In this document: piece after piece, positions 1 through 64,000 of the stretch
How positions within the stretch are numbered: position 1 is the first letter of the stretch
Layout of the letters: every line of letters begins with the position of its first letter
NCBI GenBank assembly: GCA_963422735.1
Contig: OY730476.1
Location: 1,184,001-1,248,000 of the forward strand
Reading direction: 5' to 3'
From: Candidatus Latescibacterota bacterium
GTDB taxonomy: Bacteria; Latescibacterota; UBA2968; UBA8231
DNA: 64,000 bases
Translations under genes and position numbers: made by a program
Notes under the pieces: generated by a model
The model's database searches: none
Told to the model about the DNA's origin: nothing
Seen by the model: the letters and a program-made list of their open reading frames with translations, nothing else

Positions 1-90
1 AGCTCGCGATCGGCGTCCACCGAGCTTCTGCTCGGCTTCAATCTCGGCGACGATGGCTTGCTGGGTGGCGAGGGGTGGGAATGCAAAGTT
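1..90 (-). pseudogene. Remnant of the C-terminal helical region of an HsdS-like specificity module (type I or IIG R-M); runs off the window
   Basis: Minus strand reads PPLATQQAIVAEIEAEQKL then frameshifts; near-identical to the peptide at 2124-2345. Confidence 0.65.
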
Positions 91-133
91 TGCTGAAGCC
101 CGCGAAAGTTCCGTACGTGCAGGCTTTTTAACC

Positions 134-334
134 CTACCCCGTGCGTTTGGCGAGCAACTCCCTGACGGAAGGAACCAACTCATTGGGAATTTCCATCAGA
201 GTTTGCGTCTGATTTTCAAAAGCAGCTTCTTCCTCTGCCACCGCTTCTTCCTCTGTTTGAGATTCATAGTATGCGATGACGCGTTGCATGCGCTTTTCGT
301 CCCAGCCGGGCGGAAAGTTGGTTTTGTTTTTCAT
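134..334 (-). CDS. Small acidic protein, probable type II antitoxin
   Basis: 66 aa, FPPGWDEKRMQRVIAYYESQTEEEAVAE; ATGA overlap with an upstream toxin-like remnant. Confidence 0.6.
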   Translation of the reverse strand: MKNKTNFPPGWDEKRMQRVIAYYESQTEEEAVAEEEAAFENQTQTLMEIPNELVPSVRELLAKRTG

Positions 335-420
335 CTTCTTCTCATGCGTCGCCGATTAGCTGTGAGTGGTTTACCCCTTAGTTCGTAAGCCGTTATGACA
401 AAAATACGATCGGGATCGGA
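331..420 (-). pseudogene. C-terminal remnant of the cognate toxin-like gene (BrnT/DUF4258-like)
   Basis: Reads SDPDRIFVITAYEL / GKPLTANRRRMRRR* across a 1-nt frameshift; VITAY motif; 5' part missing. Confidence 0.5.
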
Positions 421-424
421 TGCA

Positions 425-869
425 CTAATTCGTGCGGAAATTTAGTGTGCGTATGAGCGCGAACGCGTCGCAGCAAGGCACCTTGAAACCGCGGCAGACA
501 TCGGGAAGGTGGCGGTTGGCTCGGGTCCTCTTTGGTTTTGAGACCTCGGTTGTTACTACGCAACGATACTCGGCATCGGCGAGGACATAAGCGACTAGAA
601 ACGGGTCTTCGTTCAATTTCTCTAATTCGTCTTCCGTCAGGTCTAGAGCGTAGCCTTCATGTACTACTCGACGCAACAGTTCAAGAGCCACTTCCTCCTG
701 TAGCAGCAACACATGTGCGGGTTAATTTTTTGTAAACTTTCCACGGCACTTGCACTCGCCTCTTTTTTCCCATGGCGACAAGCCAGTCCCAAAATTCTGG
801 CAGTCGCTCAATCGGGTAGTAACCCCGGTTTGCATCAATGAGTACATTCGCGTCGATGGGATAAAGCAC
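425..869 (-). pseudogene. DUF4411-family PIN-like protein, split in two frames
   Basis: N-half IDANVLIDANRGYYP..FWDWL (681-869), C-half DPFLVAY..VVTTE..LPDVC (425-712); directly downstream of an HTH-ImmA/IrrE gene, the usual partner. Confidence 0.75.
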
Positions 870-879
870 AGGTCACCTG

Positions 880-2066
880 CTACGACCGCTTGCCGGCGTC
901 GAACAACAAGTGAACCTGCCCAGGTTTTACTCCTAATACGTTGGCCGCTTTGGACGTCGTCAACTCTCCGGTACGCATCATTTGCTGGACAAATTCGACA
1001 AGTGGTTTTCCAACACCGTGTCGGCAGAGGACGTAGTAGTTGGGCCCGCCTTGCTGCTTGTTTTTCTGTTTGCGATTGGTAGCGCGTTGCTGAAGCCACT
1101 GCTCGCGAAAGGTCTTCATGAGATGATTGAACATCTGCTGGTTAATAGAGCCGGCTCGATAGACTTTGTAGGCAACCATTGAACGGCTAAAATTCCGCTC
1201 CTCAGCGAAATTACTAATCTGCTCAGTCGCGCAGTTGAACTCGCCAGAGAGTACGAGATGTTGGGCTTCGGCGGCTGGCAGCAGAAATTCTCCGGCCACA
1301 TCATTGCAGAATTGCTCAACGGCATTTTCGCGCCGCGCCGCGCTGATTCCGGTTTGGCCGAGGAGCAGGTGGACCAGTTCGTGTAGCAAGGTGAAGGACC
1401 AAGCTGGAGGGGCGTCGTTGCGATTGATTACGACAAACGGTGCGATGGCATCTGCGATAGCAAAACCGCGAAAAATTTCAGTGTCAAAATTCGTATGGTG
1501 GGAACCTAAGTTACCCATCAGCAATACAAATACTCCGGCCTTTTCCGCACGCTCTCGCAGCAGGTCAAACGCCGCGGATGCATTGTGTTTCACCCGGTAT
1601 TCCCTCACATCTACTTCTAGCAATGTCCGCAGTGATGCGAGAACTGTCGGCTGGCCATCCTCTATGGTATGGGAACCGATGAAGGCCAGCGGCTCTGTTT
1701 CGTCCTCGTCCTCTAACATGTCGCGAACCATGCTCTGACGCGCCCGAATGTCGCGCAGCAAAGCGTTGAGCTGTGCCTCATCTGCGGTGGAATGCTCGGC
1801 CGGCAGAGTGCGAAAATCGGCCCCCCGATCGCCTTTCGCTGGTGGATTGGAGAGGTAGAACGCTAGCAAGGGACGGCGGTATTGCTGCGCCATCTTGGCG
1901 AGCACGGGCCGCGTCGGCTCCTTTGTGCCTTCCTCTAGAGCGGTAAGCTTATCTACCGCCGTCGTTTTTTGGAGTCGCGAAAACCGAGTTTCCCGGCCGC
2001 TTCCCCTAAGGTGAGCCCAGCAGCCTGACGCGCCCAAATCAGTATTTCAGGGTTGACTTTCGGCAT
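880..2066 (-). CDS. XRE-HTH + ImmA/IrrE (M78) metallopeptidase, 1-nt frameshift near the 5' end
   Basis: FTLLHELVHLLLG (HExxH), EQFCNDVAGEFLLP; true start MPKVNPEILIWARQAAGL at 2066 joins the long ORF if the A6 run at about 1965-1970 were A7. Confidence 0.8.
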
Positions 2067-2123
2067 TGTTCAATTCCGTATGGTGGCAGCATAGAGCCGA
2101 CCGGCACATGCCGTCAGACTAGG

Positions 2124-2345
2124 TTATACATCGCCATAGACCCGCGCAATAGCCGCCTGTATCTTGCCTTCCATGCGCTCAACTAGATCGCGGTTGGCGT
2201 CCACCAGCTTCTGCTCGGCCTCGATTTCAGCGACAATGGCTTGCTGGGTGGAGAGGGGTGGGAGGGGGATTTTCATTTGTTTTAGTATCTTCACAGAAGC
2301 TACGTTCTTAATGGCCGCTCCAAATGCGACGTTCTTTTTTTCCTT
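2124..2345 (-). pseudogene. Second HsdS-like C-terminal remnant
   Basis: GAAIKNVASVKILKQMKIPLPPLSTQQAIVAEIEAEQKLVDANRDLVERMEGKIQAAIARVYGDV*; IPLPPL..Q..I motif; no N-terminal part. Confidence 0.75.
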
Positions 2346-2382
2346 TCAAGACCTCAGATCGGACAACTGCGATAGCCGTTCG

Positions 2383-3135
2383 TCACCTGAATTTATCGCT
2401 TGTAAACAAGCAGCGGGCCGCCGGGCGCAAACGCTGAGCGGCTGAGGGGCTGAGGGCACTCGAAAAGACCATGTGCGGGTCGTCGCGACGACAAAAAAAA
2501 CTGGTAAGACTGAGGCGATGGCTAGCGCTGCGATTGCGAGTGGTACCGTGCCAGACATGGCTGTTGAAGACGGCGACTGTGCCGGCCGCGCCGAGCAACA
2601 GCTTTTGACGCGGGTGGTCCGCGGCAGGGTCCTCCAGTGCATCTTCGGGCGTCTGGCCGCTTCGGTGAGTGCCGGGAATCACGCGCGTGGCTCCGTTTTC
2701 CGGCGTGAACTCCGTTAGCATCCACAGCGAGTTACAAACGGCGTAGCATTCCACTTGGGGCGCGGGACCGTTGTAATCGACGTGCAGGGCCTGCTGCTCG
2801 CCGCCGGGCGGATGGGGCCGGCCGTGAGTGCCGAAGGACTTGATAGAGCCGTCCAAGACATGACAGATGGCGGCCAGAATGCGCGGATGAGTAAAGCAGA
2901 TGTCGAGACCGGCGACTTTGTTATGCATGTAGCTGGATTCGGCCGGGCCCTCCTTTTGCCCCGTGCCCTCGGCGGCGTACACCGCGTCTATCGCACTGCA
3001 TATCGAGGCGATCTGCGCGGCAGAGAGGATCTTGGGCAGGAGCACATAGCCCTCGCGGTCCAAGTGCGTCTTCTCGGCTTGAGAGAGGGTATCGTCGCGC
3101 ACCCCCAACTCGTATAAGGCCTCCTGTAGCGTCAT
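2383..3135 (-). CDS. Phytanoyl-CoA dioxygenase (PhyH) family Fe(II)/2OG enzyme
   Basis: LHVD, NGATRVIPGTH, HVWHG, NRS..R motifs. Confidence 0.9.
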   Translation of the reverse strand: MTLQEALYELGVRDDTLSQAEKTHLDREGYVLLPKILSAAQIASICSAIDAVYAAEGTGQKEGPAESSYMHNKVAGLDICFTHPRILAAICHVLDGSIKSFGTHGRPHPPGGEQQALHVDYNGPAPQVECYAVCNSLWMLTEFTPENGATRVIPGTHRSGQTPEDALEDPAADHPRQKLLLGAAGTVAVFNSHVWHGTTRNRSASHRLSLTSFFCRRDDPHMVFSSALSPSAAQRLRPAARCLFTSDKFR

Positions 3136-3337
3136 CTCCGATGCTTTCGTTGCGAGTTGGCAGTTTGCGACTTCACAATCGTTCTATTTCGCGTGCGCCG
3201 CAAGCTCGCTCCGGGATACTACTAACGGATGTTATGCACTCCTGCCGTAAGAGTGGCCGGGAGCTTAACGAGAAAGAGGGCGGATAGTCGCACTCGTGGG
3301 AACGGCCGACCAAGCACTCGCCGCAGCCGAGGGCGCA

Positions 3338-3440
3338 GATGATTTCTTTTGCAACGCATCAAGCACATAAAGGCTCCTACCGATCTTGACTGTATAAACG
3401 GCGCGGTCCTAGTCATCAATAATCTCAAATACGCCGGACT
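3338..3440 (-). pseudogene. RelE/HigB-like (Gp49-type) toxin remnant
   Basis: Manual translation SGVFEIIDD*DRAVYTVKIGRSLYVLDALQKKS; internal stop, both ends lost. Confidence 0.65.
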
Positions 3441-3487
3441 CAAGGCATCTCATCGGCTTGCTAGAGGGCGGCGTTTGTCCGGTCTCA

Positions 3488-4504
3488 CTAGGTAGAGCGC
3501 ATGTCGAGGTGATGTTTCAAGCACCCGACCACCTCGTACAGAGTGGTGCAGACGCGCTCGCCAGCCGCGGTGTGAAGCCGCCAAGCCGTGCCGCCGTTGT
3601 GGTGGATGATCTCGACGCACGTCGGCACACCTTCCGCCACGCGGAAACCAGCCCGTTCCAACGCACGCATAGTCCACAGGGCATGGAGCCCTTCCCCCAC
3701 TAAGCCGACTTCGCCTTCCATCTCTTGCGCTAGATGGAAAGAACCAATCGCCGGGTCGAATTCCGCGTCCGCAAACGTCCGCTGGAAAGCCCCGCTCAAC
3801 ACCAAGTCTTCCGGTGCCCCGGTCTGCAAAGGACCGTCCGGCGGCAGCAGCCAGAGGCGGTCGGCGCAGCGCAGGGCCAAGTCTAAATCGTGAGTGGAAA
3901 GCAAGACGGCACGATCGCGGTCGCCGGCCAAGCCGCGCAACAACTGCACGATTTCGACCCGCCGCGGCAAGTCCAAAAAGGCGGTAGGCTCGTCGAGGAG
4001 GAGCACCGCTGGTTCCTGCGCCAAGGCGCGGGCAATCATCACCTTTTGCCGTTCGCCATCGCTCAGTTCGCCGACGCTGCGCCTGGCCAAGTTCCTAGCC
4101 CCCACCGCGTCAATGGCCCAGCGCACCACCTCTTCATCCGCAGGAGAAAGGCGACCATCCCAGCCAGTGTACGGGTAGCGCCCCAGCGCCACGAGTGCAT
4201 AAGCCGACAAGTTGCCCACATCTACCCGCTCGGTCAGGACTAAGCCCAAAAGCCGCGCCCGTTTGTTCTCGGTCAGCCCGTGCAGGTCGCGGCCATCGAG
4301 AAGCACCTCACCGGCCAGCGGCTTTTGCAGGCCGGCCAATGTGCGCATGAGCGTGGATTTGCCAGCACCATTGGGTCCCAGCAAGCAGACCAGTTCCCCC
4401 TTGAGCAATTCCACACTAATATCCGCGGCCACAACGATGCGCGGGCGTCGCTTAGGCGCGTAGCCAATGCACAGGCCGCGCGTTTGTAGAATGGGCGCGC
4501 CCAC
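3488..4504 (-). CDS. Cobalamin/Fe-siderophore ABC transporter ATPase (BtuD/FecE-like)
   Basis: GPNGAGKST, LSDGERQ, LLLDEP, STHD; GTG start at 4504 just after the permease stop. Confidence 0.9.
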   Translation of the reverse strand: MGAPILQTRGLCIGYAPKRRPRIVVAADISVELLKGELVCLLGPNGAGKSTLMRTLAGLQKPLAGEVLLDGRDLHGLTENKRARLLGLVLTERVDVGNLSAYALVALGRYPYTGWDGRLSPADEEVVRWAIDAVGARNLARRSVGELSDGERQKVMIARALAQEPAVLLLDEPTAFLDLPRRVEIVQLLRGLAGDRDRAVLLSTHDLDLALRCADRLWLLPPDGPLQTGAPEDLVLSGAFQRTFADAEFDPAIGSFHLAQEMEGEVGLVGEGLHALWTMRALERAGFRVAEGVPTCVEIIHHNGGTAWRLHTAAGERVCTTLYEVVGCLKHHLDMRST

Positions 4505-4509
4505 GACGT

Positions 4510-5598
4510 TCAGGCGGCAAAGGCCTGCCGCAGCGTGCGGCGGCGCAGGATAATACAGGTGACCACGGGCGCACCAATCAGGGCGGTGACCGCATTGAGC
4601 GGCAGGGTGGCTTCGCTGCCGGGCAGACGGGCCACCAGATCCGCGCTCAAGGCCAAAATGCCACCTAAAAGCACGCTGGCTGGCAGCAGTACGCGGTGAT
4701 CCGAGGTGTTGAAGAGGGCGCGGCACAAATGCGGCACAGCCACGCCCAAAAAGCCAATGGGACCGCAATAGGCGGTGACCGCGCCAGCCAGCAGCGCGGC
4801 ACTAGCAATGATCCACAACCGCGCCCGCCGTGCGCCCAAGCCCATGCTGCGCGCATACGTTTCTCCGAGCAGCAGGGCATTGAGCGGTTTGACCAACAGG
4901 CCGGCAATCCCCAGACCGGCCAGCACCACCGGTGCTAGAAAGGTAAGTTGGCCCCAAGCGACCGCGCCAAAGCTGCCAAAGGTCCACAGGACGTAGGTCT
5001 GCACCTGTTGGGGAATGCTGAAGTAGAGCAACACGCTGACTACGGCACTGGTCAGATAGCCGAACATGAGGCCGAGGATGAGCAAGGTCATGGTGTGCTG
5101 CACGCGCCGCCCCACGAAAAGCACTAAACCCAGCACCAGCGCCGCCCCGGCCACGGCCGCAACAGCCACGCCGACTTGGCCCAAAAGCCCCAGACCAACC
5201 AACAACCCGGCCCCGGTGACACCCGTCCCCAAGACGACCAACGCCACGCCCAGACTAGCTCCGGCACTGATGCCGAGGATGAAGGGGTCGGCGAGGGGAT
5301 TGCGGAACAGGGTCTGCATTTGCAAACCGCTGGCACTCAGGGCCGCACCGGCCAATAGCGCGGTGAGCGCACGTGGCAGGCGGATCGCGCAGATGATATG
5401 GCTCCAACTGGGCTTTTGGTCGGCTTCACCCCACAGGATGGCGACCACCGCATCGAGGGGAATGGACACCGACCCCACGCCTAAACTGAGCGCAAAAAAG
5501 CCGAGTAGGGCCACAGCCATCCCTAAGAAAAGTCCCCAGCGCGGACCCAGCCGGGGCCAAGAGGTGCGCTTAGCAGCGGTGGTGGAAGCGGATGCCAC
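4510..5598 (-). CDS. FecCD/BtuC-family ABC permease
   Basis: IRLPRA, QTLFRNPLADPFILGIS, GPIGFLG..VPH. Confidence 0.93.
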   Translation of the reverse strand: MASASTTAAKRTSWPRLGPRWGLFLGMAVALLGFFALSLGVGSVSIPLDAVVAILWGEADQKPSWSHIICAIRLPRALTALLAGAALSASGLQMQTLFRNPLADPFILGISAGASLGVALVVLGTGVTGAGLLVGLGLLGQVGVAVAAVAGAALVLGLVLFVGRRVQHTMTLLILGLMFGYLTSAVVSVLLYFSIPQQVQTYVLWTFGSFGAVAWGQLTFLAPVVLAGLGIAGLLVKPLNALLLGETYARSMGLGARRARLWIIASAALLAGAVTAYCGPIGFLGVAVPHLCRALFNTSDHRVLLPASVLLGGILALSADLVARLPGSEATLPLNAVTALIGAPVVTCIILRRRTLRQAFAA

Positions 5599-5604
5599 GG
5601 CGTC

Positions 5605-6762
5605 TCAGTCTAGTTTTTGATAGAATTTGAGCGCGTGGTTTGGCAGGCGGTCGGGATGCAGGATTTTTATGAAATCGGCCAACACGATATGGGGTTCGGC
5701 GATGCCGCTTTCCCAGTAGTCATTGCCGCCGTGCGCGTTGAGCCGGGCGTTGGCGTTGTACACTCGACCGCTATTGAACGCGGCAAACGCGGCGTAGCGC
5801 TCATCTGCGGCCTGTACCTCGGTCAGCGAATGCCATTCATTGCGCATGGTCAGCCAAACGTCGGCCGCGTGGGCCTTTTCGTACACGGCCTCAAAGTCCA
5901 AAGGCAGGCTTCCCCCAGAGTCGTCGTCGGCCCACAGGTACGCGCCGCCGGCCGCGGCGACCAATTGCGCTGCGTAACTCTTGCCGCCAGCGACGTGCCA
6001 AGTGTCGCGCCAGAGGGAGCCGCCGAACACAGTGGGACGTTGGTCTGTTGGCATATCCTGCACCAAGGCCGCGTATCGCTGGTATTGGGCCACGATGTCG
6101 GCAAAGCGTTTTTCCGCGAGAGCCTCTGCGTTGAAAAAGGCCGCGGTGAACTTGAGCCATTCCGCGCGGCCCAACAGCGACAACTCGGTGTACTCGGCGT
6201 TGATGGCCACGGCCACGCCGGCCTGCTGCAAGACCGGATGGGCATTGTACTGGGATTGGGCCGAGGCCACGGTCATGACTACGTCGGTCTCCAATTCCAG
6301 CACCAGTTCGAGATTGACCCCGGCACCGTGACCGACTGAGACAATTTTGCCGGCCGCAAAACGCTGGTTGACGCCGGGCGAGTGCACCATCTCAATGTCG
6401 CTGACTGCGGCTAGGTTTTCGAGAGCATCCAGCAATTCAAGGTGCGGCAGTTGCGTAGTTGACAAAGCGGCAAGGCGGCGGATGGGTACTGTAATGCGCT
6501 GAACGCCGTCGTACCCGTCGGGTGCGGGGGTGCCGCACCCGACGAGTACATATTGGACGGCGTCTTTCGCGCCGGGCCATGGGGTGCGCACGGTGACCAC
6601 TTTGTAGTTGTTGAAGTACTCAATTGCAAAGCTCTCGGCGTATTGCAGTTGGGCCTTGTGGGGGAAATAGTCCACCGCCGGGTCGTAGGTATCGACGCAG
6701 TCGGCCCCGTTCGCCGCTGGCACACCGAGGGCCAGCCACGCCCCAAAACACACTTTGCGCAT
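5605..6762 (-). CDS. BtuF-like periplasmic substrate-binding protein
   Basis: Signal peptide from MRKVCFG; LGRAEWLKF, NDYWESG..PH.VL.D; operon context. Confidence 0.85.
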   Translation of the reverse strand: MRKVCFGAWLALGVPAANGADCVDTYDPAVDYFPHKAQLQYAESFAIEYFNNYKVVTVRTPWPGAKDAVQYVLVGCGTPAPDGYDGVQRITVPIRRLAALSTTQLPHLELLDALENLAAVSDIEMVHSPGVNQRFAAGKIVSVGHGAGVNLELVLELETDVVMTVASAQSQYNAHPVLQQAGVAVAINAEYTELSLLGRAEWLKFTAAFFNAEALAEKRFADIVAQYQRYAALVQDMPTDQRPTVFGGSLWRDTWHVAGGKSYAAQLVAAAGGAYLWADDDSGGSLPLDFEAVYEKAHAADVWLTMRNEWHSLTEVQAADERYAAFAAFNSGRVYNANARLNAHGGNDYWESGIAEPHIVLADFIKILHPDRLPNHALKFYQKLD

Positions 6763-6834
6763 CAAACGCCTCCGCAAAAAATTGACCTCCACCGCAATCG
6801 TCATTGTAGGGACAACCCCCTAGCGAACATCCAC

Positions 6835-7401
6835 TTACTCATCAGCCGCGCCCTCCCCCGGCTTCCACAGCACATCCACCTCCCCACCGTCGTTGGCAGC
6901 CCGTGCCATGGCGAACAGCAAGTCGGAGAGCCGGTTGAGATACAGCAGAACCGACTCTCCGACTTGCTCTTGCCCAGCTAGTTGCCACGTTACACGCTCG
7001 GTGCGCCTACACACCGTACGCGCCAAGTGAAGCCAAGCAGCGGGGAGCCGTCCCCCAGGCAAGATAAAGCTCCGCAAGGGAGCCAAGTCTCGCGTGAGGT
7101 GGTCGATTTGCTCCTCTAGGAAAAGGACCTGCTGCGGCTGCAAGCGCAGGTGCTCTTCTTCGCCATCGGCCTGAGGGACGCACAAATCGGCCCCCAAGTC
7201 GAAGAGATCGTTTTGCACCCGGGCGAGCACCTCGTCGTGCTCAGTTCCGCTGGCCCTAGCCAGCCCGATCACCGAGTTTAGCTCATCTACGCACCCATAA
7301 GCGGCGATGCGGGCGCTCGTCTTGGGCACTTGCGACATATCGCCCAGCCGCGTCATACCGCCGTCGCCCGTCTTGGTGTAGAGCTTAGATAGAGTAACCA
7401 T
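6835..7401 (-). CDS. pduO: PduO-type ATP:cob(I)alamin adenosyltransferase
   Basis: KLYTKTGDGG, AYGCVDELNS, ARTVCRRTER, YLNRLSDLLF. Confidence 0.93.
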   Translation of the reverse strand: MVTLSKLYTKTGDGGMTRLGDMSQVPKTSARIAAYGCVDELNSVIGLARASGTEHDEVLARVQNDLFDLGADLCVPQADGEEEHLRLQPQQVLFLEEQIDHLTRDLAPLRSFILPGGRLPAAWLHLARTVCRRTERVTWQLAGQEQVGESVLLYLNRLSDLLFAMARAANDGGEVDVLWKPGEGAADE

Positions 7402-7460
7402 GCCTGTTGCCTTTCCCTTGTTTATCTGCCCTTACCCATGTTGGGCGCAGGGTCAATCCT

Positions 7461-8864
7461 TCATTTAAGCAACATCACCTTGCCCACAGCCTGTTGATCG
7501 CCAGCGAGCAACTGCACCAGATACGCGCCGTTGCCCACCGATTCACCGGCGGCATTGCGACCATCCCAGTAGAGAACGTGCCGCCCGGCGGCCACCGTAC
7601 CGGAAGTCAGAGTGCGGATGGTGCGGCCCAAGACGTCGTGGACGGTCAATTCAACCGGAGTGTTGGCCTGCCAGACCGCAAAGGGAATCTGCACCGAAGC
7701 GTTAAAGGGATTGGGATAGGCCGCCTCTAAGGCGAATTCCTGTGGCAAGCCGGCGGCGGTTTCTTCCACAGCCGTGAGGACAGACATATCGCCCAACACC
7801 ACGATGTTCGAAGGCGGTAGTCCAGTATCGATTGGACCGTGCAGAAAAGCTCCGGTAGCCGCGTCGTAGAATTTGAGCCCGGCGGCGTCCGGCTCGGCGA
7901 AGGAACCGCGGTCGGCGACGATCAAGCGGCCGCCATCTACAGCCAAGCTGGAGATAAAACCGCCGCTGGTATTTTCTAAGGGCGCACCCACAGTGCCGCT
8001 GGACAAATCAAAGGGCCGGACGCTGTTGGCGAAGTCTTCGTCCGCGACTACGGCATAGCCCCGATTTTGATCGACAAGTACTAAGGATGTAATATCGCCG
8101 CCTAAGTCATCCTCGCCTACGGCCAGTCCGAGGCTGCGGTTGGTGGCCGTATCGACGATTTCCACTCCGCCGGATCGGTCGCCAAAATTGACCACTACCC
8201 CCACGGCGATCTGCTCGTCGACCACGGCCATGCTGTTGGGATTAGTGGCACTGAGGGCAATGCCTTGCACACCCTCAGTGCCCGGGTCCACATCCACGAG
8301 GGTGTCGCTGTTGAGATCGACGACGATCAGGTAACTGACGTCGGCTGGTCCCCACCCACTGTTGCGGTCGAGGCGCTGGCAACTTAAGTAGAGCCGCTCG
8401 CCCACGCGGACGATTTGCGATACTTCGGGCAGGCCATCCGCATCGGCGAAAGCGCTCAGATCAATCTCGCCTAATTCCGCGCCGTCCTCGGGATTGACGA
8501 TCAGCAGGGACGCGGTGTCGTAACGCGTCACGTACGCCTTGTCGGGTGCGACGATCTCAATGTCGTGCGGATTGGCACCATTGCCCACCGAAAACTGAGC
8601 CAGAGGCGTGCGCAAATCCATCGCGTCCAGCACCAAAATATTGTCCTGCCCCAAGCGGTTGACGATATAGACGCGGCCGTCGTGGTAGTGCCCCACGGCA
8701 TCCGAGTGGACGCCCAACAGATTCACCTCGGCCGCGGCTGCATCCGCGGCCAAAAAGGCCGTGCTGCCGGTGGAAAAGTCCGTGGTGATGACGAAGAGAT
8801 CGCTCTGCGCCGACGACGAGCTCACCAGCAGCAAAAGGGCGACTAAAATGGAAATGCGGTACAC
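7461..8864 (-). CDS. Secreted beta-propeller (YncE/BtuG-like) with C-terminal FlgD-Ig/T9SS-type domain
   Basis: GTG start after AAGGAGG; signal peptide; NPHDI...KAYVT blades; C-term AYPNPFN..HDVLGR..WDGRN..G.Y. Confidence 0.75.
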   Translation of the reverse strand: MYRISILVALLLLVSSSSAQSDLFVITTDFSTGSTAFLAADAAAAEVNLLGVHSDAVGHYHDGRVYIVNRLGQDNILVLDAMDLRTPLAQFSVGNGANPHDIEIVAPDKAYVTRYDTASLLIVNPEDGAELGEIDLSAFADADGLPEVSQIVRVGERLYLSCQRLDRNSGWGPADVSYLIVVDLNSDTLVDVDPGTEGVQGIALSATNPNSMAVVDEQIAVGVVVNFGDRSGGVEIVDTATNRSLGLAVGEDDLGGDITSLVLVDQNRGYAVVADEDFANSVRPFDLSSGTVGAPLENTSGGFISSLAVDGGRLIVADRGSFAEPDAAGLKFYDAATGAFLHGPIDTGLPPSNIVVLGDMSVLTAVEETAAGLPQEFALEAAYPNPFNASVQIPFAVWQANTPVELTVHDVLGRTIRTLTSGTVAAGRHVLYWDGRNAAGESVGNGAYLVQLLAGDQQAVGKVMLLK

Positions 8865-8916
8865 GTAAATCCTCCTTGGGGAATGGATGGTGTGGCGAGT
8901 GGCGAGTTTCCACTTT

Positions 8917-11181
8917 TCACGGGTACGTAGCATAGTGCATGGAAATCCCATAGGAGCGGCCCGGCAGCGGGTAGCCCCACAGATCGGCTACTTGATTGTC
9001 GGTCAGGTTGCGCAACTCCCAAGACAAGAAGATACCCTCGACCAGCGGCACGGTGCCGCCGAGGTTGTACAGGGCGCGAACGGGCACGGCGCGCAGATTG
9101 GCCCGGTCGAGGAAATGCCGGCTTTCGCGGCTGAATTCGCCGTAGATCTCTGCGCTCCTTAGGCCGAGGGAGAGGCGCGTATTGAGCCGATGGCGCGGTG
9201 CATTGGGCAGGTCGTTGCCCTGTTCAAAAGAGAACGGGGTGCGGTTTTCGGCGCGCTGGTACGCGTAATTGCCGCGCAGCGTCAGCCTTGGCAACAACCG
9301 CGCCTCGACCCGCGTTTCTACGCCGCGCAGCAAGGCGCGTCCCATATTGTGGGGCCGCGACACCCGCTGCGAGTTCTGCACAAAGCGAATGAGGTCTTCG
9401 ACGCGGTTGCGATAGTACACGGCCTCGGCCAGAATCAGCCCCACTCCATCGTCGGGACGACGGAAAACCAAGCCCAGATCCCAGTTGTGCCCTTCTTCAC
9501 TAACGAGTTTGGTATTGCCAATCACCGCGCCCCGGTCTCCGAAGAGTTCAAAGAAATTGGGGGCGCGATGATAGCGGCCATTGTGGGCTTTGAAGGCCAA
9601 GCCAGCCCCTAAGTCCAAGGCCGCACCTACTCGATAGCCCCACAGGATTTCGCCGTTATCCCGATTCGGCAATACCGCGCTGGGAGCAAAGTTCTTCCGG
9701 TCGAAAAGGCGATCGTCAAGACCTTCTGCCTGCGTGCCGGCATTGAAGGTCAAGCGATGCCCCAACGACACTTCCACCTCAGTCCCAACGGCTAACGCCC
9801 GGCGACGACTGCGCAAGAGGTGACTATCGGCCCGGAGCAGATCGTCGGGCATAAAAGTTTCGTGCCGAGCCGCGACAAAAGCAGTGAGCAGGGACCGGCC
9901 GGGCAGCAGGGCATTCACTTCGCTGCGCAGGCCCAAGCTTTGGGTGATGTTGCGGTCGTGCTGGCGGCCTAAGCCCACTTCGCCGCGCCGATCCCGGTAC
10001 TCGTCTTTTTCGCGAGAGTGGTACGCTCTGAGTCGGTACCCGGCGCGGCTGTGGCCCAGCGGGCCGAAGAGCACCGCTTCGGCGATATGGCGCCAAGTGT
10101 CGTAGCGGGTGTGCAGTGACTGGTTGTTGCCAATGCCGGGGATGCCTTTGTAGCTCAGGTCAAAGGTGTTGTGGATATGCAAGCGGCTGGCTCCCAAGCT
10201 GCGCCCGATTTTGGCTAGGCTGCGCAAGCTGCGAAAATCGCTGTTGAGCCGTCGCGCCCAACCGTCGTCTTGGGCGTTGTACTCAGTGCCGTTGTCGTCC
10301 CAAAAGCGGAAGTCGTTGCGGCTGGCTCTGTAGTTGACTAAGCCCAAGTACTTCCAGCCTTTATAGGGGCCACTAAGCGAAGCACCCAGTTGGCGGGTGT
10401 CGTACGAACCGGTAGCCGTGTGCAAGCGCGTACGGACTTTGCCACCGAGTGGCTGCGTGCGGATGTGGACGACGCTGCCGAGGCTGTTGCCGCCAAAGTG
10501 CGCCGGCACTGCGCCCCGGTATATATCGACGCTTTCGACGCCGCCGATGGGCAGACCGCCTAGATCGACGCCACCACCCACGGCTTGGTTGAGCGGCACC
10601 CCGTCGAGGAAAACTTGGACCTGTTCGGCCGTAGACCCGCGAATGGAGAGCGTGCTAAAACTGCCCAACCCTCCGTAGCGGCGTATGTTGACGCCGGCAG
10701 CGCGATCTAGGGTTTGGGCTAGGTCCGCGCCGGGAGCGCGCTGGTTGCCCAAGGCGATGGTTTCGACGAAAGAGGCAATATGCTTGCCCTCGGAGTCGCG
10801 GCGGGCGCGGACCACCAACTCGCCCATGAGCAGGGGCAGAGATTGCAGGTGCAACTTGACTGAGGTGGGGGCTACGCCGATTTGGATGTGGTCTTGCAGG
10901 GGCCGGTAGCCCAGCCGTTCCACGCGCAAATCCCAAGTGCCTGTTGCCAGATTTTCGAGACGGAAGGTGCCGGTCGTATCGCTGCGGACGGAACGACCGG
11001 CACCGGAGGGGGCACTCAGCGTCAATACGGCACCGGATACGGGGCGTCCCGCGTCTTGGTCGAGCAATCGGCCCTGTAGAGACCCGGCTAAGAGAGCCTC
11101 GGGATGCAGGGCCAGTAAGAGAGAAACAATAAAAAAGCCCGCCCTCGAATGAGAGCGGGTCTGGGTGCTTGTACTAGGCAC
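8917..11181 (-). CDS. btuB: TonB-dependent cobalamin receptor with N-terminal carboxypeptidase-regulatory-like domain
   Basis: Plug motifs SIRGS, VFLDGVPLN, VDIYRG; C-term NLTD..YPLPGR; first gene after the B12 riboswitch. Confidence 0.85.
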   Translation of the reverse strand: MPSTSTQTRSHSRAGFFIVSLLLALHPEALLAGSLQGRLLDQDAGRPVSGAVLTLSAPSGAGRSVRSDTTGTFRLENLATGTWDLRVERLGYRPLQDHIQIGVAPTSVKLHLQSLPLLMGELVVRARRDSEGKHIASFVETIALGNQRAPGADLAQTLDRAAGVNIRRYGGLGSFSTLSIRGSTAEQVQVFLDGVPLNQAVGGGVDLGGLPIGGVESVDIYRGAVPAHFGGNSLGSVVHIRTQPLGGKVRTRLHTATGSYDTRQLGASLSGPYKGWKYLGLVNYRASRNDFRFWDDNGTEYNAQDDGWARRLNSDFRSLRSLAKIGRSLGASRLHIHNTFDLSYKGIPGIGNNQSLHTRYDTWRHIAEAVLFGPLGHSRAGYRLRAYHSREKDEYRDRRGEVGLGRQHDRNITQSLGLRSEVNALLPGRSLLTAFVAARHETFMPDDLLRADSHLLRSRRRALAVGTEVEVSLGHRLTFNAGTQAEGLDDRLFDRKNFAPSAVLPNRDNGEILWGYRVGAALDLGAGLAFKAHNGRYHRAPNFFELFGDRGAVIGNTKLVSEEGHNWDLGLVFRRPDDGVGLILAEAVYYRNRVEDLIRFVQNSQRVSRPHNMGRALLRGVETRVEARLLPRLTLRGNYAYQRAENRTPFSFEQGNDLPNAPRHRLNTRLSLGLRSAEIYGEFSRESRHFLDRANLRAVPVRALYNLGGTVPLVEGIFLSWELRNLTDNQVADLWGYPLPGRSYGISMHYATYP

Positions 11182-11228
11182 CGGTGGACCAGCCTTTCTG
11201 CCGAAGGGTGTCGTTCACCTCGGTCGCA

Positions 11229-11395
11229 GGCAGGTCTCCTGACTTCCGGTTAAACGCCCTCGGCACCTTCCCAATTCGCTGCGGAATCAGTGGATACGCC
11301 AAGGACGAACCGATCACAGTGGCGGGACCGCGGCAGATTTACACTGCCTTCCCTATTCTCCCAACTGCCGTGCGGCAGCGGGCACCTGCGCCGTT
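11229..11395 (-). promoter_or_regulatory. Cobalamin riboswitch
   Basis: Minus strand: AGGTGCCC..AATAGGGAAGGCAGTGTAAATCTGCCGCGGTCCCGCCACTGTGA..CCACTG..GGGAAGG..AAGTCAGGAGACCTGCC (B12 box); upstream of btuB. Confidence 0.95.
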
Positions 11396-11425
11396 ATTTG
11401 ATGGGCTATTAAAAGGGCTGCGTTA

Positions 11426-11597
11426 GAATCTGTCAAGGGCGCGGCTCACGTCGCCTGCTGCTTCTCGATCCCGCAACAGCTAGGCCGGGGTGAGAATCGC
11501 CGCGGAAGTGGGCACCTAGGGGCTCCCCAATGGGCATCCTTCCGCATCGGCGTTTATCGGCGAATACTTTTGCCGCCGGGGGTTTTAAGACAGCCTC
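11426..11597. mobile_element. Possible MITE-like element
   Basis: Imperfect terminal IR GAATCTGTC / GACAGCCTC flanked by TTA and TAA; no convincing ORF. Confidence 0.3.
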
Positions 11598-11659
11598 TAA
11601 CGCTAGTGAAAGGTCGTACCTCTCCAATGCCCCGCTCAGCCGGTAAAAGTGGAACTCAA

Positions 11660-11835
11660 GCAATTCTTCCCCGAATCGAATTCTCCGTTCTGCAACTCCT
11701 CTAGAACGGCACTGATCGTGACAATCTCGTAGTCATGGCGATGCCTATCCCACCATCGTCGAGTCCAACTACATCGTGCGGTAGTCTCCGAGTCATCCCA
11801 GGTGTCGCAATATACACTGGGAATTGTCATCTCAA
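11660..11835 (-). pseudogene. PIN-domain toxin N-terminal remnant
   Basis: LEMTIPSVY..TRRWWDRHRHDYEIVTISAVLEELQNG resembles the E(T)TIPS..T..WW...VL.EL start of a PIN subfamily; truncated. Confidence 0.55.
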
Positions 11836-12019
11836 GACACGCTCGTCCGCTCACTGTAATCTTCCTGTATCCACGCACTGTGCTCGTCGCGTCCATGGCG
11901 TGGTCAATGCCTAGGCAGTTCGCGCTGTTCGACGATTTCGCCGAACAGCCCCTACCACCGACGGCAAGTCTTCCCTCTGGCCCAACGCTATAACAAAGAG
12001 GTTGGATGACAGAGCACCG

Positions 12020-12676
12020 CTAATCCCTCAGTAGAATGTTCTGCTCCTTCAGGCTCTGGATTAATTGGCTAAATTTAGGCACCAATCGGATCACGATACG
12101 TCGATTAGGGGACTGTTCACCCTTTGTTCCGGTTAGGACAACCAGCTCCCGCTCACCTAAGCCAACTGGGACGATATCGAAATTTTCCCAAGTGAAGCCG
12201 ACCTGCTCCCAATAGTCCACTACAGTTTGAGATCTTTTCAGGGATAGGCTGCGATTGTATTCCCTCTCGCCGTAACTGTCGGTGTGGCCCTCTACCATAA
12301 TACTGAACAATCTACTGTCTTTTTTTTCAATAAACTGTTTTAATTTTTGACCCATTCGTCTAAGCCGATTTTGCCCTTCGACGGGAATATCATCCAGATC
12401 AGATTCATCAAAAGAGAACAAGATATCACTGCGCATCACAATAGTACCCTCTTCCACGACGACGTCTTCCCCCTCCATAAACTCCTCTAATTCATCGAGA
12501 TCTTTCTCTATTTTACCCACCAATTCTTCCAGCGTCCGCAGACGGCTCAGATCCACATAATTCTTGATCACCATCACAACGAGAAAAAAAGTGACGCAAA
12601 TGAAAATAGCCGTGATTGCATCCGTGAAAGAAGGCCAGAAATTGAGCCCACTATGACTACTGCGATTCCTTTTCAT
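12020..12676 (-). CDS. ZorB/MotB-like protein (single TM with conserved Asp + OmpA-like peptidoglycan-binding domain)
   Basis: FWPSFTDAITAIF TM; ILFSFDES, VEGHTDS, NRSLSLKRS, NRRIVI. Confidence 0.88.
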   Translation of the reverse strand: MKRNRSSHSGLNFWPSFTDAITAIFICVTFFLVVMVIKNYVDLSRLRTLEELVGKIEKDLDELEEFMEGEDVVVEEGTIVMRSDILFSFDESDLDDIPVEGQNRLRRMGQKLKQFIEKKDSRLFSIMVEGHTDSYGEREYNRSLSLKRSQTVVDYWEQVGFTWENFDIVPVGLGERELVVLTGTKGEQSPNRRIVIRLVPKFSQLIQSLKEQNILLRD

Positions 12677-12715
12677 CTAGGGCTGCTTTCCCAAGCATTC
12701 AGCCGGTGGGCCTGA

Positions 12716-14353
12716 CTATTCCTTGCTATCTTTCTTAAATAATCGACGGATCCAACCCCAATTTCTTCGCGGTCGTACGGTTATAACTTGCGGCGATTTC
12801 GCTATGCCGTCTAACTGTTTTTCTATAGCCTGCGCCGTCGCATGCATGTCTTCGAGTTGGGGGATTACCTGATCTATAGCCTTCAGTACTTGGAGATCCT
12901 CGTCCGCTTTTTTAAACCCTTGGTTGATGGCTCCTACCATTTGATCTAGCTGGTTCTGCAACGTTCCTGTCGCTTTGCTCAATCCCTGCAGATCTTGGCG
13001 GAGTCTTTCCAATTCATCTTGTAAGGGTTTCTTGGCCCGTTCAAACGCCTCTCCTTGCTCGTTGAGCGTCTTCTTCTGAAGTTCGAGTAAGGCATCTTGG
13101 CTCTCCCTGACAGCTATGAGCAGGGTCTGGATGTTCACGAAATTGGGACGATAATCTGTGTTATTCAATCCTCTTATCGTATCCAGAGTCTCGGCTAGGC
13201 CATCTCCTAGGGTCTCCATTCGCGTCTCAAATGACTTAGATTGTCTGTCCATCCGATCATCAAAGGCTTGAAACTGTCGGGCCATCAAGTGCTCGCTCTC
13301 CTTGAGCATAGTATCGACGCTGCTCTTGAGCGCATTCAGAGGCTCGCTTAGCCGCTCAAAGTTCTCGATGTGTCGAGAAAACTCTATAGCCGCTCTCATT
13401 ATTTCTTTCGCCCCCGTAGCTACCGTACCCTTGTGCTGCTCAAAAATCTCCGCGCTCTTCAGACTGGCCTCGCTACTTTCCTTGAGCTTCGTGCCGCTCT
13501 CTTCTATAAGTGAGACCATGCGGGCGTTACTATCGACAATTTCCTTGAGTCTTTTGTCTAAGTATTCGGAAAGAGTAGTGAAATACTTATCGTATAGGTC
13601 GTTTACTGTTCGAGTAAAGACGCGACTTAAACGCAACTGAGGCGGGATCACCGCAAACTTGGGAGCGATCTTCGCGTTGAAGCACTCTTCCAGATTTGCC
13701 AACAATCTGTTCCTACTACGAAGTAGTAAGCTATACGGAGCATTGAGTATTAGAGAAAAAGAAAGTCCTAAAAAACTGGTAATGAACGCCAGCGGCATCC
13801 CGCTTACGGACTGTCCTAATCCTGTTAGGATGGTATTAAATACATCCTCTATTTTTACATCTTGACTCGACGTCGGTGAAATCTGCGCTCCTTGGATAAT
13901 ACCTGGGATAGGTATGACCACGATTATTAATCCAACGAACGTGCCTAGCAGGCCCAATAGAATAAGGCTACTGGTAAGTGTGCGGAATGCTTCGTCGTGT
14001 CGGGCGAGTTCATGTTCGATAGAGCCGATAAGACTATCTACATCTGGAGCTTTATTTTGTCGGTATAAGGCTTCAAAATGTTTGAGCCAACGGACGGCCA
14101 AGGGATGCCGGGCACCCCTAATAACACTTTCGGGAGCCTGCTCTGTCTTTTCCTCTATATTGAAATCAGGATTGCTTCTCTCCCATCTCTCCATCGTACG
14201 CAATCCGTTGCGATATTGCCGCGTTTTTATGCACCCTCGGACAAATAGGACAAATGCATATAGGCCGACCAAGATAATGAGAACGACAAAAATTTCCCGA
14301 ACCTGATCGCTGTTTTGGGCTAAGAATTCTAAAAGGAGATCTAAATAAGGCAT
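12716..14353 (-). CDS. ZorA/MotA-TolQ-ExbB-like channel subunit with long helical C-terminal tail
   Basis: Three TM segments; LGLLGTFVG and AFITSFLGL channel motifs; about 300 aa coiled-coil-like tail. Confidence 0.82.
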   Translation of the reverse strand: MPYLDLLLEFLAQNSDQVREIFVVLIILVGLYAFVLFVRGCIKTRQYRNGLRTMERWERSNPDFNIEEKTEQAPESVIRGARHPLAVRWLKHFEALYRQNKAPDVDSLIGSIEHELARHDEAFRTLTSSLILLGLLGTFVGLIIVVIPIPGIIQGAQISPTSSQDVKIEDVFNTILTGLGQSVSGMPLAFITSFLGLSFSLILNAPYSLLLRSRNRLLANLEECFNAKIAPKFAVIPPQLRLSRVFTRTVNDLYDKYFTTLSEYLDKRLKEIVDSNARMVSLIEESGTKLKESSEASLKSAEIFEQHKGTVATGAKEIMRAAIEFSRHIENFERLSEPLNALKSSVDTMLKESEHLMARQFQAFDDRMDRQSKSFETRMETLGDGLAETLDTIRGLNNTDYRPNFVNIQTLLIAVRESQDALLELQKKTLNEQGEAFERAKKPLQDELERLRQDLQGLSKATGTLQNQLDQMVGAINQGFKKADEDLQVLKAIDQVIPQLEDMHATAQAIEKQLDGIAKSPQVITVRPRRNWGWIRRLFKKDSKE

Positions 14354-14381
14354 GGAGGGACTCTACCGTACAAGATTTTGT

Positions 14382-15332
14382 TCATTTCGCTAGTAAGATT
14401 CCGGCCTTGACAATTACCTCAGTTCCCCGACGTAATCCAGGTGTAACAAATCGAATCACGTGACCGCGGTCGACCTGAGAATCTTCTCGCTCATCGGAAA
14501 TTTGGTGATCTTCTGGCGAGTATTTGTCCCCTTGCTTTGGCCAAATCAACTCAAGGTCGCGTTCTTGGGCAAACCTTTCCAACTTTGCGGGTTTCTGTTC
14601 TAGCGATTTTTTTTTGCCATCCAACTGTTCGATTAAACCGATCAGTGCAGAATCCCACGGGCTGCTACGACTGTCTATCTTAGCTTGGATCGTCGTCCAT
14701 TGATCTTTGAGAGCCGATCCCTCCGATATAAAAGAGACAAGATCCAATTTATTCACTGCCTCTTTGATCTTTTTAATGTCCTCGTCAATGGTCTCGGCAT
14801 ACTGTATCGACGGCATACTCTCTTCAGGTTCTAGTGGAAGTTCGTCGAGCATTTCTCGGAAACGATCTCGGGTATTTGTAATCTTTGAGTATCTTTTGTT
14901 CCATTCTTCGTCAGCATCCCGTACTTCTTCTTGGAACGATTTTAGTCCCTTTTCCACATCGGCCTCTAGCTTTCGTAGCTCTTGAAATTTGGCGTTGGTA
15001 GGGATAGATTGACAGAGATCTACGTAATCGTCGTGGGACGCTTGTATATTGTCGTGGAACTTTGTCAGCTTTTTTCTGAAGTTACTCAAATCGTCCAAAA
15101 ATACGCCAACTTTCTTCACAAAGCTCTCTTCCGCTCCATCGAAGCCCTTGGCTACATCGAGGATATCCGAGAAGACGAGATCGCCAAGACCGCCTTTGTG
15201 TAGTTCTTCGCGGATCTGTCTTGTCTTGGAGACGATTTCCTGCAGAGCTTGGAGATCTTTCTCCCAGTGGGCAACTTCGTTGTCTAGAGCGTCAACCTTT
15301 TGTTGGAATTCTTCCATAGATATCCTATCCAT
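14382..15332 (-). CDS. Coiled-coil protein with C-terminal GrpE-like beta domain
   Basis: Heptad-rich N-terminal 250 aa; C-term GDKYSPEDHQ..GHVIRFVTPGL..VIVKAGILL resembles the GrpE head; follows an Hsp70 gene. Confidence 0.7.
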   Translation of the reverse strand: MDRISMEEFQQKVDALDNEVAHWEKDLQALQEIVSKTRQIREELHKGGLGDLVFSDILDVAKGFDGAEESFVKKVGVFLDDLSNFRKKLTKFHDNIQASHDDYVDLCQSIPTNAKFQELRKLEADVEKGLKSFQEEVRDADEEWNKRYSKITNTRDRFREMLDELPLEPEESMPSIQYAETIDEDIKKIKEAVNKLDLVSFISEGSALKDQWTTIQAKIDSRSSPWDSALIGLIEQLDGKKKSLEQKPAKLERFAQERDLELIWPKQGDKYSPEDHQISDEREDSQVDRGHVIRFVTPGLRRGTEVIVKAGILLAK

Positions 15333-15396
15333 TTTAATCTTTTGCTAGTCTTTATTTTTTAACGTCTTCATTGTTAGGTACATTGCTACAAAACAT

Positions 15397-18300
15397 TCAA
15401 CTATAGTTAAAGTCCTCGCATTTCAAGTATTCATCATAGATTTCTTCAAAATCACTTCCATCCTTTTCTTTTCCTATCGCGAAGTTGTAATAGAGCCGAC
15501 CGAGATTGCTTTCGTCGACTCGAAGCTCGAGCTTGTACTGCCAATACGCGGCTTGCTTAAAAGCTCTGTTCTCTAGCGGCATGGGAATATCCGCTGCTTT
15601 CTGCCGATCTGCTTTCCGATTTTTGTAGTTCCAATCGAAGAATTCGTACAGTAAGATACTACGAATCTTACGATCATTAGGAGAAACCCTGCTCGCATAG
15701 CGATGTACCTCTCCCTTATCTAGGGAAATCCAACGGTCGAAAATGGGGCTGAAGCCTCGCATTGGATTGTAGGAACCTATCGGATAATTTAGCTTGTGTA
15801 TCCCGAAGACTCGAAGTCTGAACTCTGGATCGCGTTGAGACATGCTGTAAATAGCCGCTCCCGAAGCCACGCTCGCCTTCAGGCCATTATTGGAACCTGA
15901 AAGAGTAGAGTCCGAAAACTCTTTAGCCTGTATCATCTCCCGGGCGACTTCTTTCACAATCGGCAATTTGGACGAATTGCCGGCCAAGATCAGGTGGTCT
16001 AGCCGGAATTCCGATATAATCTCCCGCTTGAAAAGTTCCTGCTGCATCATAGCTAGTTTTTTGAAGCCCCATTCCAATTCTCGGCTGAGCACAGAGCGAA
16101 TAGCTTGGTAATCCATAGAGCTAAGTTCCTCCGGCAAGGCGTCGCCGTTGATGCTGCGCTTTAAGCCCTCCGTGACTTGAAATACATCGCGCTCTTCCCG
16201 GCTAACTAACTCAATCTTGGGCCAATTCATTTTCTCGTCGCTAGCTAGCAGGTCCAACAATCCCTTATCTTTTGTCTGGATCAGTTCCTCGTAGCGGTCC
16301 TGGGAAAAACATTGGTCGAACAACTGGTATGTCTTGCTGTTTGTCTTAATCTCCTCAGCTAACCGATAGAGACACAGAAAGTTCCTTTTCACGATACGAT
16401 CTTGGGTGCGTAAGCCATCGCGAAGATCTTTTGCAAAGGGATAGCGACTGCGGTACTGTTCAGGGACGAGTTGCTCGTAGAAATATTTAGCCAAGTGAAA
16501 CGTCAGCAGGTTTCCTCCCAGCCGATTGTCACCATCGGAACCGAGAATTTCCACTTGCGCTTCATCATTATCCATAGTGTAACGTACGATGGACATATCG
16601 GTCGTTCCCCCACCACAGTCGAATACCCCAATTATCTGTTCATCCATATCATCATTATCAAGCTGCTTCCACACATAATACACCGCTATAGCTTCAGGTT
16701 CACTAATGGCTAGGTCAAACTTAATGTCGCGATCCTGCAGAGCCTTTTCGGCCGCATCCCGCAGAGCCTGTTTTTGGCGATTGAATACTGCCGGATAAGT
16801 CAGCACGCCCTCTTCGGGCAAATACCCGAATTCTCCAATGAAGTGCTCTACCATAAACCGGAGATAAATAGCTACTTGGTCAACCGGAGTCAGGCTGATA
16901 TGCCGCCTATTGATAGGGGGATGCCCGTTGATCAAGATGCCTTCCGACATCCCGGTAGAAATATAGATATTCTGATCGTCGGGTTGACTGAGAGCATATT
17001 TGAAATTCCAGCAGATACTGCTCATAGAATGAAGGTCGTTCATCTGCTGAAATGGCTGACGCCCAAAGCGCATGATGGCTTCCTCGCTCTCGGTCGCCAC
17101 TAAGTGATGCTCGTTAGGCTCCAGAGGTTTGGAAAGTTCCAAACGTTCCGTTTTCTTATTTGTTGTCAGAAGCTGAAAGACAGTAGGCACTTCGACACGA
17201 GGTTCATTGGTTTCAAATGCTGCCAAGCGAGGCATTGTTTCTTCATCTTCAACAACATAGGCCAAGCAAGAATTGGTCGTCCCAAAATCGATACCAATAG
17301 GATAATCTAACGGTTTGGGAGGAATTACTTCGACAGAGAGTGAATACCTATCTTCGAACGCCGGGGCTTCCGCTCCTCTAGCCTCCCCCTTGACGATGAT
17401 CTCGGGTTTAAAATACTTTGATTCTGTTACCCAAGGGATTTCGATAGTCTTTATTTGCAACTGGAGATCCAGCACACTCTCCTCATCAGCTCCCGCCGTT
17501 GAAATCTGAGGGTTAAGGATGACCGGTGCCTTCTTGGTGTCAATGACCTGCAGCCAAGGCGTATCGCTGGTCACGCTATTTATGCGTAGTGGTTCGCCCC
17601 GTAAGTGCGTAATGGTGGCACTCACCTCTTTCTGTCTTCGACTTCCGCTTATAAGTGCCGTATCGCCGGATAAACCCAGCGGATTGAAATCCACCTTGAG
17701 CACCGGCTGACGAGTGTACTTTAGATTGAGATGAAAATCGATATCACCTCTGTTCTGGATGGGAAAAACGAGATGTACAGGATGCCCTTCTTCAGACAGA
17801 GGCTGATTTTGGGTGAGCCTTACCGAAAAGGCTTTGTCTGGACCCAAGCGGAAGGGGTAGCTTGCCTCCGCTGGCACCATATCCACCACCTGCTCTCCCT
17901 TGGCCAGCCGGGGAGGCTTTTCCAAAACCACTTCGCTTGCGGCATAAAGGGCCAGATCGTGCCTTTGAGCTTCCTGATTTACCGGCCACACCTGTGCGCC
18001 GTCAGTGCCTTGGTCAAACTCCCGCCCCTGCTCGTCAGTCAGCCAGATTCGGGGAGCCTTTTGGACCCGGTAACGAAATGAAATCGGTGGCAGCGTGGAG
18101 TGCAGGATCAACCGTCCCCGTTGGCCGAGACGCCCGGTATGTAGCCGGCGTATTTCTATTTTTTCTTTTGGAGCCAAAGAAACGGGCCAATCCGCTTCCG
18201 AAACCCATTCTCCCCATTCCACTCCATCGAGACGTTCCAGTTCCACGGGTATCTTCCCGGTATTCTCAAACCGCATGATGACTGGATAGCCTTCAAAGAG

Positions 18301-18456
18301 CGTCAATAGCTCATTGGGCTTGGGAAATACCTCTAGATGGGCGAGTTGAGTCCCGCAACTGCTGCAAAAGATGCTTCCCCTCCCATAAGGCCACTGACAA
18401 ACAGGACAAGCACCCATCGCCTTATCGGCCCGCTCTTGGCTCACTTCCCTAAGCAT
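15397..18456 (-). CDS. Atypical Hsp70-family ATPase with N-terminal Zn ribbon and Ig-like domains
   Basis: CPVC..FCSSCG; IGIDFGTTNS, TYPAVF, ISEPEAIA, FDCGGGTTD, LGGN, LAGNSSKLP; no canonical DnaK substrate-binding domain. Confidence 0.88.
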   Translation of the reverse strand: MLREVSQERADKAMGACPVCQWPYGRGSIFCSSCGTQLAHLEVFPKPNELLTLFEGYPVIMRFENTGKIPVELERLDGVEWGEWVSEADWPVSLAPKEKIEIRRLHTGRLGQRGRLILHSTLPPISFRYRVQKAPRIWLTDEQGREFDQGTDGAQVWPVNQEAQRHDLALYAASEVVLEKPPRLAKGEQVVDMVPAEASYPFRLGPDKAFSVRLTQNQPLSEEGHPVHLVFPIQNRGDIDFHLNLKYTRQPVLKVDFNPLGLSGDTALISGSRRQKEVSATITHLRGEPLRINSVTSDTPWLQVIDTKKAPVILNPQISTAGADEESVLDLQLQIKTIEIPWVTESKYFKPEIIVKGEARGAEAPAFEDRYSLSVEVIPPKPLDYPIGIDFGTTNSCLAYVVEDEETMPRLAAFETNEPRVEVPTVFQLLTTNKKTERLELSKPLEPNEHHLVATESEEAIMRFGRQPFQQMNDLHSMSSICWNFKYALSQPDDQNIYISTGMSEGILINGHPPINRRHISLTPVDQVAIYLRFMVEHFIGEFGYLPEEGVLTYPAVFNRQKQALRDAAEKALQDRDIKFDLAISEPEAIAVYYVWKQLDNDDMDEQIIGVFDCGGGTTDMSIVRYTMDNDEAQVEILGSDGDNRLGGNLLTFHLAKYFYEQLVPEQYRSRYPFAKDLRDGLRTQDRIVKRNFLCLYRLAEEIKTNSKTYQLFDQCFSQDRYEELIQTKDKGLLDLLASDEKMNWPKIELVSREERDVFQVTEGLKRSINGDALPEELSSMDYQAIRSVLSRELEWGFKKLAMMQQELFKREIISEFRLDHLILAGNSSKLPIVKEVAREMIQAKEFSDSTLSGSNNGLKASVASGAAIYSMSQRDPEFRLRVFGIHKLNYPIGSYNPMRGFSPIFDRWISLDKGEVHRYASRVSPNDRKIRSILLYEFFDWNYKNRKADRQKAADIPMPLENRAFKQAAYWQYKLELRVDESNLGRLYYNFAIGKEKDGSDFEEIYDEYLKCEDFNYS

Positions 18457-21400
18457 TGGCGTCCGCCATCACATATATGTCGTCTTTGCAGTGAGGATCG
18501 CGATAGTCTAGGCGTTTGGCAAAACTATCTTTGTCCTGCAAGTATCGCTTTATACGGTCGTCCAATTCGCTGTCGCTGATATCCAAACGCTCTAGCACAT
18601 CATTGAATTTTTCGCCGAAAGCCTTGTCGAGCAGGTTGTGGAACAAGTCGTTCGCATCCACACTATTGCCGTGTATCACAACTTTGGTAGCGGGATATAC
18701 ATGCTCCACTAGATGGCTTTGGAGGGCCAAGTACTGCTCAAAAGCGAGGTTATTGCCATTCAAGTGCCAGTTGTCCTGAATCTTTTGCACCTCTTGGCGC
18801 AGCCTATCTCTTATAAACTGGTCTCGGGCCAAAGTCCGGCGTGCCATCTCGAGATTAAGTCCGTAATCGTCCTCGCGCTTTCGGCCCTGTGCGCGGTAGG
18901 TCCGGTAGAATCTTCGGTTGTCATAAGTCACTACCCCGAGTAAGATACCACCAATGAGCGGCTGTAGGGCATCCACTAGCATCCGCGCTTCTTGGTCGTT
19001 TTTAGGCGGTAGGATCTCCGGATATTTGATATAGTCCTTGGTCGTGTACCGCTTGTATACATTTTGCGGCATTCCACGGTTTTTTTCGTATGCTTCGTGC
19101 AGTTTATTCAAATTGTCGATAGCGAACAGGGGAAAGGCCATCCATTGGCTGACAAATATAACCGAATCGGGGGCGTGGTACTCCACTTGAGAGGCTCGCA
19201 CGTTTTGTTCGATTTGCGTTTTCCACCTGTTTTCACCTGGAGGAAGTCCTATTGTTCTCTGGATGTGAGGATCCATACCCGAGAAACGTGGTTTTGACTC
19301 GGACATCCGTGGTTCGGCCAGCCCTGATCTTTTCAGTATCTCATCTTTCTCATTATGGTTCTGGTTTTCCACCTCTTGAACGGCGTTTCTATCAGCATAG
19401 AACTCCTTAAATAGGCCAAACGAGAACTCACTCAATGAATCCTCTACCTCTCCCCAATCACGAGGGGTATTGTCCCTATTCGCAGAGCGATTGAAGATAA
19501 TGCGGGTACAATCGCGTATGGCATCGATCTCGTTCCCTTCGCGAGTAGCGTATTCAGCAAACAGCAGCCGGGCTTCTTGCGAGCGGAAATAGGTCTCCAA
19601 AACACCTTGTAAAACTTCATTGAAACCGGCACCCGTCCGTCCTTTTTTATGGCGTAGATACGTCTCTATTTCCTCGCGGTAGTTAAGTTCGGGCATGAGA
19701 TTGAGATTGCGCACACTGGACATCCGCTTGCTATAAGAACGATAGAAGCCCCCGAAGCGGTTAGCCATCTCTTGAAGATGATCTTGAAATTTCTCCACCT
19801 TGGCCAGCAAACCACTGAGTTGCACATGAAGTTCGCCATCTGCACCCCGGACTTGGGTCTGTTGGCCGACAAAGCCGATCATGTTGTCAAGCAGGCCCTT
19901 TTCCTGCTCATGTCTCCCGGAATTGGGATTGAGCAGCCGACGGGCCGCCTCCTGCTCATAGCGATCAGTGACCCATTGCTTGAGTTGGTCCCTGACGGCC
20001 TCTACCTGCTGTTCCAGATTACGGGTGAAGAGCTGGGCATTCTGATCAAAGGACTTCCGTTTGCGTTCTTCATAATAGTTGATAGCAATGCGTTTCGTTA
20101 AGACGGCAAAGGGCATCTCCTGTCTAGCCGCTCGTAGGAGAGCCTCGTATTTATTGTACTCGTCGGAAAATTCGATTGGGATCGGCGGAGCCTCTGGTGC
20201 TTCTATGGGCCGGTTCTCCATGGCCTGCAATTCCTCTTTGACCCGCTCCAGTGCATCGACGGCGATCTTCAGCCACTCAACCATGAATTTGGGGCCGAAC
20301 TCCAAGGGGTCGCACAGTAATTTCAGACATTCATCTTCTACTCGCTTTTCGAGCTCGGGACGGTCTGAGCCAATATTTTCCAAAATCTGCTTCACACCAT
20401 CGCCCTTTTGGGTGCCTTGCTGTAACAGTCTTTCCCCTACTCGTCTCCGCACTTGGCTAACCCATTCAACCATCTGCTGCCGCGTTTGCTCCACTTGGCG
20501 GTCCAAAACCTTTTGGTCCCTTACCACCGGTGCCGCGAGCAAATCGTCCCGCAATTTATTGAAAGCCGGTTCGATCAACTCGTTGACGACCTCGTCTATC
20601 AAGGTGAAATCCTTTCCCGGCTTGACCAAGCAGCGTTTCAAAAAGAGATCCTTAGTCAGGCCCATCTGCTCCATGCGGGGTTTGACATCGGCATCATCAA
20701 AGCCCTGAGGAATTCTGTTGTCCTTGGCTATGATGAGTTCTACCAGATACTGAGCGCAGCGGTTGGCAGCCGCATTGGCCATACGAGGCTGATTCAATTC
20801 AATCTGGGAAAGCCCAAAAGATGCATACCGACGTGGAAAATACTGGACATAGTTTCCGCTGCTGAAGATGGCCATATCTTGTAGGTACTGCTCCATATTG
20901 GAACGTACGCTGCGCTTTTGAGCGGCGAATCTGGTCTTGTCGAAATCCAGCAGTAGAAATTCAGCGATCATCTGGAATGTATCGGTGAATTCGTCAATGC
21001 GTTCTCCGGCCATATTCTCCTTGTCGAGCATATAGACCGTCGAAAAAGGCGGTGCTTCCACCTGCCGTGAGGTTCCATCCCAATTAAATTCGTGGGTAGA
21101 GTACTCGCTTGTCTCCTCGTCTGTGGTGGCAATAAACCGGGGCTGCATGAAGTACTCGAGTTCCTTGAGCGCGGCAAAGCCGTTGGCATGGACGGCCTCT
21201 ACTCCTGTGGGATCCACTTTATCGTCGAAAACCGTGGGCATGGCCAGAAAAGCCGTGCGCGTAGAAGTCGAGAACAAAACTCGACATAGAAATCCGACGT
21301 CGATAAAGCAACCAGACCCCGTTCCACCACCGAGGGAAGACACAGTAATAATCTCCAAGGTGCTAGTATCTACCTCATAATCAGGGTAATGGCTGTTCAT

Positions 21401-21901
21401 GTGTGCAACGGCCTCTTGGGCAGTTACCTTTCTCCCCAATCTGTTGATGGCATCGCGAATTCTTGTGTAATGGTGGAAGAAAGCCAACCGTCCGAAGGAA
21501 CGGATCTGCGCTGCCCCTTGCGTGATAGCATTGTCGGCCATCGCGTCTAGTTCGCTGGGCAACCAGTCCCATATATGCGGATAGGCATTCTTGTTGCGCC
21601 GGTATCCAGCCAACTCCTCGGGCTGGACCCGCCCATCAATCTTCTGTGAAATGGTAAGGTCAATGAGCCTGTCCAACTCGTCAGGTACCTCCTCGCTCAG
21701 GGACTCATTGCGGATGTCAGTATCGAACCACAGGTATTCCATGACGGGTAAACCCGCTACTCTGTACTTTTCGTAGAACAGCCGCCGCAGCCGCCGCAGT
21801 ACTTCCTTTCCCGTACCGCCCAAGCCGATCAAAAGCGTGGGACGGATATCTATCGTTTGGTTTTCTTTTTTTGCTTTAGTTAGAGTACCCACCTTAGCCA
21901 T
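18449..21901 (-). CDS. Large FtsZ/tubulin-like GTPase (Tubulin_2 / FtsZl1 family)
   Basis: LLIGLGGTG, GAAQIRSFGRLAF, SSLGGGTGSG signature; about 800 aa helical C-terminal region; ATG 21901 with AAGGAG RBS. Confidence 0.92.
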   Translation of the reverse strand: MAKVGTLTKAKKENQTIDIRPTLLIGLGGTGKEVLRRLRRLFYEKYRVAGLPVMEYLWFDTDIRNESLSEEVPDELDRLIDLTISQKIDGRVQPEELAGYRRNKNAYPHIWDWLPSELDAMADNAITQGAAQIRSFGRLAFFHHYTRIRDAINRLGRKVTAQEAVAHMNSHYPDYEVDTSTLEIITVSSLGGGTGSGCFIDVGFLCRVLFSTSTRTAFLAMPTVFDDKVDPTGVEAVHANGFAALKELEYFMQPRFIATTDEETSEYSTHEFNWDGTSRQVEAPPFSTVYMLDKENMAGERIDEFTDTFQMIAEFLLLDFDKTRFAAQKRSVRSNMEQYLQDMAIFSSGNYVQYFPRRYASFGLSQIELNQPRMANAAANRCAQYLVELIIAKDNRIPQGFDDADVKPRMEQMGLTKDLFLKRCLVKPGKDFTLIDEVVNELIEPAFNKLRDDLLAAPVVRDQKVLDRQVEQTRQQMVEWVSQVRRRVGERLLQQGTQKGDGVKQILENIGSDRPELEKRVEDECLKLLCDPLEFGPKFMVEWLKIAVDALERVKEELQAMENRPIEAPEAPPIPIEFSDEYNKYEALLRAARQEMPFAVLTKRIAINYYEERKRKSFDQNAQLFTRNLEQQVEAVRDQLKQWVTDRYEQEAARRLLNPNSGRHEQEKGLLDNMIGFVGQQTQVRGADGELHVQLSGLLAKVEKFQDHLQEMANRFGGFYRSYSKRMSSVRNLNLMPELNYREEIETYLRHKKGRTGAGFNEVLQGVLETYFRSQEARLLFAEYATREGNEIDAIRDCTRIIFNRSANRDNTPRDWGEVEDSLSEFSFGLFKEFYADRNAVQEVENQNHNEKDEILKRSGLAEPRMSESKPRFSGMDPHIQRTIGLPPGENRWKTQIEQNVRASQVEYHAPDSVIFVSQWMAFPLFAIDNLNKLHEAYEKNRGMPQNVYKRYTTKDYIKYPEILPPKNDQEARMLVDALQPLIGGILLGVVTYDNRRFYRTYRAQGRKREDDYGLNLEMARRTLARDQFIRDRLRQEVQKIQDNWHLNGNNLAFEQYLALQSHLVEHVYPATKVVIHGNSVDANDLFHNLLDKAFGEKFNDVLERLDISDSELDDRIKRYLQDKDSFAKRLDYRDPHCKDDIYVMADANA

Positions 21902-21953
21902 AGTATTCTCCTTCAATTTTGCTTCAACCAGTCATTAAATGCTGTCTGAAAAC

Positions 21954-21976
21954 CTTCGGCTGCGCTCAGGTCGAAG
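21954..21976. repeat. REP-like palindrome
   Basis: CTTCGGC-TGCGCTCAG-GTCGAAG hairpin in the protease/tubulin intergenic gap. Confidence 0.4.
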
Positions 21977-22043
21977 CCCCCGGCGGCTGTCGCACGAGGG
22001 GCAAAGTATCCGCAGATGAGCGCAGAGGCGGATTGCTTGGGAC

Positions 22044-23087
22044 TCACTCGGAATTTTCAGCGGCCGATGGCCGGGCGACAAGTTTTACTATCACCACAAT
22101 GAGAATTAGGATCACCATCCAAGCGATGAAGACTCGCCATTCAATTTGCGACCATGACACCCAGCCCATTGAAAAATCAAAAAGGCCGCTCAACCCACAG
22201 GAGGCGATCACCGCAAAGCCCCCCCACGATACGAGGGCGGATATGCCAAAAGCCGTGGCCGGGTGCTTGTCTCGGTTCTTAATGAGCCCGCTAAAGAGTA
22301 TATAGACCGAAAAGATATAGACGATTACAGAAAACACCAGAATCCAGACTATGCGCCCAACCTCCACATAGCGAAAGGTGCCCTTCGATCTGGTCACCGG
22401 TGGCGGGACTCCTACCCGAACAGGTTCAAATTGGTCCGAGGGGATGCCCAGCAGCGGTTTAGCTTCATCAATTGAGACCGCAAAATTGAGATTCTGCCCC
22501 TCGCCATGGCTAGAGCTTAGATTAAAACTTACCACGCCAATTACCTCCCCGGTCTGGTCGAATAAAGGCCCGCCACTATTGCCCGGCGATACGGCAGCAT
22601 CCGTCTGAATCAGCCTGAGGCCCTCCGGGGTAGTACGGACCTCGGAGATAATCCCTTCAGTGACCGAGTACTCTAGCCCTAACGGGTTGCCTATTGCCAC
22701 GACGGGATCGCCCGAACTTATATACTCCCCTGATCCAAGCCTAGACTGCTGTAGGTGTTGGTTGCGCGGATCGACGTTTATCACCGCTAGATCTTTGAGT
22801 TCGTCTTGGGCGACAACGCCCGTAATCGGCATCCAAGTTCCGTTGAACGGCTTGGCCCATCCTTCTTTGATGCCCTTGATTACATGGTGCGCCGTGAGAA
22901 TTTGGCCCGTTGACTTGACGATGATTCCGCTCCCCACTTCCTCTCCTTCATTGGTAGAGACCTTGAGGAATACTACGCTTCCCTTCTCTTCCTTGGCAAT
23001 CTGCTGAGTAAACGTGGAGCCGCTTTGTCCCGGCCCGCCACACCCCATCCAGCCGATAATCAGTATTATGATGATGTGCCGTTTCAT
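22044..23087 (-). CDS. Trypsin-like (S1C/HtrA-type, no PDZ) serine protease with lipoprotein-like signal and three C-terminal TM helices
   Basis: ILTAHHVI, DLAVI, GNPLGL, SPGNSGGP; N-term MKRHIIIILIIGWMGC. Confidence 0.88.
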   Translation of the reverse strand: MKRHIIIILIIGWMGCGGPGQSGSTFTQQIAKEEKGSVVFLKVSTNEGEEVGSGIIVKSTGQILTAHHVIKGIKEGWAKPFNGTWMPITGVVAQDELKDLAVINVDPRNQHLQQSRLGSGEYISSGDPVVAIGNPLGLEYSVTEGIISEVRTTPEGLRLIQTDAAVSPGNSGGPLFDQTGEVIGVVSFNLSSSHGEGQNLNFAVSIDEAKPLLGIPSDQFEPVRVGVPPPVTRSKGTFRYVEVGRIVWILVFSVIVYIFSVYILFSGLIKNRDKHPATAFGISALVSWGGFAVIASCGLSGLFDFSMGWVSWSQIEWRVFIAWMVILILIVVIVKLVARPSAAENSE

Positions 23088-23102
23088 CTTGCCTCCCTCG
23101 TG

Positions 23103-24704
23103 CTATTTGAGGCGTTCCAGTTCAATATTGCCCTTGTGGTTGAAAATCTCATCCTTTTCAAAAGCCACCCCCTCCTCGCTGACCGGATCGCCCATCCGAT
23201 TTATTAACTCGGCCCTTGGCAGTAAGCAGTATTTGCATTTGAACAAGCCGTCTCGCCGCAAGTATCCCAAAACGATATCCTTTCCGCTTTGGTTTGTGTA
23301 CCCCAATTCCTTTTGACCGCCGGGGCGCATCCAGTACTTGTACTCGACATCTGCCAGCCGGTAAACGAGCCTTCTAAAATAAACCCTTCCTCCGGCAGCT
23401 ACCACAGCGATGGGTAGCAAGATCACCTTGACCCAAGCCCACCACAGATAGAGAGGGGAACGGACTTGCAGCCTGCCTCTTATGGCTCCTCCCTTGGGCA
23501 CCACTTCCAAACCCTCTCGGTCTCGGTGTAGGAAGTGTATCAGATCTTCTGGCGTATAGATACGCTCGACCTCTTGGAGGTTGTCGGTGAAGTACTTCTC
23601 CTGATAAGTCGGAGTCATGCGAAACGAGCCGGGCGGTATCTCCAAGACGACCTTGGACATATATTGCACTGGAATCGGGCTTATACGCGCCATGCCAAGC
23701 TGGTCGAAGAAGCCGACTTCGTTGGGCAATAATGGTCCTAGGTGGACCCGGCACGAATAGCGGTATTTGTTTTGGCTATTGTGCTCTAGCTTCTCTTCAA
23801 GGCGGGGTGGAGTAACTCGTCCTCTCCCGCCGGCTCGACTCCAGTACCGCCGATCTCCGGGCTGCATGGGAACGATCCTAGGTTGGCTTACCTTCAACCG
23901 CACCGGATTACCATGCCCATCGGTCGGCTCGATATTCAGGTAGCTCAATTGCGACTCTAAGGTAAAGGAGAAATATACCGACTCGGATTCGTCCATGCCG
24001 ATGTCGCTCGGCTGGTCCGAATGTGCCCGGCGTTTGCGATGTAGAACAATGCGGTGATCTAGCGGTTTCATCAGCATCGGTTCCAAACCGCCAGTCTTGA
24101 GTCGGGAGATGAGTTTGCCGAATCTAGTGCGCTGATCTTCTTCTGTGAGATAGGCATATAGGACCGCCCCACGCGGACCTTGGTGGTATGTCTTGTCCGG
24201 GTGATTGAACAACCGTCCGTCAAAGGGCAGACTCAGCGGCACGGCATATAGTACTTGTACTGCATCCTCGGCAAAACGTGTATAGAGCCCTCGAACATCC
24301 TCGTCATTGGTGGTCGCCTGCACATTATCGGTTAAGAAAAAAGTAATCGGTGCCCATCCAAGCCCTTCTTTAAAAGCCCTGAGCAAATTGGTATAGCTGC
24401 CCCAGCGTGCGTCTTGGATCTCCTCGATCCAAACGAGCGAATCCGGGTGTTGGGATATAAAAAATAAAGTGCCTGCCTCCAGTTGCTGATCTTGGCAGGC
24501 TTTTTCCAACGAGGTCAGCAATTTCTGTAGCTCACCTGTTTGCTGGAAGCCCTCCATTGAACCAGAGCCATCGACCAAGATGCTGACATCGGTCCCAGCG
24601 GCGGTACGAGGGCCGCCAAACCCTAGGCAGCACAGCAGAGCAACGTACCAGATTCGTTGGTTTTCAAATGGCCAATAGGTCATAGCGATATAGATGGTAC
24701 TCAT
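23103..24704 (-). CDS. Exported vWA-domain protein with C-terminal TM anchor
   Basis: Hydrophobic signal, MIDAS VDGSGSM, YTNL, FFLTDN; TM LYLWWAWVKVILLPIAVVAAGG. Confidence 0.75.
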   Translation of the reverse strand: MSTIYIAMTYWPFENQRIWYVALLCCLGFGGPRTAAGTDVSILVDGSGSMEGFQQTGELQKLLTSLEKACQDQQLEAGTLFFISQHPDSLVWIEEIQDARWGSYTNLLRAFKEGLGWAPITFFLTDNVQATTNDEDVRGLYTRFAEDAVQVLYAVPLSLPFDGRLFNHPDKTYHQGPRGAVLYAYLTEEDQRTRFGKLISRLKTGGLEPMLMKPLDHRIVLHRKRRAHSDQPSDIGMDESESVYFSFTLESQLSYLNIEPTDGHGNPVRLKVSQPRIVPMQPGDRRYWSRAGGRGRVTPPRLEEKLEHNSQNKYRYSCRVHLGPLLPNEVGFFDQLGMARISPIPVQYMSKVVLEIPPGSFRMTPTYQEKYFTDNLQEVERIYTPEDLIHFLHRDREGLEVVPKGGAIRGRLQVRSPLYLWWAWVKVILLPIAVVAAGGRVYFRRLVYRLADVEYKYWMRPGGQKELGYTNQSGKDIVLGYLRRDGLFKCKYCLLPRAELINRMGDPVSEEGVAFEKDEIFNHKGNIELERLK

Positions 24705-25917
24705 GATCGCGAGTCAGCACGTACACGTATTTGCCGAAACCCGCTGGCGGCACAACTGGCTCTTCGCCTAAAGGCCAGCTTCGCAAGAAAGGTTCCCCTC
24801 CCCATTCATCAAGACGGGAAAGACGAAATTCCGTATTAGCTCCCACTCCTCTTTGGAAATTGGCGACCAAGCCGCCCAAGCCTTTGGTCTGATCGAGGTG
24901 CCTCATGGAATATCCGGGACTACACTCCAATTTGGACGCAACTTGCCGATCCAACGGATCGAACAACAGCATAAAATTAGACCCTATCGCCATATAGCAA
25001 TAGCCGGACTCGATCCGCAATGCCTGTAGGGCCTGTACCTCTACCTTGGTTCGGCCCGGAATTTCTTTTAGCACCTGTTGGCCGACTAACTGTAGGGCAC
25101 ACAAGCCCCCTTCTTGATTCAATAGCCATATTGACGGATCCTCGCCGCGCATCACGCCCTCCCAAGCGGCTAATGTGTCGCTGAGGGTACCCCTATACGG
25201 GATTTTCTCTCCTTGTTCTAAATCCAAGAAAGCAACCCTGTTTTCCTCCTCTATTAAGCCTAGATAGACATCGCTTCCCCGAATTGGAATCATTTCTTCG
25301 ATATGCGACGAATTTTTGTATGGCTTTTGCAATTCGTCGAAAATGCGGTCCTTGCTCTTCCAGTATCGATCGCAACTTGCTTTATCTACCTTATACATAT
25401 GAATAGTCAACGCCTCTTGGGCCAGCAGGAAAAGTCGATTCCGGCCTAAGGCAATCTTCTCGACGCGCTCACATTCCACGGCAACCTGCTTCCACGAAGT
25501 AACTTGCAGCATATCGTCGTTCAACAACGCAGAGGTCGGAAATACCTGCAGCGTCCCCACCTCCGTGAGCGCGTAAATCCACCAGCGGTCAAAATCCACC
25601 TGACGCAAGGAAGCCCCATTGAGCCGAGGCAGGTCGCGTGGCTCGTCCTCTATGTAGGTACTCATTTCTCCGCTGGATTTATTCACTAATACAGGCTGGC
25701 CGAATACGTTAAAGAAGTCGTCAACTTGGTCCATAATGACCTCCATATTCCCAACAGCACTGTCTTTACTCTCTCCAGAAGGTATGTCGGCCATGTAATC
25801 GACAGGTTTGCTCTCGACAGCATCGCCGCAAACTGCACAAAAATTAGCGAGTGCATGATGCTCGCGACCATCTTTAGAACACATCCAAGCGTTCTTCTGC
25901 CAATTCCAGTTTTGCAT
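24664..25917 (-). CDS. Zn-ribbon + probable beta-propeller protein, unknown function
   Basis: CSKDGREH..NFCAVCG; beta-rich remainder; overlaps the vWA gene start. Confidence 0.6.
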   Translation of the reverse strand: MQNWNWQKNAWMCSKDGREHHALANFCAVCGDAVESKPVDYMADIPSGESKDSAVGNMEVIMDQVDDFFNVFGQPVLVNKSSGEMSTYIEDEPRDLPRLNGASLRQVDFDRWWIYALTEVGTLQVFPTSALLNDDMLQVTSWKQVAVECERVEKIALGRNRLFLLAQEALTIHMYKVDKASCDRYWKSKDRIFDELQKPYKNSSHIEEMIPIRGSDVYLGLIEEENRVAFLDLEQGEKIPYRGTLSDTLAAWEGVMRGEDPSIWLLNQEGGLCALQLVGQQVLKEIPGRTKVEVQALQALRIESGYCYMAIGSNFMLLFDPLDRQVASKLECSPGYSMRHLDQTKGLGGLVANFQRGVGANTEFRLSRLDEWGGEPFLRSWPLGEEPVVPPAGFGKYVYVLTRDHEYHLYRYDLLAI

Positions 25918-26009
25918 TATTTTTCGTAACCTTTGATCAAGTTAAACTCTATCCCAATCTCGCGTACAACCTCAAAACTAACCGGTACGGTGTCGCTTGT
26001 GATTTTGGT

Positions 26010-26037
26010 AAAATAGACCGCTACTGAGTAATGTCAA
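26010..26037 (-). promoter_or_regulatory. Candidate sigma70 promoter of the 8-gene operon
   Basis: TTGACA-16 nt-TATTTT about 90 bp upstream of the first ATG. Confidence 0.5.
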
Positions 26038-26065
26038 ATAAATGGCAAAGATACCGACCCGGCCC

Positions 26066-28063
26066 TCATACAGTTGTCCCCAGCACCCCCCAACCCCAAT
26101 TCCTAATTCCCAATTCTCCCACATCCTCCACCCCAGCTCGCAACAACTCGGCCACGCTCCACGCTTGGGCGATGCAGCCGCGAGGAGCAAAAGGCGGCTC
26201 AGCGTCAAATATCTCCGAGACCGTGCCCAAGCCCGCCTCGCCTAAGTGCGCGGCAAAGCCGTCGAGGAGGGCGCGAGCGCGCTGGCGACCCGCACGGCCG
26301 TGGCAACGGCAGAGAGCGGTGATGTACGGGCCGATGAGCCAGCCCCACACCGTGCCCTGGTGATACGCGCTGTCGCGCTCCCACGAGCCGCCCGCATATT
26401 GGGCGCAGTACGCCGGATCGCTCGGCGAGAGGCTGCGCAGGCCGCGCGGGGTCAGCAAGTGTTCTTCAATCACCGATAAGATCCGCCGCGCCCGCTCGCC
26501 CTCGATGAGCGGGAAGGGCAGCGAGAGCGCAAAAATTTGATTGGGGCGCAGTGCCCAATCCGGCCCCTCGGGGGCGACTACGTCGCAGAGGTACCCGCGT
26601 TCTTCACACCAGAACAGGCACTCAAAGGACGCACGCACCTCAGCGGCGCGCTGGCCGTACTCGGTGCGCTGACCAAATACCTCGGCCAAGTGCTGCAAAA
26701 TTTTGAGCGCATTGTACCAAAGGGCATTGACCTCCACCGGCTTGCCCATGCGCGGTGTGACCACCCAATCGCCGATCTTGGCGTCCATCCACGTCAGTTG
26801 CACCCCCGGCTCCCCAGCCGCGAGTAGGCCGTCAGCATCAACCCGGATCTGATAGCGCGTACCGCGCATGTGCCAAGCGGCTATATCCTCTAGCGTCGGC
26901 CAGAGCTCGCTGGCAAACTCGTAATCTTGGGTGTATTGCAAATACTTGTAGAGTGCGACAAAAAACCACAAAGTCGCGTCAACGGAGTGGTATTCGAGAA
27001 CCGCTCCCGCGTCGGGAAAGCGGTTGGGTATCATGCCCTCGCTGACGTGCTCGGCAAACGCCGCGAAGATGCCCCGCGCCTCGGCAAAGCGCCCGGTGAC
27101 CAAGCAGAGGCCGGGCAGGGCGATCATGGTGTCGCGGCCCCAATCCGTGAACCAGTGATAGCCCGCGACAATGGTGTGCAGGCCGTCGCCGCGCCGCACC
27201 ACAAACTGGTTGGCCGCTCGCGCCAGCGACCGCAGCAACGGGTCGGCCGCCCAAGGGGCGCGCACCTCCACCTGCTGACGGCGGCCGATCTCGCCGGCGA
27301 GGAGTGCGAGGGGGTCGCGGCAAGCGGGAAGCTCGGTGGCCGCAAGTACGCCAACGGTAGCCCCGGGAGCGAGCTCAAGGCGCAGACGACCGGGTGTGAA
27401 CAGGTCCTCGCTGTGGTCGAGACCTCGCTCTTCCTCGCGCGGATATTGGAAGTTGTAGTACCAATCAGGGGCCGCCTCCCAGTACGCGCCCGGGGCGAGG
27501 AGATGAGCAGTGGACTGTTCCCAATAGGGGCGATAGACCAGCGCGTCCTCAGCCCAATGGGCCATTGGCGCGACGTGATCGTTGGCCTGCATCAAGTGGT
27601 GATAGTCCCGGCTCGCGAAAAAAGGGCGCAATTCCAAACAAAGCGGGCCACGCGCCCTCACCAGCTCGTACGCGACGACCAAGGTGTGCTCGCCCGCGAG
27701 CAAGGCCAGCCGCTTGCGCAACTCCCACCCATCCCCCGCGTACGTCCACGTCGGCACCGGCTCGGGCGCGAAGGCCGTCAACCATTGGTCGCCCCGCGGG
27801 TGAATGACCCCGGGGAACATGCTGCAACCTAGCTCGACGCGGGCTGTGGGCAGGACCAAGGTCTCGTCGAGCCGCGAGAGCAACACTACCCGGCCGACCG
27901 GCGGACAGGTCGCTACGACTAGCAGGCCGTGGTAGCGCCGGGTGTGCGCCCCGCTGACGGTGGAGGAGGCCCAGCCGCCCAAGCTATTGGTCTCCAGCCA
28001 CTCGTGGGCAAAGGTATTGGCCAGTGGGTAGGGCCTATGGACATTTAGGCTATTGCCAAGCAT
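26066..28063 (-). CDS. Glycogen debranching enzyme (amylo-alpha-1,6-glucosidase, GDE_N + GDE_C); 5' end abuts an IS remnant
   Basis: EWLETNSLGGWASST..TRRYHGLL, AGYHWFTDWGRDT, TWMDAK, YHQGTVWGW, QAWSVAE. Confidence 0.92.
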   Translation of the reverse strand: MLGNSLNVHRPYPLANTFAHEWLETNSLGGWASSTVSGAHTRRYHGLLVVATCPPVGRVVLLSRLDETLVLPTARVELGCSMFPGVIHPRGDQWLTAFAPEPVPTWTYAGDGWELRKRLALLAGEHTLVVAYELVRARGPLCLELRPFFASRDYHHLMQANDHVAPMAHWAEDALVYRPYWEQSTAHLLAPGAYWEAAPDWYYNFQYPREEERGLDHSEDLFTPGRLRLELAPGATVGVLAATELPACRDPLALLAGEIGRRQQVEVRAPWAADPLLRSLARAANQFVVRRGDGLHTIVAGYHWFTDWGRDTMIALPGLCLVTGRFAEARGIFAAFAEHVSEGMIPNRFPDAGAVLEYHSVDATLWFFVALYKYLQYTQDYEFASELWPTLEDIAAWHMRGTRYQIRVDADGLLAAGEPGVQLTWMDAKIGDWVVTPRMGKPVEVNALWYNALKILQHLAEVFGQRTEYGQRAAEVRASFECLFWCEERGYLCDVVAPEGPDWALRPNQIFALSLPFPLIEGERARRILSVIEEHLLTPRGLRSLSPSDPAYCAQYAGGSWERDSAYHQGTVWGWLIGPYITALCRCHGRAGRQRARALLDGFAAHLGEAGLGTVSEIFDAEPPFAPRGCIAQAWSVAELLRAGVEDVGELGIRNWGWGVLGTTV

Positions 28064-28275
28064 GAGCAGACCAGATGAATCATTCCTAATGTAACCGACA
28101 TCGGCCTTGTCGTAGCGCGTGGCAATGCGGCGAAACGGCTTGATCCGGCCAGAAAACCGCTTCGAGAAACAAGCGGTTGTCGCGACCCGGCCGACCTCGA
28201 TCGCCGGGTTTGCCCGGCAGTAGCGGCACCACCCGCTGCCATTGGGCTTCATGGACCATCCGTTGCGTCTCCACC
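28030..28275 (-). mobile_element. Internally deleted IS5-family element
   Basis: Transposase N-term QWQRVVPLLPGKPGDRGRPGRDNRLFLEAVFW joined to C-term RIKPFRRIATRYDK; end AAATGTCCATAGGCCCTA. Confidence 0.8.
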
Positions 28276-28294
28276 TGCGGCGACCACGTGCCAC

Positions 28295-28550
28295 TGAAAA
28301 ACCGCTGGAGGCGGCCCATCTGCGCCGAACCCGAAAGGACGGCGGCCCACTTTTTGAGGTTGACCGAACGAGGTTGAATTAACGCACATAGCATATGAGG
28401 CAACAGCAGCGCTTAGTAGTTCGACATGAGAAGGGCCACTTGACACAGCACCTTCTTTAAGCGAGTCATTTTCTTCACCGTGTAGCTCCTATCCGTTAGG
28501 GGGAGGGTCGTTTGGACACCAACCAATAAACCTAACGCGGGGCTGCACGG
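28295..28550 (-). mobile_element. 5' remnant of an IS4-family transposase with leader hairpin
   Basis: ALIQPRSVNLKKWAAVLSGSAQMGRLQRFF; internal stop; RBS AGGAG lies in the inverted repeat 28478-28550. Confidence 0.6.
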
Positions 28551-28620
28551 CAAAGTAAATATGCTGTCGTGTAGTTAGGCTCCGATATAGCTTTAAGCCG
28601 ACCAGTGAAGGAGCATCCAG

Positions 28621-29691
28621 ATGCAAGTCAAAACCGAGCTAGAAAAGCGCGACCCGGCTCTTTATCGCGCCCTATTCGAAGAGGTTCTTGACGCGATCTT
28701 CATTGCCGAGCGGGACGGGACCATCATCGATGCCAACCATGCCACCAGTATCCTGTTTGCCTACGAACGCGCCGACCTGCTCGGCTCGAACCTCCGCGAC
28801 CTCTACGCGGACCTAGACAATTATAAGCGGTTTCAGGAAGAGATTGATCGAGAAGAGTCCGTGCGCGACTTTGCCGCGGCGTTTAGAACCCGCACCGGGC
28901 ACCGATTCGATGCGCTCATAACAGTCTCGGTTCGGCGAGCCGCAGGCGGCACTTACACAGGCTATCAAGGCATCATCCGCAAAATCAGCAAGCACAAGCG
29001 CATGGAGAGACATCTCCAGAAGTTGCGGACGCTGGCGGCCAAGCTCTTGATCGACCGGGAGCGCGAGCGGGTGCGCCTTGGGACCGATCTCCACGATTCC
29101 ATCGGGCAGATGCTGGTGCTGTCGAAGGTCAAGGTCAATTCACTGCGGCATTCCGACGACGCCGAACGCGAAGCCTTGATTGACGCATTGGAGAGGGACC
29201 TAGACGAGATGGCTCATCTCATCCGGTCCATGACCTTCGACAGCAGTTCACCCGTGCTCTACGGCATGGGGTTCATACCAGGTATAGAGGTACTCGGCGA
29301 TCTCATTCATTCCCATTACGGGTTGACCGTGCGCGTGGAAGTCGAGGACAAGTGGGATATACCCAACCACGACATACGCGGCTTAGTGTGCAGGTTCATT
29401 CGCGAGTTGCTGGTGAATGTCGCTCGGCATACCAACACAGACCAAGCCACCGTCTCCTTGCGTCGAGATGTAGCCCGGCTGCAGGTGGTAGTAGAAGACG
29501 CGGGCGAAGGCTTTGATGGCGCGCATTTGGACGAGATGGACCAAGCCAACCACTTCGGTCTGTTCAGTATTCAAGAGCACCTGCTTCACATCGGTGGCTA
29601 TTTAACGATCCACTCGACGCCCGGGAAAGGCACGTGCTGCCTACTAACGCTTCCGAGTTCCCTGTCTGAAGAAGAAGGCCATTCCCTATGA
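28621..29691 (+). CDS. Cytoplasmic PAS histidine kinase (HisKA_3, NarX/UhpB type)
   Basis: PAS N-term; ERVRLGTDLHDSIGQ; RELLVNVARH, DAGEGF, FGLFSI, STPGKGT. Confidence 0.92.
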   Translation: MQVKTELEKRDPALYRALFEEVLDAIFIAERDGTIIDANHATSILFAYERADLLGSNLRDLYADLDNYKRFQEEIDREESVRDFAAAFRTRTGHRFDALITVSVRRAAGGTYTGYQGIIRKISKHKRMERHLQKLRTLAAKLLIDRERERVRLGTDLHDSIGQMLVLSKVKVNSLRHSDDAEREALIDALERDLDEMAHLIRSMTFDSSSPVLYGMGFIPGIEVLGDLIHSHYGLTVRVEVEDKWDIPNHDIRGLVCRFIRELLVNVARHTNTDQATVSLRRDVARLQVVVEDAGEGFDGAHLDEMDQANHFGLFSIQEHLLHIGGYLTIHSTPGKGTCCLLTLPSSLSEEEGHSL

Positions 29692-30328
29692 CTTTGAAGG
29701 TTTTTCTGGTAGAAGACCACACTATGGTGCGCCAAGCACTGTACACGCGGCTCGAACGAGAAAGCGGGATTGAGATCGTCGGCGAGGCCTCCGATGGTCG
29801 CACGGCCATCGACTTGATCCCCGCCTATCAACCCGACATTGTGATCGTGGATATAGGGCTGCCCGACCTGAGCGGCATTGAGGTAACGCGCCAGATAAAG
29901 GCCACGCATCCGCGGGTGAAGTTCGTCGCGCTGTCGGAACACGCGGACAAGCGTTTTGTGGAGGGCCTACTCAGGCCGGTGGCTCGGCGTACCTGCTGAA
30001 AACGAATTTCATCAACGAGTTAGTCGAAGCGTTGTGGGAAGTACAGGCCGGCCGCCAGTACGTGAGTTCGCAGTTGACCAACCCCATCGTCGCCGGCCAG
30101 CCTCACTCGACTGCCTCCGACGAGCCTTCGCCCCTAACGCGGAGCGAGCGCGTGGTGCTGCGATTGGTCGCCGAAGGAAAAACAACCGCGCAAATAGCCG
30201 AAGCACTCCACGTGACTCAAAAGACCATCGGCACCCATCGCCAACATATAATGGATAAACTCAACCTTCACAGCGCAGCCGCATTGACGGCGTACGCGAT
30301 CAGGGAAGGGTTGGTGGATGGGTATTAG
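29688..30328 (+). pseudogene. NarL/LuxR response regulator with 1-nt frameshift at about 29972
   Basis: VEDH, VDIGLP receiver; continues AGGSAYLLK in another frame; LT..E..VL.LVAEGKTT.QIAE.L HTH. Confidence 0.85.
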
Positions 30329-30543
30329 GAACTAGCAGAGATCTTGAGCTACCTCCTCGGAGCGCGGGCGTCTCGCTCGCCTCGTTAATTATTCCTCCGC
30401 GTCAATTTCCCATTCGCGTTGAATCCGCAAGGCAAGTCCGACGAGGGCTGTTAATAACGCTCCTTATGTCCTGACGGACATACGCGCAGACAAGCCCGCA
30501 AAGCTCCGCACCCCAAGCCGCATCAGGCATTTTCTCGAAAAAG

Positions 30544-30626
30544 ATCAGGTAATCACCTGATAGATCAGCAAAAAATCAGGTGATCTCCCGATACAAAACC
30601 ACCGCGGCGATTGCTATTTTTATAGT
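30544..30626 (+). promoter_or_regulatory. Two 18-bp palindromic operator-like boxes and a -10 element
   Basis: ATCAGGTAATCACCTGAT (30544-61) and ATCAGGTGATCTCCCGAT (30575-92), 31 bp apart; TATAGT at 30621-26. Confidence 0.65.
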
Positions 30627-30646
30627 AACGAAAGGATCGAAGCCTT

Positions 30647-30816
30647 ATGAACACCATATACTCTCACATCCGCACACTTCTCGTCGCCAGCTTCCTCATC
30701 CTCGGCAGCACGGCTGTGGAGCGACCCCTGTCAAGTATATCGACGAGGTCGACGTGACCCTGCAAGAGCAGATCGAGCTTGCCTTTGATGACAACGCCTC
30801 TATCACCAGCATATAA
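30647..30816 (+). pseudogene. Truncated, frameshifted paralog of the propeller lipoprotein at 31777
   Basis: MNTIYSHIRTLLVASFLILGS / GCGATPVKYIDEVDVTLQEQIELAFDDNASI aligns with SVEYAGEVGVKLKRTVELVFDTEAPGI. Confidence 0.55.
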
Positions 30817-30827
30817 GGAGACAGTTC

Positions 30828-31784
30828 ATGCCATCTAGTGTTTTTAATTTGTCTAGTTTTCGACCATACGACGCTGAAGAGGTCGCGACATTTCTCAACG
30901 AACTGCGCCAGCAGCATTGGTCTCTGTCATCATCGGCTTATCAGCGCAAACCCGAACATATCCCCTCTCTAACGACCGAAGCTTTGCTCAAAGAGCAGCG
31001 CGAGCATCCTCATCGCGTGGGCTACTATATACTAAGGTACAAGGGCCGGATCATCGCTTCGATGAAGATCGACGATAAATTCGGCGACGGACAGGTGGCT
31101 GTCTGTGCAGATCTAGAGACTCATCCGGCCTTTCAGCGTCGCGGTATTCCTTGGTTTCGTATGCTCCCGTGTGTACGCGAAGTGATTGAGATGGATTTCC
31201 AATGGGTCGAATTAGTGACTTGGGTCTTTAATCGCAAGGGCATTCCTTTGTATAAGCGATGCGGCTTTCGCGCCGTGCCGGGCACTTCCTTATTGATGGA
31301 GAACTATCTCCCTCTCCTTATTCGACATCCGGCACTGCGATCTTATTTCCAGCGGTGCGATTACATCAAAACACTTAACAATAAACGCAGCTATGGCTAT
31401 GACCACCTTAAATACCACGATCTGTATGTATTCCAGTATCAGTGGCAGGCGGGCGACGAAACGTGGGAGGTTCTAGTTGATTTTCAACGTCGACAGATTG
31501 CGTCGATAGGCTGTCGTGAGTGGTCGTTTGGTGCTTGGGTGGTAAGCGAGGATCCGTTACAAGTGCGGGTGCGGATGGAGAATCGGACGGCACCAGAAAT
31601 CAGTTGCTGCCAGTCGGATGGCTTGGATGCTGTGGTGCATGCGTTGTGCGGTCAAGAACGGCAGGTAGAGTGGGATTTAGAGGCGAAAGACGGTGTGGAT
31701 TTGTCGGTGCATATTGGCTCACTTCAGTTTCCATTTACGGTTCGGCAGCACTCAACAGAGAGCATAGAGGTCCATCATGCGTAA
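30828..31784 (+). CDS. GNAT-family acyltransferase with C-terminal extension
   Basis: LETHPAFQRRGI (motif A), NRKGIPLYKRCGF (motif B). Confidence 0.85.
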   Translation: MPSSVFNLSSFRPYDAEEVATFLNELRQQHWSLSSSAYQRKPEHIPSLTTEALLKEQREHPHRVGYYILRYKGRIIASMKIDDKFGDGQVAVCADLETHPAFQRRGIPWFRMLPCVREVIEMDFQWVELVTWVFNRKGIPLYKRCGFRAVPGTSLLMENYLPLLIRHPALRSYFQRCDYIKTLNNKRSYGYDHLKYHDLYVFQYQWQAGDETWEVLVDFQRRQIASIGCREWSFGAWVVSEDPLQVRVRMENRTAPEISCCQSDGLDAVVHALCGQERQVEWDLEAKDGVDLSVHIGSLQFPFTVRQHSTESIEVHHA

Positions 31785-33039
31785 CAGATCGCTTCTCGTC
31801 AGTATCCTGCTCGTCGCGTGGGTGACAACAGGCTGCGATGACGTCAAATCAGTTGCGTCCTATCTGCAAGCTCAGGTCGGTGAGTACTATCATATTGCGC
31901 GGACAGATGATTGGAATGAGGAGAGCATTCCCCAAGCATCTGTCGAATACGCGGGCGAAGTCGGCGTCAAACTCAAGCGCACAGTCGAATTGGTTTTCGA
32001 TACGGAAGCCCCAGGTATTGGTGAGATAGGATGGATGGGAATTACCCCTGACAGCTCCTTGCTCCTTACAGATCGAGTTTCTCGTGAGGCACATGAGTTC
32101 AGCCTAAACGATGGCCGGTACATCCGCTCCTTTGGACGCCAAGGCAAGGGACCCGGAGAGTATGGGAACGCTGATAGTATGGTCCTAGACTCCAAGGGAT
32201 CTATTTATATCCAAGATGGTATATACGGCCAGCTATTGCGCTACAACCGACAGGGGCAGTATCTCGGCCATAAGATGCGCTGGATTAGCGGCGTAGATTT
32301 GCTAGTCAACCGCGAGGACGAGTTTCTTCTCATGGAGAAGAAATACGGTCTATTCTTGCAGATTCGGCGAGTTACTGGCCTTAATGGAGAGATAAAATAT
32401 ACTTTGCCTCTTTTCAGCAAGAAAGAGGAGATTGTTACTTGCTTTATGAGTAATCCAGCTCAACTGTCTTACAATACTACGTCAGATCATCTGTATTACC
32501 TAGAGCTAAACGACTATATGGTAAAAGAGATCAACGCCTCAACTGGCGAGGTTCTCCGACGGTTTGGTATTATGGTTCCGAGTTATAACGCTTTGAAACT
32601 CGAGAAGCAGATGTCTTCAAATTTCGTATTCTTACCAGAAAAGTATCACGACTTAGATTGTGGCTCATTGGATCTGGAGGAACTCACCTATTTGATAAGC
32701 GATATCGGTCAAGCTACTAGCATGGAATTACTTGAAGACCGTTATTTACTAATTTCACATAGTTTGCCCGATGTAAGATCCATTAATGTATGGACACTTT
32801 ACGACCTAACTCCTCCAGGTTCATCGACGATGATTAAGGCATATTCACTCAATAGTGTCGCCTATCAATCGTTAAATGGCACTAAGAAAAATTCGCAAGG
32901 TGGTGTTATTCAAGCTAGCAGTATAGATGGAAGAATCACCTCTTGGCAGAATCAGCTCTATGTGTATAAACCGCCATCCGTAGAGCGGGCTGAGGTTTCC
33001 AACGGCGTGGTAGAAGTATATGAAGTGTCCATAGATTGA
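31777..33039 (+). CDS. 6-bladed beta-propeller lipoprotein
   Basis: Lipobox VTTGC; GRYIRSFGRQGKGPGEY blade motif. Confidence 0.8.
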   Translation: MRNRSLLVSILLVAWVTTGCDDVKSVASYLQAQVGEYYHIARTDDWNEESIPQASVEYAGEVGVKLKRTVELVFDTEAPGIGEIGWMGITPDSSLLLTDRVSREAHEFSLNDGRYIRSFGRQGKGPGEYGNADSMVLDSKGSIYIQDGIYGQLLRYNRQGQYLGHKMRWISGVDLLVNREDEFLLMEKKYGLFLQIRRVTGLNGEIKYTLPLFSKKEEIVTCFMSNPAQLSYNTTSDHLYYLELNDYMVKEINASTGEVLRRFGIMVPSYNALKLEKQMSSNFVFLPEKYHDLDCGSLDLEELTYLISDIGQATSMELLEDRYLLISHSLPDVRSINVWTLYDLTPPGSSTMIKAYSLNSVAYQSLNGTKKNSQGGVIQASSIDGRITSWQNQLYVYKPPSVERAEVSNGVVEVYEVSID

Positions 33040-33098
33040 AAGTGAAGGTAAATGGGCTGACTACCGATCTCACCTTCCTCAAACGAAAGGAGTCCGTT

Positions 33099-34248
33099 AT
33101 GTTGAGTCTCGCTAAGAAATCTCTCTATAGGCATACTAGTCTTATCATTGTTCGTAACAGTTAGTTTACTGGCTCCACCGTACATCATGAAGATCATTAT
33201 TGATGATGTGTTGCTATCCAGGGAACTTGACTGGCTACTCATAGCCATTGCCGTTCTATTGAGTATCATATTGACAAACTTAATCTTGTCTTTCGTATCC
33301 GATTATCTATATGCGAGGATCAGCAATCGAATCGTCCGGGACATACGCGTCGAGTTGTTCAAACACCTTATACACTTGCCTTTGGGCTTCCGCAACCGGC
33401 AAAAGACCGGGGACTTAATCTTTTGTTTGAATAGCGATGTAGGAGTGATTCAGTCTGTTCTGACTTCAAGTGTGCTGCGTTTCCTGCATAATGTCTTGAC
33501 CCTAATTGGCCTTGTAGCAGTACTATGTTGGATGAATGCCACTTTGTTCCTGTTATCGGTCATTGTCATACCCTTTTTTGTGGCGAATCTGCTTTACTTT
33601 CAGCCCAAGATCGGAAAGATCGTCGAATCCATTCAGCAACAGGGGTCCGATATTTTTAGCCATGTTGTTGAGCGATTCAACAACGTTCCGCTGATTCAAC
33701 TCTCCAACAGCGATGGCTACGAAACGCATCGCTTTCGCTCGGCCCTCAACGACTTAATCGCATTCGTCATGCGCAACGTGCTATACTCGGCCTCCATGCG
33801 TACAGTTTCGTCGGGACTGGTGGCTCTAACGCCAGTGTTTATCATGGGATGGGGCGGCTATCAGGTAATGCAGGGCGCGATGACAGTCGGATCTCTCATT
33901 GCCTTTCTCCAGTACACTTCGCGCTTGTTTGGTCCAGTCAGTGGACTACACGATTTGTACATGGACTTAGTAAGGGGCTTGGTCTCCATGCGCCGGGTGC
34001 TAGAATTCATGCAGTTACCCACGCAGCAAGCGATCCATAAAGGCCACAAACCCTTCGTCTATCAGCACACCATTGAACTACAAGACATTTACTTCCGCTT
34101 CGGCGATCAAGCGGTTGGCCGGCTTGGCAGCAGGCTGGATTCCCAAGGACCACAGGCCCGAACCGCACTCTCACAGGAAAGTACCTACGATGAGTTTTCC
34201 CTTTGCAGACCAAACCGGCCACGGCGTCAAGGTCGCCATCGTCGATAG
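33099..34248 (+). pseudogene. ABC exporter: transmembrane domain only, ATPase domain deleted
   Basis: PYIMKIIIDD, HLPLGF..KTGDL, MTVGSLIAFLQY; similarity stops after IELQDIYFRFGDQAV (34116); no Walker A; RBS-linked ATG 33099 out of frame with the body. Confidence 0.8.
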
Positions 34249-36097
34249 CGGCCTCGTGCCCAATCACCCCAAAATCGGGCTTGTGGCTGGAGGCATCTCG
34301 CTAACCATAGGGCCGGATGGCTCAATACGCTACAGTGACAACCACGCCGATTGCGCCGGCCACGGCACGGCCTGCGCCGGCATCGTTCGCCGCAAAGCAC
34401 CCGCAGCCGCTCTCTACAGCGTACGCATCTTTGACGAATCGCTTCAAGCCGATAGCCGCTTACTAATCGCAGCCATCGAATGGGCTTTAGAACAAGGTAT
34501 GGACATCATCAACCTGAGCTTGGGCACCACCGACGTAGCGCAGCGAGACACCTTAGCCCGCATCTGCCAGCAAGCCGCAGCTCAAGGCGTCCTCACGGTC
34601 GCCGCCGAGCACGAAGAAAGCCGCGAGAGCTATCCAGCCCACTTGCCCCAAGTCATCGGCGTGGGCGCGGGACCATTGCAGGACCTATACGATTACTACT
34701 ATCGCCAAGGAGCCGCCATCGAGTGCATAGCCCGGGGCGATCTCCAGCGGCTGTGCTGGCTAGATCCGCCCGAGGTCATGCTGGCGGGTACCAGCTTTGC
34801 CGCGCCCCACATCACCGGCCTGCTCGCTTTGATCCGTCAAGCCCATCCCAGCGCGAGCTTAGCACAGGTGCGCGAAATCCTCCGCAACCACGCTCTGCCC
34901 GAAGCCGCTTGTGCCTCCGTGCCCAAAACCGCTCCTCTACCCCGTGCTGAAGACCCGTTCGCCTACATTCAGAAAGCCGCCCTCTATCCCTACAACAAGG
35001 AGATGCACTCGCTGGTGCGCGGGCGCGATCTGCTCGGCTTTGAAATCGTCGGCGTCGGCGATCCGGTCGGCAAGGGCTTGGTCGGCCAAGACGCCGGCGA
35101 GGCCATTGGTCTGCCGCCAGCGGGCCTGCCCATTGCGCCCAGCCTAACCGCCGCCCTACGGGGAGCCGATACCCTTATTTTGGGCTATATGGACCAACTG
35201 AGTCGCATCCGCAAAAGAGACCTATTGCGCGAAGCCGTCCAAACCGCCATAGACCAAAGCGTCCACGTCTTCAGCCTCTCGGCTCTGCCCTGCGAGCAAT
35301 ACGCCGATTTGTACGAACAAGCCACGGCTAAAAGGCTAAACCTGTACTATCCGTCGCTGTCCGCTAAAGAAATAGTACAGACGCTCAGGTCAGAGATGCA
35401 TCAGCCCCAAGTAGATGTGCCGGTCTTAGCGGTCACAGGCACCAGCTCACAGCAAGGGAAGTTTACCCTACAACTCGCCCTGCGCCGCCGATTGCTGGAA
35501 CTAGGCTACCGGGTGGGACAAATCGGCACCGAACACCACTCGGCCCTCTTCGGCATGGACTGCGCGTTCCCCATGGGCTACGCGGCGTCTATTGAGATGC
35601 CGCTGGACTATTACGCGCCCTATCTCGACGCCAAGATGCGGGAGATCAATCAGCGCGAGCGACCGGACCTAATTTTAGTCGGCACCCAATCCGGTACGAT
35701 TCCCTATAACTTAGAAGAACAGCAAACCCATACGCTGCCTACCCTTGCGTTCTTGATGGGTGTCAAGCCCCAAGCCTGCCTACTGGTGGTCAATAGTGTG
35801 GACCCCGACAGCTACATCCAAAACACCATCGATGGCATCCGCGCACTGTGCCAAGCACCTACGCTCTTGTTGGCCATAAGCGATCAGGCGAAGCACATTC
35901 GCACGGCCTATGGCCGAACCTCTATTAAACCGCAGCCCATGACCGCGGCCGAGGTGCGCGACAAACTGAATCGCTTGGAACAGACGTTCGGCCTTCCCGC
36001 GGTATCCATTGCAGACGAAGCGGATATCCATCGGGCCATCGAGGTGGTCATCAACCATTTTGCCGAGGAAGAAGTGCGACCATGCGCGATGATATAG
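34190..36097 (+). CDS. S8 subtilisin-like peptidase fused to a DUF1611-like P-loop domain
   Basis: VAIVDSG, HGTACAG, GTSFAAP triad; VLAVTGTSSQQGKFTLQ, GQIGTE; no signal peptide. Confidence 0.85.
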   Translation: MSFPFADQTGHGVKVAIVDSGLVPNHPKIGLVAGGISLTIGPDGSIRYSDNHADCAGHGTACAGIVRRKAPAAALYSVRIFDESLQADSRLLIAAIEWALEQGMDIINLSLGTTDVAQRDTLARICQQAAAQGVLTVAAEHEESRESYPAHLPQVIGVGAGPLQDLYDYYYRQGAAIECIARGDLQRLCWLDPPEVMLAGTSFAAPHITGLLALIRQAHPSASLAQVREILRNHALPEAACASVPKTAPLPRAEDPFAYIQKAALYPYNKEMHSLVRGRDLLGFEIVGVGDPVGKGLVGQDAGEAIGLPPAGLPIAPSLTAALRGADTLILGYMDQLSRIRKRDLLREAVQTAIDQSVHVFSLSALPCEQYADLYEQATAKRLNLYYPSLSAKEIVQTLRSEMHQPQVDVPVLAVTGTSSQQGKFTLQLALRRRLLELGYRVGQIGTEHHSALFGMDCAFPMGYAASIEMPLDYYAPYLDAKMREINQRERPDLILVGTQSGTIPYNLEEQQTHTLPTLAFLMGVKPQACLLVVNSVDPDSYIQNTIDGIRALCQAPTLLLAISDQAKHIRTAYGRTSIKPQPMTAAEVRDKLNRLEQTFGLPAVSIADEADIHRAIEVVINHFAEEEVRPCAMI

Positions 36098-36354
36098 CTC
36101 AACGAGTGAAACAAGCCCTTGTCCAAGGGCTCCAACTCAAGATCAATCCCGAAGACATCGCCGATGACGAGCCCCTTTTTGGCGAGGGCCTTGATGCTGA
36201 TTCCATGGCCGCGTTAGAAATCGTCTTTGCCCTTGAAGAAGAGTTCGGGTTTGAAGTAGAAGACGAAGATCTGCGGGTCGATCTATTCGATTCAGTGCGT
36301 ACTCTGACCTCATATATAGAAGAGCGACTGGCAGTTCAATCGTCTATGCCCTGA
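36082..36354 (+). CDS. Acyl carrier protein
   Basis: 90 aa acidic; GLDADSMAALEIVFALEEEFG phosphopantetheine Ser motif. Confidence 0.92.
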   Translation: MRDDIAQRVKQALVQGLQLKINPEDIADDEPLFGEGLDADSMAALEIVFALEEEFGFEVEDEDLRVDLFDSVRTLTSYIEERLAVQSSMP

Positions 36355-36374
36355 GTAAACAGGAGGGAACAGAT

Positions 36375-37010
36375 ATGCGATCCAATAATGGCCAAATAAC
36401 TGTGGACTTAGCATCCTATTTCAACAACGCTGGCATCGCCTCCTGTTGCGATCCTGCCGCCGACGGACTCGACGGGATGGGGACGATCTTTCGGGCAGAG
36501 GGTCTCCCGGCGTCGGGGGCGACCGTCGATTGCAACGGCACAAGGTTCTCGTTCCCAGATAAAAGAGATGGTGTGCGCGATAACATAGCCTGCGAGGCCC
36601 AAGAAGTTCCGCTGCCAGTGGGATGCTACCGCATACTCCATGTGGTTGGAATATGCGATTGGCGTGCTACTGCCGAATCGGTGCGGTTACACTCACCGCA
36701 TGGTTCCCACATCCAAGCAACCCTCGGGCTCAGCGACGCCTCGCATTACAAAGGGCTTCAGTACGGCGAGCGCCAGGCACTAACGGGCCAACTGGTCACT
36801 CCCGATAGTCTCATTCCCCACGTATTTCTCTTCGGCATTACCCCGCCGGGCGAGGGCTATCAGATGCAGGAGACGCATATTGAGGCGGGCTTATGGCATC
36901 AGGTAATTGAATTGAAAGAATCCCTGCTGCTATCGCATCTCGTAATGCCGGACAACCCGTCCATGCACATCTTCGCGTTGACCTTGTGCCGAGAGGCAGG
37001 CTCGTTATGA
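36375..37010 (+). CDS. Hypothetical beta-sandwich protein
   Basis: RBS AGGAGG; VDLASYFNNAGI..DNIACEAQEVPLP..HIFALTL resembles accessory modules of glycoside hydrolases; ATGA-coupled to the next gene. Confidence 0.6.
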   Translation: MRSNNGQITVDLASYFNNAGIASCCDPAADGLDGMGTIFRAEGLPASGATVDCNGTRFSFPDKRDGVRDNIACEAQEVPLPVGCYRILHVVGICDWRATAESVRLHSPHGSHIQATLGLSDASHYKGLQYGERQALTGQLVTPDSLIPHVFLFGITPPGEGYQMQETHIEAGLWHQVIELKESLLLSHLVMPDNPSMHIFALTLCREAGSL

Positions 37011-38017
37011 AAAAGCGCATTAGCGGTATCCCCTTCTGCACCAATCGGCACTACAACTGTCTCTACGTCGTATTAGATAGCTTATTGCGCTACTACCAAT
37101 GGGAACCGTCGCTGCCCGCTTTTTACAATTGGGACTTTTTCTACTCTAGAGGCGAGGCGTTCAGCATCAAGAATCGTCCGGCTTCCCTCTTTGCCATGCT
37201 CCAGCAGTTCGGCATTGAAGCATTCAACTGTACTTCTGACGATGGCAGGTCAGAGTGGAAAGAAGTAAAAAAGTTATTGGACGCGGATACGCCCGTAGCC
37301 GTCAGCATAGATGTTTTTCCCTTGGCCCAAGCCAGCCTCTATCCGCGCCTGCGCCACTCCGATCACCAAGTTATCGTCTCCGGGTACGACGATGAGGCTG
37401 GGACCGTTCACTTGATCGATCCTTCGCCGTGGCAACCTTCGGCGCGAGACACCCCGCTCGACCTCTTCCTCGCCTGTTGGGACACACGGGCTATTTCTGG
37501 AGGGAACCAGCCCTGCTTCGACTGGACGTGGCTAGACATGCCGGATGAACCGCCTCGCGTCCAGCTTCACCATGTGGCCGCCATTTTGCAACGCAATCTC
37601 GCGAGTATGTCTGCAACCAGCCCACAGGCCGAGTGCGGCCAAGGCGTAGCCGGGATTGAGCAACTCGCCGAAGATGTAGGAGCATGGGGGAAATGCGAAA
37701 AGCAAGCTCTCAAAACACGCCTGAACCAATGCACTGAATTGTTCCTCGATGTCGCCCTAAATAGAGAAGGGCACGGTGCTTTTCTCCACTATGCCAGTCA
37801 GGTCTGTTGTCATGCTGGCCTGAGTGTTCTCGGCCGAGAATTTGAATCGATTTCTCAGAGCTGGTTTGTCGCCAAAAACTTGTGCTTCAAAGGCGTAATC
37901 AAGGATACACCAAGGCTAATACCGCGTATCCAGTCGCGAATCCATGATATCGCCGTCCAAGAACGGAAGGCCCTAGAGGCCCTGACTAATCACTCCCAAA
38001 CCTTGAGCAAGTCGTAA
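37007..38017 (+). CDS. BtrH-like (papain-fold) ACP-dependent acyltransferase
   Basis: YNC, PVAVSIDVFPL, HSDHQVIVSGYD, HLIDP (Cys-His-Asp); helical C-terminal domain; next to ACP. Confidence 0.75.
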   Translation: MKKRISGIPFCTNRHYNCLYVVLDSLLRYYQWEPSLPAFYNWDFFYSRGEAFSIKNRPASLFAMLQQFGIEAFNCTSDDGRSEWKEVKKLLDADTPVAVSIDVFPLAQASLYPRLRHSDHQVIVSGYDDEAGTVHLIDPSPWQPSARDTPLDLFLACWDTRAISGGNQPCFDWTWLDMPDEPPRVQLHHVAAILQRNLASMSATSPQAECGQGVAGIEQLAEDVGAWGKCEKQALKTRLNQCTELFLDVALNREGHGAFLHYASQVCCHAGLSVLGREFESISQSWFVAKNLCFKGVIKDTPRLIPRIQSRIHDIAVQERKALEALTNHSQTLSKS

Positions 38018-38063
38018 CCGGAGCGCTGTGTACTGTCCACGGTAGAGATCGCGAGTTTACAAA

Positions 38064-39230
38064 ATGACGACATTGAAAAAGCTACTATACATCGCTCTCG
38101 CGCTTGGGTTACTCGTCCTATTATTTGCGATTTTCAACATCTCTGTTCCATCCCCAAACCCCCGCGGCGAATCCCTCGAAACCCTCCCCGAACTCGAACC
38201 ACCCAACACCCCGGTCGCCATAGAAACGATTCAGCACCGCACCCTCGTGCAGAAAATTACCTCAACGGGGATTTTTAAGGCCAAGATGGAGACCGCTATC
38301 GTACCCCAAGTAGCGGGCCAAGTGCGCCGCCTCAACGTCGAGGAAAGCCGCTTTGTCAGCAAAGGCGACACCATCTTAGAACTGGATGCGGGACGCTACG
38401 CTATCGCGTACCTACAGGCAAAAGACCAAATGACGCGGGCACTGCGGGAATACGCCTCCATAGCCTTGCTGAGCAGCCAACTGGACCGCGGGCACCAAGC
38501 ACGCGACCTCATCGAGACCAAAGCCGATAGCACCAACATCAACGATGTAGAAGCTCTGTCGCTGTTTGCAAACGGCACCCCCAAAGAATGGATCGCCAGC
38601 ACTACGGGCTTAACGCGCGCCCGACTCGACCTAAAGCAAGCCGAACTCGACCTCAAAAACGCAGTTGTTACAGCACCTTTTGCCGGCGTCGTAACCGAAG
38701 TGGAAGTAACCTTTGGCACTTGGGTCACCCAAGGACAAACCCTGATGCAGCTTTTGGCACTCGACCCGCTACTGCTCGAAGTCAGCATCATCGAAAGCGA
38801 ACTGCGCTTACTGCACGTGGGTGCTCAAGCAGCTATCGCGCTCCACGCATACCCTGACGACCAGTTTGCGGGCGCGGTCAAATCCATCAGTCCGGTAGTC
38901 GATAACGAGAGCGGGACTTGCCGCATCTTGATCCAAATGGATAACCCCGGCCAGCGCATCAAACCCGGCATGTTCGCCCGGCTCGAAATAGGCGTTAAAG
39001 CCTTTCAGCAGCGGCTGCTCATCCCGCGCGACGCGCTCCTAATCCGCGACGACCGCAAGCTAGTGTTCGTTCACCAAGACGGGCTGGCCCAATGGCGCTA
39101 TGTGAAGACCGGCCTTGAAAACGACGACTTTATCGAGATCACCGAAGGGCTAGAAGCCGGCGAAGAACTCATCGTATCCGGGCATTACAACCTAGCCCAC
39201 GATGCAAAAGTCGTGGTCGTCCAACGCTGA
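38064..39230 (+). CDS. RND periplasmic adaptor (MFP)
   Basis: N-terminal TM; VTAPFAGVV, IKPGMFA, GLEAGE. Confidence 0.92.
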   Translation: MTTLKKLLYIALALGLLVLLFAIFNISVPSPNPRGESLETLPELEPPNTPVAIETIQHRTLVQKITSTGIFKAKMETAIVPQVAGQVRRLNVEESRFVSKGDTILELDAGRYAIAYLQAKDQMTRALREYASIALLSSQLDRGHQARDLIETKADSTNINDVEALSLFANGTPKEWIASTTGLTRARLDLKQAELDLKNAVVTAPFAGVVTEVEVTFGTWVTQGQTLMQLLALDPLLLEVSIIESELRLLHVGAQAAIALHAYPDDQFAGAVKSISPVVDNESGTCRILIQMDNPGQRIKPGMFARLEIGVKAFQQRLLIPRDALLIRDDRKLVFVHQDGLAQWRYVKTGLENDDFIEITEGLEAGEELIVSGHYNLAHDAKVVVVQR

Positions 39231-39242
39231 GAGGATCGGCTC

Positions 39243-42200
39243 GTGCGTATCGTGCGTTTTGCCGTCTATCGGCCCGTAGCCACTACGGTTTGTTTTCTCG
39301 CCGCGCTTCTCTTGGGTTTGTACTCCCTTTTCCGGCTAAGCGTAGATTTACTCCCAGACATCGACATTCCCCGGCTCATCGTCCGCACGGACGCGCCCAG
39401 CCTAAATGCCCGCGATGTGGAAGAACATGTCACTCGCCCCATCGAAGCCTCCCTCAGTGCCATAAGCGGTGTGCGGCGACTCAAGTCCATCTCGCAAGAC
39501 GGCATCTCTTTTGTGGAGGTCGAGTTCAACTGGGGCAGCGACATGGACCTCAGCTTCATCAAGGCGCGCAGCAGCCTCGACCAAGGCCATCTGCCGCAAA
39601 CGGCCGGCCGCCCTACCATTCTGCGCTTCGACCCCTCGGCCGCCCCCATTATGACGCTCGTGATCACCGGCGATCGAGTCGAACAGCCCCGCTCCACCCG
39701 GGATCACCAGGCAGCCCTCATGGAACTGAAGGAAGTGGCGCAGGCCGTCGTCAAACGCCGGCTGGAGCAGATCGACGGTGTAGCTTACGTGCAGATCGCT
39801 GGCGGGCTAGACCGCGAGATTCAGATCCATCTCGACGCCGAGAAAAGCCTGCGCTACAACATCGGCTTTGCAGAGGTGGAAGCCAGCCTCAAGCAGTTTA
39901 ACATAACCCACTTCGGCGGCTCGATCCGCGACGGTTTTTCCCAGTTCCCTCTGCGCATCCAAGCCGAGTTCACCGACATACAACAAATCCGCCAAATCCC
40001 CGTGCAGCTAATGCCCCAACTGATCCGCTTACAGGACATAGCCCGCGTCGAAGAAGGCTACACGGAACGCACCGGCTACACCCGTTTGAATGGACACGAG
40101 GTCATTACTCTGTATGTGTTCAAGGAGGCCGGTGCTAACACCGTGGAAGCCTCCGAAAAAGTGTACGATAGCCTCTACCGCTTTTCGCAAGAGTACGCGG
40201 ACTTCGCCGTCGTGCCGGTTTTCGACCAAGCCGAGTTCATCAGTGAATCTATACACAATGTCCTACAATCCTTGTACTTGGGCGGCCTCTTTGCCTTTGT
40301 CATCCTCATTTACTTCCTCCGCGATCTTAAAAACCCGCTTATCGTAGGGCTATCCATACCTATTTCCATTATTACCACCTTTATCTGCATGTACTTCCTC
40401 GACATCCATTTTAACATTGTGTCGTTGGGGGGCCTCGCGTTGGGCATCGGCATCTTAGTCGATAACTCAATCGTCGTGCTGGAAAACATCTATCGCTACC
40501 GCGAAATGTCGCACGAGCCGGGCGAAGCCGCCGTGCGCGGCACCCGCGAGGTGGGCCTAGCCATCACGGCCTCAACCCTCACCACCATGTCGGTTTTCAT
40601 GCCCTTAGTGTATGTCAAGGGGATCGCTGGGGCACTCTTTTACGAGCAGGCCGTCACCATTTCCCTCGCTTTGGCGGCCTCTTTGATCGTGTCTATCATG
40701 CTACTTCCTATGCTCTCTGCCCGGTCTTGGAAAGCACCCAATAAATCGGGTCAGCTCTACCGCGTCGGGCGCGTAGCGGCCACCCCTTTCCTCCTCACCC
40801 TCGACCTCTTTCAATACCTGTTCGACAAGTTTTTCCTGCTGTACGAGTACGTCCTCGTCCGCGCCCTGCGCCATCGCTGGCAGGTCGTCGGAGCACTGTT
40901 TGCCCTGCTTGCGCTGAGTACTTATCTGGCCATCGGCCTAGAGCGGGAGCTCATACCCACCGTCGATAGGAAGCACTTGGTCCTCCGCGCCGAACTGTCG
41001 CCGGGGGCCAATCTGCCGACCACTGCGGCGGAAATAACCAAACTAGAACGCCGCCTGCTGCGCGAAGATGGCGTCGCGTCCGTGCTCTCGTCCATCGGCA
41101 TCACCCGAGAAATCCTCGACCGGCAGTACCGGCCCGGGCTGAACAAAGCGGTGCTGGACATCGAGGTTGCCGAGGGCAGCGAAAGCGCAAACGTTGCCGA
41201 GCGGATCGAAGCGGCCTTTGGGGAATTTGGCCGCCTAGCCCTCTCCCTGTCGCCACCAGAATCAGCCTTTGAGCAGCTTTTTCAGCAGCACCAGACCGAA
41301 TTCGACCTGAAAATCATCGGGCCGCAGCTTACCGTCCTCGCCGATTTGAGCCAGCGGATCACAGGTTTTATGCAGCAGGACGCGGGCTTTGCCAACGCTC
41401 GTGCCAACTTGCAGGCCAGCAAGCAGGTGTTCAATGTCGAGGTCCAGCGGGAAGCGGCTCTACAGTACGGCATCCGCCTCGCCGAACTCGCCGACTTTAT
41501 CAACCGCCAGCTACAAGGCAGTACGCCCACCCAGTTCGTCGATTTTGCCGATCGCATAGACATCAAGGTACGAGCCGAGCACCGCGATGAACTCGACTTG
41601 TGGCGCGTCCTCAACATGCAGTACCCACTCCGAACGCAGGGCCGCCTCGTCTCCGTCCCACTCTCCGAGTTGGTCCGCCTCAAACCCAGCGAGGGCTACG
41701 AAGCCATCCACCGCGAAAACCAAGCGCGTACTGTCGCCATCACGGCCGCCTTACAGGGTCTCGATTTTGCCCAAGCCAAGGCTCGGCTAAACGAATTCCT
41801 TCCCCAGCTAGCTATCCCCGATGGATACTGGATCGAGATCGGCACTCAGTACGCCGAGTTACAGGAACACTATCAAAACCTGTACCTCATTCTCTTTATC
41901 TCCATCGTATTGGTCTATTTCATTCTCGCCGCTCAGTTTGAATCCCTAGCCGTTCCTTTTGTAATCGTCGTGGCCGTGCCCCTCGCGTCCATTGGGGTCG
42001 TCTGTACCCTGTGGCTAACGGGCAACACGCTAAACATCATGTCCTTGTTGGGATGTATCGTCCTCGTGGGAATTGTGGTGAACGATTCCATCGTCAAAAC
42101 CGACTTCATTCACCGACATTACCGAGCCAGCGGCGACCTCGGCCAAGCCATTGTGGAAGCCGGGCAAAAGCGCTTTCGCCCCATATGCATGACCACCTTG

Positions 42201-42365
42201 ACGACGGTCTGTGGCCTGCTGCCCATGGCCATATCTAGCGGCAGCGGTGCCGAGTTGCGCCGTCCCTTGGCTTGGGCAGTTGTTGGCGGCATTTCTCTAT
42301 CAACCCTGTTGATCCTGATCGCCGTTCCCATCCTCTACTCGGTCGTTGCACGGGCGAAAGACTGA
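39243..42365 (+). CDS. RND permease subunit 1
   Basis: VDLLPDIDIP, GILVDNSIVVLENI, GIVVNDSI, RFRPICMTTLTT. Confidence 0.95.
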   Translation: MRIVRFAVYRPVATTVCFLAALLLGLYSLFRLSVDLLPDIDIPRLIVRTDAPSLNARDVEEHVTRPIEASLSAISGVRRLKSISQDGISFVEVEFNWGSDMDLSFIKARSSLDQGHLPQTAGRPTILRFDPSAAPIMTLVITGDRVEQPRSTRDHQAALMELKEVAQAVVKRRLEQIDGVAYVQIAGGLDREIQIHLDAEKSLRYNIGFAEVEASLKQFNITHFGGSIRDGFSQFPLRIQAEFTDIQQIRQIPVQLMPQLIRLQDIARVEEGYTERTGYTRLNGHEVITLYVFKEAGANTVEASEKVYDSLYRFSQEYADFAVVPVFDQAEFISESIHNVLQSLYLGGLFAFVILIYFLRDLKNPLIVGLSIPISIITTFICMYFLDIHFNIVSLGGLALGIGILVDNSIVVLENIYRYREMSHEPGEAAVRGTREVGLAITASTLTTMSVFMPLVYVKGIAGALFYEQAVTISLALAASLIVSIMLLPMLSARSWKAPNKSGQLYRVGRVAATPFLLTLDLFQYLFDKFFLLYEYVLVRALRHRWQVVGALFALLALSTYLAIGLERELIPTVDRKHLVLRAELSPGANLPTTAAEITKLERRLLREDGVASVLSSIGITREILDRQYRPGLNKAVLDIEVAEGSESANVAERIEAAFGEFGRLALSLSPPESAFEQLFQQHQTEFDLKIIGPQLTVLADLSQRITGFMQQDAGFANARANLQASKQVFNVEVQREAALQYGIRLAELADFINRQLQGSTPTQFVDFADRIDIKVRAEHRDELDLWRVLNMQYPLRTQGRLVSVPLSELVRLKPSEGYEAIHRENQARTVAITAALQGLDFAQAKARLNEFLPQLAIPDGYWIEIGTQYAELQEHYQNLYLILFISIVLVYFILAAQFESLAVPFVIVVAVPLASIGVVCTLWLTGNTLNIMSLLGCIVLVGIVVNDSIVKTDFIHRHYRASGDLGQAIVEAGQKRFRPICMTTLTTVCGLLPMAISSGSGAELRRPLAWAVVGGISLSTLLILIAVPILYSVVARAKD

Positions 42366-42366
42366 C

Positions 42367-45300
42367 ATGCACAAGCTGCTGGACAGGCCCGTGGCCGTGG
42401 GCGTAGCCGGGGTGGCGGTGTTGGTGTTGGGGCTAGTTTGTTTTCGGCTGGTCCCAATTGACATCGGCGGCCAGCTAGACGCCCCTCGGCTCACCGTGAG
42501 CGTTGGGTGGCCCGGAGTTTCGGCTTTTACTATTGAATCGCAGATTACTGCTCCCTTAGAGTCGCTTGTGCAGAGTCTGCAGGGCGTGGTCCTGCTGAGC
42601 TCCACTAGTTCCAAAGGACATGCGTATATCACCGCTGAATTCGCCCCCGACACGGATATACAACTAGCCGAGCTAGCGCTAGCCGAAAAGATATATTCGT
42701 TCCGCCGCCAAATGCCGCCCGGTGCTTCGCCGCCCCGCGTTCAGCACACCGATCCCGATCAGCTAAACAACCCGAATTTCGTCCGTTTAATGCTGCTTGG
42801 CCGCGAAGACCCCGCGGTCCTGCGCCGATATGCAGACGACCGATTGCGGCTGCCCTTGCAATCCGTGCCGGGCGTCGATCAGGTGACCGTGCGCGGCGGT
42901 GCCCAACAACACATCCTCCTCGAAATGAACCACCTCTTGGCACAGCGCTGGCAAATCGACCAAGGGGTGCTGAGCCAAGCGCTAGCCGCCCAAGGCATAC
43001 AGACCCGTTTCCTCGGCGCAGCACAAAGCCAAGGCGCACTCAGCAGCATCCAGCTTCACGGCAATCTCGCAGGCTTGGAGACCCTTGGGCATGCGCCGAT
43101 CAAGAGGCTGGCTAGTGGCCGCTTCATTTACCTAAAGGACGTAGCGACCGTGCGCTACCAGCCCGGCCCTCCGTCGGCTCTCTACCGGATCAACGGGCGC
43201 AATGCCATTGCCATCCAATTTGAAAAAACGCCCGGTAGCGACATGGTACGCACCTCCCAGCAGATCCGGGACAAGGTAGCCGAACTCACCCAGCAGCTAC
43301 CCGAGGGCTTTGAGATCGTCGCGCTACACGACAAGGGGGCCGAGATAGAGCAGGACTTTCGCTTTCTGCTGCGCTGGTCGGCGTTTTCCATTGCCTTTAT
43401 TGCGTTGGTGCTGGTCGGCGTTTTCCGGCGTTTCCAAACGGTCTTGCTCATTTTGAGCTCTATATGGCTGTCCGTCTTGGGGGCGATTGTGGTGTTCTTC
43501 GCCCTCGGCATTCACCTAAACCTCGCTACCCTCGCCGGTTTCACCATCGGTTTTGGTCTGATCGTAGATAACGCCATTGTCATCTACGACTATCTCCACC
43601 GCCGCGCCCAATCCTGCGGCCCCGGAGGGGATTTGCGGGCGGCTGTAGCCGCGGGGTTACGCGAAGGGGTTCATCCCATCGCGGTGTCTAACCTGACCAC
43701 CTTGGGGGCTTTTCTACCAGTTTTTTTTCTTTCCCGAGAATTACAGGGCTATTTCGAGCCGTTTGTGGTTGCCCTAGGCCTAACCCTCACCATTGCCCTC
43801 CTAGTCGCCCTCACCCTGATCCCGACCTTCTTCTACCGGACGGTCGCACGGTCGGCTCGCGCCCCGGTTGCACCCACAGATCGCTTCTACCGCTTGTATC
43901 GCACGGTCCTCTTTTTGTGCGTCCGCCGCAAAAAAATGTTCCTCGGTTTGGTCGCGTGGACAGTGGGCGTACCGCTGTGGCTATTACCGGACAAGCTAGG
44001 CGACGAGCGGGTTGTGCAAGCCACACCAGCCGACAAAATTACCACGCGACAACAGTACAAAGCATGGCTCGCGACGAGAGATACAACCACTTCGTCTAGC
44101 TTATTGGGCAATGCGATATTCACGTCCAAACGCTCGCAAGAGGACCAACCGATCTGGGAGCGGCTCCACGCCGACGGAGCCGACCTTTACGACCAAGTGT
44201 GGGGCAACCCCATAGTGAGTGCGATCAAGCCAGCACTCTTCAAGGTGTTTGGCGGGGCCACGTACTTTTTATTTAGCGACCTATCGCACCGGCTCAACCG
44301 GCGACCTCCCCGGTACTTTCTCCAAGAACTCTCAGAGGGCTTTTCGCTGATTGTCACTCTCCAGATGCCTTATAACGCCCACATAAGCAGGATGGATAAA
44401 ATTTTGCGGGATGTCGAAAAACAACTGTTCAACTTCGCGCCGTATATCGAGGGCATCATTACCCAAAGTTCGGGCCAGTACGGGCTTATTCAGGTACTGC
44501 TAAAGGAAGAGTACCGCACCTCGGATATACCATACATCCTCTACGAGCGTTTAGCGGCTTATGAGGGCAATATCGGCGGCGTGGGATTCTCCGTATATGG
44601 TAAGGGGCTAGATGGACTTGGCAAGCGTTTGGGAGGCAGCCGGAGTGTCTCCGACCAGTTGAGTATCCACGGGTTCAACTTTGGGCAGGTAGGCAACATT
44701 GCCGAAGATATCGCCGATCAGCTAAGGCAGCGTCGCTCGCGGCGGATTAAGGACATTCACATCGACTTTGCCTACGGCCCATCCCAGCGCGAAATAGTGG
44801 CCCAGTTCGACCACACCAAAACCGCGCTCCTCGGCCTCGATCACGCCGACATTGTCCGTGAGATCCAAAATCGGCTCGCCGTCAGTACCGCCCTTTCGCA
44901 CGTGTATGTGGATGGGCAACAATACGCCGTAAGCGTCGCCGATACCGGAGCCAGTCGCATGACTGCCCGCCGTCTCAGCCAAGTCGCGTTAGATGCACAC
45001 CCAGCGCGTATCGGGCACGTCGCACATATCGAGAAACGAGCCGTGACGCCCAGCATAAAACGCGAAGATCAACGCTACATCCGCACCATTGGATTCACGG
45101 TCTTGGGAAGCTATTCTTATTCCAACAGCATCCTACAAGGCATCGTCGACTACACGCCTCTGCCGTACGGTTATAGCCTTTCCAATCCCATGATATACGA
45201 AATGGACAAAAAGGAGCAGCGGGAACTAGGGGGCATCGTGCTTTTGGCGGTTCTCTTGGTCTGGATGATCGCCGCCGCGCTCTTTGAGTCTTGGACCCAG

Positions 45301-45714
45301 CCGCTATTGGTGCTTATTGCCCTGCCCCTCGCGCTCATAGGGCTAGGGGCCGCGCTCTTCCTGTTCGATGCCCCTTTTAACCAAGGCGGCTACGCGGCCT
45401 TGTTGCTGCTGATGGGCATTGCCGTCAATAATTCCATCCTGCTGGTGTACACCATCTCCAACGCCTTGAAGCGGCAACCAGCCAATCCCACCGAGGCGAT
45501 TGCCAACGCGGCCTTCCAACGCTTGCGCCCCATTTTCATCACCACCCTTACGACCATCGCCGGCTTCCTGCCCATGTTGCTGCAAGGGGATCGCACCGAC
45601 TTCTGGTACACCCTAGCCTTGGGGACCTCGGGGGGCCTAGTATCCTCGTCCGCATTGCTAATACTAGTAGTGCCACTGTGTGCAATCTGGCGCACCGTAG
45701 GAATTAGGAATTAG
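42367..45714 (+). CDS. RND permease subunit 2 (divergent, with insertion)
   Basis: ITAPLE, GLIVDNAIV, GIAVNNSI, RLRPIFITTLTT. Confidence 0.92.
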   Translation: MHKLLDRPVAVGVAGVAVLVLGLVCFRLVPIDIGGQLDAPRLTVSVGWPGVSAFTIESQITAPLESLVQSLQGVVLLSSTSSKGHAYITAEFAPDTDIQLAELALAEKIYSFRRQMPPGASPPRVQHTDPDQLNNPNFVRLMLLGREDPAVLRRYADDRLRLPLQSVPGVDQVTVRGGAQQHILLEMNHLLAQRWQIDQGVLSQALAAQGIQTRFLGAAQSQGALSSIQLHGNLAGLETLGHAPIKRLASGRFIYLKDVATVRYQPGPPSALYRINGRNAIAIQFEKTPGSDMVRTSQQIRDKVAELTQQLPEGFEIVALHDKGAEIEQDFRFLLRWSAFSIAFIALVLVGVFRRFQTVLLILSSIWLSVLGAIVVFFALGIHLNLATLAGFTIGFGLIVDNAIVIYDYLHRRAQSCGPGGDLRAAVAAGLREGVHPIAVSNLTTLGAFLPVFFLSRELQGYFEPFVVALGLTLTIALLVALTLIPTFFYRTVARSARAPVAPTDRFYRLYRTVLFLCVRRKKMFLGLVAWTVGVPLWLLPDKLGDERVVQATPADKITTRQQYKAWLATRDTTTSSSLLGNAIFTSKRSQEDQPIWERLHADGADLYDQVWGNPIVSAIKPALFKVFGGATYFLFSDLSHRLNRRPPRYFLQELSEGFSLIVTLQMPYNAHISRMDKILRDVEKQLFNFAPYIEGIITQSSGQYGLIQVLLKEEYRTSDIPYILYERLAAYEGNIGGVGFSVYGKGLDGLGKRLGGSRSVSDQLSIHGFNFGQVGNIAEDIADQLRQRRSRRIKDIHIDFAYGPSQREIVAQFDHTKTALLGLDHADIVREIQNRLAVSTALSHVYVDGQQYAVSVADTGASRMTARRLSQVALDAHPARIGHVAHIEKRAVTPSIKREDQRYIRTIGFTVLGSYSYSNSILQGIVDYTPLPYGYSLSNPMIYEMDKKEQRELGGIVLLAVLLVWMIAAALFESWTQPLLVLIALPLALIGLGAALFLFDAPFNQGGYAALLLLMGIAVNNSILLVYTISNALKRQPANPTEAIANAAFQRLRPIFITTLTTIAGFLPMLLQGDRTDFWYTLALGTSGGLVSSSALLILVVPLCAIWRTVGIRN

Positions 45715-45806
45715 CCGCTGTTTTGCACTGCTGGTAGATCGGGCTCGCGCTCGCGTCGTCGGTTTTATATTCGCGTTGGACCCGACGAGGGCCTTCAGAA
45801 GGCTGC

Positions 45807-45940
45807 TTAGCCCGCTAGTAGTTGCAGCACTATTTCCATGTTCAAGAGCACCGCATCTTCTTCCCGCTCCAGAAACGGACGCACATCGGCGCTACCCGAT
45901 TCCATGCCAGCGCGCGTAGCCGGCGGCTGATCGCGATCCG
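45807..45940 (-). pseudogene. Possible C-terminal remnant of an AbiEii-type nucleotidyltransferase toxin
   Basis: RRLRALAWNRVA / ADVRPFLEREEDAVLLNMEIVLQLLAG* across a frameshift. Confidence 0.45.
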
Positions 45941-46048
45941 CTATGTCCGCGATCGTACGAGATCGAATCGCCTTCAAGTGTAAACAGAGTAGCGCGGCAG
46001 CACAGAGAGGAAGCGCAGACCAGTGATTAGCGGATAGCCCCCCCGTGA

Positions 46049-46112
46049 ACTAACCACTGATCACTAACCACTGATCACTAATCACTAACCACTGATCACT
46101 AACCACTAACCA

Positions 46113-46115
<3 letters not shown>
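46049..46115. repeat. Tandem heptamer repeat ACT(A/G)A(C/T)C x9
   Basis: Direct reading; abuts the acs stop codon; inverted copy CAGTGATTAG at 46021-30. Confidence 0.95.
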
Positions 46116-48068
<1,953 letters not shown>

Positions 48069-48115
48069 GCGAGCTAACTCCTCATTAGGGTGGAAATGGC
48101 CGTCAATAGCGCAAA

Positions 48116-48901
48116 CTACTTACCGCCGGCCACCGGCGGCAAGGGCCACTCGTCGCCAGCCATGAAGCCACCATCGACGTAGATGCACTGGCCGGTGACG
48201 TAATCCGAGGCTGGCGCAGCGAGGAAGACGGCTGTGCCGATCAAGTCTTCGGGCGTCCCCAAGCGATTGAGCGCGACCCGCCCCTCGCCCCAAGCCCGCA
48301 TGGTGTCGTCGGCCCATATCTTCTCGGTGAGCGAGGTGAGCACAAAGCCCGGGCAGATGGCGTTGACTTGGATATTGTGTGGCCCGAACTCAATGGCTTG
48401 GCCCTTGGTGAGCTGGCCAACAGCCCCTTTAGTCGCGGTGTACACCGACACGTTGGCGAGGGCGTAACCCGTGGTCAGCGAGCCAATGTTGATGATCTTG
48501 CCGCCTTGGCCGCGCTCGATCATCTGGCGGCCAACCTTCTGGCTGAGGAAGTACAAGCCCTTGAGGTTGACGGCCATGATTTGGTCGTAGTTTTCCTCCG
48601 AAACCTCGACGATGGGCTGGCGAATATTCGTGCCGGCATTGTTGAACAGGATGTCTATGGGGCCGCATTGCTCCAAGGCCGCGTCCATGCCCGCTAAGTC
48701 GGCCATGTCCAATTCAACCGCGCCAGCTTTGCCGCCGGCGGCCTCAATGGCGGCGACGGCTTCGTCGAGCTGGCCGCGGGTGCGAGCGGCGCATAAAACC
48801 GTGGCTCCGGCTTCAGCCATGCCCGCGGCCACCCCGCGGCCAATGCCGCGACTGGCACCGGTGACGAGGGCGACTTTTCCCGCTAGCGAAAATAGATTCA
48901 C
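48116..48901 (-). CDS. SDR oxidoreductase (gluconate 5-dehydrogenase/KduD-like)
   Basis: [17 protein letters not shown]; GTG start after AAGGAG. Confidence 0.9.
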
Positions 48902-48970
48902 AACATACTCCTTTTTGTTTGAGGTTGCGTTGGTTAATGATAATCGGGGGCGGCGTACCAGCAAGGCTTT

Positions 48971-49918
48971 TCAGGCGGGTACGGAAGCGATTAGGTACGC
49001 CAATTTTTCGCCTCCCAGCGGCGCGACCTCGCAAGTGCGCCCAGCCGGTACCAGCGCGGTCCCGCCTGTGCCCAAGACCCACTCGCCCACGCACGCCCGA
49101 CCACCGACGACCGTCAGCGCCAAAAACGACTCTTCAGCCCGATGCTCGGCCCGGCCGCTGTCTAAGCCACAGCCGCGCAGCACAAAGTGCTCGGACTCTA
49201 CCAGCACTTGCCCCCGCAGTACAGGATGCGACCTTGGTCCGGGCAGGCGTTGGGCAAAGTCGATGACCTCGAGGGCCTGCTCCCAGTGCAGGGCGCGTGG
49301 CCGGCCGTAGTCGTACAGGCGGAAGGTCAGATCGCTCGCTTGCTGCACCTCGTATAGGACGACTCCCCGGCACAGGGCGTGTACCGTGCCCGGCGGCAAA
49401 AAGAGCACGTCCCCTTGCGCGACCGGGTAAAAGCGGACGACCTCGGCGATGCGGTTGGCCATGTGCGCGGCGACAAGCTCCGCACGGCCCACACCCTCGG
49501 CCAGTCCGCAAGCCACGCGGCCGCCATCTGACTGCAGCACGTACCAAGCCTCCATCTTGCCGCTGTCGGCCAACCCATTGCGCCGGGCGTACTCGTCGTT
49601 GGGATGCACTTGGATCGACAGGTCTTGCTGGGCATCGAGGAGCTTGACTAGCAGGGGGAAGCGCCCGCCGTAGCGCGCCCACACCGCCGCGCCAACTAAG
49701 TCGGCGCGGTGCGTTTCCATCAACTTGCGCAGCGAACGACCGTCCGCCGCCCGGCTCTCGCGGCCCTCGTACGCCGACAACTCAAAGGACTCCCCAATAG
49801 GCACCTCGTCGGGTAGGGCCTTGCCGTAAAGCGCGGCTAAGCGGCGTCCACCCCACACCATCTCCCGGTAATAGGGCGTCAAGGGAATGACATCGGGCAA
49901 TTTATTCATATATCGCAT
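48971..49918 (-). CDS. manA: Mannose-6-phosphate isomerase, class I
   Basis: VWGG, PLLVKLLDA, LSIQVHP, KMEAW, GTVHA, EVQQASD.T.R.YDY. Confidence 0.92.
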   Translation of the reverse strand: MRYMNKLPDVIPLTPYYREMVWGGRRLAALYGKALPDEVPIGESFELSAYEGRESRAADGRSLRKLMETHRADLVGAAVWARYGGRFPLLVKLLDAQQDLSIQVHPNDEYARRNGLADSGKMEAWYVLQSDGGRVACGLAEGVGRAELVAAHMANRIAEVVRFYPVAQGDVLFLPPGTVHALCRGVVLYEVQQASDLTFRLYDYGRPRALHWEQALEVIDFAQRLPGPRSHPVLRGQVLVESEHFVLRGCGLDSGRAEHRAEESFLALTVVGGRACVGEWVLGTGGTALVPAGRTCEVAPLGGEKLAYLIASVPA

Positions 49919-50078
49919 TCGTCTTTTTGCTTGCCATTAAAGTATAGGACGACCGGGGCGAGACAATACTAGGGAAGGGATGCCGCTTTTTACCGGCGAG
50001 ACCGCTAGCTTGACATCAAGCGCATCTTCTCGTTCAATGGAACCGGATGTTATCCACTTTCACCAGAGAATAGATGCC

Positions 50079-50558
50079 ATGAAAAATATTACCATCGCCT
50101 TTGATGAAGAGATGATAAAGGCAGGACGAGCTTATGCTCAAAAGCACAATACTTCTCTAAACGACCTGATCCGCACCTTACTAGAACAGACGGTTATGCC
50201 GACCTCAAAATACTGGCTCGATGACAGAAGGCGTGTCGCACCATCCTCGAACAATTGCAGGACGAGAATAGAGCCGTCATTTCTACTCAGATAATTCAGG
50301 AGTTTTTCGTAGTAGCGACTCAAAAACTGGACGTTGATCCCTTAAAGGCCAAGAGCATATTGCAGGCTCTGGAGAATCTCGAAGTGGTCGCCGTATCGCC
50401 TGCATCGATCTACGAGGAGTTCAGCGAACCGGATTTCCTTTTGGGATGCTCTGGTGCTAGTCTGCGCCGAAAGTGTCCGATGTGCTCAGGTCTTGAGCGA
50501 AGGTCTAAACGATGGACAAGTTATTAGAGGAGTCGAGGTGCGGAATCCATTCACCTAG
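50079..50558 (+). pseudogene. Fused remnants of an antitoxin (DUF6364-like) and a PIN toxin
   Basis: MKNITIAFDEEMIKAGRAYAQKHNTSLNDLIR; ISTQIIQEFF; ISFWDAL..GQVIRGVEVRNPFT* in shifted frames. Confidence 0.7.
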
Positions 50559-50588
50559 CAGTGGCAGAACCTATGACACCTGCTGACT

Positions 50589-51760
50589 TTGATATTCTTT
50601 GTCTTGCGAGCTTTGAATATTCTGTTGCTGGACAAGGCCGAGCCAAAGGAAATTGTGCTTTGCACCTTTACCGAGAAGGCCGCCTTCGAGATGCGCGACC
50701 GGCTGGCTACAGAGACCCGCAAAGTAGAATACACCGGCGATCTTTCCGAATTGACAGTCTCGACCATCCACGGCTTCTGCCACCGGGTGCTCACCCAACA
50801 TCGTCACCAGACAGATCTGGGGCACAACCTGCGAAACGCGGGACGAACTGACGCAGCTTCTCTTCATCCACGAACACTTCGCCGAGATCGTCCCGCCCGA
50901 CAACGACCTGTTTCTCACACGCTGGAAAACGCGCTAGACAGCCATTGAAGGAGTGCGCGGCTATTTTGACAAGATCGCGGAAGATCTGGTCAATTCTTGC
51001 CGACTGACGGCTTCCGACAACGCGTTCATTAAGGCTATCGGCACCGCCTAACGCTACGAGCAAGCTCTCTTACAAGCTTGATCGGGTGGATTTGGCCCAC
51101 CTACAGCGGCTCGTGTACGACCTGCTCGACAACCCTGCGAACGCAGACCTCGAATACGACTCCACGCCTTCCCGCTCGGCAGAGATGTTCTTCGGACTGC
51201 TCGTGCATCAGTCCATTGAGGATGTATCTCTCCGGCAGGCGCCCCATCGGCGATAAAGCAAAAGAGTTGGCTTTCACACAGGTAATCAGCTACTTCTGGC
51301 ATAACCAATCATCGAGACAGAGGTGGATGTGTCGCTGGAGAAGAACGGCTATATCCTCGCCGGGAAGGTGGACCTACTGCTTGGCGGCGAGGGCAAGCTG
51401 GAACTGCTGGACTTTAAGACCTCGCCGCGCCCGAAGAGCACCCCCGAGCTAATCGCCGCGTACGGACGACAACTTTGCACCTATGCACACATCCTAGAGC
51501 AGCGGCATGGTAAGCATGTGGACTGGCTACTTCTCTATTGAACCGCGGAGGAACACAGGGAAGATGCGCTCATGGTGCTGCCGTATCGTCCGGAATGGGT
51601 GAAAGAGGCGGGCCGGCACTTCGACGAGACAGTCAACCGAATTCAGACTGGGCAGTTTGCGGTTAAGACGCCGTCCGAAGCGAAAATTTACCAGGAGTGC
51701 GATCTGCGGATGCTATGCCATGCAGAAGGCGTTATCGGATGGGCGGAGGCAGTCTCATGA
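50589..51760 (+). pseudogene. UvrD/REP helicase-PD-(D/E)XK nuclease fusion, heavily deleted
   Basis: CTFTEKAAFEMRDRL, STIHGFC; GKVDLL..LLDFKT, QLCTYA; several stops and frameshifts. Confidence 0.8.
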
Positions 51761-51827
51761 CGCCCGCTGATTTCGATATTCTCATCTAAGAGAGTGAACT
51801 ATTTGAAGAAATCTAAGGAGAGGAATA

Positions 51828-53678
51828 ATGACGAAGATCGACATTACTAAGACGGAACTAGTATGGCCCGGCAAGTACAACGAGGACGGAACGCTCAAGG
51901 AAGTTCCACGAATCAATCTGCCGTTCCAAGTCATTGAGACCGTCAATGAGAGCCGCGCTACGCGAGAGGCGCAGAAGACGAAGGGGATGTTCCTGTTCGA
52001 CATTTATGAAGGCAAGGAAGGCGATACTTTCAAAGAGGGTTGGAAGAACAAGCTCGTCTGGGGTGACAACTTGCTGGTGATGAGTTCGTTACTGGAGAAG
52101 TTCGCAGGGAAGATTGATCTGATCTATATCGATCCCCCGTTCGCAACGGGAACGGATTTTTCATTTACAGCAGCGATCGGGGAATCGGATGAAAAAATTT
52201 CAAAAAAGCAATCCATAATTGAGGACAAGGCGTATAGGGATACGTGGGGAAAAGGTACCGATTCCTTCATTTCTATGCTCTATGAACGGTTAGTTTTGAT
52301 GCGGGATTTGCTATCTAAGAACGGAAGTATTTATGTGCATTGTGACTGGCATAAAAGCCATCATCTGCGTCTTATATTAGATGAGATTTTTGGAATGGAT
52401 AATTTTCTAAATGAAATAATATGGTACTACACAAATAAAATTCCTGACAAAAGAAAAAGGAAATTTACAAATTCTTCGGACACAATTTTTTCCTATAGAA
52501 AAACAGAAGAAAACATTTTTACCCATCAATATGAAAAAAGAGATAAACCTATCAAGGTCTCAAAAATGAAAAAGATTGATGGGAAAAAAGTTTACTTAAA
52601 AGACGAGAACGGCAAAGGATTATATGATGAACGCACAGAAAGAACCGTTGATAATGTGTGGAATATTCCACTATTACATGCTCAGCCTGAGATTTTGAAT
52701 TACCCCACCCAAAAACCCGAAAAACTACTCGAACGCATCATTAAAGCCTCCTCCAACGAAGGTGATCTCGTCACCGACTTCTTCTGCGGCTCCGGCACCA
52801 CCCTCGCCGTCGCCGAAAAGTTAGGTCGCCGCTGGATCGGCTGCGATCTTGGCCGCTGGGGCATCCACGCCACTCGCAAGCGCATGCTCGGTATTGAAAA
52901 CTGCAAACCATTCGAGATTCTCAACCTCGGCAAATACGAGCGCCAGTACTGGCAAGGGGTAACGTTTGGCGGAGCAAAAAAACAACCACCGAGCGAGCGA
53001 GCACTCTACCAATACCTCGCCTTCATTCTCAAGCTCTACGGCGCGCAGCCACTCTCGGGCCTAGCGCATCTGCACGGCAGAAAAGGCCGCACCATGATTC
53101 ACATCGGCGCGATAGATGCGCCCGTGACCTTCAACGAAATCGACAACTCCATAGAAGAATGCGCCAAGCTCAAGCAGAGTGAACTGCACATCCTCGGCTG
53201 GGAATGGGAAACGGGCCTTCAGAATCTCGTGGTTCCAGAAGCACAGAATAAGGGCGTCAAACTTTCGCTGTTGCAAATCCCCCGCGAAGTCATGGAAGAG
53301 CAGGCGACCGATAAAGGCGATGTCCGTTTCTTTGAGCTGGCCTATCTAAAGGCGATGGTCGAAAAACCGAAGAAACTCACCGCGCAAGTGAAGCTGCAAA
53401 ATTTCGTCATCCCCAACTCGGAACTCATTCCTGAAGAAGTGCGAGACAAAATTGCGAAGTGGTCGGACTACATCGACTATTGGGCGGTGGATTGGGACTT
53501 CCAAAACGACGCCTTCATGCAGGGATGGGTCGCCTACCGTACGCGCAAAGATCGAACGCTCCCATTCATTTCCAACTCCCACACCTATGAGAAGCCCGGC
53601 AAGTACCGGGTACTGGTCAAAGTAATCGACATCTTCGGCAACGAAACCTCCCAAGCTCTCGATGTTGAGGTGAAATAG
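51828..53678 (+). CDS. mod: Type III R-M-like DNA methyltransferase (Mod, beta class), intact
   Basis: GDNL, IYIDPPF, YPTQKPEKLL, DFFCGSGTT; followed by a res remnant. Confidence 0.9.
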   Translation: MTKIDITKTELVWPGKYNEDGTLKEVPRINLPFQVIETVNESRATREAQKTKGMFLFDIYEGKEGDTFKEGWKNKLVWGDNLLVMSSLLEKFAGKIDLIYIDPPFATGTDFSFTAAIGESDEKISKKQSIIEDKAYRDTWGKGTDSFISMLYERLVLMRDLLSKNGSIYVHCDWHKSHHLRLILDEIFGMDNFLNEIIWYYTNKIPDKRKRKFTNSSDTIFSYRKTEENIFTHQYEKRDKPIKVSKMKKIDGKKVYLKDENGKGLYDERTERTVDNVWNIPLLHAQPEILNYPTQKPEKLLERIIKASSNEGDLVTDFFCGSGTTLAVAEKLGRRWIGCDLGRWGIHATRKRMLGIENCKPFEILNLGKYERQYWQGVTFGGAKKQPPSERALYQYLAFILKLYGAQPLSGLAHLHGRKGRTMIHIGAIDAPVTFNEIDNSIEECAKLKQSELHILGWEWETGLQNLVVPEAQNKGVKLSLLQIPREVMEEQATDKGDVRFFELAYLKAMVEKPKKLTAQVKLQNFVIPNSELIPEEVRDKIAKWSDYIDYWAVDWDFQNDAFMQGWVAYRTRKDRTLPFISNSHTYEKPGKYRVLVKVIDIFGNETSQALDVEVK

Positions 53679-53680
53679 CC

Positions 53681-54060
53681 ATGGCAAACGCCGTCATCAA
53701 TTACGACAAGGATCTACCGGAGATTCGCGATCGCCGCCCGTGGGAAAAGTCCACTTCCTACTTGGTCAAGGACGACGACGCACCGACCGGCTGACGTGAG
53801 GCCGAGCGATCTCCTGCTGGTGCCAAAAATTCGCCAGGCCGTAGATGCTTGGCGAGACAGTGGCTACAAGGGCGCATCGGAAGTCCCTCAACGCTTGTTC
53901 GAGTATTGGTTCGAGGGGGATCATACGGTCAACGGATTTGATGCGCCGTTCCGATACAACTTCTGCCAACGCGAAGAGATCGACTAGTAGAGATGGCCAA
54001 GTAGCGAGATGCCAAGGCACTCATCGAGGCGTATGGAACAATCACTCAGAAAGACTTATT
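53681..54060 (+). pseudogene. Type III restriction subunit (Res) N-terminal remnant
   Basis: LLVPKIRQAVDAWRDSGYKGAS..LFEYWF..RYNFCQRE; stops, no helicase motifs. Confidence 0.75.
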
Positions 54061-54099
54061 TAGGGTTTCGAGGCTTGCCTGATCCAACTCACGAACCAG

Positions 54100-54205
54100 T
54101 TTTTAACCTGACCATATACGACGCTAGCTATCTAGAGACGGCCATCCGCCGCAAGGCCAAGCTGGCGACCTTCGATCAAAAACTCGCTATCGCCGCCTCC
54201 AAAGA
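54100..54205 (+). pseudogene. VapC/PIN toxin C-terminal remnant
   Basis: LTIYDASYLETAIRRKAKLATFDQKLAIAA. Confidence 0.7.
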
Positions 54206-54274
54206 AAAATCGAGAACCCGGCGGTGCAATTGGGTGCCGTAAAAGAGGAATGATAACGCACCAGTGCCGCTCGG

Positions 54275-57200
54275 TTAGCTACTATCTGGGCCTGCAGCTG
54301 CTACCCCCGTCCCCTGCGCCAGCTTGTCTCCTTCAATCGAGTACTCTTCCCGCACCTCGGGTGCAATCGTCCGCCAGACCAAGAAACGCTTGCGCAGCAC
54401 GTTGAGAAAGCTGGTGTTGAGCCGCTGCCAGCTCACCACATCGCCGCTTATGCGCTGCAAGTGCATCTCAATGCGGTAAATACCCGGAATGTCCTCGGTC
54501 GGCAAGGTGCGCAAAAATACCCGCTGGCTCACCCCCAAGTCGTAGGGCGCGAGCCACACCATCAGCTCCAGCAGATAGACTGGCTGCGCACCGCCCCGCT
54601 CCAAGTGGAAATCCACGCCCTCGGTCATAAAGTCGCCCACCGACCCCTCGCCATACGACGAGAAGACCCGGTGCAAATACGCGCACGAGCCCAAGGCATC
54701 GCCCTTACCCAGCGTAAAGGGGAAATCGAAGCGCCAGTCGTCGCCATCGGGCGGGGGAAACTCCCAGCGTCGCGTCACGTCGGGCACGGCCATGGCGGCG
54801 GCCTTGCGCGCTGGATACAGGGTCGAGAGCACCACCACCACCATCACGATCAAGGTCGAGAAAATCGCCGAGAGCGACGAGTAATTGAGAAACATCCCGC
54901 CCAAGAGCGCGTAGTGCGCCATCAGCAACGTCGTCGTCTGCCCTACCAAATAGCCCAGCACCGCGCCGACGATGGCAAACACGAGGGCCTCGGCGATGAA
55001 GAGCGCGGCAATGTGACTTGGTGCCAGCCCCACCGACGAGTACACCCCGATTTCGCCGGAGCGCTCGTACACAGCCCCGAGCATGGTGTTGAGCACGATT
55101 AGCGAGGCGATCAACAAGGGCACGAAGAGATTGCCAATCCCGGCCAAGGACGCCGATCCCATGGACGTGTACACTCGCACGCGCTCGTCAGCACCGACAA
55201 AAAGCGGCACCGCCACCCGCGACACGAATTCCTCAACCTCGGCGAGCAAAGTCTCCCGATCGGCAAAACCAGCGATGGCAACAGAGCGCAGCGTACCGCC
55301 CAAATCGACGACCTGCTGGTAGGGCAAGAACGCCACGTTGTTGGCCAGCAGGTGGGTAAAGGTCTCAATCGCAGCCGTGTCCATCAGGCGCGGATCCAAA
55401 CCGGTCATTTCCTCCATCTTCTTGGCCTCGGCCACCGTGTCCACCGGCATTAGGCTCTCGTTGTCTAAGTCGCGCAGCCGGTCGATGGCCTCGCCGTCGA
55501 TTAAGCCAATAACTCGATAGGACCGCCCCATCAGCCATATCTGGGCCGTGCCCACATCTTCCGGGCCAATACCCAAAATCTCTGCCATAGCCACCGGCAG
55601 GACGCACACATCGCGCTCGCCATCTGCAAACCAACGGCTCGCCGGCCCCACCAACAACTCTTCTAGCCCCATCAGCGCGCCCTCGCCCGGGGTCACTCCG
55701 AGGATGGCCGAGGCAAAGCTCTTTTTTTGCGCCAGCTTGTGTTCGACGTCAATATAGGCCCGCTCGCCAATGACCTTAGAGGTCACCCACGACCTGGGCA
55801 GCACCTGCGCTTGGTCGCCAAACGCGCTCTCCGCATAGTCGAGCACCGATAGCTGCAAGCCCTTCCAGCCGCGGTCGCGCAGCAGGGCCCCCTCGTAGCT
55901 AGGCGCATTCGGACGGGGGATCTGATAGAACTTGAGATAGCTCTGCACCGAGGTGAAGGCCTGGGCGGTAAAGGTCAAAAGCGTCAGGGTTATGACCGTC
56001 AGCGCGGTGCGCAACTTGCGCTTGCGGAGGTTGGAAATCCCCAGCGACGCAGCCGCGGCCGTGGCACTGAGGCGACCAATGTCCGCTTCGTGGACGCCGG
56101 CGGTGGCCCGCTTGCGTTGGCCTACGGCGCGGGTGAAGCGGCCTAGGATCATCAGCAGGGCCGTGCCGCCAATGGCGAAGATAACGAAAGCTAAAAAGAT
56201 GATGTACGGCGATGAACTCAGCTTGAAGGCCGGGTGGATAAAACGCATGATGAGGAAAATCGCCAAGAAGAAAAACGCCGCGCCCGCCACTTGGCGGCGG
56301 ATGTCGGCAAAGCCGAAGAACAGCCGCTCGCAGCAAAACGAAAACGGCAGTAGCAACGCGAAGTAGAAAATCACCCCATAGACCGTGTCGTCCGCGGTTG
56401 ATTTAATATCTGGGTAGCCCCGCCCTTCGAGGCCCCACGCCTTGCGCGTGGCCCGCTTGAACTCGCTGTACCGCCGCGCCTGTAAATGCTCTTCGGCCTC
56501 CAACAAAGCTAAGCGCGCCTCTTCGTGCAGGCGCATGAACTTGTCGTTGCGCACTCCGTAGCGCGCCAACTGCTTGATCCGCACGTCGTCGAGCACCCAC
56601 ATGTCGCGCGCGGCCGCGTACCCGGGGCGCAGCACCACACCTTGATCCACGAGATAGCCGCGCCCGAGCGCTTGCTCTATCGTCGGCTCATCCACATCGG
56701 CCGGGCGCACCGGCTCAGCCACCCATTCGGCGGGCGCACCGCTGAGCAGATAGCGCACGCCGAAGAGGCTAGTGCTCATCAGGGCTTTGACCCGGGTGCC
56801 GGGCTGGGCGTACACTACGGAAGCAAGCGTTACCTTGCCCTCCTCATTGCTCTGCTTTTCGACAAAATCGGCCCCCCACGACTGCGGCACGCCGTCGCGC
56901 TCGTCGAGGACGGTCACGCGGTCCAAGACCGACAGGTAGCGCGAGTCAACGGTCTCGAACAGACTCAGCGCCCGGCACTCGAAGAGCACTTGCAGCATCT
57001 CGTTTTCCCACCAGCCCCACGGATGTACGGTCGGGTATGTCTCGTCGCCTTCCTGACCCATGTCCGGTGCTGAGATAATCGCGCCATAGAGATCGAGCTG
57101 GTACGCGCGGATGGCGTTGTCCAGCCGGTTGCGCATGATGTCGAAGCGGAAGCGGCCCGCGTCGTCGGCCTCTTGCGCGATCAAGGTGCGGACCCCACCG

Positions 57201-58894
57201 ACCGAATTCGGTCCGAGCTGCTGATAGGTCACCAGCGCTTGCGGCACCGGCTTTTTGGGCACGGCAAAATTGACGTCGCGGTCGAACCAATAGATCGCGC
57301 CCGCCAAGCTGTGGCCGTAGTCTTCCAACTCTAACTTGGTCGGCTTGAGCAGGTCGGCGTCGCGGCCAGCCCACGCCAACATAGCCGCGAGCGTCTGGAT
57401 CTGCCGAGTGAGGTTTTGCGCGTCCACGGCCTCCGGCAGGTCGAGCGGCGTGTCGATCCGCTCGCGTGCATCGTTGGCCGTAGCGAGGGCAAGGGCCTTC
57501 TGACCGACAAAGGCCGCGGCCTCGCTGGCAAAGGCGAGCGGGGTGGACATGAAGTTTTTCCACGTGCGCTTAGGAGGGGCAATGCCCTCGTAGTGGCGCG
57601 TGGTGTCGCCAAAAGTTTCTTCGACTGCGAGGCTTAGCCGCTTGGAATAGGGCGTCAACATGTATTTGACGTAGTTGTCGGTGCGCCACTTGGGATTGTA
57701 GAAGGTGCCCATCCCAAAGCTGGCCGTGCGGTCGGCGTGGCTCGACAGATCCAACGACAGCATCAGGTCGAAGTCGATGCGCTCGGCCGCGTTCATGCGT
57801 TCGCGGAAATAGTCGCTGCGGCGGCTGTGCCGGTAGAGGAAATCGTTGATCCCAGATAAGCCCTCAAAGTGCCCAGAGGTCGCCAAAAAGAGCACCGAGT
57901 AGTGAGGGCGATATTCTTTGAGCAGTTCCACTAGCTGGAGCAGGGCGACGATCCCGGCCGCGTTTTCCGCTCCGGGGGCGAGCGCAGGCACGACCGAGAT
58001 GGCGTCGTAATAGGCTTGAACGACGATGGTTTGATCCTTCCACGCCTGCGGCTTTTCTCGGCTCTTGGCCGGTAGCATCTCTGGCGACCCAGGCAGGTAG
58101 CCATACACGTTATGCGCTTCCACGCCCTCCCAATCCATCCGCGCATCTAGGTGGACGGCGACCGGCCCGTCTTGCAGGCGCACCAACAGGTCGAGCGCGT
58201 CTTGTCGCTCGAGCCAAAATCGCGGGATGTCAACCGGCACCTTGAGGAACTTGTCGGCGGCCTGCTCGCGGTTGACGCGGCCGTTGTCGAAGAAGACAAT
58301 GGCCTTGGCCCCCAGCGATGCGGCGTGGAGGTAATTTTGGCCGCTGGCAAAGTCCAAGAGCACGACACTGCCCTGCACGGGCTGGCCATCCAATAATTCG
58401 AGTGCCCCATCCCCTCCATAGATCAGCGGGCCGCGCACACCGTCCGGCCCCAGCGAAGACGTGCGCACCCCATTGGGCCACAAGCTGTAAAGCCGCTTAC
58501 TATCGCCGCCTTGCACCACCAACTCGCCGCCGCGATCTATGGGCACGGCCACTTTAAATGCCTCGCTCTGTACGTCTTCCAGCCCCAACGCAGCAAATCG
58601 CTGGCGCACGTAATCGCGGGCCTGCCGCTCCCCCGCATAACCCGGCACTCGCGAGCCGAAGGCCGCAAAGCGCGCGATCTCAGCGGCAATGCCCGCCTCG
58701 TCAATGCCGGCGACTAGGGCGCGAAGCTGGGCGGCCTGTGCGGGATCGACCATGCGCGCCTCTACAGGCGGGTCGGGTGCCCAGCCGAAAAAATCGTTTA
58801 CCGCTCGATTGACCGCTCCCGGATCGCCGAAACCAACGATCACTATCAAGGCGGCGGCGAATAGCAACAAAAACGCATTGAGTACTTTGGCCAT
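54275..58894 (-). CDS. Large membrane protein: M28-peptidase-like domain + FtsX/MacB-type permease
   Basis: GSRVPGYAGE, AYYDA..APGA, SGHFEGL; VYERSGEIGVYSSVG FtsX motif; multiple TMs. Confidence 0.8.
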   Translation of the reverse strand: MAKVLNAFLLLFAAALIVIVGFGDPGAVNRAVNDFFGWAPDPPVEARMVDPAQAAQLRALVAGIDEAGIAAEIARFAAFGSRVPGYAGERQARDYVRQRFAALGLEDVQSEAFKVAVPIDRGGELVVQGGDSKRLYSLWPNGVRTSSLGPDGVRGPLIYGGDGALELLDGQPVQGSVVLLDFASGQNYLHAASLGAKAIVFFDNGRVNREQAADKFLKVPVDIPRFWLERQDALDLLVRLQDGPVAVHLDARMDWEGVEAHNVYGYLPGSPEMLPAKSREKPQAWKDQTIVVQAYYDAISVVPALAPGAENAAGIVALLQLVELLKEYRPHYSVLFLATSGHFEGLSGINDFLYRHSRRSDYFRERMNAAERIDFDLMLSLDLSSHADRTASFGMGTFYNPKWRTDNYVKYMLTPYSKRLSLAVEETFGDTTRHYEGIAPPKRTWKNFMSTPLAFASEAAAFVGQKALALATANDARERIDTPLDLPEAVDAQNLTRQIQTLAAMLAWAGRDADLLKPTKLELEDYGHSLAGAIYWFDRDVNFAVPKKPVPQALVTYQQLGPNSVGGVRTLIAQEADDAGRFRFDIMRNRLDNAIRAYQLDLYGAIISAPDMGQEGDETYPTVHPWGWWENEMLQVLFECRALSLFETVDSRYLSVLDRVTVLDERDGVPQSWGADFVEKQSNEEGKVTLASVVYAQPGTRVKALMSTSLFGVRYLLSGAPAEWVAEPVRPADVDEPTIEQALGRGYLVDQGVVLRPGYAAARDMWVLDDVRIKQLARYGVRNDKFMRLHEEARLALLEAEEHLQARRYSEFKRATRKAWGLEGRGYPDIKSTADDTVYGVIFYFALLLPFSFCCERLFFGFADIRRQVAGAAFFFLAIFLIMRFIHPAFKLSSSPYIIFLAFVIFAIGGTALLMILGRFTRAVGQRKRATAGVHEADIGRLSATAAAASLGISNLRKRKLRTALTVITLTLLTFTAQAFTSVQSYLKFYQIPRPNAPSYEGALLRDRGWKGLQLSVLDYAESAFGDQAQVLPRSWVTSKVIGERAYIDVEHKLAQKKSFASAILGVTPGEGALMGLEELLVGPASRWFADGERDVCVLPVAMAEILGIGPEDVGTAQIWLMGRSYRVIGLIDGEAIDRLRDLDNESLMPVDTVAEAKKMEEMTGLDPRLMDTAAIETFTHLLANNVAFLPYQQVVDLGGTLRSVAIAGFADRETLLAEVEEFVSRVAVPLFVGADERVRVYTSMGSASLAGIGNLFVPLLIASLIVLNTMLGAVYERSGEIGVYSSVGLAPSHIAALFIAEALVFAIVGAVLGYLVGQTTTLLMAHYALLGGMFLNYSSLSAIFSTLIVMVVVVLSTLYPARKAAAMAVPDVTRRWEFPPPDGDDWRFDFPFTLGKGDALGSCAYLHRVFSSYGEGSVGDFMTEGVDFHLERGGAQPVYLLELMVWLAPYDLGVSQRVFLRTLPTEDIPGIYRIEMHLQRISGDVVSWQRLNTSFLNVLRKRFLVWRTIAPEVREEYSIEGDKLAQGTGVAAAGPDSS

Positions 58895-58958
58895 GAAATT
58901 TGCTTTGTCTGTGGAATGGGACGAGCGGCTGTCAAGATATAGCATCGGCGGGGGGGGT

Positions 58959-60863
58959 TCAACCGTGAAAGTACGCATGCCCTCTGCCCATGAACCAGAA
59001 GATATCCACCAAATACGACAACCCAATTCCCAAGAAATATCCGGCGATCAACCCCATAAAAAACGGCCGCGCTCGGCGGTACGCCGCGATCCCACCATAG
59101 CGCATAATCGCGCTCTTGGCCACCCACGCCAGAAAGACCGAAAACGCAATGAGTCGGGTCATCCACAGCGGGGCTACCGCAATGCCCACCGGATGCAGGG
59201 GCCACCAGTGAAAGCGATACTGGAGGATGGCCAAAATTGAGTACACCACCATTCCGATCCCAAAGTAGGACAGCTTGTTCCAGTCGGTCGGCCAAGGATC
59301 GTTGAAGTGGCGGATCACCCCGTTGTACGCCATGCCGCCGGCACCACCGCCAGCGATAAAATACCAAGAGCCAAAATTGCCCGCGCCGTATTTGTAGCAC
59401 AGCGAGAGAATAAAATAAAGACAGGTAGTGAAGCCCACGACCGCGGCCATGCCCAGCGCCAAGGCCATGGGCCGGCGAATCCGGTACAGTTCGCCGAGTC
59501 GTGCGCCGTGCGCCGCCGCCGGCATAAAGAGCGATTGCACATCCCCAAACCAAGTGTAGGAAACCCCCAGCGCCACCAAATTGTGCCCCCCGATCCCCGT
59601 GCCGGTTATCGCCAGCGCAAAAGCCTGAGCACCTATCGGCGGCGTTAAAAAATAGACTCCGGCCTGTACCACCAAGCGCGTGATCCCGTAGTAGGCGACC
59701 AACACGCCAAAAACAAAAAGCGCGGCAATGTGAAGATCCATCCCAGACCGCCACAACCAGCCGAGGATATAGACTAACGCGGCAATGAATCCGCAAACTG
59801 CCGTGCGATAGGAAACCATTTCCTCGCGGTCGTCTATAGTCCGCCGTCCGCCCAAGGCTTGGCGCACGACCGCCACTAGATGGCCCCGCGCCATCCACAA
59901 GCTCAGCAGCACCATCGCCGTAAATCCGCCCCAAGCCTGCCAAGAAAGCGACTGCATCCCCCAAACAAAAGCATCGGGCCGCGTCACGTCGTAGCCGATG
60001 CGATTGGTAATCCCCTCTTGCACCACAGCCACCAAATAAAAGAACAGGATGCTGAACGAGACGCTGGTGTTGACTAGGTACATAAAGCCGATTACCGGGA
60101 AGTAGAGCATTAGGCTGATGGTGGGAAACTCCCGGCTCAGTTGCAGATTGATGGCGTGGTTGAAGTTGATTTTGGGAAAGCCGATGTAGAACGAACCAAT
60201 GATATTGAAGAGGATCATCCCCAGTGGGATCGCCGCGCCGATCCAAAACCCCTTAGAGCGCACGATCTCCCGCCCGTCGTCGTCGATCAGCAGCCGCGGC
60301 ATCTCCATCAGTGGAAAGACCAGCCGCTCGTGCTCGACCCACTGGCGGCGAAAGATCACCACCAAGCAGAAGCAGGCAAAGTACACGGTCAAGATCAGAC
60401 TCAATAGCCAAAACAGCGGCCCGATCCAGACCTCAAACGGCAGGGCTTGGCCCTTGGGCAGTCCCTCGTAGAACCAGCGCATGGCGTCGCCGTCGGCGCG
60501 GGGTACGACCCAATCGGGCAGGTAGGGGTGGATGTTGCCCGCCCAGTCGTTTTCCGGGGTGGCTCCATAGTACGGCGATGAAATGATCGCCAGCAAGGTT
60601 CCGACGATAAAAGTCGGAATCCCGGTCGCCGCCAAGCCCATAATCACAATGGTAGCCAACTCGGCGGGCCGCAACGCCGAGGTAGGCCGCATCCACCGCA
60701 CCAGCGCATTCGCCAGCAAAATCACCACAAAGCAAAAACCGGCGCTAGTCGGAAAATACGACCAAGTAATCTCCGAAGAGCGCACCATCCAAATCGAATA
60801 GGGTGCCCCCATGACAATGGCCATCACAACCACAATGCCCAACACAGCCGAACGAAAAGTCAA
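58959..60863 (-). CDS. DUF6785/DUF6784-type polytopic membrane protein (putative transporter)
   Basis: FRRQWVEHERLVFPL, WWPLHPVG, RYGG...YRRARPFFMGLIAG. Confidence 0.75.
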   Translation of the reverse strand: MTFRSAVLGIVVVMAIVMGAPYSIWMVRSSEITWSYFPTSAGFCFVVILLANALVRWMRPTSALRPAELATIVIMGLAATGIPTFIVGTLLAIISSPYYGATPENDWAGNIHPYLPDWVVPRADGDAMRWFYEGLPKGQALPFEVWIGPLFWLLSLILTVYFACFCLVVIFRRQWVEHERLVFPLMEMPRLLIDDDGREIVRSKGFWIGAAIPLGMILFNIIGSFYIGFPKINFNHAINLQLSREFPTISLMLYFPVIGFMYLVNTSVSFSILFFYLVAVVQEGITNRIGYDVTRPDAFVWGMQSLSWQAWGGFTAMVLLSLWMARGHLVAVVRQALGGRRTIDDREEMVSYRTAVCGFIAALVYILGWLWRSGMDLHIAALFVFGVLVAYYGITRLVVQAGVYFLTPPIGAQAFALAITGTGIGGHNLVALGVSYTWFGDVQSLFMPAAAHGARLGELYRIRRPMALALGMAAVVGFTTCLYFILSLCYKYGAGNFGSWYFIAGGGAGGMAYNGVIRHFNDPWPTDWNKLSYFGIGMVVYSILAILQYRFHWWPLHPVGIAVAPLWMTRLIAFSVFLAWVAKSAIMRYGGIAAYRRARPFFMGLIAGYFLGIGLSYLVDIFWFMGRGHAYFHG

Positions 60864-61033
60864 GTTATATCATCCCTGTGCAAGCGATAATTTACATCGC
60901 GCATTTTTTTTCGGAATTTCCTAGTGTACGGTTGGGCATTCAGGCTTCACTCGGTATGCCCGTAGCCCTCGTCCCGGCCAGCGCGGTCCCCCGCGTCAAT
61001 GTTCCGGGACCAGTCGCCAAGGGGGCGGATGGG

Positions 61034-61114
61034 ACTAACCACTAACCACTAACCACTAACCACTGACCACTAACCACTGACCACTAACCACTAACCACTA
61101 ACCACTGACCACTG
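61034..61114. repeat. Tandem heptamer repeat ACT(A/G)ACC x11
   Basis: Direct reading; same family as 46049-46115. Confidence 0.95.
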
Positions 61115-61339
61115 ATTAAACAGTCCTTATTCCAGGAAAGTCCATTTTTTATATATTTACTGCTTAGCATCAACGTACTGAGTGATATTACACACCGTTC
61201 AAGCGTTATCCGTGTACGACGTCCATTACTTGACTGACCTACGCAGTGCTTGGTCGCGGACGCTGCGGTATCGGCGGGCGAGAGGCCGAGTGAGACCACG
61301 CCATTTTGCGGCAAACTGCGTAACGTCCATTCTTTGACT

Positions 61340-62518
61340 ATGTCCACTAACTGCCTCATGTCCCTTATCCTCGCCCTGCTGCTGACGGCTTGTTCTAAGA
61401 GCACCGGCCCGGATAGCAGCCCGCAAGCCCTCTGCACAGATGTGCCCGGCACCATCTGCACTTGGGCCGGCACGGGCGAAGCCGGCTTCAATGGCGACGG
61501 CCAGCCGCTGCTGGCCTCCTCCCTCTACTGGCCCATCGATCTTACCTTCGCCCCCTCGGGCCGGATCTACCTCCTCGACTGGAACAACCACCGCGTGCGC
61601 CGCGTGACCCCGGAGGGCACTCTCGTCACCGTCATTGGCACGGACTTCGTCGGCGACGGCCCCTACGACGAATCCGACCAAGTGCCTCCTGGTGCGCCCG
61701 GCACCGAGGTCCACCTCAACCATCCGACCCATCTTCTACCACTGGCCAACGGGACGCTGCTGCTAACCGCTTGGCACAATCACAAGCTGCGCCTCTACGA
61801 CCCGCAGACCGGGCTTGTCCAAGTCATCTGCGGGGCAGGCCCGGGGTTTGCCGGCGACGGCGGTCCGGCCCGCGATGCACTCCTAAGCCAGCCGCCGCAG
61901 ACGGTCTTAGGCCCTGACGGCGGGCTGTACATCCTCGACCAGCGCAATCAACGAGTGCGCAAAATAGATCCCGACGGCATTATCACTACCGTCGTAGGCA
62001 CCGGCGCGGCCGGATTTGCCGGCGATGGCGGCAGCCCGCGCGACGCCCAACTACACATGCCCGCCGGGGCCAACCCGCCGCCGGCCGGGGGCTTGACTTT
62101 TGGTCCGCAGGGCCGACTCTATATTGCCGACGCCCTCAACCACCGCATCCGCCGCGTTGACTTCGACCGCGGGCGGATCGAAACGGTGGCTGGCACGGGC
62201 GCGACGAATTTCTCCGGCGATGGCGGACCGGCCCTCGGCACAGCCTTCAACAACCCGCGCGACTTGGCCTTTGGTCCCGATGGCCGGCTCTACATTGCCG
62301 ACGAATTTAACCACCGCATCCGCGCCCTCGATCTAGCGACCAGCACCATTGAGACCGTTGTCGGCAGCGGCGAAGAAGGCTTTGCTGGCGACGGCGGACC
62401 GGCCATCAGTGCAGCTCTCAACCGACCGGCCGGGCTCGACTTTGACCCGCTGGGCCGACTCTATGTCGCCGACACATACAACCACCGCATCCGCCGCGTC
62501 GTCTTGCTAACACCATGA
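61340..62518 (+). CDS. NHL-repeat (teneurin-like) lipoprotein
   Basis: Lipobox LTAC; repeats AGTG..GF.GDGGPA..A.L..P, YIAD..NHRIR. Confidence 0.9.
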   Translation: MSTNCLMSLILALLLTACSKSTGPDSSPQALCTDVPGTICTWAGTGEAGFNGDGQPLLASSLYWPIDLTFAPSGRIYLLDWNNHRVRRVTPEGTLVTVIGTDFVGDGPYDESDQVPPGAPGTEVHLNHPTHLLPLANGTLLLTAWHNHKLRLYDPQTGLVQVICGAGPGFAGDGGPARDALLSQPPQTVLGPDGGLYILDQRNQRVRKIDPDGIITTVVGTGAAGFAGDGGSPRDAQLHMPAGANPPPAGGLTFGPQGRLYIADALNHRIRRVDFDRGRIETVAGTGATNFSGDGGPALGTAFNNPRDLAFGPDGRLYIADEFNHRIRALDLATSTIETVVGSGEEGFAGDGGPAISAALNRPAGLDFDPLGRLYVADTYNHRIRRVVLLTP

Positions 62519-63639
62519 TCTATCTAGCGGTCTTGTTCATCGCCCTGTCCGCCTGTGGGGAAGCACCCACTGGCCCCGGCGGCTCCTACGGACGCATCGA
62601 AACCTTTGCTGGCACCGGCGACGCTGGTCTAGGCCCCGAAAAAGCGTCGCTGCGCCAAGCGCTCTTCTACCTGCCGCAGGACCTGACCTACGGCCCCGAC
62701 GGGCGGCTCTACATCCTCGACTGGAACAACCACCGCGTCCGCGTGGTTGCCAAAGACAGCGTCACCACCCTGATCGGCACCGGCGAACTCGGCGACGCCC
62801 CGGCCGGCCGGGCGCGCGAGATTGGCCTCAACCATCCGACCCACATCTCCTTTGACCCATTCGGACGCCTAGTGCTGTCGGCTTGGCACAATTCGATCAT
62901 CCTGCGCTACGACTTTGCCACCGATTATATCGAGCCGATCTGCGGCACCGGCGAGCGCACCTACAGCGGCGACGGCGGCCCTGCCACCCAAGCGACGGTC
63001 AACCTGCCCAGCTCTACCGCCTTCGACCCGCTCGGACGCATGTACATCTCCGACCAAGAAAACCAGCGCATCCGCAGGGTCGATATAGACGGTGCGATCT
63101 CCACGGTCGTCGGCACGGGCAAGCCGGGCTTTTCTGGCGACGGGGGGCCCGCCGACCAAGCCCGGATATACGCCCCGATAGGCCAAGCGGCCCCCCCCAC
63201 CAGCCGCATCGCCACCGACGAATTCGGCACGCTCTACATCGCCGACACCTTCAACAACCGCATCCGCAAAGTTGACGCAGCGACCGGCATCATCACCACC
63301 ATCGCCGGCAGTGGGGCCTTCCCGCCCATGACCGGCGGCGAGCGCGACGAGGGGGCCGCGGCGATCGACGTTTCGCTCTATTGGCCCTGCGACGTGGCCA
63401 TCGACTCGGAAGGGCGAGTCTTTGTAGCCGACACCTTCAACCACTGCGTACGCCGCATTGACCTCGACGGCACCATACGCACGGTGGCCGGTCAGTGCGG
63501 CAAATCCGGCGACAGCGGCGACGGCGGCCCTCCGCAGGCCGCCCTGCTCAACCGCCCCTACGGCATCGAACTCGACCCGGACGACAACCTCTACATCGCC
63601 GATACGCGCAACCACCGCATCCGCCTAGTGCCAAAATGA
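62515..63639 (+). CDS. NHL-repeat lipoprotein, tandem paralog
   Basis: Lipobox LSAC; same repeats; ATGA overlap. Confidence 0.9.
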   Translation: MIYLAVLFIALSACGEAPTGPGGSYGRIETFAGTGDAGLGPEKASLRQALFYLPQDLTYGPDGRLYILDWNNHRVRVVAKDSVTTLIGTGELGDAPAGRAREIGLNHPTHISFDPFGRLVLSAWHNSIILRYDFATDYIEPICGTGERTYSGDGGPATQATVNLPSSTAFDPLGRMYISDQENQRIRRVDIDGAISTVVGTGKPGFSGDGGPADQARIYAPIGQAAPPTSRIATDEFGTLYIADTFNNRIRKVDAATGIITTIAGSGAFPPMTGGERDEGAAAIDVSLYWPCDVAIDSEGRVFVADTFNHCVRRIDLDGTIRTVAGQCGKSGDSGDGGPPQAALLNRPYGIELDPDDNLYIADTRNHRIRLVPK

Positions 63640-63644
63640 AGACA

Positions 63645-64000
63645 CTACTCGTCGAGATTGCCCTCTATGACAATGCCTCCGGCCACTAGCTGTTCGGCAA
63701 GAATCTGCGCGGACCCGGTCGGCAGGCGAGCGTTGTTGGTGACGATCACGTCGGCCCCCACGTAGCGGACGCCGCGCAACCCGTCCAAGCTTTGCAGCGC
63801 ACCGTTGCTGCTGACTTCCAAAAAGTCTCGCACTCTAGCTAAGTAGTGCAGGCCCGTTAGGCTTTGCAGCGCGTCGTTGAACCAGATGTCCACGCTGCCT
63901 TCGATCTCCACGAGGTGCGGCATGTCCGTCAGGAACGCAAGCGACTCATTGCGGACGAGTGCCAAGCCCCCGCTAACAGAGACCAAATTCTCCAACCCTT
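63645..64000 (-). CDS. Receptor-L-domain-like / leucine-rich repeat protein, C-terminal part (5' end outside window)
   Basis: Repeats L..V.G.L.I..N..LQSL.GL. Confidence 0.7.
   Translation of the reverse strand, partial: GLENLVSVSGGLALVRNESLAFLTDMPHLVEIEGSVDIWFNDALQSLTGLHYLARVRDFLEVSSNGALQSLDGLRGVRYVGADVIVTNNARLPTGSAQILAEQLVAGGIVIEGNLDE

Follow-up and report, generated by a model that had tools for sequence, protein, structure and literature searches.

An eight-gene Latescibacterota operon centred on tubulin-like and Hsp70-like NTPases ends in a remotely ZorAB-like gene pair

Two adjacent minus-strand genes, here called A and B, are the last two of an eight-gene operon that centres on two NTPases, a GTPase resembling tubulin and an ATPase resembling Hsp70, in a 64-kb stretch of Latescibacterota DNA (the window), and among known families their products are, by sequence, nearest to ZorA and ZorB, though remotely. 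An earlier note on this DNA had presented A and B as a ZorA/ZorB-like pair without an output module. The two open reading frames are as it described; the missing output module is not, as six co-oriented upstream genes had been overlooked. Four of their products, the tubulin-like GTPase, the Hsp70-like ATPase, a protease and a vWA-like protein, are obvious candidate partners of A/B. We propose, with a probability of roughly 0.55, that A/B constitute an envelope-anchored ion motor signalling to cytoplasmic NTPases instead of nucleases, within an FtsZl1-centred system of eight genes. The pair has the following features:

12716..14353, minus strand: A subunit, 545 aa (open reading frame translation)
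A residues 20-38, 129-147 and 185-203: TM1, TM2 and TM3 (hydropathy)
A residues 39-125: helical cytoplasmic domain; the TM3 helix runs on to about residue 233 (AF2 model)
A residues 132-142: LLGLLGTFVGL, with the TM2 motif GLLGTF and Thr138
A residues 187-197: PLAFITSFLGL, with the TM3 motif AFITS and Thr192/Ser193
A residues 234-545, approximately: helical tail of about 310 aa
A residues 531-541: C-terminal basic-hydrophobic NWGWIRRLFKK
12020..12676, minus strand: B subunit, 218 aa (open reading frame translation), ZorB/MotB-like
B residues 14-25: WPSFTDAITAIF, with WPSFTD and Asp19
B residues 19-37: single N-terminal TM, Asp19 being its first residue (hydropathy), followed by a charged linker
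B residues 87-192: OmpA-type peptidoglycan-binding domain, with motifs GHTDSYGEREYNRSLSLKR and NRRIV

This anatomy agrees with what had been read from the sequence before: three TM segments with GLLGTF and AFITS motifs, a long amphipathic tail ending in WGWIRRLFKK and a PSFTD-TM/OmpA partner. The tail of A displays a strong helical amphipathic periodicity, the observed power being reached in 0 of 500 shuffles, and the OmpA domain of B matches Pfam PF00691 (E 2.1e-12, 47.7 bits, cut-off 27.2). Across 124 relatives, Thr138 and Ser193 of A show a conservation of at least 90%, and in alignments with ZorA their motifs fall on GTF and AFxTS; in ZorA, the polar pair on TM2/TM3 that faces the Asp of the B subunit is Thr147/Ser184 (Hu et al, 2024). 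Asp19 of B is matched by the Asp of E. coli ZorB-II. The architecture is thus ZorAB-like: A joins three TM segments to a long helical tail, and B combines a TM Asp with an OmpA-type domain.

Similarity searches point in the same direction. ZorA and ZorB were the top-scoring PADLOC defence models for A and B, respectively, the best ZorA model being ZorA3 (42.4 bits, E 9.4e-12), while B matched ZorB1 (PDLC00609) with 72.3 bits over residues 5-212 against 10-228 of 232. In BLASTP, the alignment of A to ZorA-II of E. coli was colinear from TM2 through the tail (488 columns, 22% identity, E 3e-7), and B matched the PDB ZorB chain 8qyd_F at E 3.2e-6 over residues 2-153. A family profile of A (A2), compared with the PDB, retrieved Shewanella ZorA-I (8vvn_C, E 4.3e-17), E. 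coli ZorA (8qyd_A, 1.2e-7) and ExbB (3.7e-3), with no MotA, PomA or TolQ among the matches listed; with a core-only profile (A3), the sole motor chains at E≤10 were three ZorA chains (0.011, 0.023 and 1.6). Aligned by hhalign with single sequences, A3 gave probabilities of 88.9 for ZorA-II, 56.6 for TolQ, 41.0 for ExbB and 4.6 for E. coli MotA, the last rising to 18.4 with A2. Ordinary ExbB, TolQ or MotA membership, which the earlier note had named as one outcome that would undo its reading, was not seen: ZorA outscored all three in every head-to-head test of A.

The kinship is nevertheless distant. As a single sequence against the PDB, A found no solved motor subunit at E≤1, and its TM core alone found none at E≤10. 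Both proteins missed the NCBIfam cut-offs (A, antiphage_ZorA_4, 16.4 bits vs 500; B, ZorB1, 32.8 bits vs 400), which rules them out as Zorya family members by curated thresholds. The predicted model of A residues 1-250 (AF2, 124-sequence alignment, pLDDT 92.8) comprises helices only according to DSSP; the cytoplasmic beta-hairpin that ZorA is reported to have between TM1 and TM2 is missing from it. Foldseek placed this model mainly with ExbB, TolQ and ZorA chains (TMq 0.33-0.58 overall, 0.33-0.51 for ExbB/TolQ), and by E-value it fits ExbB and TolQ about as well as ZorA. The earlier designation as a Zorya-type motor therefore stands for the architecture and for the precedence of ZorA over ExbB, TolQ and MotA, and falls short at the family cut-offs and the hairpin. 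A flagellar MotAB/PomAB stator was also rejected: A has three TM segments rather than four, its hhalign probabilities with MotA are the low values given above, and no flagellar motor gene was found in the window ORFs scanned.

Upstream of A, the operon comprises the following features:

26010..26037, minus strand: promoter-like site (TTGACA, 16 nt, TATTTT; 10/12 matches), some 90 nt ahead of the first gene
24664..25917, minus strand: 417-aa protein with an N-terminal CxxD...CxxC Zn-ribbon-like motif, the rest without a family match (Pfam, PADLOC, NCBIfam)
23103..24704, minus strand: 533-aa membrane protein, probably vWA-like; hydrophobic leader at the N terminus, MIDAS-like DxSxS motif (DGSGS) and a single TM at about residues 418-443
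22044..23087, minus strand: HtrA/DegP-like serine protease, 347 aa, with motifs TAHHV, DLAV and GNSGGP
18449..21916, minus strand: FtsZl1/Tubulin_2 tubulin-like GTPase, 1155 aa; loops GLGGTGKE and GGGTGSG, followed by about 760 aa of C-terminal extension
15397..18456, minus strand: Hsp70-NBD-like ATPase, 1019 aa, with an N-terminal Zn ribbon, about 350 aa of unknown fold and then the NBD
14382..15332, minus strand: coiled-coil protein, 316 aa, whose C-terminal ~60 aa give a sub-threshold GrpE match (24.5 bits vs 25.8, Pfam)

The 14-kb operon thus runs from the Zn-ribbon gene through the vWA-like, protease, tubulin-like, Hsp70-like and coiled-coil genes to A and B, all eight co-oriented, with an intergenic spacing of -41 to +127 nt (negative values being overlaps) and a GC content of 45-52% against ~60% in the flanks. 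The 417-aa gene is probably its first member, because its last 41 nt lie within the next gene; the start of the Hsp70-like gene overlaps its upstream neighbour by 8 nt. The promoter-like site is a candidate by virtue of its position, the scan itself being unenriched over shuffles (11 found vs mean 14.8).

The tubulin-like protein matches Pfam PF13809 (Tubulin_2) across almost the entire model (E 7.8e-64, 216.6 bits, residues 28-392 vs 1-355 of 356), and its glycine loops, including GGGTGSG, are invariant in 8/8 aligned orthologues; we equate Tubulin_2 with FtsZl1 because the Deinococcus gene order matches. The Hsp70-like ATPase carries the motifs IGIDFGTTNS and DCGGGTTD and matches Pfam HSP70 (PF00012, E 4.6e-15, 55.3 bits), Zn_Ribbon_1 and NCBIfam HscA (residues 387-666 vs 2-237); its PDB matches are confined to residues of the DnaK/Hsp70 NBD, with no substrate-binding domain detected. 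The protease matches Pfam Trypsin_2 (E 3.3e-29) and, below the cut-off of 416, NCBIfam degP_htrA_DO (141.5 bits), and hydropathy places a hydrophobic leader at its N terminus and three TM segments towards its C terminus. For the 533-aa protein, which matched no Pfam (vWA included), NCBIfam or PADLOC model, the Atlas offered vWA clusters as leads only (0.78-0.82), its best clusters (0.94) being unnamed; for the 417-aa protein it offered weak beta-propeller leads only (0.77). A nine-orthologue profile of the coiled-coil protein, run against the PDB, gave no match to a GrpE chain at E≤1. None of the eight proteins matched a nuclease or helicase family in Pfam, PADLOC or NCBIfam, in line with the nuclease-free operon noted previously.

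In the reading that we favor, A/B would be a ZorAB-type ion-driven stator, with five A subunits expected around two B, and would serve as the membrane module of the operon. B would be anchored to peptidoglycan, and ions would pass via its Asp19 and a ring formed by Thr138 and Thr192/Ser193 of A. The vWA-like protein and the HtrA-like protease may face or sit in the envelope, and the tubulin-like GTPase, the Hsp70-NBD-like ATPase and the coiled-coil protein would be cytoplasmic. Zorya, a long-tailed 5:2 ion motor that signals into the cytoplasm and whose effectors described in the accessible papers all act on DNA, provides the working model: phage attack or some other perturbation of the envelope would engage B with the cell wall and open the ion path; A and its ~310-aa cytoplasmic tail would then turn or rearrange; and the tail would recruit or switch cytoplasmic NTPases, not a nuclease. 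The output, presumably non-nucleolytic, could be a tubulin-like polymer whose assembly brings about membrane remodelling, containment or growth arrest, so that the operon may function in defence or in membrane remodelling. In its most specific form, which we regard as speculative and rather unlikely, the motor would be a trans-envelope trigger whose tail gates polymerisation of the giant tubulin-like GTPase via the Hsp70-like ATPase and a coiled-coil adaptor, with the periplasmic vWA-like protein and the HtrA-like protease as envelope sensors and a filament, rather than a nuclease, as the immune or stress effector. If this filament-effector form were true, the FtsZl1 operons, unexplained since 2010, would be accounted for. 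If A/B are wired to the tubulin-like GTPase and the Hsp70-like ATPase, the tail-signalling principle would be modular and non-nucleolytic outputs possible, giving a testable hypothesis for FtsZl1/Tubulin_2 operons, which span several phyla and have lacked an experimental entry point since 2010.

The strongest alternative, in our view somewhat unlikely, is a housekeeping envelope/cytoskeleton machine, in which the motor supplies proton-motive energy or wall anchoring to a tubulin-like filament for cell shape, division or outer-membrane upkeep, not defence. Membrane remodelling was the role proposed for the FtsZl1-centred system in 2010, with OmpA-like proteins treated as beta-barrel membrane proteins (Makarova and Koonin, 2010; PMC2875224). 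The six genes from the protease to B are found in the same order in 8/8 related Latescibacterota loci; B is 91-96% identical in all eight and the 533-aa protein 83-89% in seven, the eighth locus stopping short of this gene and none of the eight reaching as far as the 417-aa gene. Chromosomal position and flanks are common to 7/8 genomes, and nucleotide identity is 83-90% in island and flank alike, which suggests vertical inheritance, not mobility; given this close relationship, the eight genomes amount to about one observation. Within the window, no integrase, transposase, mobile-element or known defence gene flanks the operon, and related orphan A+B pairs reside among housekeeping genes. Against a housekeeping role stand the markedly low GC of the block and the rarity of the A family (5 representatives at E≤1e-30 and 14 at E≤1e-10 in a library of 1.84 billion proteins). 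The tubulin-like gene carries an IS in one of the eight relatives and the A gene is truncated in another, which would be unexpected for an essential machine; IS elements lie inside or directly after the tubulin-like gene in two lineages. Moreover, relatives of the tubulin-like gene, together with vWA genes, adjoin BrxL/BREX and RecQ genes on Thermus and Allomeiothermus plasmids and caspase/CHAT genes in Nostoc and Azospirillum. Such neighbours and the IS insertions, reminiscent of conflict systems, also count in favor of the reading proposed here.

It is improbable that A/B form a stator-like unit of their own, located downstream of the tubulin and Hsp70 genes but not functionally coupled to them. 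Motors of this type do occur without such partners, since the 31 nearest loci outside Latescibacterota, all distant, hold orphan A+B pairs, none with a tubulin, Hsp70, protease or vWA-like match and with housekeeping neighbours in the 16 scanned with Pfam. Furthermore, B is far more conserved than the upstream genes (column identity 0.93 vs 0.70-0.78, the coiled-coil protein being the most variable of the operon with a mean pairwise value of 0.70), which suggests different constraints. Independence is, however, at odds with the gaps of 28 and 39 nt on the same strand at the A/B end, neither containing a terminator-like site in our scan, with the order kept in 8/8 relatives, and with the recurrence of the order tubulin-like, MotA-like, OmpA in Deinococcus and, by inference, of a tubulin-like gene with a motor pair in Anabaena. 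On the D. radiophilus plasmid pRadio2, a tubulin-like gene is followed by a gene for a 409-aa MotA-like protein (hhalign against A2, probability 98.5, E 2.9e-15) and then an OmpA gene. Supplementary file 5 of Makarova and Koonin (2010; PMC2875224) lists DR_0538 (FtsZl1), DR_0537 (MotA-TolQ-ExbB) and DR_0536 (OmpA), and likewise Ava_1848 (FtsZl1), Ava_1849 ('B7', a 524-aa membrane protein) and Ava_1850 (a COG1360 motor protein), with MotA/TolQ/ExbB and OmpA genes after FtsZl1 in two Deinococcus genomes and 'B7' and COG1360 genes in Anabaena. The link of FtsZl1 to MotA/OmpA genes is therefore already present in the 2010 supplementary table, and 'MotA' has 0 occurrences in the main text as accessible to us.

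We consider it very improbable that the locus belongs to a genuine Zorya system with its ZorC/D, ZorE or ZorF/G effectors elsewhere in the genome. The rank of ZorA and ZorB as top defence models would fit, and the effector search covered 42 ORFs of a 64-kb window in a genome of several Mb. Yet the scores lie far under the family cut-offs, no ZorA-model score exceeded 59.8 bits among the 43 nearest relatives scanned, and, as previously claimed for this locus, no effector was found: no ZorC/D/E/F/G PADLOC model matched the 8 operon proteins (E≤0.01) or the 34 other window ORFs (E≤1e-8). Moreover, effectors adjoin zorAB in the loci described in accessible sources and in the E. coli Sakai locus.

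Two features lie beyond the distal end of the operon:

8917..11181, minus strand (as the operon): TonB-dependent receptor gene with a Plug domain, 839 bp downstream of the operon
11212..11404: cobalamin riboswitch (108.7 bits), leader of the receptor gene

Least probable of all is an ExbBD/TolQR-type energiser of this cobalamin receptor: proximity on the same strand and the fold of A residues 1-250 would accord with it, but B has an OmpA domain and no ExbD/TolR among its Pfam/NCBIfam matches, no TonB or TolA family was found in the window ORFs scanned, the receptor gene has its own riboswitch leader and a GC content different from that of the operon, and ExbB and TolQ rank below ZorA-II with the core profile. 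The earlier statement that no flagellar, tol-pal or tonB genes adjoin the pair holds for the Pfam families TonB, TolA, ExbD, TolR, Pal and flagellar motor, none of which was found in the 42 window ORFs scanned, and needs qualifying for the receptor gene. The sole flagellar-named match was a FlgD_ig Ig-like domain in ORF 7461..8951.

To place the proposed motor among known systems, we compared it with Zorya types I-III (structures 8QYD, 8VVN and 8VVI). ZorA, like A, is a three-TM subunit with a polar pair on TM2 and TM3, of which TM3 extends into a long helical cytoplasmic tail, and the lengths are close (545 aa for A, 550 aa for ZorA-II of E. coli O157 Sakai). ZorB, like B, combines an OmpA-type peptidoglycan-binding domain with a single TM that carries an essential Asp, and neither has an obvious plug; the gene order is A then B in both, and at profile level ZorA is the best match to A among solved 5:2 motor subunits. 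In contrast to Zorya, the sequence similarity is marginal, the predicted cytoplasmic domain of A has no beta-hairpin, the dominant periodicity of its tail is 3.50 (E. coli ZorA-II tail, 3.70), the A gene sits in the distal part of its operon instead of leading it, and ZorC/D, ZorE or ZorF/G give way to tubulin-like GTPase, Hsp70-like ATPase, protease and vWA-like partners. ExbB/TolQ share the three-TM fold class with A; the ExbBD/TolQR systems differ in having an ExbD/TolR domain where B has an OmpA domain, in lacking the ~310-aa tail, in their TonB, TolA and Pal families, not found in the window, and in their lower scores with the A profile.

The orphan pairs (L009-L039, from Bdellovibrionota and Alphaproteobacteria), which were found by the ILLGLLGTF motif, share the TM2-TM3 core, with 26-42% identity to A in tblastn segments, and, as with A/B, an OmpA-domain gene directly follows the A-like gene in 14/16 scanned loci. 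At about 370-470 aa, their A proteins are smaller than A, whereas their B proteins, which contain coiled coils, are larger than B (337-825 aa); the core tree sets 29/30 of them apart from the window clade (SH-aLRT 89).

The FtsZl1 system resembles the operon in its FtsZl1-type tubulin-like protein of more than 1000 aa and its OmpA-family protein, and probably in its vWA-like membrane protein; in both, the OmpA-family and MotA-like genes lie downstream of the FtsZl1 gene, two extra genes intervening before A in the operon. COG0265 proteases and one Hsp70 neighbour also appear in supplementary file 5; the combination of GTPase, Hsp70-like ATPase, coiled-coil protein and motor does not occur in the tables and text accessible to us (PMC2875224), and the literature searched yielded no description of a Zorya-like nature of the motor in tubulin-like operons.

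Finally, tubulin+vWA and Hsp70+GrpE modules have been placed in predicted conflict systems (Kaur et al, 2020; PMC7159879). These DO-GTPase/GAP1-N2 systems, marked by paired TRAFAC DO-GTPases and a GAP1 protein, have no MotA-type motor in the accessible text ('mota' has 0 occurrences, and the single 'zora' is an author name among the references). Conversely, none of the eight operon proteins matched a P-loop GTPase family or a recognisable GAP1 in Pfam or NCBIfam, where GAP1 models are possibly absent. Zn ribbons, TM components and trypsin-like peptidases are frequent in those systems, for which membrane-proximal action is predicted, and the operon probably shares their tubulin + vWA and Hsp70 + GrpE themes, which are non-overlapping there but would be combined here.

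The motor pair consists of two ORFs, located exactly where the earlier note had placed them:

12716..14353, minus strand: A, motor subunit of 545 aa
12020..12676, minus strand: B, OmpA-domain subunit of 218 aa

Translation of A contained the motifs LLGLLGTFVGL (residues 132–142), PLAFITSFLGL (187–197) and the C-terminal NWGWIRRLFKK (531–541), and that of B contained WPSFTDAITAIF at residues 14–25, as the note had read them. A hydropathy scan recovered the three transmembrane (TM) segments claimed for A (20–38, 129–147 and 185–203) and a single one in B (19–37), of which Asp19 is the first residue. According to Pfam, B carries an OmpA domain (PF00691, 47.7 bits against a cut-off of 27.2), and MotA_ExbB scored 21.5 bits on A, just under its cut-off of 22.9. 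The proposed tail of about 300 aa comprises some 310 residues downstream of TM3, which are helical in a low-confidence full-length model and show an amphipathic periodicity matched by none of 500 shuffles. With ORFs, motifs, TM segments, OmpA domain and tail periodicity all found, the note's description of the sequence is correct. AF2 modeling of full-length A with 15 close homologs gave an unusable pLDDT of 43.3, and residues 1–250 alone were modeled at 92.8, with helices only. The basic-hydrophobic C-terminus, near-invariant across the 15 homologs, may bind the membrane as a helix or act as a docking peptide; it resembles the termini by which FtsA and MinD are targeted to membranes.

The same note had read A and B as a motor pair with no ZorC/D/E nuclease or helicase effector. 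They are the distal two of eight co-oriented genes running from 25917 down to 12020, with intergenic spacings, from the top to B, of −41, 15, 127, −8, 64, 28 and 39 nt. The operon lies in a block of 45–52% GC, against ~60% in both flanks, and a promoter-like site, statistically not distinctive, precedes gene 1 by ~90 nt.

Genes of the operon (25917 to 12020, minus strand), from the top
Gene 1: 417-aa protein, Zn-ribbon-like N-terminus; no family match
Gene 2: 533-aa membrane protein, single TM, carrying a DGSGS motif; no Pfam match, vWA being an Atlas lead only
Gene 3: 347-aa serine protease, HtrA/DegP-like, whose C-terminal part has three TM segments; Trypsin_2, E 3.3e-29
Gene 4: 1155-aa tubulin-like protein; PF13809 Tubulin_2, E 7.8e-64, full profile
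Gene 5: 1019-aa Zn-ribbon and Hsp70-NBD-like ATPase; PF00012, E 4.6e-15, PDB matches confined to the NBD
Gene 6: 316-aa coiled-coil protein with a GrpE-like end; sub-threshold, 24.5 against 25.8 bits
Genes 7 and 8: A, then B

Signature motifs are intact throughout: Asp19 of B, Thr138 and Ser193 of A, GGGTGSG of the tubulin-like protein, the Hsp70 phosphate motifs, the His/Asp/Ser motifs of the protease, and DxSxS. The hydropathy scan assigned leader-like N-termini and TM anchors to the vWA-like protein and the protease. A GrpE identity for the 316-aa protein was rejected, as its nine-ortholog profile matched no GrpE structure in the PDB. The reported absence of a nuclease motif was borne out, with no nuclease or helicase family in the eight proteins by Pfam, PADLOC or NCBIfam.

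We then compared A and B with characterized motors. The best PADLOC match of A was ZorA3 (42.4 bits, E 9.4e-12) and that of B was ZorB1 (72.3 bits, full length); no MotA, TolQ or ExbB NCBIfam model matched A at E<=0.01. A profile of the A family built from 124 sequences (A2) was run against PDB sequences, in which 8VVN and 8VVI were identified as ZorA structures from the accessible part of the published text.

Matches of profile A2 to PDB sequences
Shewanella ZorA-I, 8vvn_C: E 4.3e-17
E. coli ZorA, 8qyd_A: E 1.2e-7
S. kujiense ZorA-II, 8vvi_F: E 1.3e-4
ExbB, 5sv0: E 3.7e-3

None of MotA, PomA and TolQ was among the best 60 matches listed. With a profile of 32 sequences restricted to the TM core (A3), made to exclude inflation by coiled coils, ZorA chains were the only motor chains matched, marginally (E 0.011, 0.023 and 1.6). 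Single-sequence PDB searches with whole A and with its TM core returned no motor subunit. Both profiles were also aligned locally with single reference sequences using hhalign.

Probability and E-value of hhalign alignments with single references
Deinococcus FtsZl1-linked MotA-like protein: A3 95.6, E 1.2e-8; A2 97.7, E 1.4e-12
E. coli O157 Sakai ZorA-II: A3 88.9, E 2.4e-6; A2 94.9, E 4.1e-8
TolQ: A3 56.6, E 1.1e-4; A2 63.5, E 6.8e-5
ExbB: A3 41.0, E 2.8e-4; A2 89.9, E 1.7e-6
MotA: A3 4.6, E 8.7e-3; A2 18.4, E 1.3e-3

The sole change of ranking between A3 and A2 is that ExbB moves above TolQ; the corresponding profile of B orthologs, at Neff 1, was without power. BLASTP aligned A colinearly with ZorA-II from TM2 to the end of the tail (39.3 bits, E 3e-7, 22% identity over 488 columns) and B with ZorB-II, colinearly and weakly (E 0.046). 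Foldseek searches with the model of A residues 1–250 retrieved mainly ExbB, TolQ and ZorA chains, none at E<=0.001 and with E-values that do not separate the three, ZorA being favored only by top TM-score (0.57–0.58) and identity (14–17%). A 100-row TM-core tree gives no answer on the motor clade of A because ExbB, TolQ and MotA were dropped for covering under 60 of the 124 core columns retained, ZorA types I and III were absent, and ZorA-II and the Deinococcus protein, on branches of 2.9–3.1, were not resolved in placement; it shows only that the window clade, with the nearest outside members P0028 and P0030, lies apart from the clade of orphan MotA-like/OmpA loci. The nearest characterized relative of A and B is ZorAB, and the pair would presumably work as ZorAB does.

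The proposal of a Zorya-type motor with a non-nucleolytic output stands in part: the motor is Zorya-like and no nuclease family accompanies it, but within an eight-gene operon it is not effector-less. By analogy with the published ZorAB motor model, in the accessible part of its text, A and B would form an A5B2 assembly with B anchored to peptidoglycan. Ion flow would rotate or rearrange the tail of A, and this motion would be passed to cytoplasmic partners, candidates for which are the coiled-coil protein and two NTPases, the tubulin-like GTPase and the Hsp70-like ATPase; at the envelope, the vWA-like protein and the HtrA-like protease might serve in sensing or processing. We place the probability of such a coupled-motor signaling system, with a conflict-type role as its leading version, at about 0.55.

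A housekeeping role in envelope and cytoskeleton is possible but doubtful. In the accessible parts of Makarova and Koonin (2010; PMC2875224), FtsZl1 and operons with vWA, OmpA-like, GTPase and kinase genes were defined and membrane remodeling was proposed; the side tally of supplementary file 5 counts FtsZl1 56 times, COG1360 six, COG2885 four and COG0265 three, and MotA is not named in the available main text. Supplementary file 6 describes B7, the 524-aa product of the gene after FtsZl1 in Anabaena, as a 'membrane-associated protein' and nothing more, and from size and position we infer that B7 is an A-type subunit.

The tubulin–motor gene link is already in this 2010 supplementary table, where it was not recognized as involving a ZorAB-type motor. 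The literature searched, with most subscription-journal papers and figures outside its coverage, contained no link of Zorya-type motors to tubulin-like/FtsZl1 systems. Our Tubulin_2 search of plasmids returned nine records. Among these plasmid loci, Deinococcus radiophilus pRadio2 repeats the tubulin-like/motor arrangement tabulated for Deinococcus, and its 409-aa 'methyl-accepting chemotaxis protein' aligned with A2 at a probability of 98.5 (hhalign). Conflict-associated genes also adjoin vWA and tubulin-like genes: BrxL and RecQ on Thermus oshimai and Allomeiothermus plasmids, and CHAT and caspase genes in Nostoc and Azospirillum. On the two former plasmids (L044 and L040, respectively), genes for vWA, tubulin-like and ~680-aa hypothetical proteins form a module of three immediately next to the BrxL and RecQ-family helicase genes, followed in Allomeiothermus by more helicase-related and DNA methyltransferase genes.

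Little weight falls to A and B as an uncoupled module. A genome scan with A yielded 39 loci, eight of them in Candidatus Latescibacterota MAGs (73–85% identity to A). In all eight, B, A and the coiled-coil, Hsp70-like, Tubulin_2 and protease genes are present in unchanged order; seven also show the vWA-like gene, the eighth locus stopping short of it, and the 417-aa gene lies outside the retrieved flank in every case. A word-indexed search gave 26 proteins, all close, the 25 besides the window's own at 73–87% identity and two of these spanning only part of A. Seven of the eight loci share the downstream flank, and the island has diverged as much as that flank (83–90% nucleotide identity); the eight genomes are one close group, within which the operon looks vertically inherited.

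Mean pairwise column identity
B: 0.93
HtrA-like protease: 0.82
A: 0.78
Hsp70-like ATPase: 0.77
Tubulin_2: 0.73
Coiled-coil protein: 0.70

The TM2–TM3 core of A reaches 0.92–0.98. Tail length is polymorphic within this one lineage: A measures 529–594 aa across seven intact orthologs and the window protein, in part because a tandem repeat of 87 nt (29 aa), in frame, has 3.0 copies in L003 (11236–11499, 95% match) and one in the A tail of the window (12716–13400). In L008 (10243–11595), the A ortholog is a 450-aa ORF without the first ~100 residues, its match starting at residue 102; either a true truncation or an indel in the assembly may explain this. An insertion sequence with a DDE transposase splits the Tubulin_2 gene of L002 (2465–3475, minus strand), and in pRadio2 (L041, 11510–12482) an IS630 transposase gene directly follows the tubulin-like gene, then a 246-aa ORF; these are two independent insertion events at this gene family.

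The other 31 loci (L009–L039; Bdellovibrionota, Alphaproteobacteria and unclassified bacteria) share only the TM2–TM3 core, at 26–42% identity. Across them, tblastn found no match to any of the six proteins encoded ahead of A in the operon. Pfam analysis of 16 of the 31 (73 proteins) placed an OmpA-domain gene directly downstream of the A-like gene in 14, with no Tubulin_2 or HSP70 domain and with housekeeping genes as neighbors. These are widespread orphan pairs of a MotA-like protein (~370–470 aa) and an OmpA-domain protein (337–825 aa, with coiled coils), often adjoining thymidine kinase or 2-oxoacid dehydrogenase genes; we know of no function described for them. When 1.84 billion representatives were searched with a profile, 427 proteins matched at E<=1e-3, and the immediate A family is small, as only 14 remained at E<=1e-10 and five at E<=1e-30. 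P0028 (672 aa) and P0030 (626 aa) are its nearest outside members, the cluster-member names of the ten nearest relatives were uninformative (one 'hypothetical protein'), and tblastn of A against plasmids gave no match.

We likewise give little credence to a true Zorya system with distant effectors. ZorA models in PADLOC matched 39 of the 43 nearest remote relatives of A, at 59.8 bits at most, and the NCBIfam scores of the pair fell far under the cut-offs (ZorA_4, 16.4 against 500 bits; ZorB1, 32.8 against 400 bits). No PADLOC model of ZorC, D, E, F or G matched the 34 further window ORFs. The whole A neighborhood lies outside bona fide Zorya, and A and B are not members of that family as now defined.

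A Ton/Tol-type energizer, the remaining reading of small weight, was rejected because of the OmpA domain of B and the cobalamin riboswitch of the nearby TonB-dependent receptor. The receptor gene begins 839 bp downstream of the operon, and we treat it as a separate unit because it has its own riboswitch leader (RF00174, 108.7 bits, full length) and is the first gene of a B12-uptake cluster whose GC content is normal, along with genes for a FlgD_ig-domain protein, a cobalamin adenosyltransferase, a periplasmic binding protein and an ABC ATPase. This cluster and further loci of the window are:

425-2037, minus strand: DUF4411 fragment adjoining an IrrE/Peptidase_M78 protein, with a weak PADLOC RmrA match; looks like a toxin-antitoxin or regulator pair
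3488-11181, minus strand: genes of the B12-uptake cluster
11212-11404, minus strand: cobalamin riboswitch, RF00174
31777-38017, plus strand: second low-GC stretch (45.6% GC at 32–34 kb) with genes for a beta-propeller protein, an ABC membrane protein, an S8 subtilase-DUF1611 fusion and a BtrH_N/C39-like peptidase, then HlyD and two AcrB-type proteins; may be a peptide-export or peptide-processing cluster
50589-53678, plus strand: patch of low GC encoding a Type III DNA methyltransferase (PADLOC MTase_III, 459 bits) plus a 119-aa fragment of a UvrD/GajB-like helicase; resembles a restriction or defense locus in decay and lies ~37 kb away from the operon
54275-59026, minus strand: 1583-aa protein with FtsX-permease and M28-peptidase domains; PADLOC CARF_m8--CARF_LolE_TM, 177 bits

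Both the pair and its operon depart from published systems. ZorA carries a β-hairpin, according to the accessible part of the published Zorya work, whereas the confident model of A residues 1–250 is all-helical and lacks it. GTPase-centric conflict systems show tubulin plus vWA or Hsp70 plus GrpE themes (Kaur et al, 2020; PMC7159879, in the part available); in contrast to these, the operon has no detectable DO-GTPase and includes a MotA-type motor, a component absent from the accessible text of that paper.

Follow-up and report, generated by a model that had tools for sequence, protein, structure and literature searches.

The window analysed here is a stretch of 64,000 nucleotides from a Candidatus Latescibacterota bacterium (assembly GCA_963422735.1, contig OY730476.1, positions 1,184,001 to 1,248,000), and the coordinates below refer to positions within it. 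Eight tightly packed genes, g1 to g8, occupy 12020-25917 on the minus strand, with a promoter-like site upstream of the first.

26010..26037, minus strand: promoter-like site upstream of g1 (TTGACA-16-TATTTT, 10/12 positions)
24664..25917, minus strand: g1, predicted Zn-ribbon and beta-propeller protein, opening the cluster (417 aa; AlphaFold2/Foldseek)
23103..24704, minus strand: g2, MIDAS-motif (putative vWA-type) membrane protein (533 aa; invariant motif, marginal profiles)
22044..23087, minus strand: g3, HtrA/DegP-like membrane serine protease (347 aa; Trypsin_2 3.3e-29)
18449..21916, minus strand: g4, FtsZl1/Tubulin_2 GTPase (1155 aa; Tubulin_2 7.8e-64)
15397..18456, minus strand: g5, Zn-ribbon Hsp70-like ATPase (1019 aa; HSP70 4.6e-15)
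14382..15332, minus strand: g6, coiled-coil, possibly GrpE-like protein (316 aa; GrpE 24.5 bits)
12716..14353, minus strand: g7, ZorA-like membrane subunit of the MotA/ExbB family (545 aa; PADLOC ZorA3 9.4e-12)
12020..12676, minus strand: g8, ZorB/MotB-like subunit (218 aa; PADLOC ZorB1 9.9e-21)

The first-pass annotation had described eight co-oriented, uninterrupted ORFs with short gaps or overlaps, more AT-rich than their surroundings, and both points are confirmed. Every ORF in the map is intact, and neighbouring genes overlap by as much as 41 nt or are separated by as much as 127 nt. GC per kb is 0.449–0.533 across 12001-26000, against 0.619–0.624 at 9001-11000 and 0.613–0.680 at 26001-28000; gene by gene, it is 0.45–0.53 in the cluster versus 0.62 and 0.65 in the two flanking genes. 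The candidate promoter fared less well. The TTGACA-16-TATTTT pattern at 26037-26010 is the top promoter match of the region, by a consensus that may not be the one used in this phylum, but promoter-like sites are no more frequent in the region than in shuffled sequence (11 seen vs 15.0 ± 3.6 expected). In a ~92% relative, contigs from an RNA library span the g4/g3, g3/g2 and g2/g1 junctions; this is a weak hint of co-transcription, since an assembled contig falls short of proving one transcript and such libraries may contain DNA.

The last two genes resemble the motor pair of Zorya systems. The g8 protein matches ZorB1 of PADLOC over its full length (9.9e-21) and OmpA of Pfam (2.1e-12), and is laid out as an N-terminal TM helix carrying Asp19 followed by a C-terminal OmpA-like peptidoglycan-binding domain. 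In a profile search of the PDB, residues 2-153 aligned to 8qyd_F (3.2e-6), an entry titled 'Membrane protein' that we take to be E. coli ZorAB. The motif WPSF(T/A/V)D is present in 14/16 aligned orthologues and relatives and reads WTVF(T/A)D in L025 and L028, with the Asp kept in 16/16. For g7, PADLOC ZorA3 was matched across aa 126-515 (9.4e-12), MotA_ExbB of Pfam scored 21.5 bits (cut-off 22.9) and ZorA_4 of NCBIfam scored 16 bits (cut-off 500); its profile did not retrieve ZorA from the PDB. The sequences LGLLGTFxGL and GMxxAFxTS are invariant. A C-terminal coiled-coil tail of ~300 aa varies in length among orthologues through gain and loss of repeats, and its profile aligned with the cytoplasmic domain of a chemoreceptor (2ch7, 6.7e-5); the available text of the Zorya paper likewise compares the ZorA tail to a chemoreceptor signalling domain (PMC11946911). 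Judged by these features, g7 and g8 have the architecture of a ZorAB-type ion-driven stator, in which a tailed MotA/ExbB-like channel is paired with a MotB-like subunit bearing the essential TM Asp and the peptidoglycan-binding domain.

Upstream of the motor pair lie g4, g5 and g6. Tubulin_2 is matched once in the source genome, by g4 (7.8e-64), in which a GTPase domain (aa 28-392) is followed by a C-terminal extension of ~750 aa. In 18/18 relatives, some at 20% identity, residues G31, G33, G34 and G36 do not vary, nor does the GGGTGSG box (G197-G202); the tubulin GTP-binding loops are retained. The match of g5 to HSP70 (4.6e-15) covers only model positions 133-238 of 599, while its profile aligns in three segments to the DnaK nucleotide-binding domain in the PDB (4.5e-19). 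With DFGTTNS, FDCGGGTTD and LAGNSSKLP invariant or almost so, it retains the Hsp70 ATP-binding motifs. The layout comprises an N-terminal Zn-ribbon (C17, C20, C31 and C34, almost invariant in distant relatives), an N-domain of ~350 aa, an Hsp70-type actin-fold ATPase core at aa ~385-870 and a C-terminal domain, and a canonical substrate-binding domain was not detected. A GrpE assignment for g6 is borderline, as the match (2.4e-5, 24.5 bits) lies just below the Pfam cut-off of 25.8 and only coiled-coil proteins were matched in the PDB. GrpE is nevertheless the most frequent family among its orthologues (9/14 at E ≤ 0.1), and a gene near the Hsp70-like gene of the related locus L080 carries an above-cut-off GrpE domain (1.5e-11). 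The g6 product has a long coiled coil followed by a GrpE-like C-terminal beta-domain (aa ~250-316), and distant orthologues open with a hydrophobic, TM-like segment.

For g1, no match was found in Pfam, NCBIfam or PADLOC; an AlphaFold2 model built with 13 orthologues is all-beta (pLDDT 84, pTM 0.87), with WD40/BamB-type propellers as the best Foldseek matches (E 5e-9 to 1e-7, TMq ≤ 0.57). Together with C13, C27 and C30, which are invariant in the alignment, the model predicts a cytoplasmic protein with an N-terminal Zn-ribbon and a beta-propeller. The sequence of g2 reads as a signal-peptide-like N-terminus, an outward domain, a TM segment at ~aa 417-441 and a cytoplasmic tail of ~90 aa. The claim of a vWA protein holds in its motif, with D45, S47, S49, T105, T125 and D126 (DxSxS...T...TD, a vWA-type MIDAS) invariant in 17/17 family members at identities down to 18%, and in marginal profile matches: in the PDB, 8s05_A at E 0.0083 over DxSGSM...T...TDG and CobT at E 1.7, and the source genome's own VWA_2 proteins at E 0.0074 by hhalign (probability just 5%). 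However, g2 has no match in Pfam, NCBIfam or PADLOC, none of 13/13 orthologues or 30/30 database relatives has a Pfam match, and the AlphaFold2 model has a pLDDT of 33, so that the assignment is borderline. The protease is g3 (Trypsin_2 3.3e-29 in Pfam; degP_htrA_DO 3.5e-41 in NCBIfam, well under the full-length cut-off), with a lipoprotein-type signal, an HtrA/DegP-like protease domain lacking PDZ, and a C-terminal multi-TM module; C16 and the catalytic H68, D99 and S171 are invariant in 14/14. A distant type of the system has the membrane module alone, in the form of a ~150-aa protein. Since nothing but this protein occupies the position in the wider family, the protease cannot serve as a core sensor, against the initial proposal. 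By Pfam and PADLOC, the gene content is otherwise as first described, with GrpE and vWA the weaker assignments.

Co-occurrence of the genes elsewhere had been suggested as a check on the cluster, and it is extensive. All eight occur in identical order in 7/7 close loci and in 6/6 distant Latescibacterota loci at 25–48% identity, where g6 was recognised by position and alignment A7, giving 13/13 loci examined in this phylum (g8 is matched only in part in L010 and L011). An arrangement repeated in 13/13 related loci is far beyond chance. A related order of genes for MIDAS protein, tubulin, Hsp70-like, ZorA-like and ZorB-like proteins is found in metagenomic loci at ~20–25% identity. Five of these (L026, L029, L031, L042 and L043) encode, in order, MIDAS, small TM, tubulin, Hsp70-like, GrpE-like, ~700-aa, ZorA-like and ZorB-like proteins, and the order is only partial in L025, L027, L028, L032 and L052. 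As L026/L027 and L032/L042 are apparently near-duplicates, about eight distinct loci are represented among the 80 kept. Two others, L069 and L080, have tubulin, MIDAS and Hsp70-like genes with no motor pair detected in the sequence covered, so the motor may be an add-on and not part of the core. These two loci, and the position of the motor genes at the 3' end, would suit two or three unrelated modules that happen to be neighbours and do not work together, such as the remains of a Zorya motor, an FtsZl1-vWA unit and Hsp70 with GrpE. We regard this as very improbable in view of the fixed order and tight or overlapping junctions in the Latescibacterota loci, linkage across such distant metagenomic loci, presence or absence of the block as a whole, and purifying selection on g7 (dN/dS 0.30) and g8 (0.12). 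The eight genes are a single conserved unit.

Its distribution is patchy. The g5 gene is carried by 16/168 genomes of the phylum and by 8/31 of the genus, source genome included. Among same-genus genomes without the cluster, 8/10 have a clean empty site with the flanking genes 0.3–1.1 kb apart, and in those compared the block comes or goes whole. Cluster GC is lower than that of the flanks in 12/12 loci. The cluster is accessory and mobile. Median dN/dS is 0.26–0.50 for g1-g7, against 0.17–0.18 for the flanks; g1 is highest (0.50), whereas g8 is lowest and the best conserved of the eight. All eight genes are under purifying selection, with g1, g4, g5 and g6 evolving faster than the flanks; the genes are functional, if fast-evolving.

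The neighbours in the window are housekeeping genes (glycogen debranching enzyme, TonB-dependent receptor and cobalamin genes), and in two relatives the same chromosomal site holds surface proteins, not defence genes. No nuclease or toxin was found in the window's cluster by Pfam and PADLOC, and no effector of known defence type in the window. The first-pass annotation therefore overstated a defence role, which we infer only. The same observations would fit a non-immune machine for membrane or envelope remodelling (vesicle formation, envelope repair or stress response), in which a tubulin-like cytoskeletal element draws its energy from the motor, and so would purifying selection on every gene. 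The 5:2 motors Tol, Ton and Gld act in envelope functions. Remodelling is the role proposed by Makarova and Koonin for FtsZl1-vWA-OmpA operons (PMC2875224, in the text available). We hold remodelling to be a tentative alternative, somewhat unlikely for a block that is patchy even within one genus and of foreign GC, with four genes outpacing the flanks, and whose top motor matches are the ZorA and ZorB models of defence systems. The long tail is, in the available text of PMC11946911, typical of ZorA and not of Tol, Exb or Mot A subunits. An SNase nuclease follows the cluster in 2/6 distant loci with downstream sequence. Speaking against defence, only 2/10 flanking proteins from other loci match PADLOC at E ≤ 1e-5, one being a nuclease of SNase type and the other a weak match to a GTPase.

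The cluster is best explained as a horizontally mobile, envelope-spanning multi-protein system, most likely acting in conflict or defence or in envelope surveillance, a reading to which we give about an even chance. At rest, the g7/g8 complex would be idle. A disturbance of the envelope would be sensed outside the membrane by the peptidoglycan-binding domain of g8 and the MIDAS outer domain of g2, helped in this lineage by the tethered protease g3. Ion flow would then rotate the g7 ring and tail, which may recruit or activate the cytoplasmic g5 Hsp70-like ATPase, the g6 GrpE-like exchange factor (probably membrane-anchored in other lineages) and the g4 tubulin-like GTPase, with the fast-evolving Zn-ribbon propeller g1 as candidate recognition or adaptor module. 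With neither nuclease nor toxin in the window's cluster, a physical output is most likely, in which g4 would assemble under nucleotide control into a membrane-located scaffold that could seal, contain or remodel the site. Alternatively, the outcome could be abortive, through an ion leak. Housekeeping neighbours, surface-protein cargo, the few PADLOC matches among flanking proteins and the lack of a known-type effector were weighed against this explanation, as were the scores of g7 under the curated ZorA and MotA_ExbB thresholds, the borderline vWA and GrpE assignments and the motor-less L069 and L080. What emerges from the sequences is a genuine, conserved system whose predicted parts combine a motor with a GTPase of tubulin type and an ATPase of Hsp70 type; it is possibly a novel machine that guards the envelope or acts against phages.

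The likeness to the DnaK-GrpE pair lies in g5, whose alignment to the DnaK nucleotide-binding domain takes in each of the three nucleotide-binding motifs, and in g6, which has the C-terminal GrpE-like beta-domain. They differ in that g5 has a Zn-ribbon and the ~350-aa N-domain but no detected canonical substrate-binding domain, g6 is below the GrpE cut-off with a much longer coiled coil and a membrane anchor in other lineages, and Pfam finds no J-domain protein in the cluster. Zorya (types I-III; ZorAB with ZorC/D, ZorE or ZorF/G) shares the TM Asp helix and OmpA-like domain of g8, and the MotA/ExbB-like TM core and long coiled-coil tail of chemoreceptor-like sequence of g7. However, g7 and g8 fall far under the NCBIfam ZorA and ZorB cut-offs, and the tail has ~300 aa versus ~500 aa in E. 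coli ZorA. Instead of the DNA-binding protein and nuclease of Zorya, the motor pair here is accompanied by the GTPase g4, the ATPase g5 and the GrpE-like, MIDAS, protease and propeller proteins. As none of these six matches a PADLOC model for ZorC to ZorG, the cluster lies outside the named Zorya types.

The first-pass remark that no described system of this kind was known overlooks partial precedents from 2010 (PMC2875224) and 2020 (PMC7159879), as far as their available text goes. In the latter, Kaur et al. described GTPase-centric (DO-GTPase/GAP1-N2) conflict systems predicted to work near the membrane, with a tubulin bearing a helical C-terminal extension, membrane proteins with extracellular vWA domains, HSP70 with GrpE, N-terminal Zn-ribbons and, in some planctomycete systems, trypsin; each of these features of the accessible text has a counterpart here. 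That the cluster is a divergent member of these systems is nonetheless improbable. DO-GTPase and GAP1, their defining components, and the FNIII-repeat protein are missing (GTPase, FNIII and GAP1 are unmatched in the Pfam search), and a Walker A motif occurs in 0/8 proteins, the absence of a P-loop setting the cluster apart. The available text also treats the tubulin and HSP70/GrpE themes as non-overlapping, whereas the cluster combines both and adds a ZorAB-like pair; the main text does not mention MotA, and 'ZorA' appears there only as an author name in the references.

A precedent in outline is given by the vWA- and OmpA-containing FtsZl1 operons, for which membrane remodelling was predicted (Makarova and Koonin 2010, PMC2875224). 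The main text of that paper mentions no MotA, Hsp70, DnaK or GrpE, and its available parts treat the OmpA-family partner as an outer-membrane beta-barrel, not as a MotB/ZorB-type stator subunit, and name protein kinases and P-loop GTPases as frequent, both of them absent here. The likeness, within the same parts, lies in an FtsZl1-family GTPase beside an intact-MIDAS membrane or secreted protein and an OmpA-family protein, in the patchy distribution, and in the many partners that are uncharacterised membrane proteins; some of the cluster genes may belong to the paper's unnamed families A1-A2 and B1-B9. On the text available, the cluster is an extension of these FtsZl1-vWA-OmpA operons.

The eight cluster genes, g1 to g8 in transcriptional order, were recovered as uninterrupted minus-strand ORFs with short junctions between 12020 and 25917, as the first-pass annotation had described. 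They are listed below, together with median dN/dS values (NG86, 15-21 pairs per gene, seven close genomes).

Genes of the cluster, predicted products and median dN/dS
g1, 24664-25917, minus strand: predicted beta-propeller protein; 0.50
g2, 23103-24704, minus strand: putative MIDAS (vWA-like) protein; 0.26
g3, 22044-23087, minus strand: predicted lipobox protease; 0.32
g4, 18449-21916, minus strand: predicted tubulin-like GTPase; 0.38
g5, 15397-18456, minus strand: predicted Hsp70-like ATPase; 0.36
g6, 14382-15332, minus strand: putative GrpE-like protein; 0.44
g7, 12716-14353, minus strand: predicted motor A subunit; 0.30
g8, 12020-12676, minus strand: predicted motor B subunit; 0.12
Flanking genes: 0.17-0.18

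Overlaps occur at g1/g2 (41 nt) and g4/g5 (8 nt), and the remaining junctions are gaps of 15 nt (g2-g3), 127 nt (g3-g4), 64 nt (g5-g6), 28 nt (g6-g7) and 39 nt (g7-g8). The block is also AT-rich, as had been remarked, with a GC content of 0.449-0.533 per kb against 0.61-0.68 on both sides (0.45-0.53 for the individual genes, and 0.62 and 0.65 for the two neighbours). The candidate promoter fared less well. The best match in the region (10/12) does lie 5' of g1, at 26037-26010, but promoter-like matches are no more frequent in the region than in shuffled sequence (11 versus 15.0 +/- 3.6). Terminator-like sites do not exceed shuffles, and on the minus strand none follows g8. The genes flanking the cluster are housekeeping genes. 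There are no tRNA genes within the window, and neither an integrase, a tRNA nor flanking repeats were found at the cluster, nor direct repeats pointing to an integration site. Other low-GC patches of the window are:

51828-53678, plus strand: 616-aa N6_N4 DNA methylase (3.1e-51, GC 0.47)
31777-33039, plus strand: 420-aa beta-propeller protein (DUF5128, GC 0.46), adjoining a GNAT acetyltransferase

The last two genes code for the putative motor. The g8 protein matches OmpA in Pfam (2.1e-12) and, over its entire length, the PADLOC model ZorB1 (9.9e-21). Among solved structures it matches 8qyd_F (3.2e-6, residues 2-153), from an entry titled 'Membrane protein' that we take to be E. coli ZorAB, and the MotB-related chain 8vvn_B (9.9e-5, residues 13-157), with the N-terminal TM region included in both alignments. 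The TM helix carries the motif WPSFTD, and its Asp19 is kept in 16/16 aligned relatives; the motif reads WPSFxD in 14 of the 16, and WTVFxD in L025 and L028 (L-numbers denote comparison loci from Latescibacterota genomes or metagenomic contigs, with local coordinates). We assign g8 to the MotB/ZorB type, with a predicted N-terminal TM helix bearing the conserved Asp and a C-terminal OmpA-like peptidoglycan-binding domain. In g7, the MotA/ExbB signatures LGLLGTFxGL and GMxxAFxTS are invariant (13/13) and are followed by a coiled coil of about 300 aa, and the best models are the ZorA models of PADLOC (ZorA3, 9.4e-12 over aa 126-515). The predicted architecture is that of ZorA, in which a MotA/ExbB-like TM core is continued by a long coiled-coil tail in the cytoplasm. 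Scores fall below the cut-offs of Pfam MotA_ExbB (21.5 vs 22.9 bits) and NCBIfam ZorA_4 (16.4 vs 500 bits) for g7, and of NCBIfam ZorB1 (32.8 vs 400 bits) for g8. A g7 profile searched against the PDB retrieved a chemoreceptor and coiled coils only, and not ZorA; the tail aligned with the chemoreceptor cytoplasmic domain 2ch7 (6.7e-5), and the ZorA tail is likewise chemoreceptor-like according to the available text of the Zorya structure paper (PMC11946911). When the window was compared with the orthologues L003, L004, L006, L007, L010, L012 and L014, the length of the g7 tail was seen to vary within the genus by gain or loss of repeats of about 29 aa (one to three copies), and to shift by blocks of about 100 aa in a distant clade. 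In Zorya, the length of the tail is reported to be important.

The g4 protein matches Tubulin_2 in Pfam (7.8e-64) and has an extension of about 750 aa. The T1-loop glycines and the GGGTGSG box are invariant in 18/18 relatives, down to 20% identity, and g4 is predicted to be a GTPase of the FtsZl1/Tubulin_2 family with intact GTP-binding signatures. In L007, the g4 relative is split by an insertion of about 1.2 kb (11419-12620), with nine stop codons in the g4 frame; the insertion bears a 354-aa opposite-strand ORF and may be an insertion sequence, and the other seven genes look intact.

The description of g2 as a vWA protein is a borderline call. Residues D45, S47, S49, T105, T125 and D126 are among those invariant in 17/17 family members (identity down to 18%), and correspond to the MIDAS signature of a vWA domain (elements DxSxS, T and TD), but Pfam searches gave no family match, all 13 orthologues included, and the profile matches are marginal. 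A broader g2 profile matched 8s05_A in the PDB (E 0.0083), spanning all three MIDAS elements, and the genome's own VWA_2 proteins by hhalign (E 0.0074, probability 5%), whereas the first profile (A2) gave only a chance Rab match in the PDB and a probability of 1.3% against the same VWA_2 proteins. In the ESM Atlas, VWA_2 clusters were reached at 0.79 only, below the level of a usable lead. The AlphaFold2 model from 13 orthologues was of low confidence (pLDDT 33) and therefore provides no fold evidence for a vWA domain. We regard g2 as a probable, not an established, divergent vWA domain that would face outward, with a single TM helix after it and then a short domain in the cytoplasm.

In g5, an N-terminal Zn-ribbon, an N-domain of about 350 aa and an ATPase core of the Hsp70 type are predicted. 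Its phosphate-1, phosphate-2 and adenosine motifs (DFGTTNS, FDCGGGTTD and LAGNSSKLP) vary little or not at all, and the g5 profile aligns to the DnaK NBD in the PDB in three segments (4.5e-19); the Pfam HSP70 match is limited to model positions 133-238 of 599. While g5 shares these NBD motifs with the DnaK system, no canonical Hsp70 substrate-binding domain was detected (the PDB alignments end inside the NBD), and the cluster has no DnaJ Pfam match that would denote a J-domain partner. The g6 protein appears to be a coiled coil with a GrpE-like beta-domain at its C-terminus. Its Pfam GrpE score (24.5 bits) is just short of the 25.8 cut-off, its orthologues match GrpE more often than any other family (9/14 at E <= 0.1), and GrpE was not retrieved when a g6 profile was searched against the PDB. 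In metagenomic locus L080, a gene near the Hsp70-like gene specifies a genuine GrpE domain (1.5e-11). A complex prediction for the g5 core with two g6 C-terminal halves scored 0.22 against a mark of 0.32, which has no bearing on binding either way. In a distant Latescibacterota clade (L009-L014, e.g. L009:13710-14537) and in a metagenomic type of the cluster, the GrpE-like protein starts with a hydrophobic, TM-like segment; this would make the exchange-factor-like protein membrane-anchored in these loci, and not in the clade of the window. At L021:13213-18789, in a Latescibacteria contig, three g6-like paralogues and three opposite-strand ORFs of exactly 324 aa are interspersed among the genes that follow the Hsp70-like gene; these recurrent ORFs may represent mobile elements, and no motor pair was detected at this locus.

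For g1, no family match was obtained; the protein folds confidently (pLDDT 84, pTM 0.87), and Foldseek indicates a Zn-ribbon and a beta-propeller. In g3, the lipobox Cys16 and the catalytic His68, Asp99 and Ser171 are invariant (14/14), and the protein is predicted to be an HtrA-like protease with a C-terminal multi-TM module. The protease had been proposed as a sensor of the system, a role that does not extend to the distant type, which retains only the membrane module of g3; the protease cannot, therefore, be essential to the family.

Synteny bears out the view that these genes form one set. Close relatives of g4 were found in seven Latescibacterota genomes, all with g1-g8 in the same order (7/7) and six with the same two flanking genes. 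A further six genomes, which belong to other families within the same class (25-48% identity), also keep the gene order; in these, g6 is too diverged for tblastn and was recognized by position and C-terminal alignment; g8 was matched only in part in L010 and L011. Of 1.84 billion representative proteins searched with the g5 profile, 59 reached E <= 1e-30 and 1015 reached E <= 1e-10, and the Zn-ribbon and N-domain are retained in distant g5 relatives.

A metagenome scan with the g5 alignment left 80 loci, which were then scanned with HMMs from 13-14 orthologue sets. In L026, L029, L031, L042 and L043, a single strand encodes a g2-like protein, a membrane protein of about 150 aa, g4-like and g5-like proteins, then proteins of about 90, 240 and 700 aa, and finally g7-like and g8-like proteins. 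Part of that order is seen in L025, L027, L028, L032 and L052, where contig ends cut it or one gene is undetected. As L026/L027 and L032/L042 look near-duplicate, about eight distinct loci are represented. For example, L042 has Pfam matches to Tubulin_2 (1.7e-42), HSP70 (1.3e-7) and OmpA (3.2e-19). In the distant loci, the protein encoded 5' of the g2-like gene starts with Zn-ribbons and weakly matches g1 (hhalign E 6e-5, probability 65%), and the protein of about 240 aa aligns with the GrpE-like terminus of g6 (E 2e-4, probability 45%). Their GC content is 0.29-0.50, and they probably come from other phyla, since relatives of g5 with that level of identity were found in no Latescibacterota genome. 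In L069 and L080, g1-like, g2-like, small TM and g4-like genes are divergent from the g5-like gene, and the motor pair was not detected within the sequence examined; the other loci (about 65) mostly have Hsp70-like genes of other kinds only. Taken as a whole, the comparison shows that the Zn-ribbon Hsp70-like ATPase and the GrpE-like protein form part of one conserved unit with the motor and FtsZl1.

Two of the six distant loci with downstream sequence have an SNase-type nuclease after the cluster, so some variants may add a nuclease. The SNase-family protein is encoded just 3' of the ZorB-like gene (L042:17166-17837 and L029:15849-16244; SNase 2.4e-21, PADLOC C3a212 6.3e-30), and its gene is preceded by an ORF of about 105 aa that is conserved in L028, L031 and L042 (tblastn), with an ORF of similar size at that place in L029. 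At L025:16833-18830, the cluster is followed by genes for a microbial-type poly(ADP-ribose) glycohydrolase and an AAA_28/cytidylyltransferase-like (NadR-like) protein.

The distribution of the cluster is patchy. A g5 gene is present in 16/168 genomes of the phylum and 8/31 of the genus (the window's own counted), and the flanking debranching-enzyme gene in 30/31 of the genus. The site was compared in 10 g5-less genomes of one or two contigs: the debranching-enzyme and TonB-dependent receptor genes are 0.3-1.1 kb apart in eight of them, and in two the site is occupied by other cargo. In one genome this variable gap (L107:1219-7002 and L110:6928-12148, two genomes of the same genus) is filled by a gene for an Ig-repeat protein of 1927 aa that bears a T9SS sorting signal, and in the other by genes for two LRR proteins and a trypsin-like protease. 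The GC content of the cluster is lower than that of its flanks in 12/12 loci. A tblastn search of 72,556 plasmid records with g5 retrieved ordinary DnaK only, with 0 records covering at least 80% of the query, and when viral contigs were scanned using the g4 alignment, none of the 286 candidate stretches proved to be a relative.

The dN/dS values listed with the genes indicate that all eight are functional and that most evolve more rapidly than the flanking genes. Identity to the window differs from gene to gene (L005: g6 89%, g4 75%; L002: g6 61%, g4 87%), which suggests recombination between variants. Two marine metatranscriptome runs from one study yielded contigs 90-95% like the window that span a large part of the locus and run across the junctions g4/g3, g3/g2 and g2/g1; parts of the locus uncovered by these RNA-library contigs carry no meaning. 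One continuous transcript cannot be demonstrated with contigs, and libraries made from RNA may contain DNA, so these sequences are a weak hint only that a relative is expressed. We conclude that the cluster is a real, conserved, accessory eight-gene system, best filed as one that joins a ZorAB-like motor to an FtsZl1/vWA module and an Hsp70/GrpE-like pair.

In the arrangement we propose, two or three modules would face outward, namely the peptidoglycan-binding domain of g8, the MIDAS domain of g2 and, in the lineage of the window, the g3 protease. One ion-driven stator with a cytoplasmic tail would be formed by g7 and g8, and four components would be cytoplasmic: the g4 GTPase, the g5 ATPase, the exchange-factor-like g6 and the g1 propeller. 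By analogy with Zorya, as presented in the available text of PMC11946911, a disturbance of the envelope may start the motor, and the turning tail may then recruit the cytoplasmic proteins. Since the window is without a nuclease, the likeliest output would be a nucleotide-controlled assembly of g4 at the membrane, tuned by g5 and g6. A defence role is plausible, with a non-immune part in envelope remodelling as a serious rival. A defensive cluster would extend the Zorya principle to outputs other than nucleases; a non-defensive one would be a new machine that remodels the envelope.

Returning to the joined motor and FtsZl1 module, the cluster could, tentatively and against the odds as we judge them, represent a new class of ion-motor-driven system, in which a rotating ZorAB-type tail controls an FtsZl1 filament via a dedicated Hsp70-like ATPase and GrpE-like factor, with a periplasmic MIDAS receptor as input and physical containment or membrane remodelling at an envelope breach, not nucleic-acid cleavage, as output. 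If true, this would be the first functional link from 5:2 rotary motors to a tubulin/chaperone machine, and would give the orphan FtsZl1 family a mechanism. To our knowledge, FtsZl1/Tubulin_2 proteins have, since 2010, had no function assigned to them, and among ZorAB-type motor systems only Zorya has had its mechanism worked out. The cluster ties these proteins to ZorAB-type motors, and is a way into asking how a rotary motor acts on a tubulin-like filament. Residues open to point mutation are g8 Asp19, the g4 GGGTGSG box, the g5 phosphate motifs, the g2 MIDAS residues and g3 Ser171.

The soluble partners of the Zorya motor are ZorC together with ZorD in type I, ZorE in type II, and ZorF and ZorG in type III. 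Zorya is further characterized by a 5:2 stoichiometry, ion-driven rotation and anti-phage activity. The cluster has in common with Zorya the predicted ZorB layout of g8 and ZorA layout of g7, but is without the type-defining ZorC/D, ZorE or ZorF/G, and its motor genes score below the curated ZorA/ZorB thresholds. PADLOC gave no Zor model match in g1-g6 at E <= 0.01. Because ZorC-G are absent from g1-g6, and the flanks are housekeeping, the cluster is not a named Zorya type.

The DO-GTPase/GAP1 systems (Kaur et al. 2020, PMC7159879) carry one or two TRAFAC-clade P-loop DO-GTPases, plus a three-domain GAP1 protein (N, M and C) paired with a GASH or FNIII-repeat protein. Parts of the cluster also occur in these systems, as far as the available text describes them, but the defining DO-GTPase is missing here: a Walker-type [AG]xxxxGK[ST] motif occurs in none of the eight proteins, and no P-loop GTPase was matched by Pfam in g1-g8. 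Nor were GAP1, GASH or FNIII-repeat domains matched in g1-g8 by the Pfam set, which may not contain GAP1/GASH models. The main text of that study calls the tubulin and HSP70/GrpE themes non-overlapping, whereas the cluster combines them. The supplementary tables of the same study might list such loci. The Hsp70-like proteins of CoCoNuT systems were also considered and set aside, their context being different in the available text (PMC11090510). No description of the gene set (ZorA/ZorB motor, tubulin-like protein and Hsp70) was found in the literature covered, which excludes most subscription journals.

The cluster fits the FtsZl1-vWA-OmpA operons (Makarova and Koonin 2010) in its Tubulin_2 GTPase, g4, and linked OmpA-family protein, g8; according to the available text (PMC2875224), such a protein is linked in several genomes, not all, and is treated as an outer-membrane protein. 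For the vWA protein with a MIDAS motif that is linked in those operons, g2 is a borderline candidate. MotA, Hsp70, DnaK and GrpE have no mention in that text. Beyond those operons, the cluster has a ZorA-like subunit, an Hsp70-like ATPase and a GrpE-like protein, although the supplementary tables of that study might list such loci. For this cluster at least, the comparison identifies the 'OmpA-family' partner of FtsZl1 operons as a predicted ZorAB-like stator B subunit, with its A subunit adjoining.
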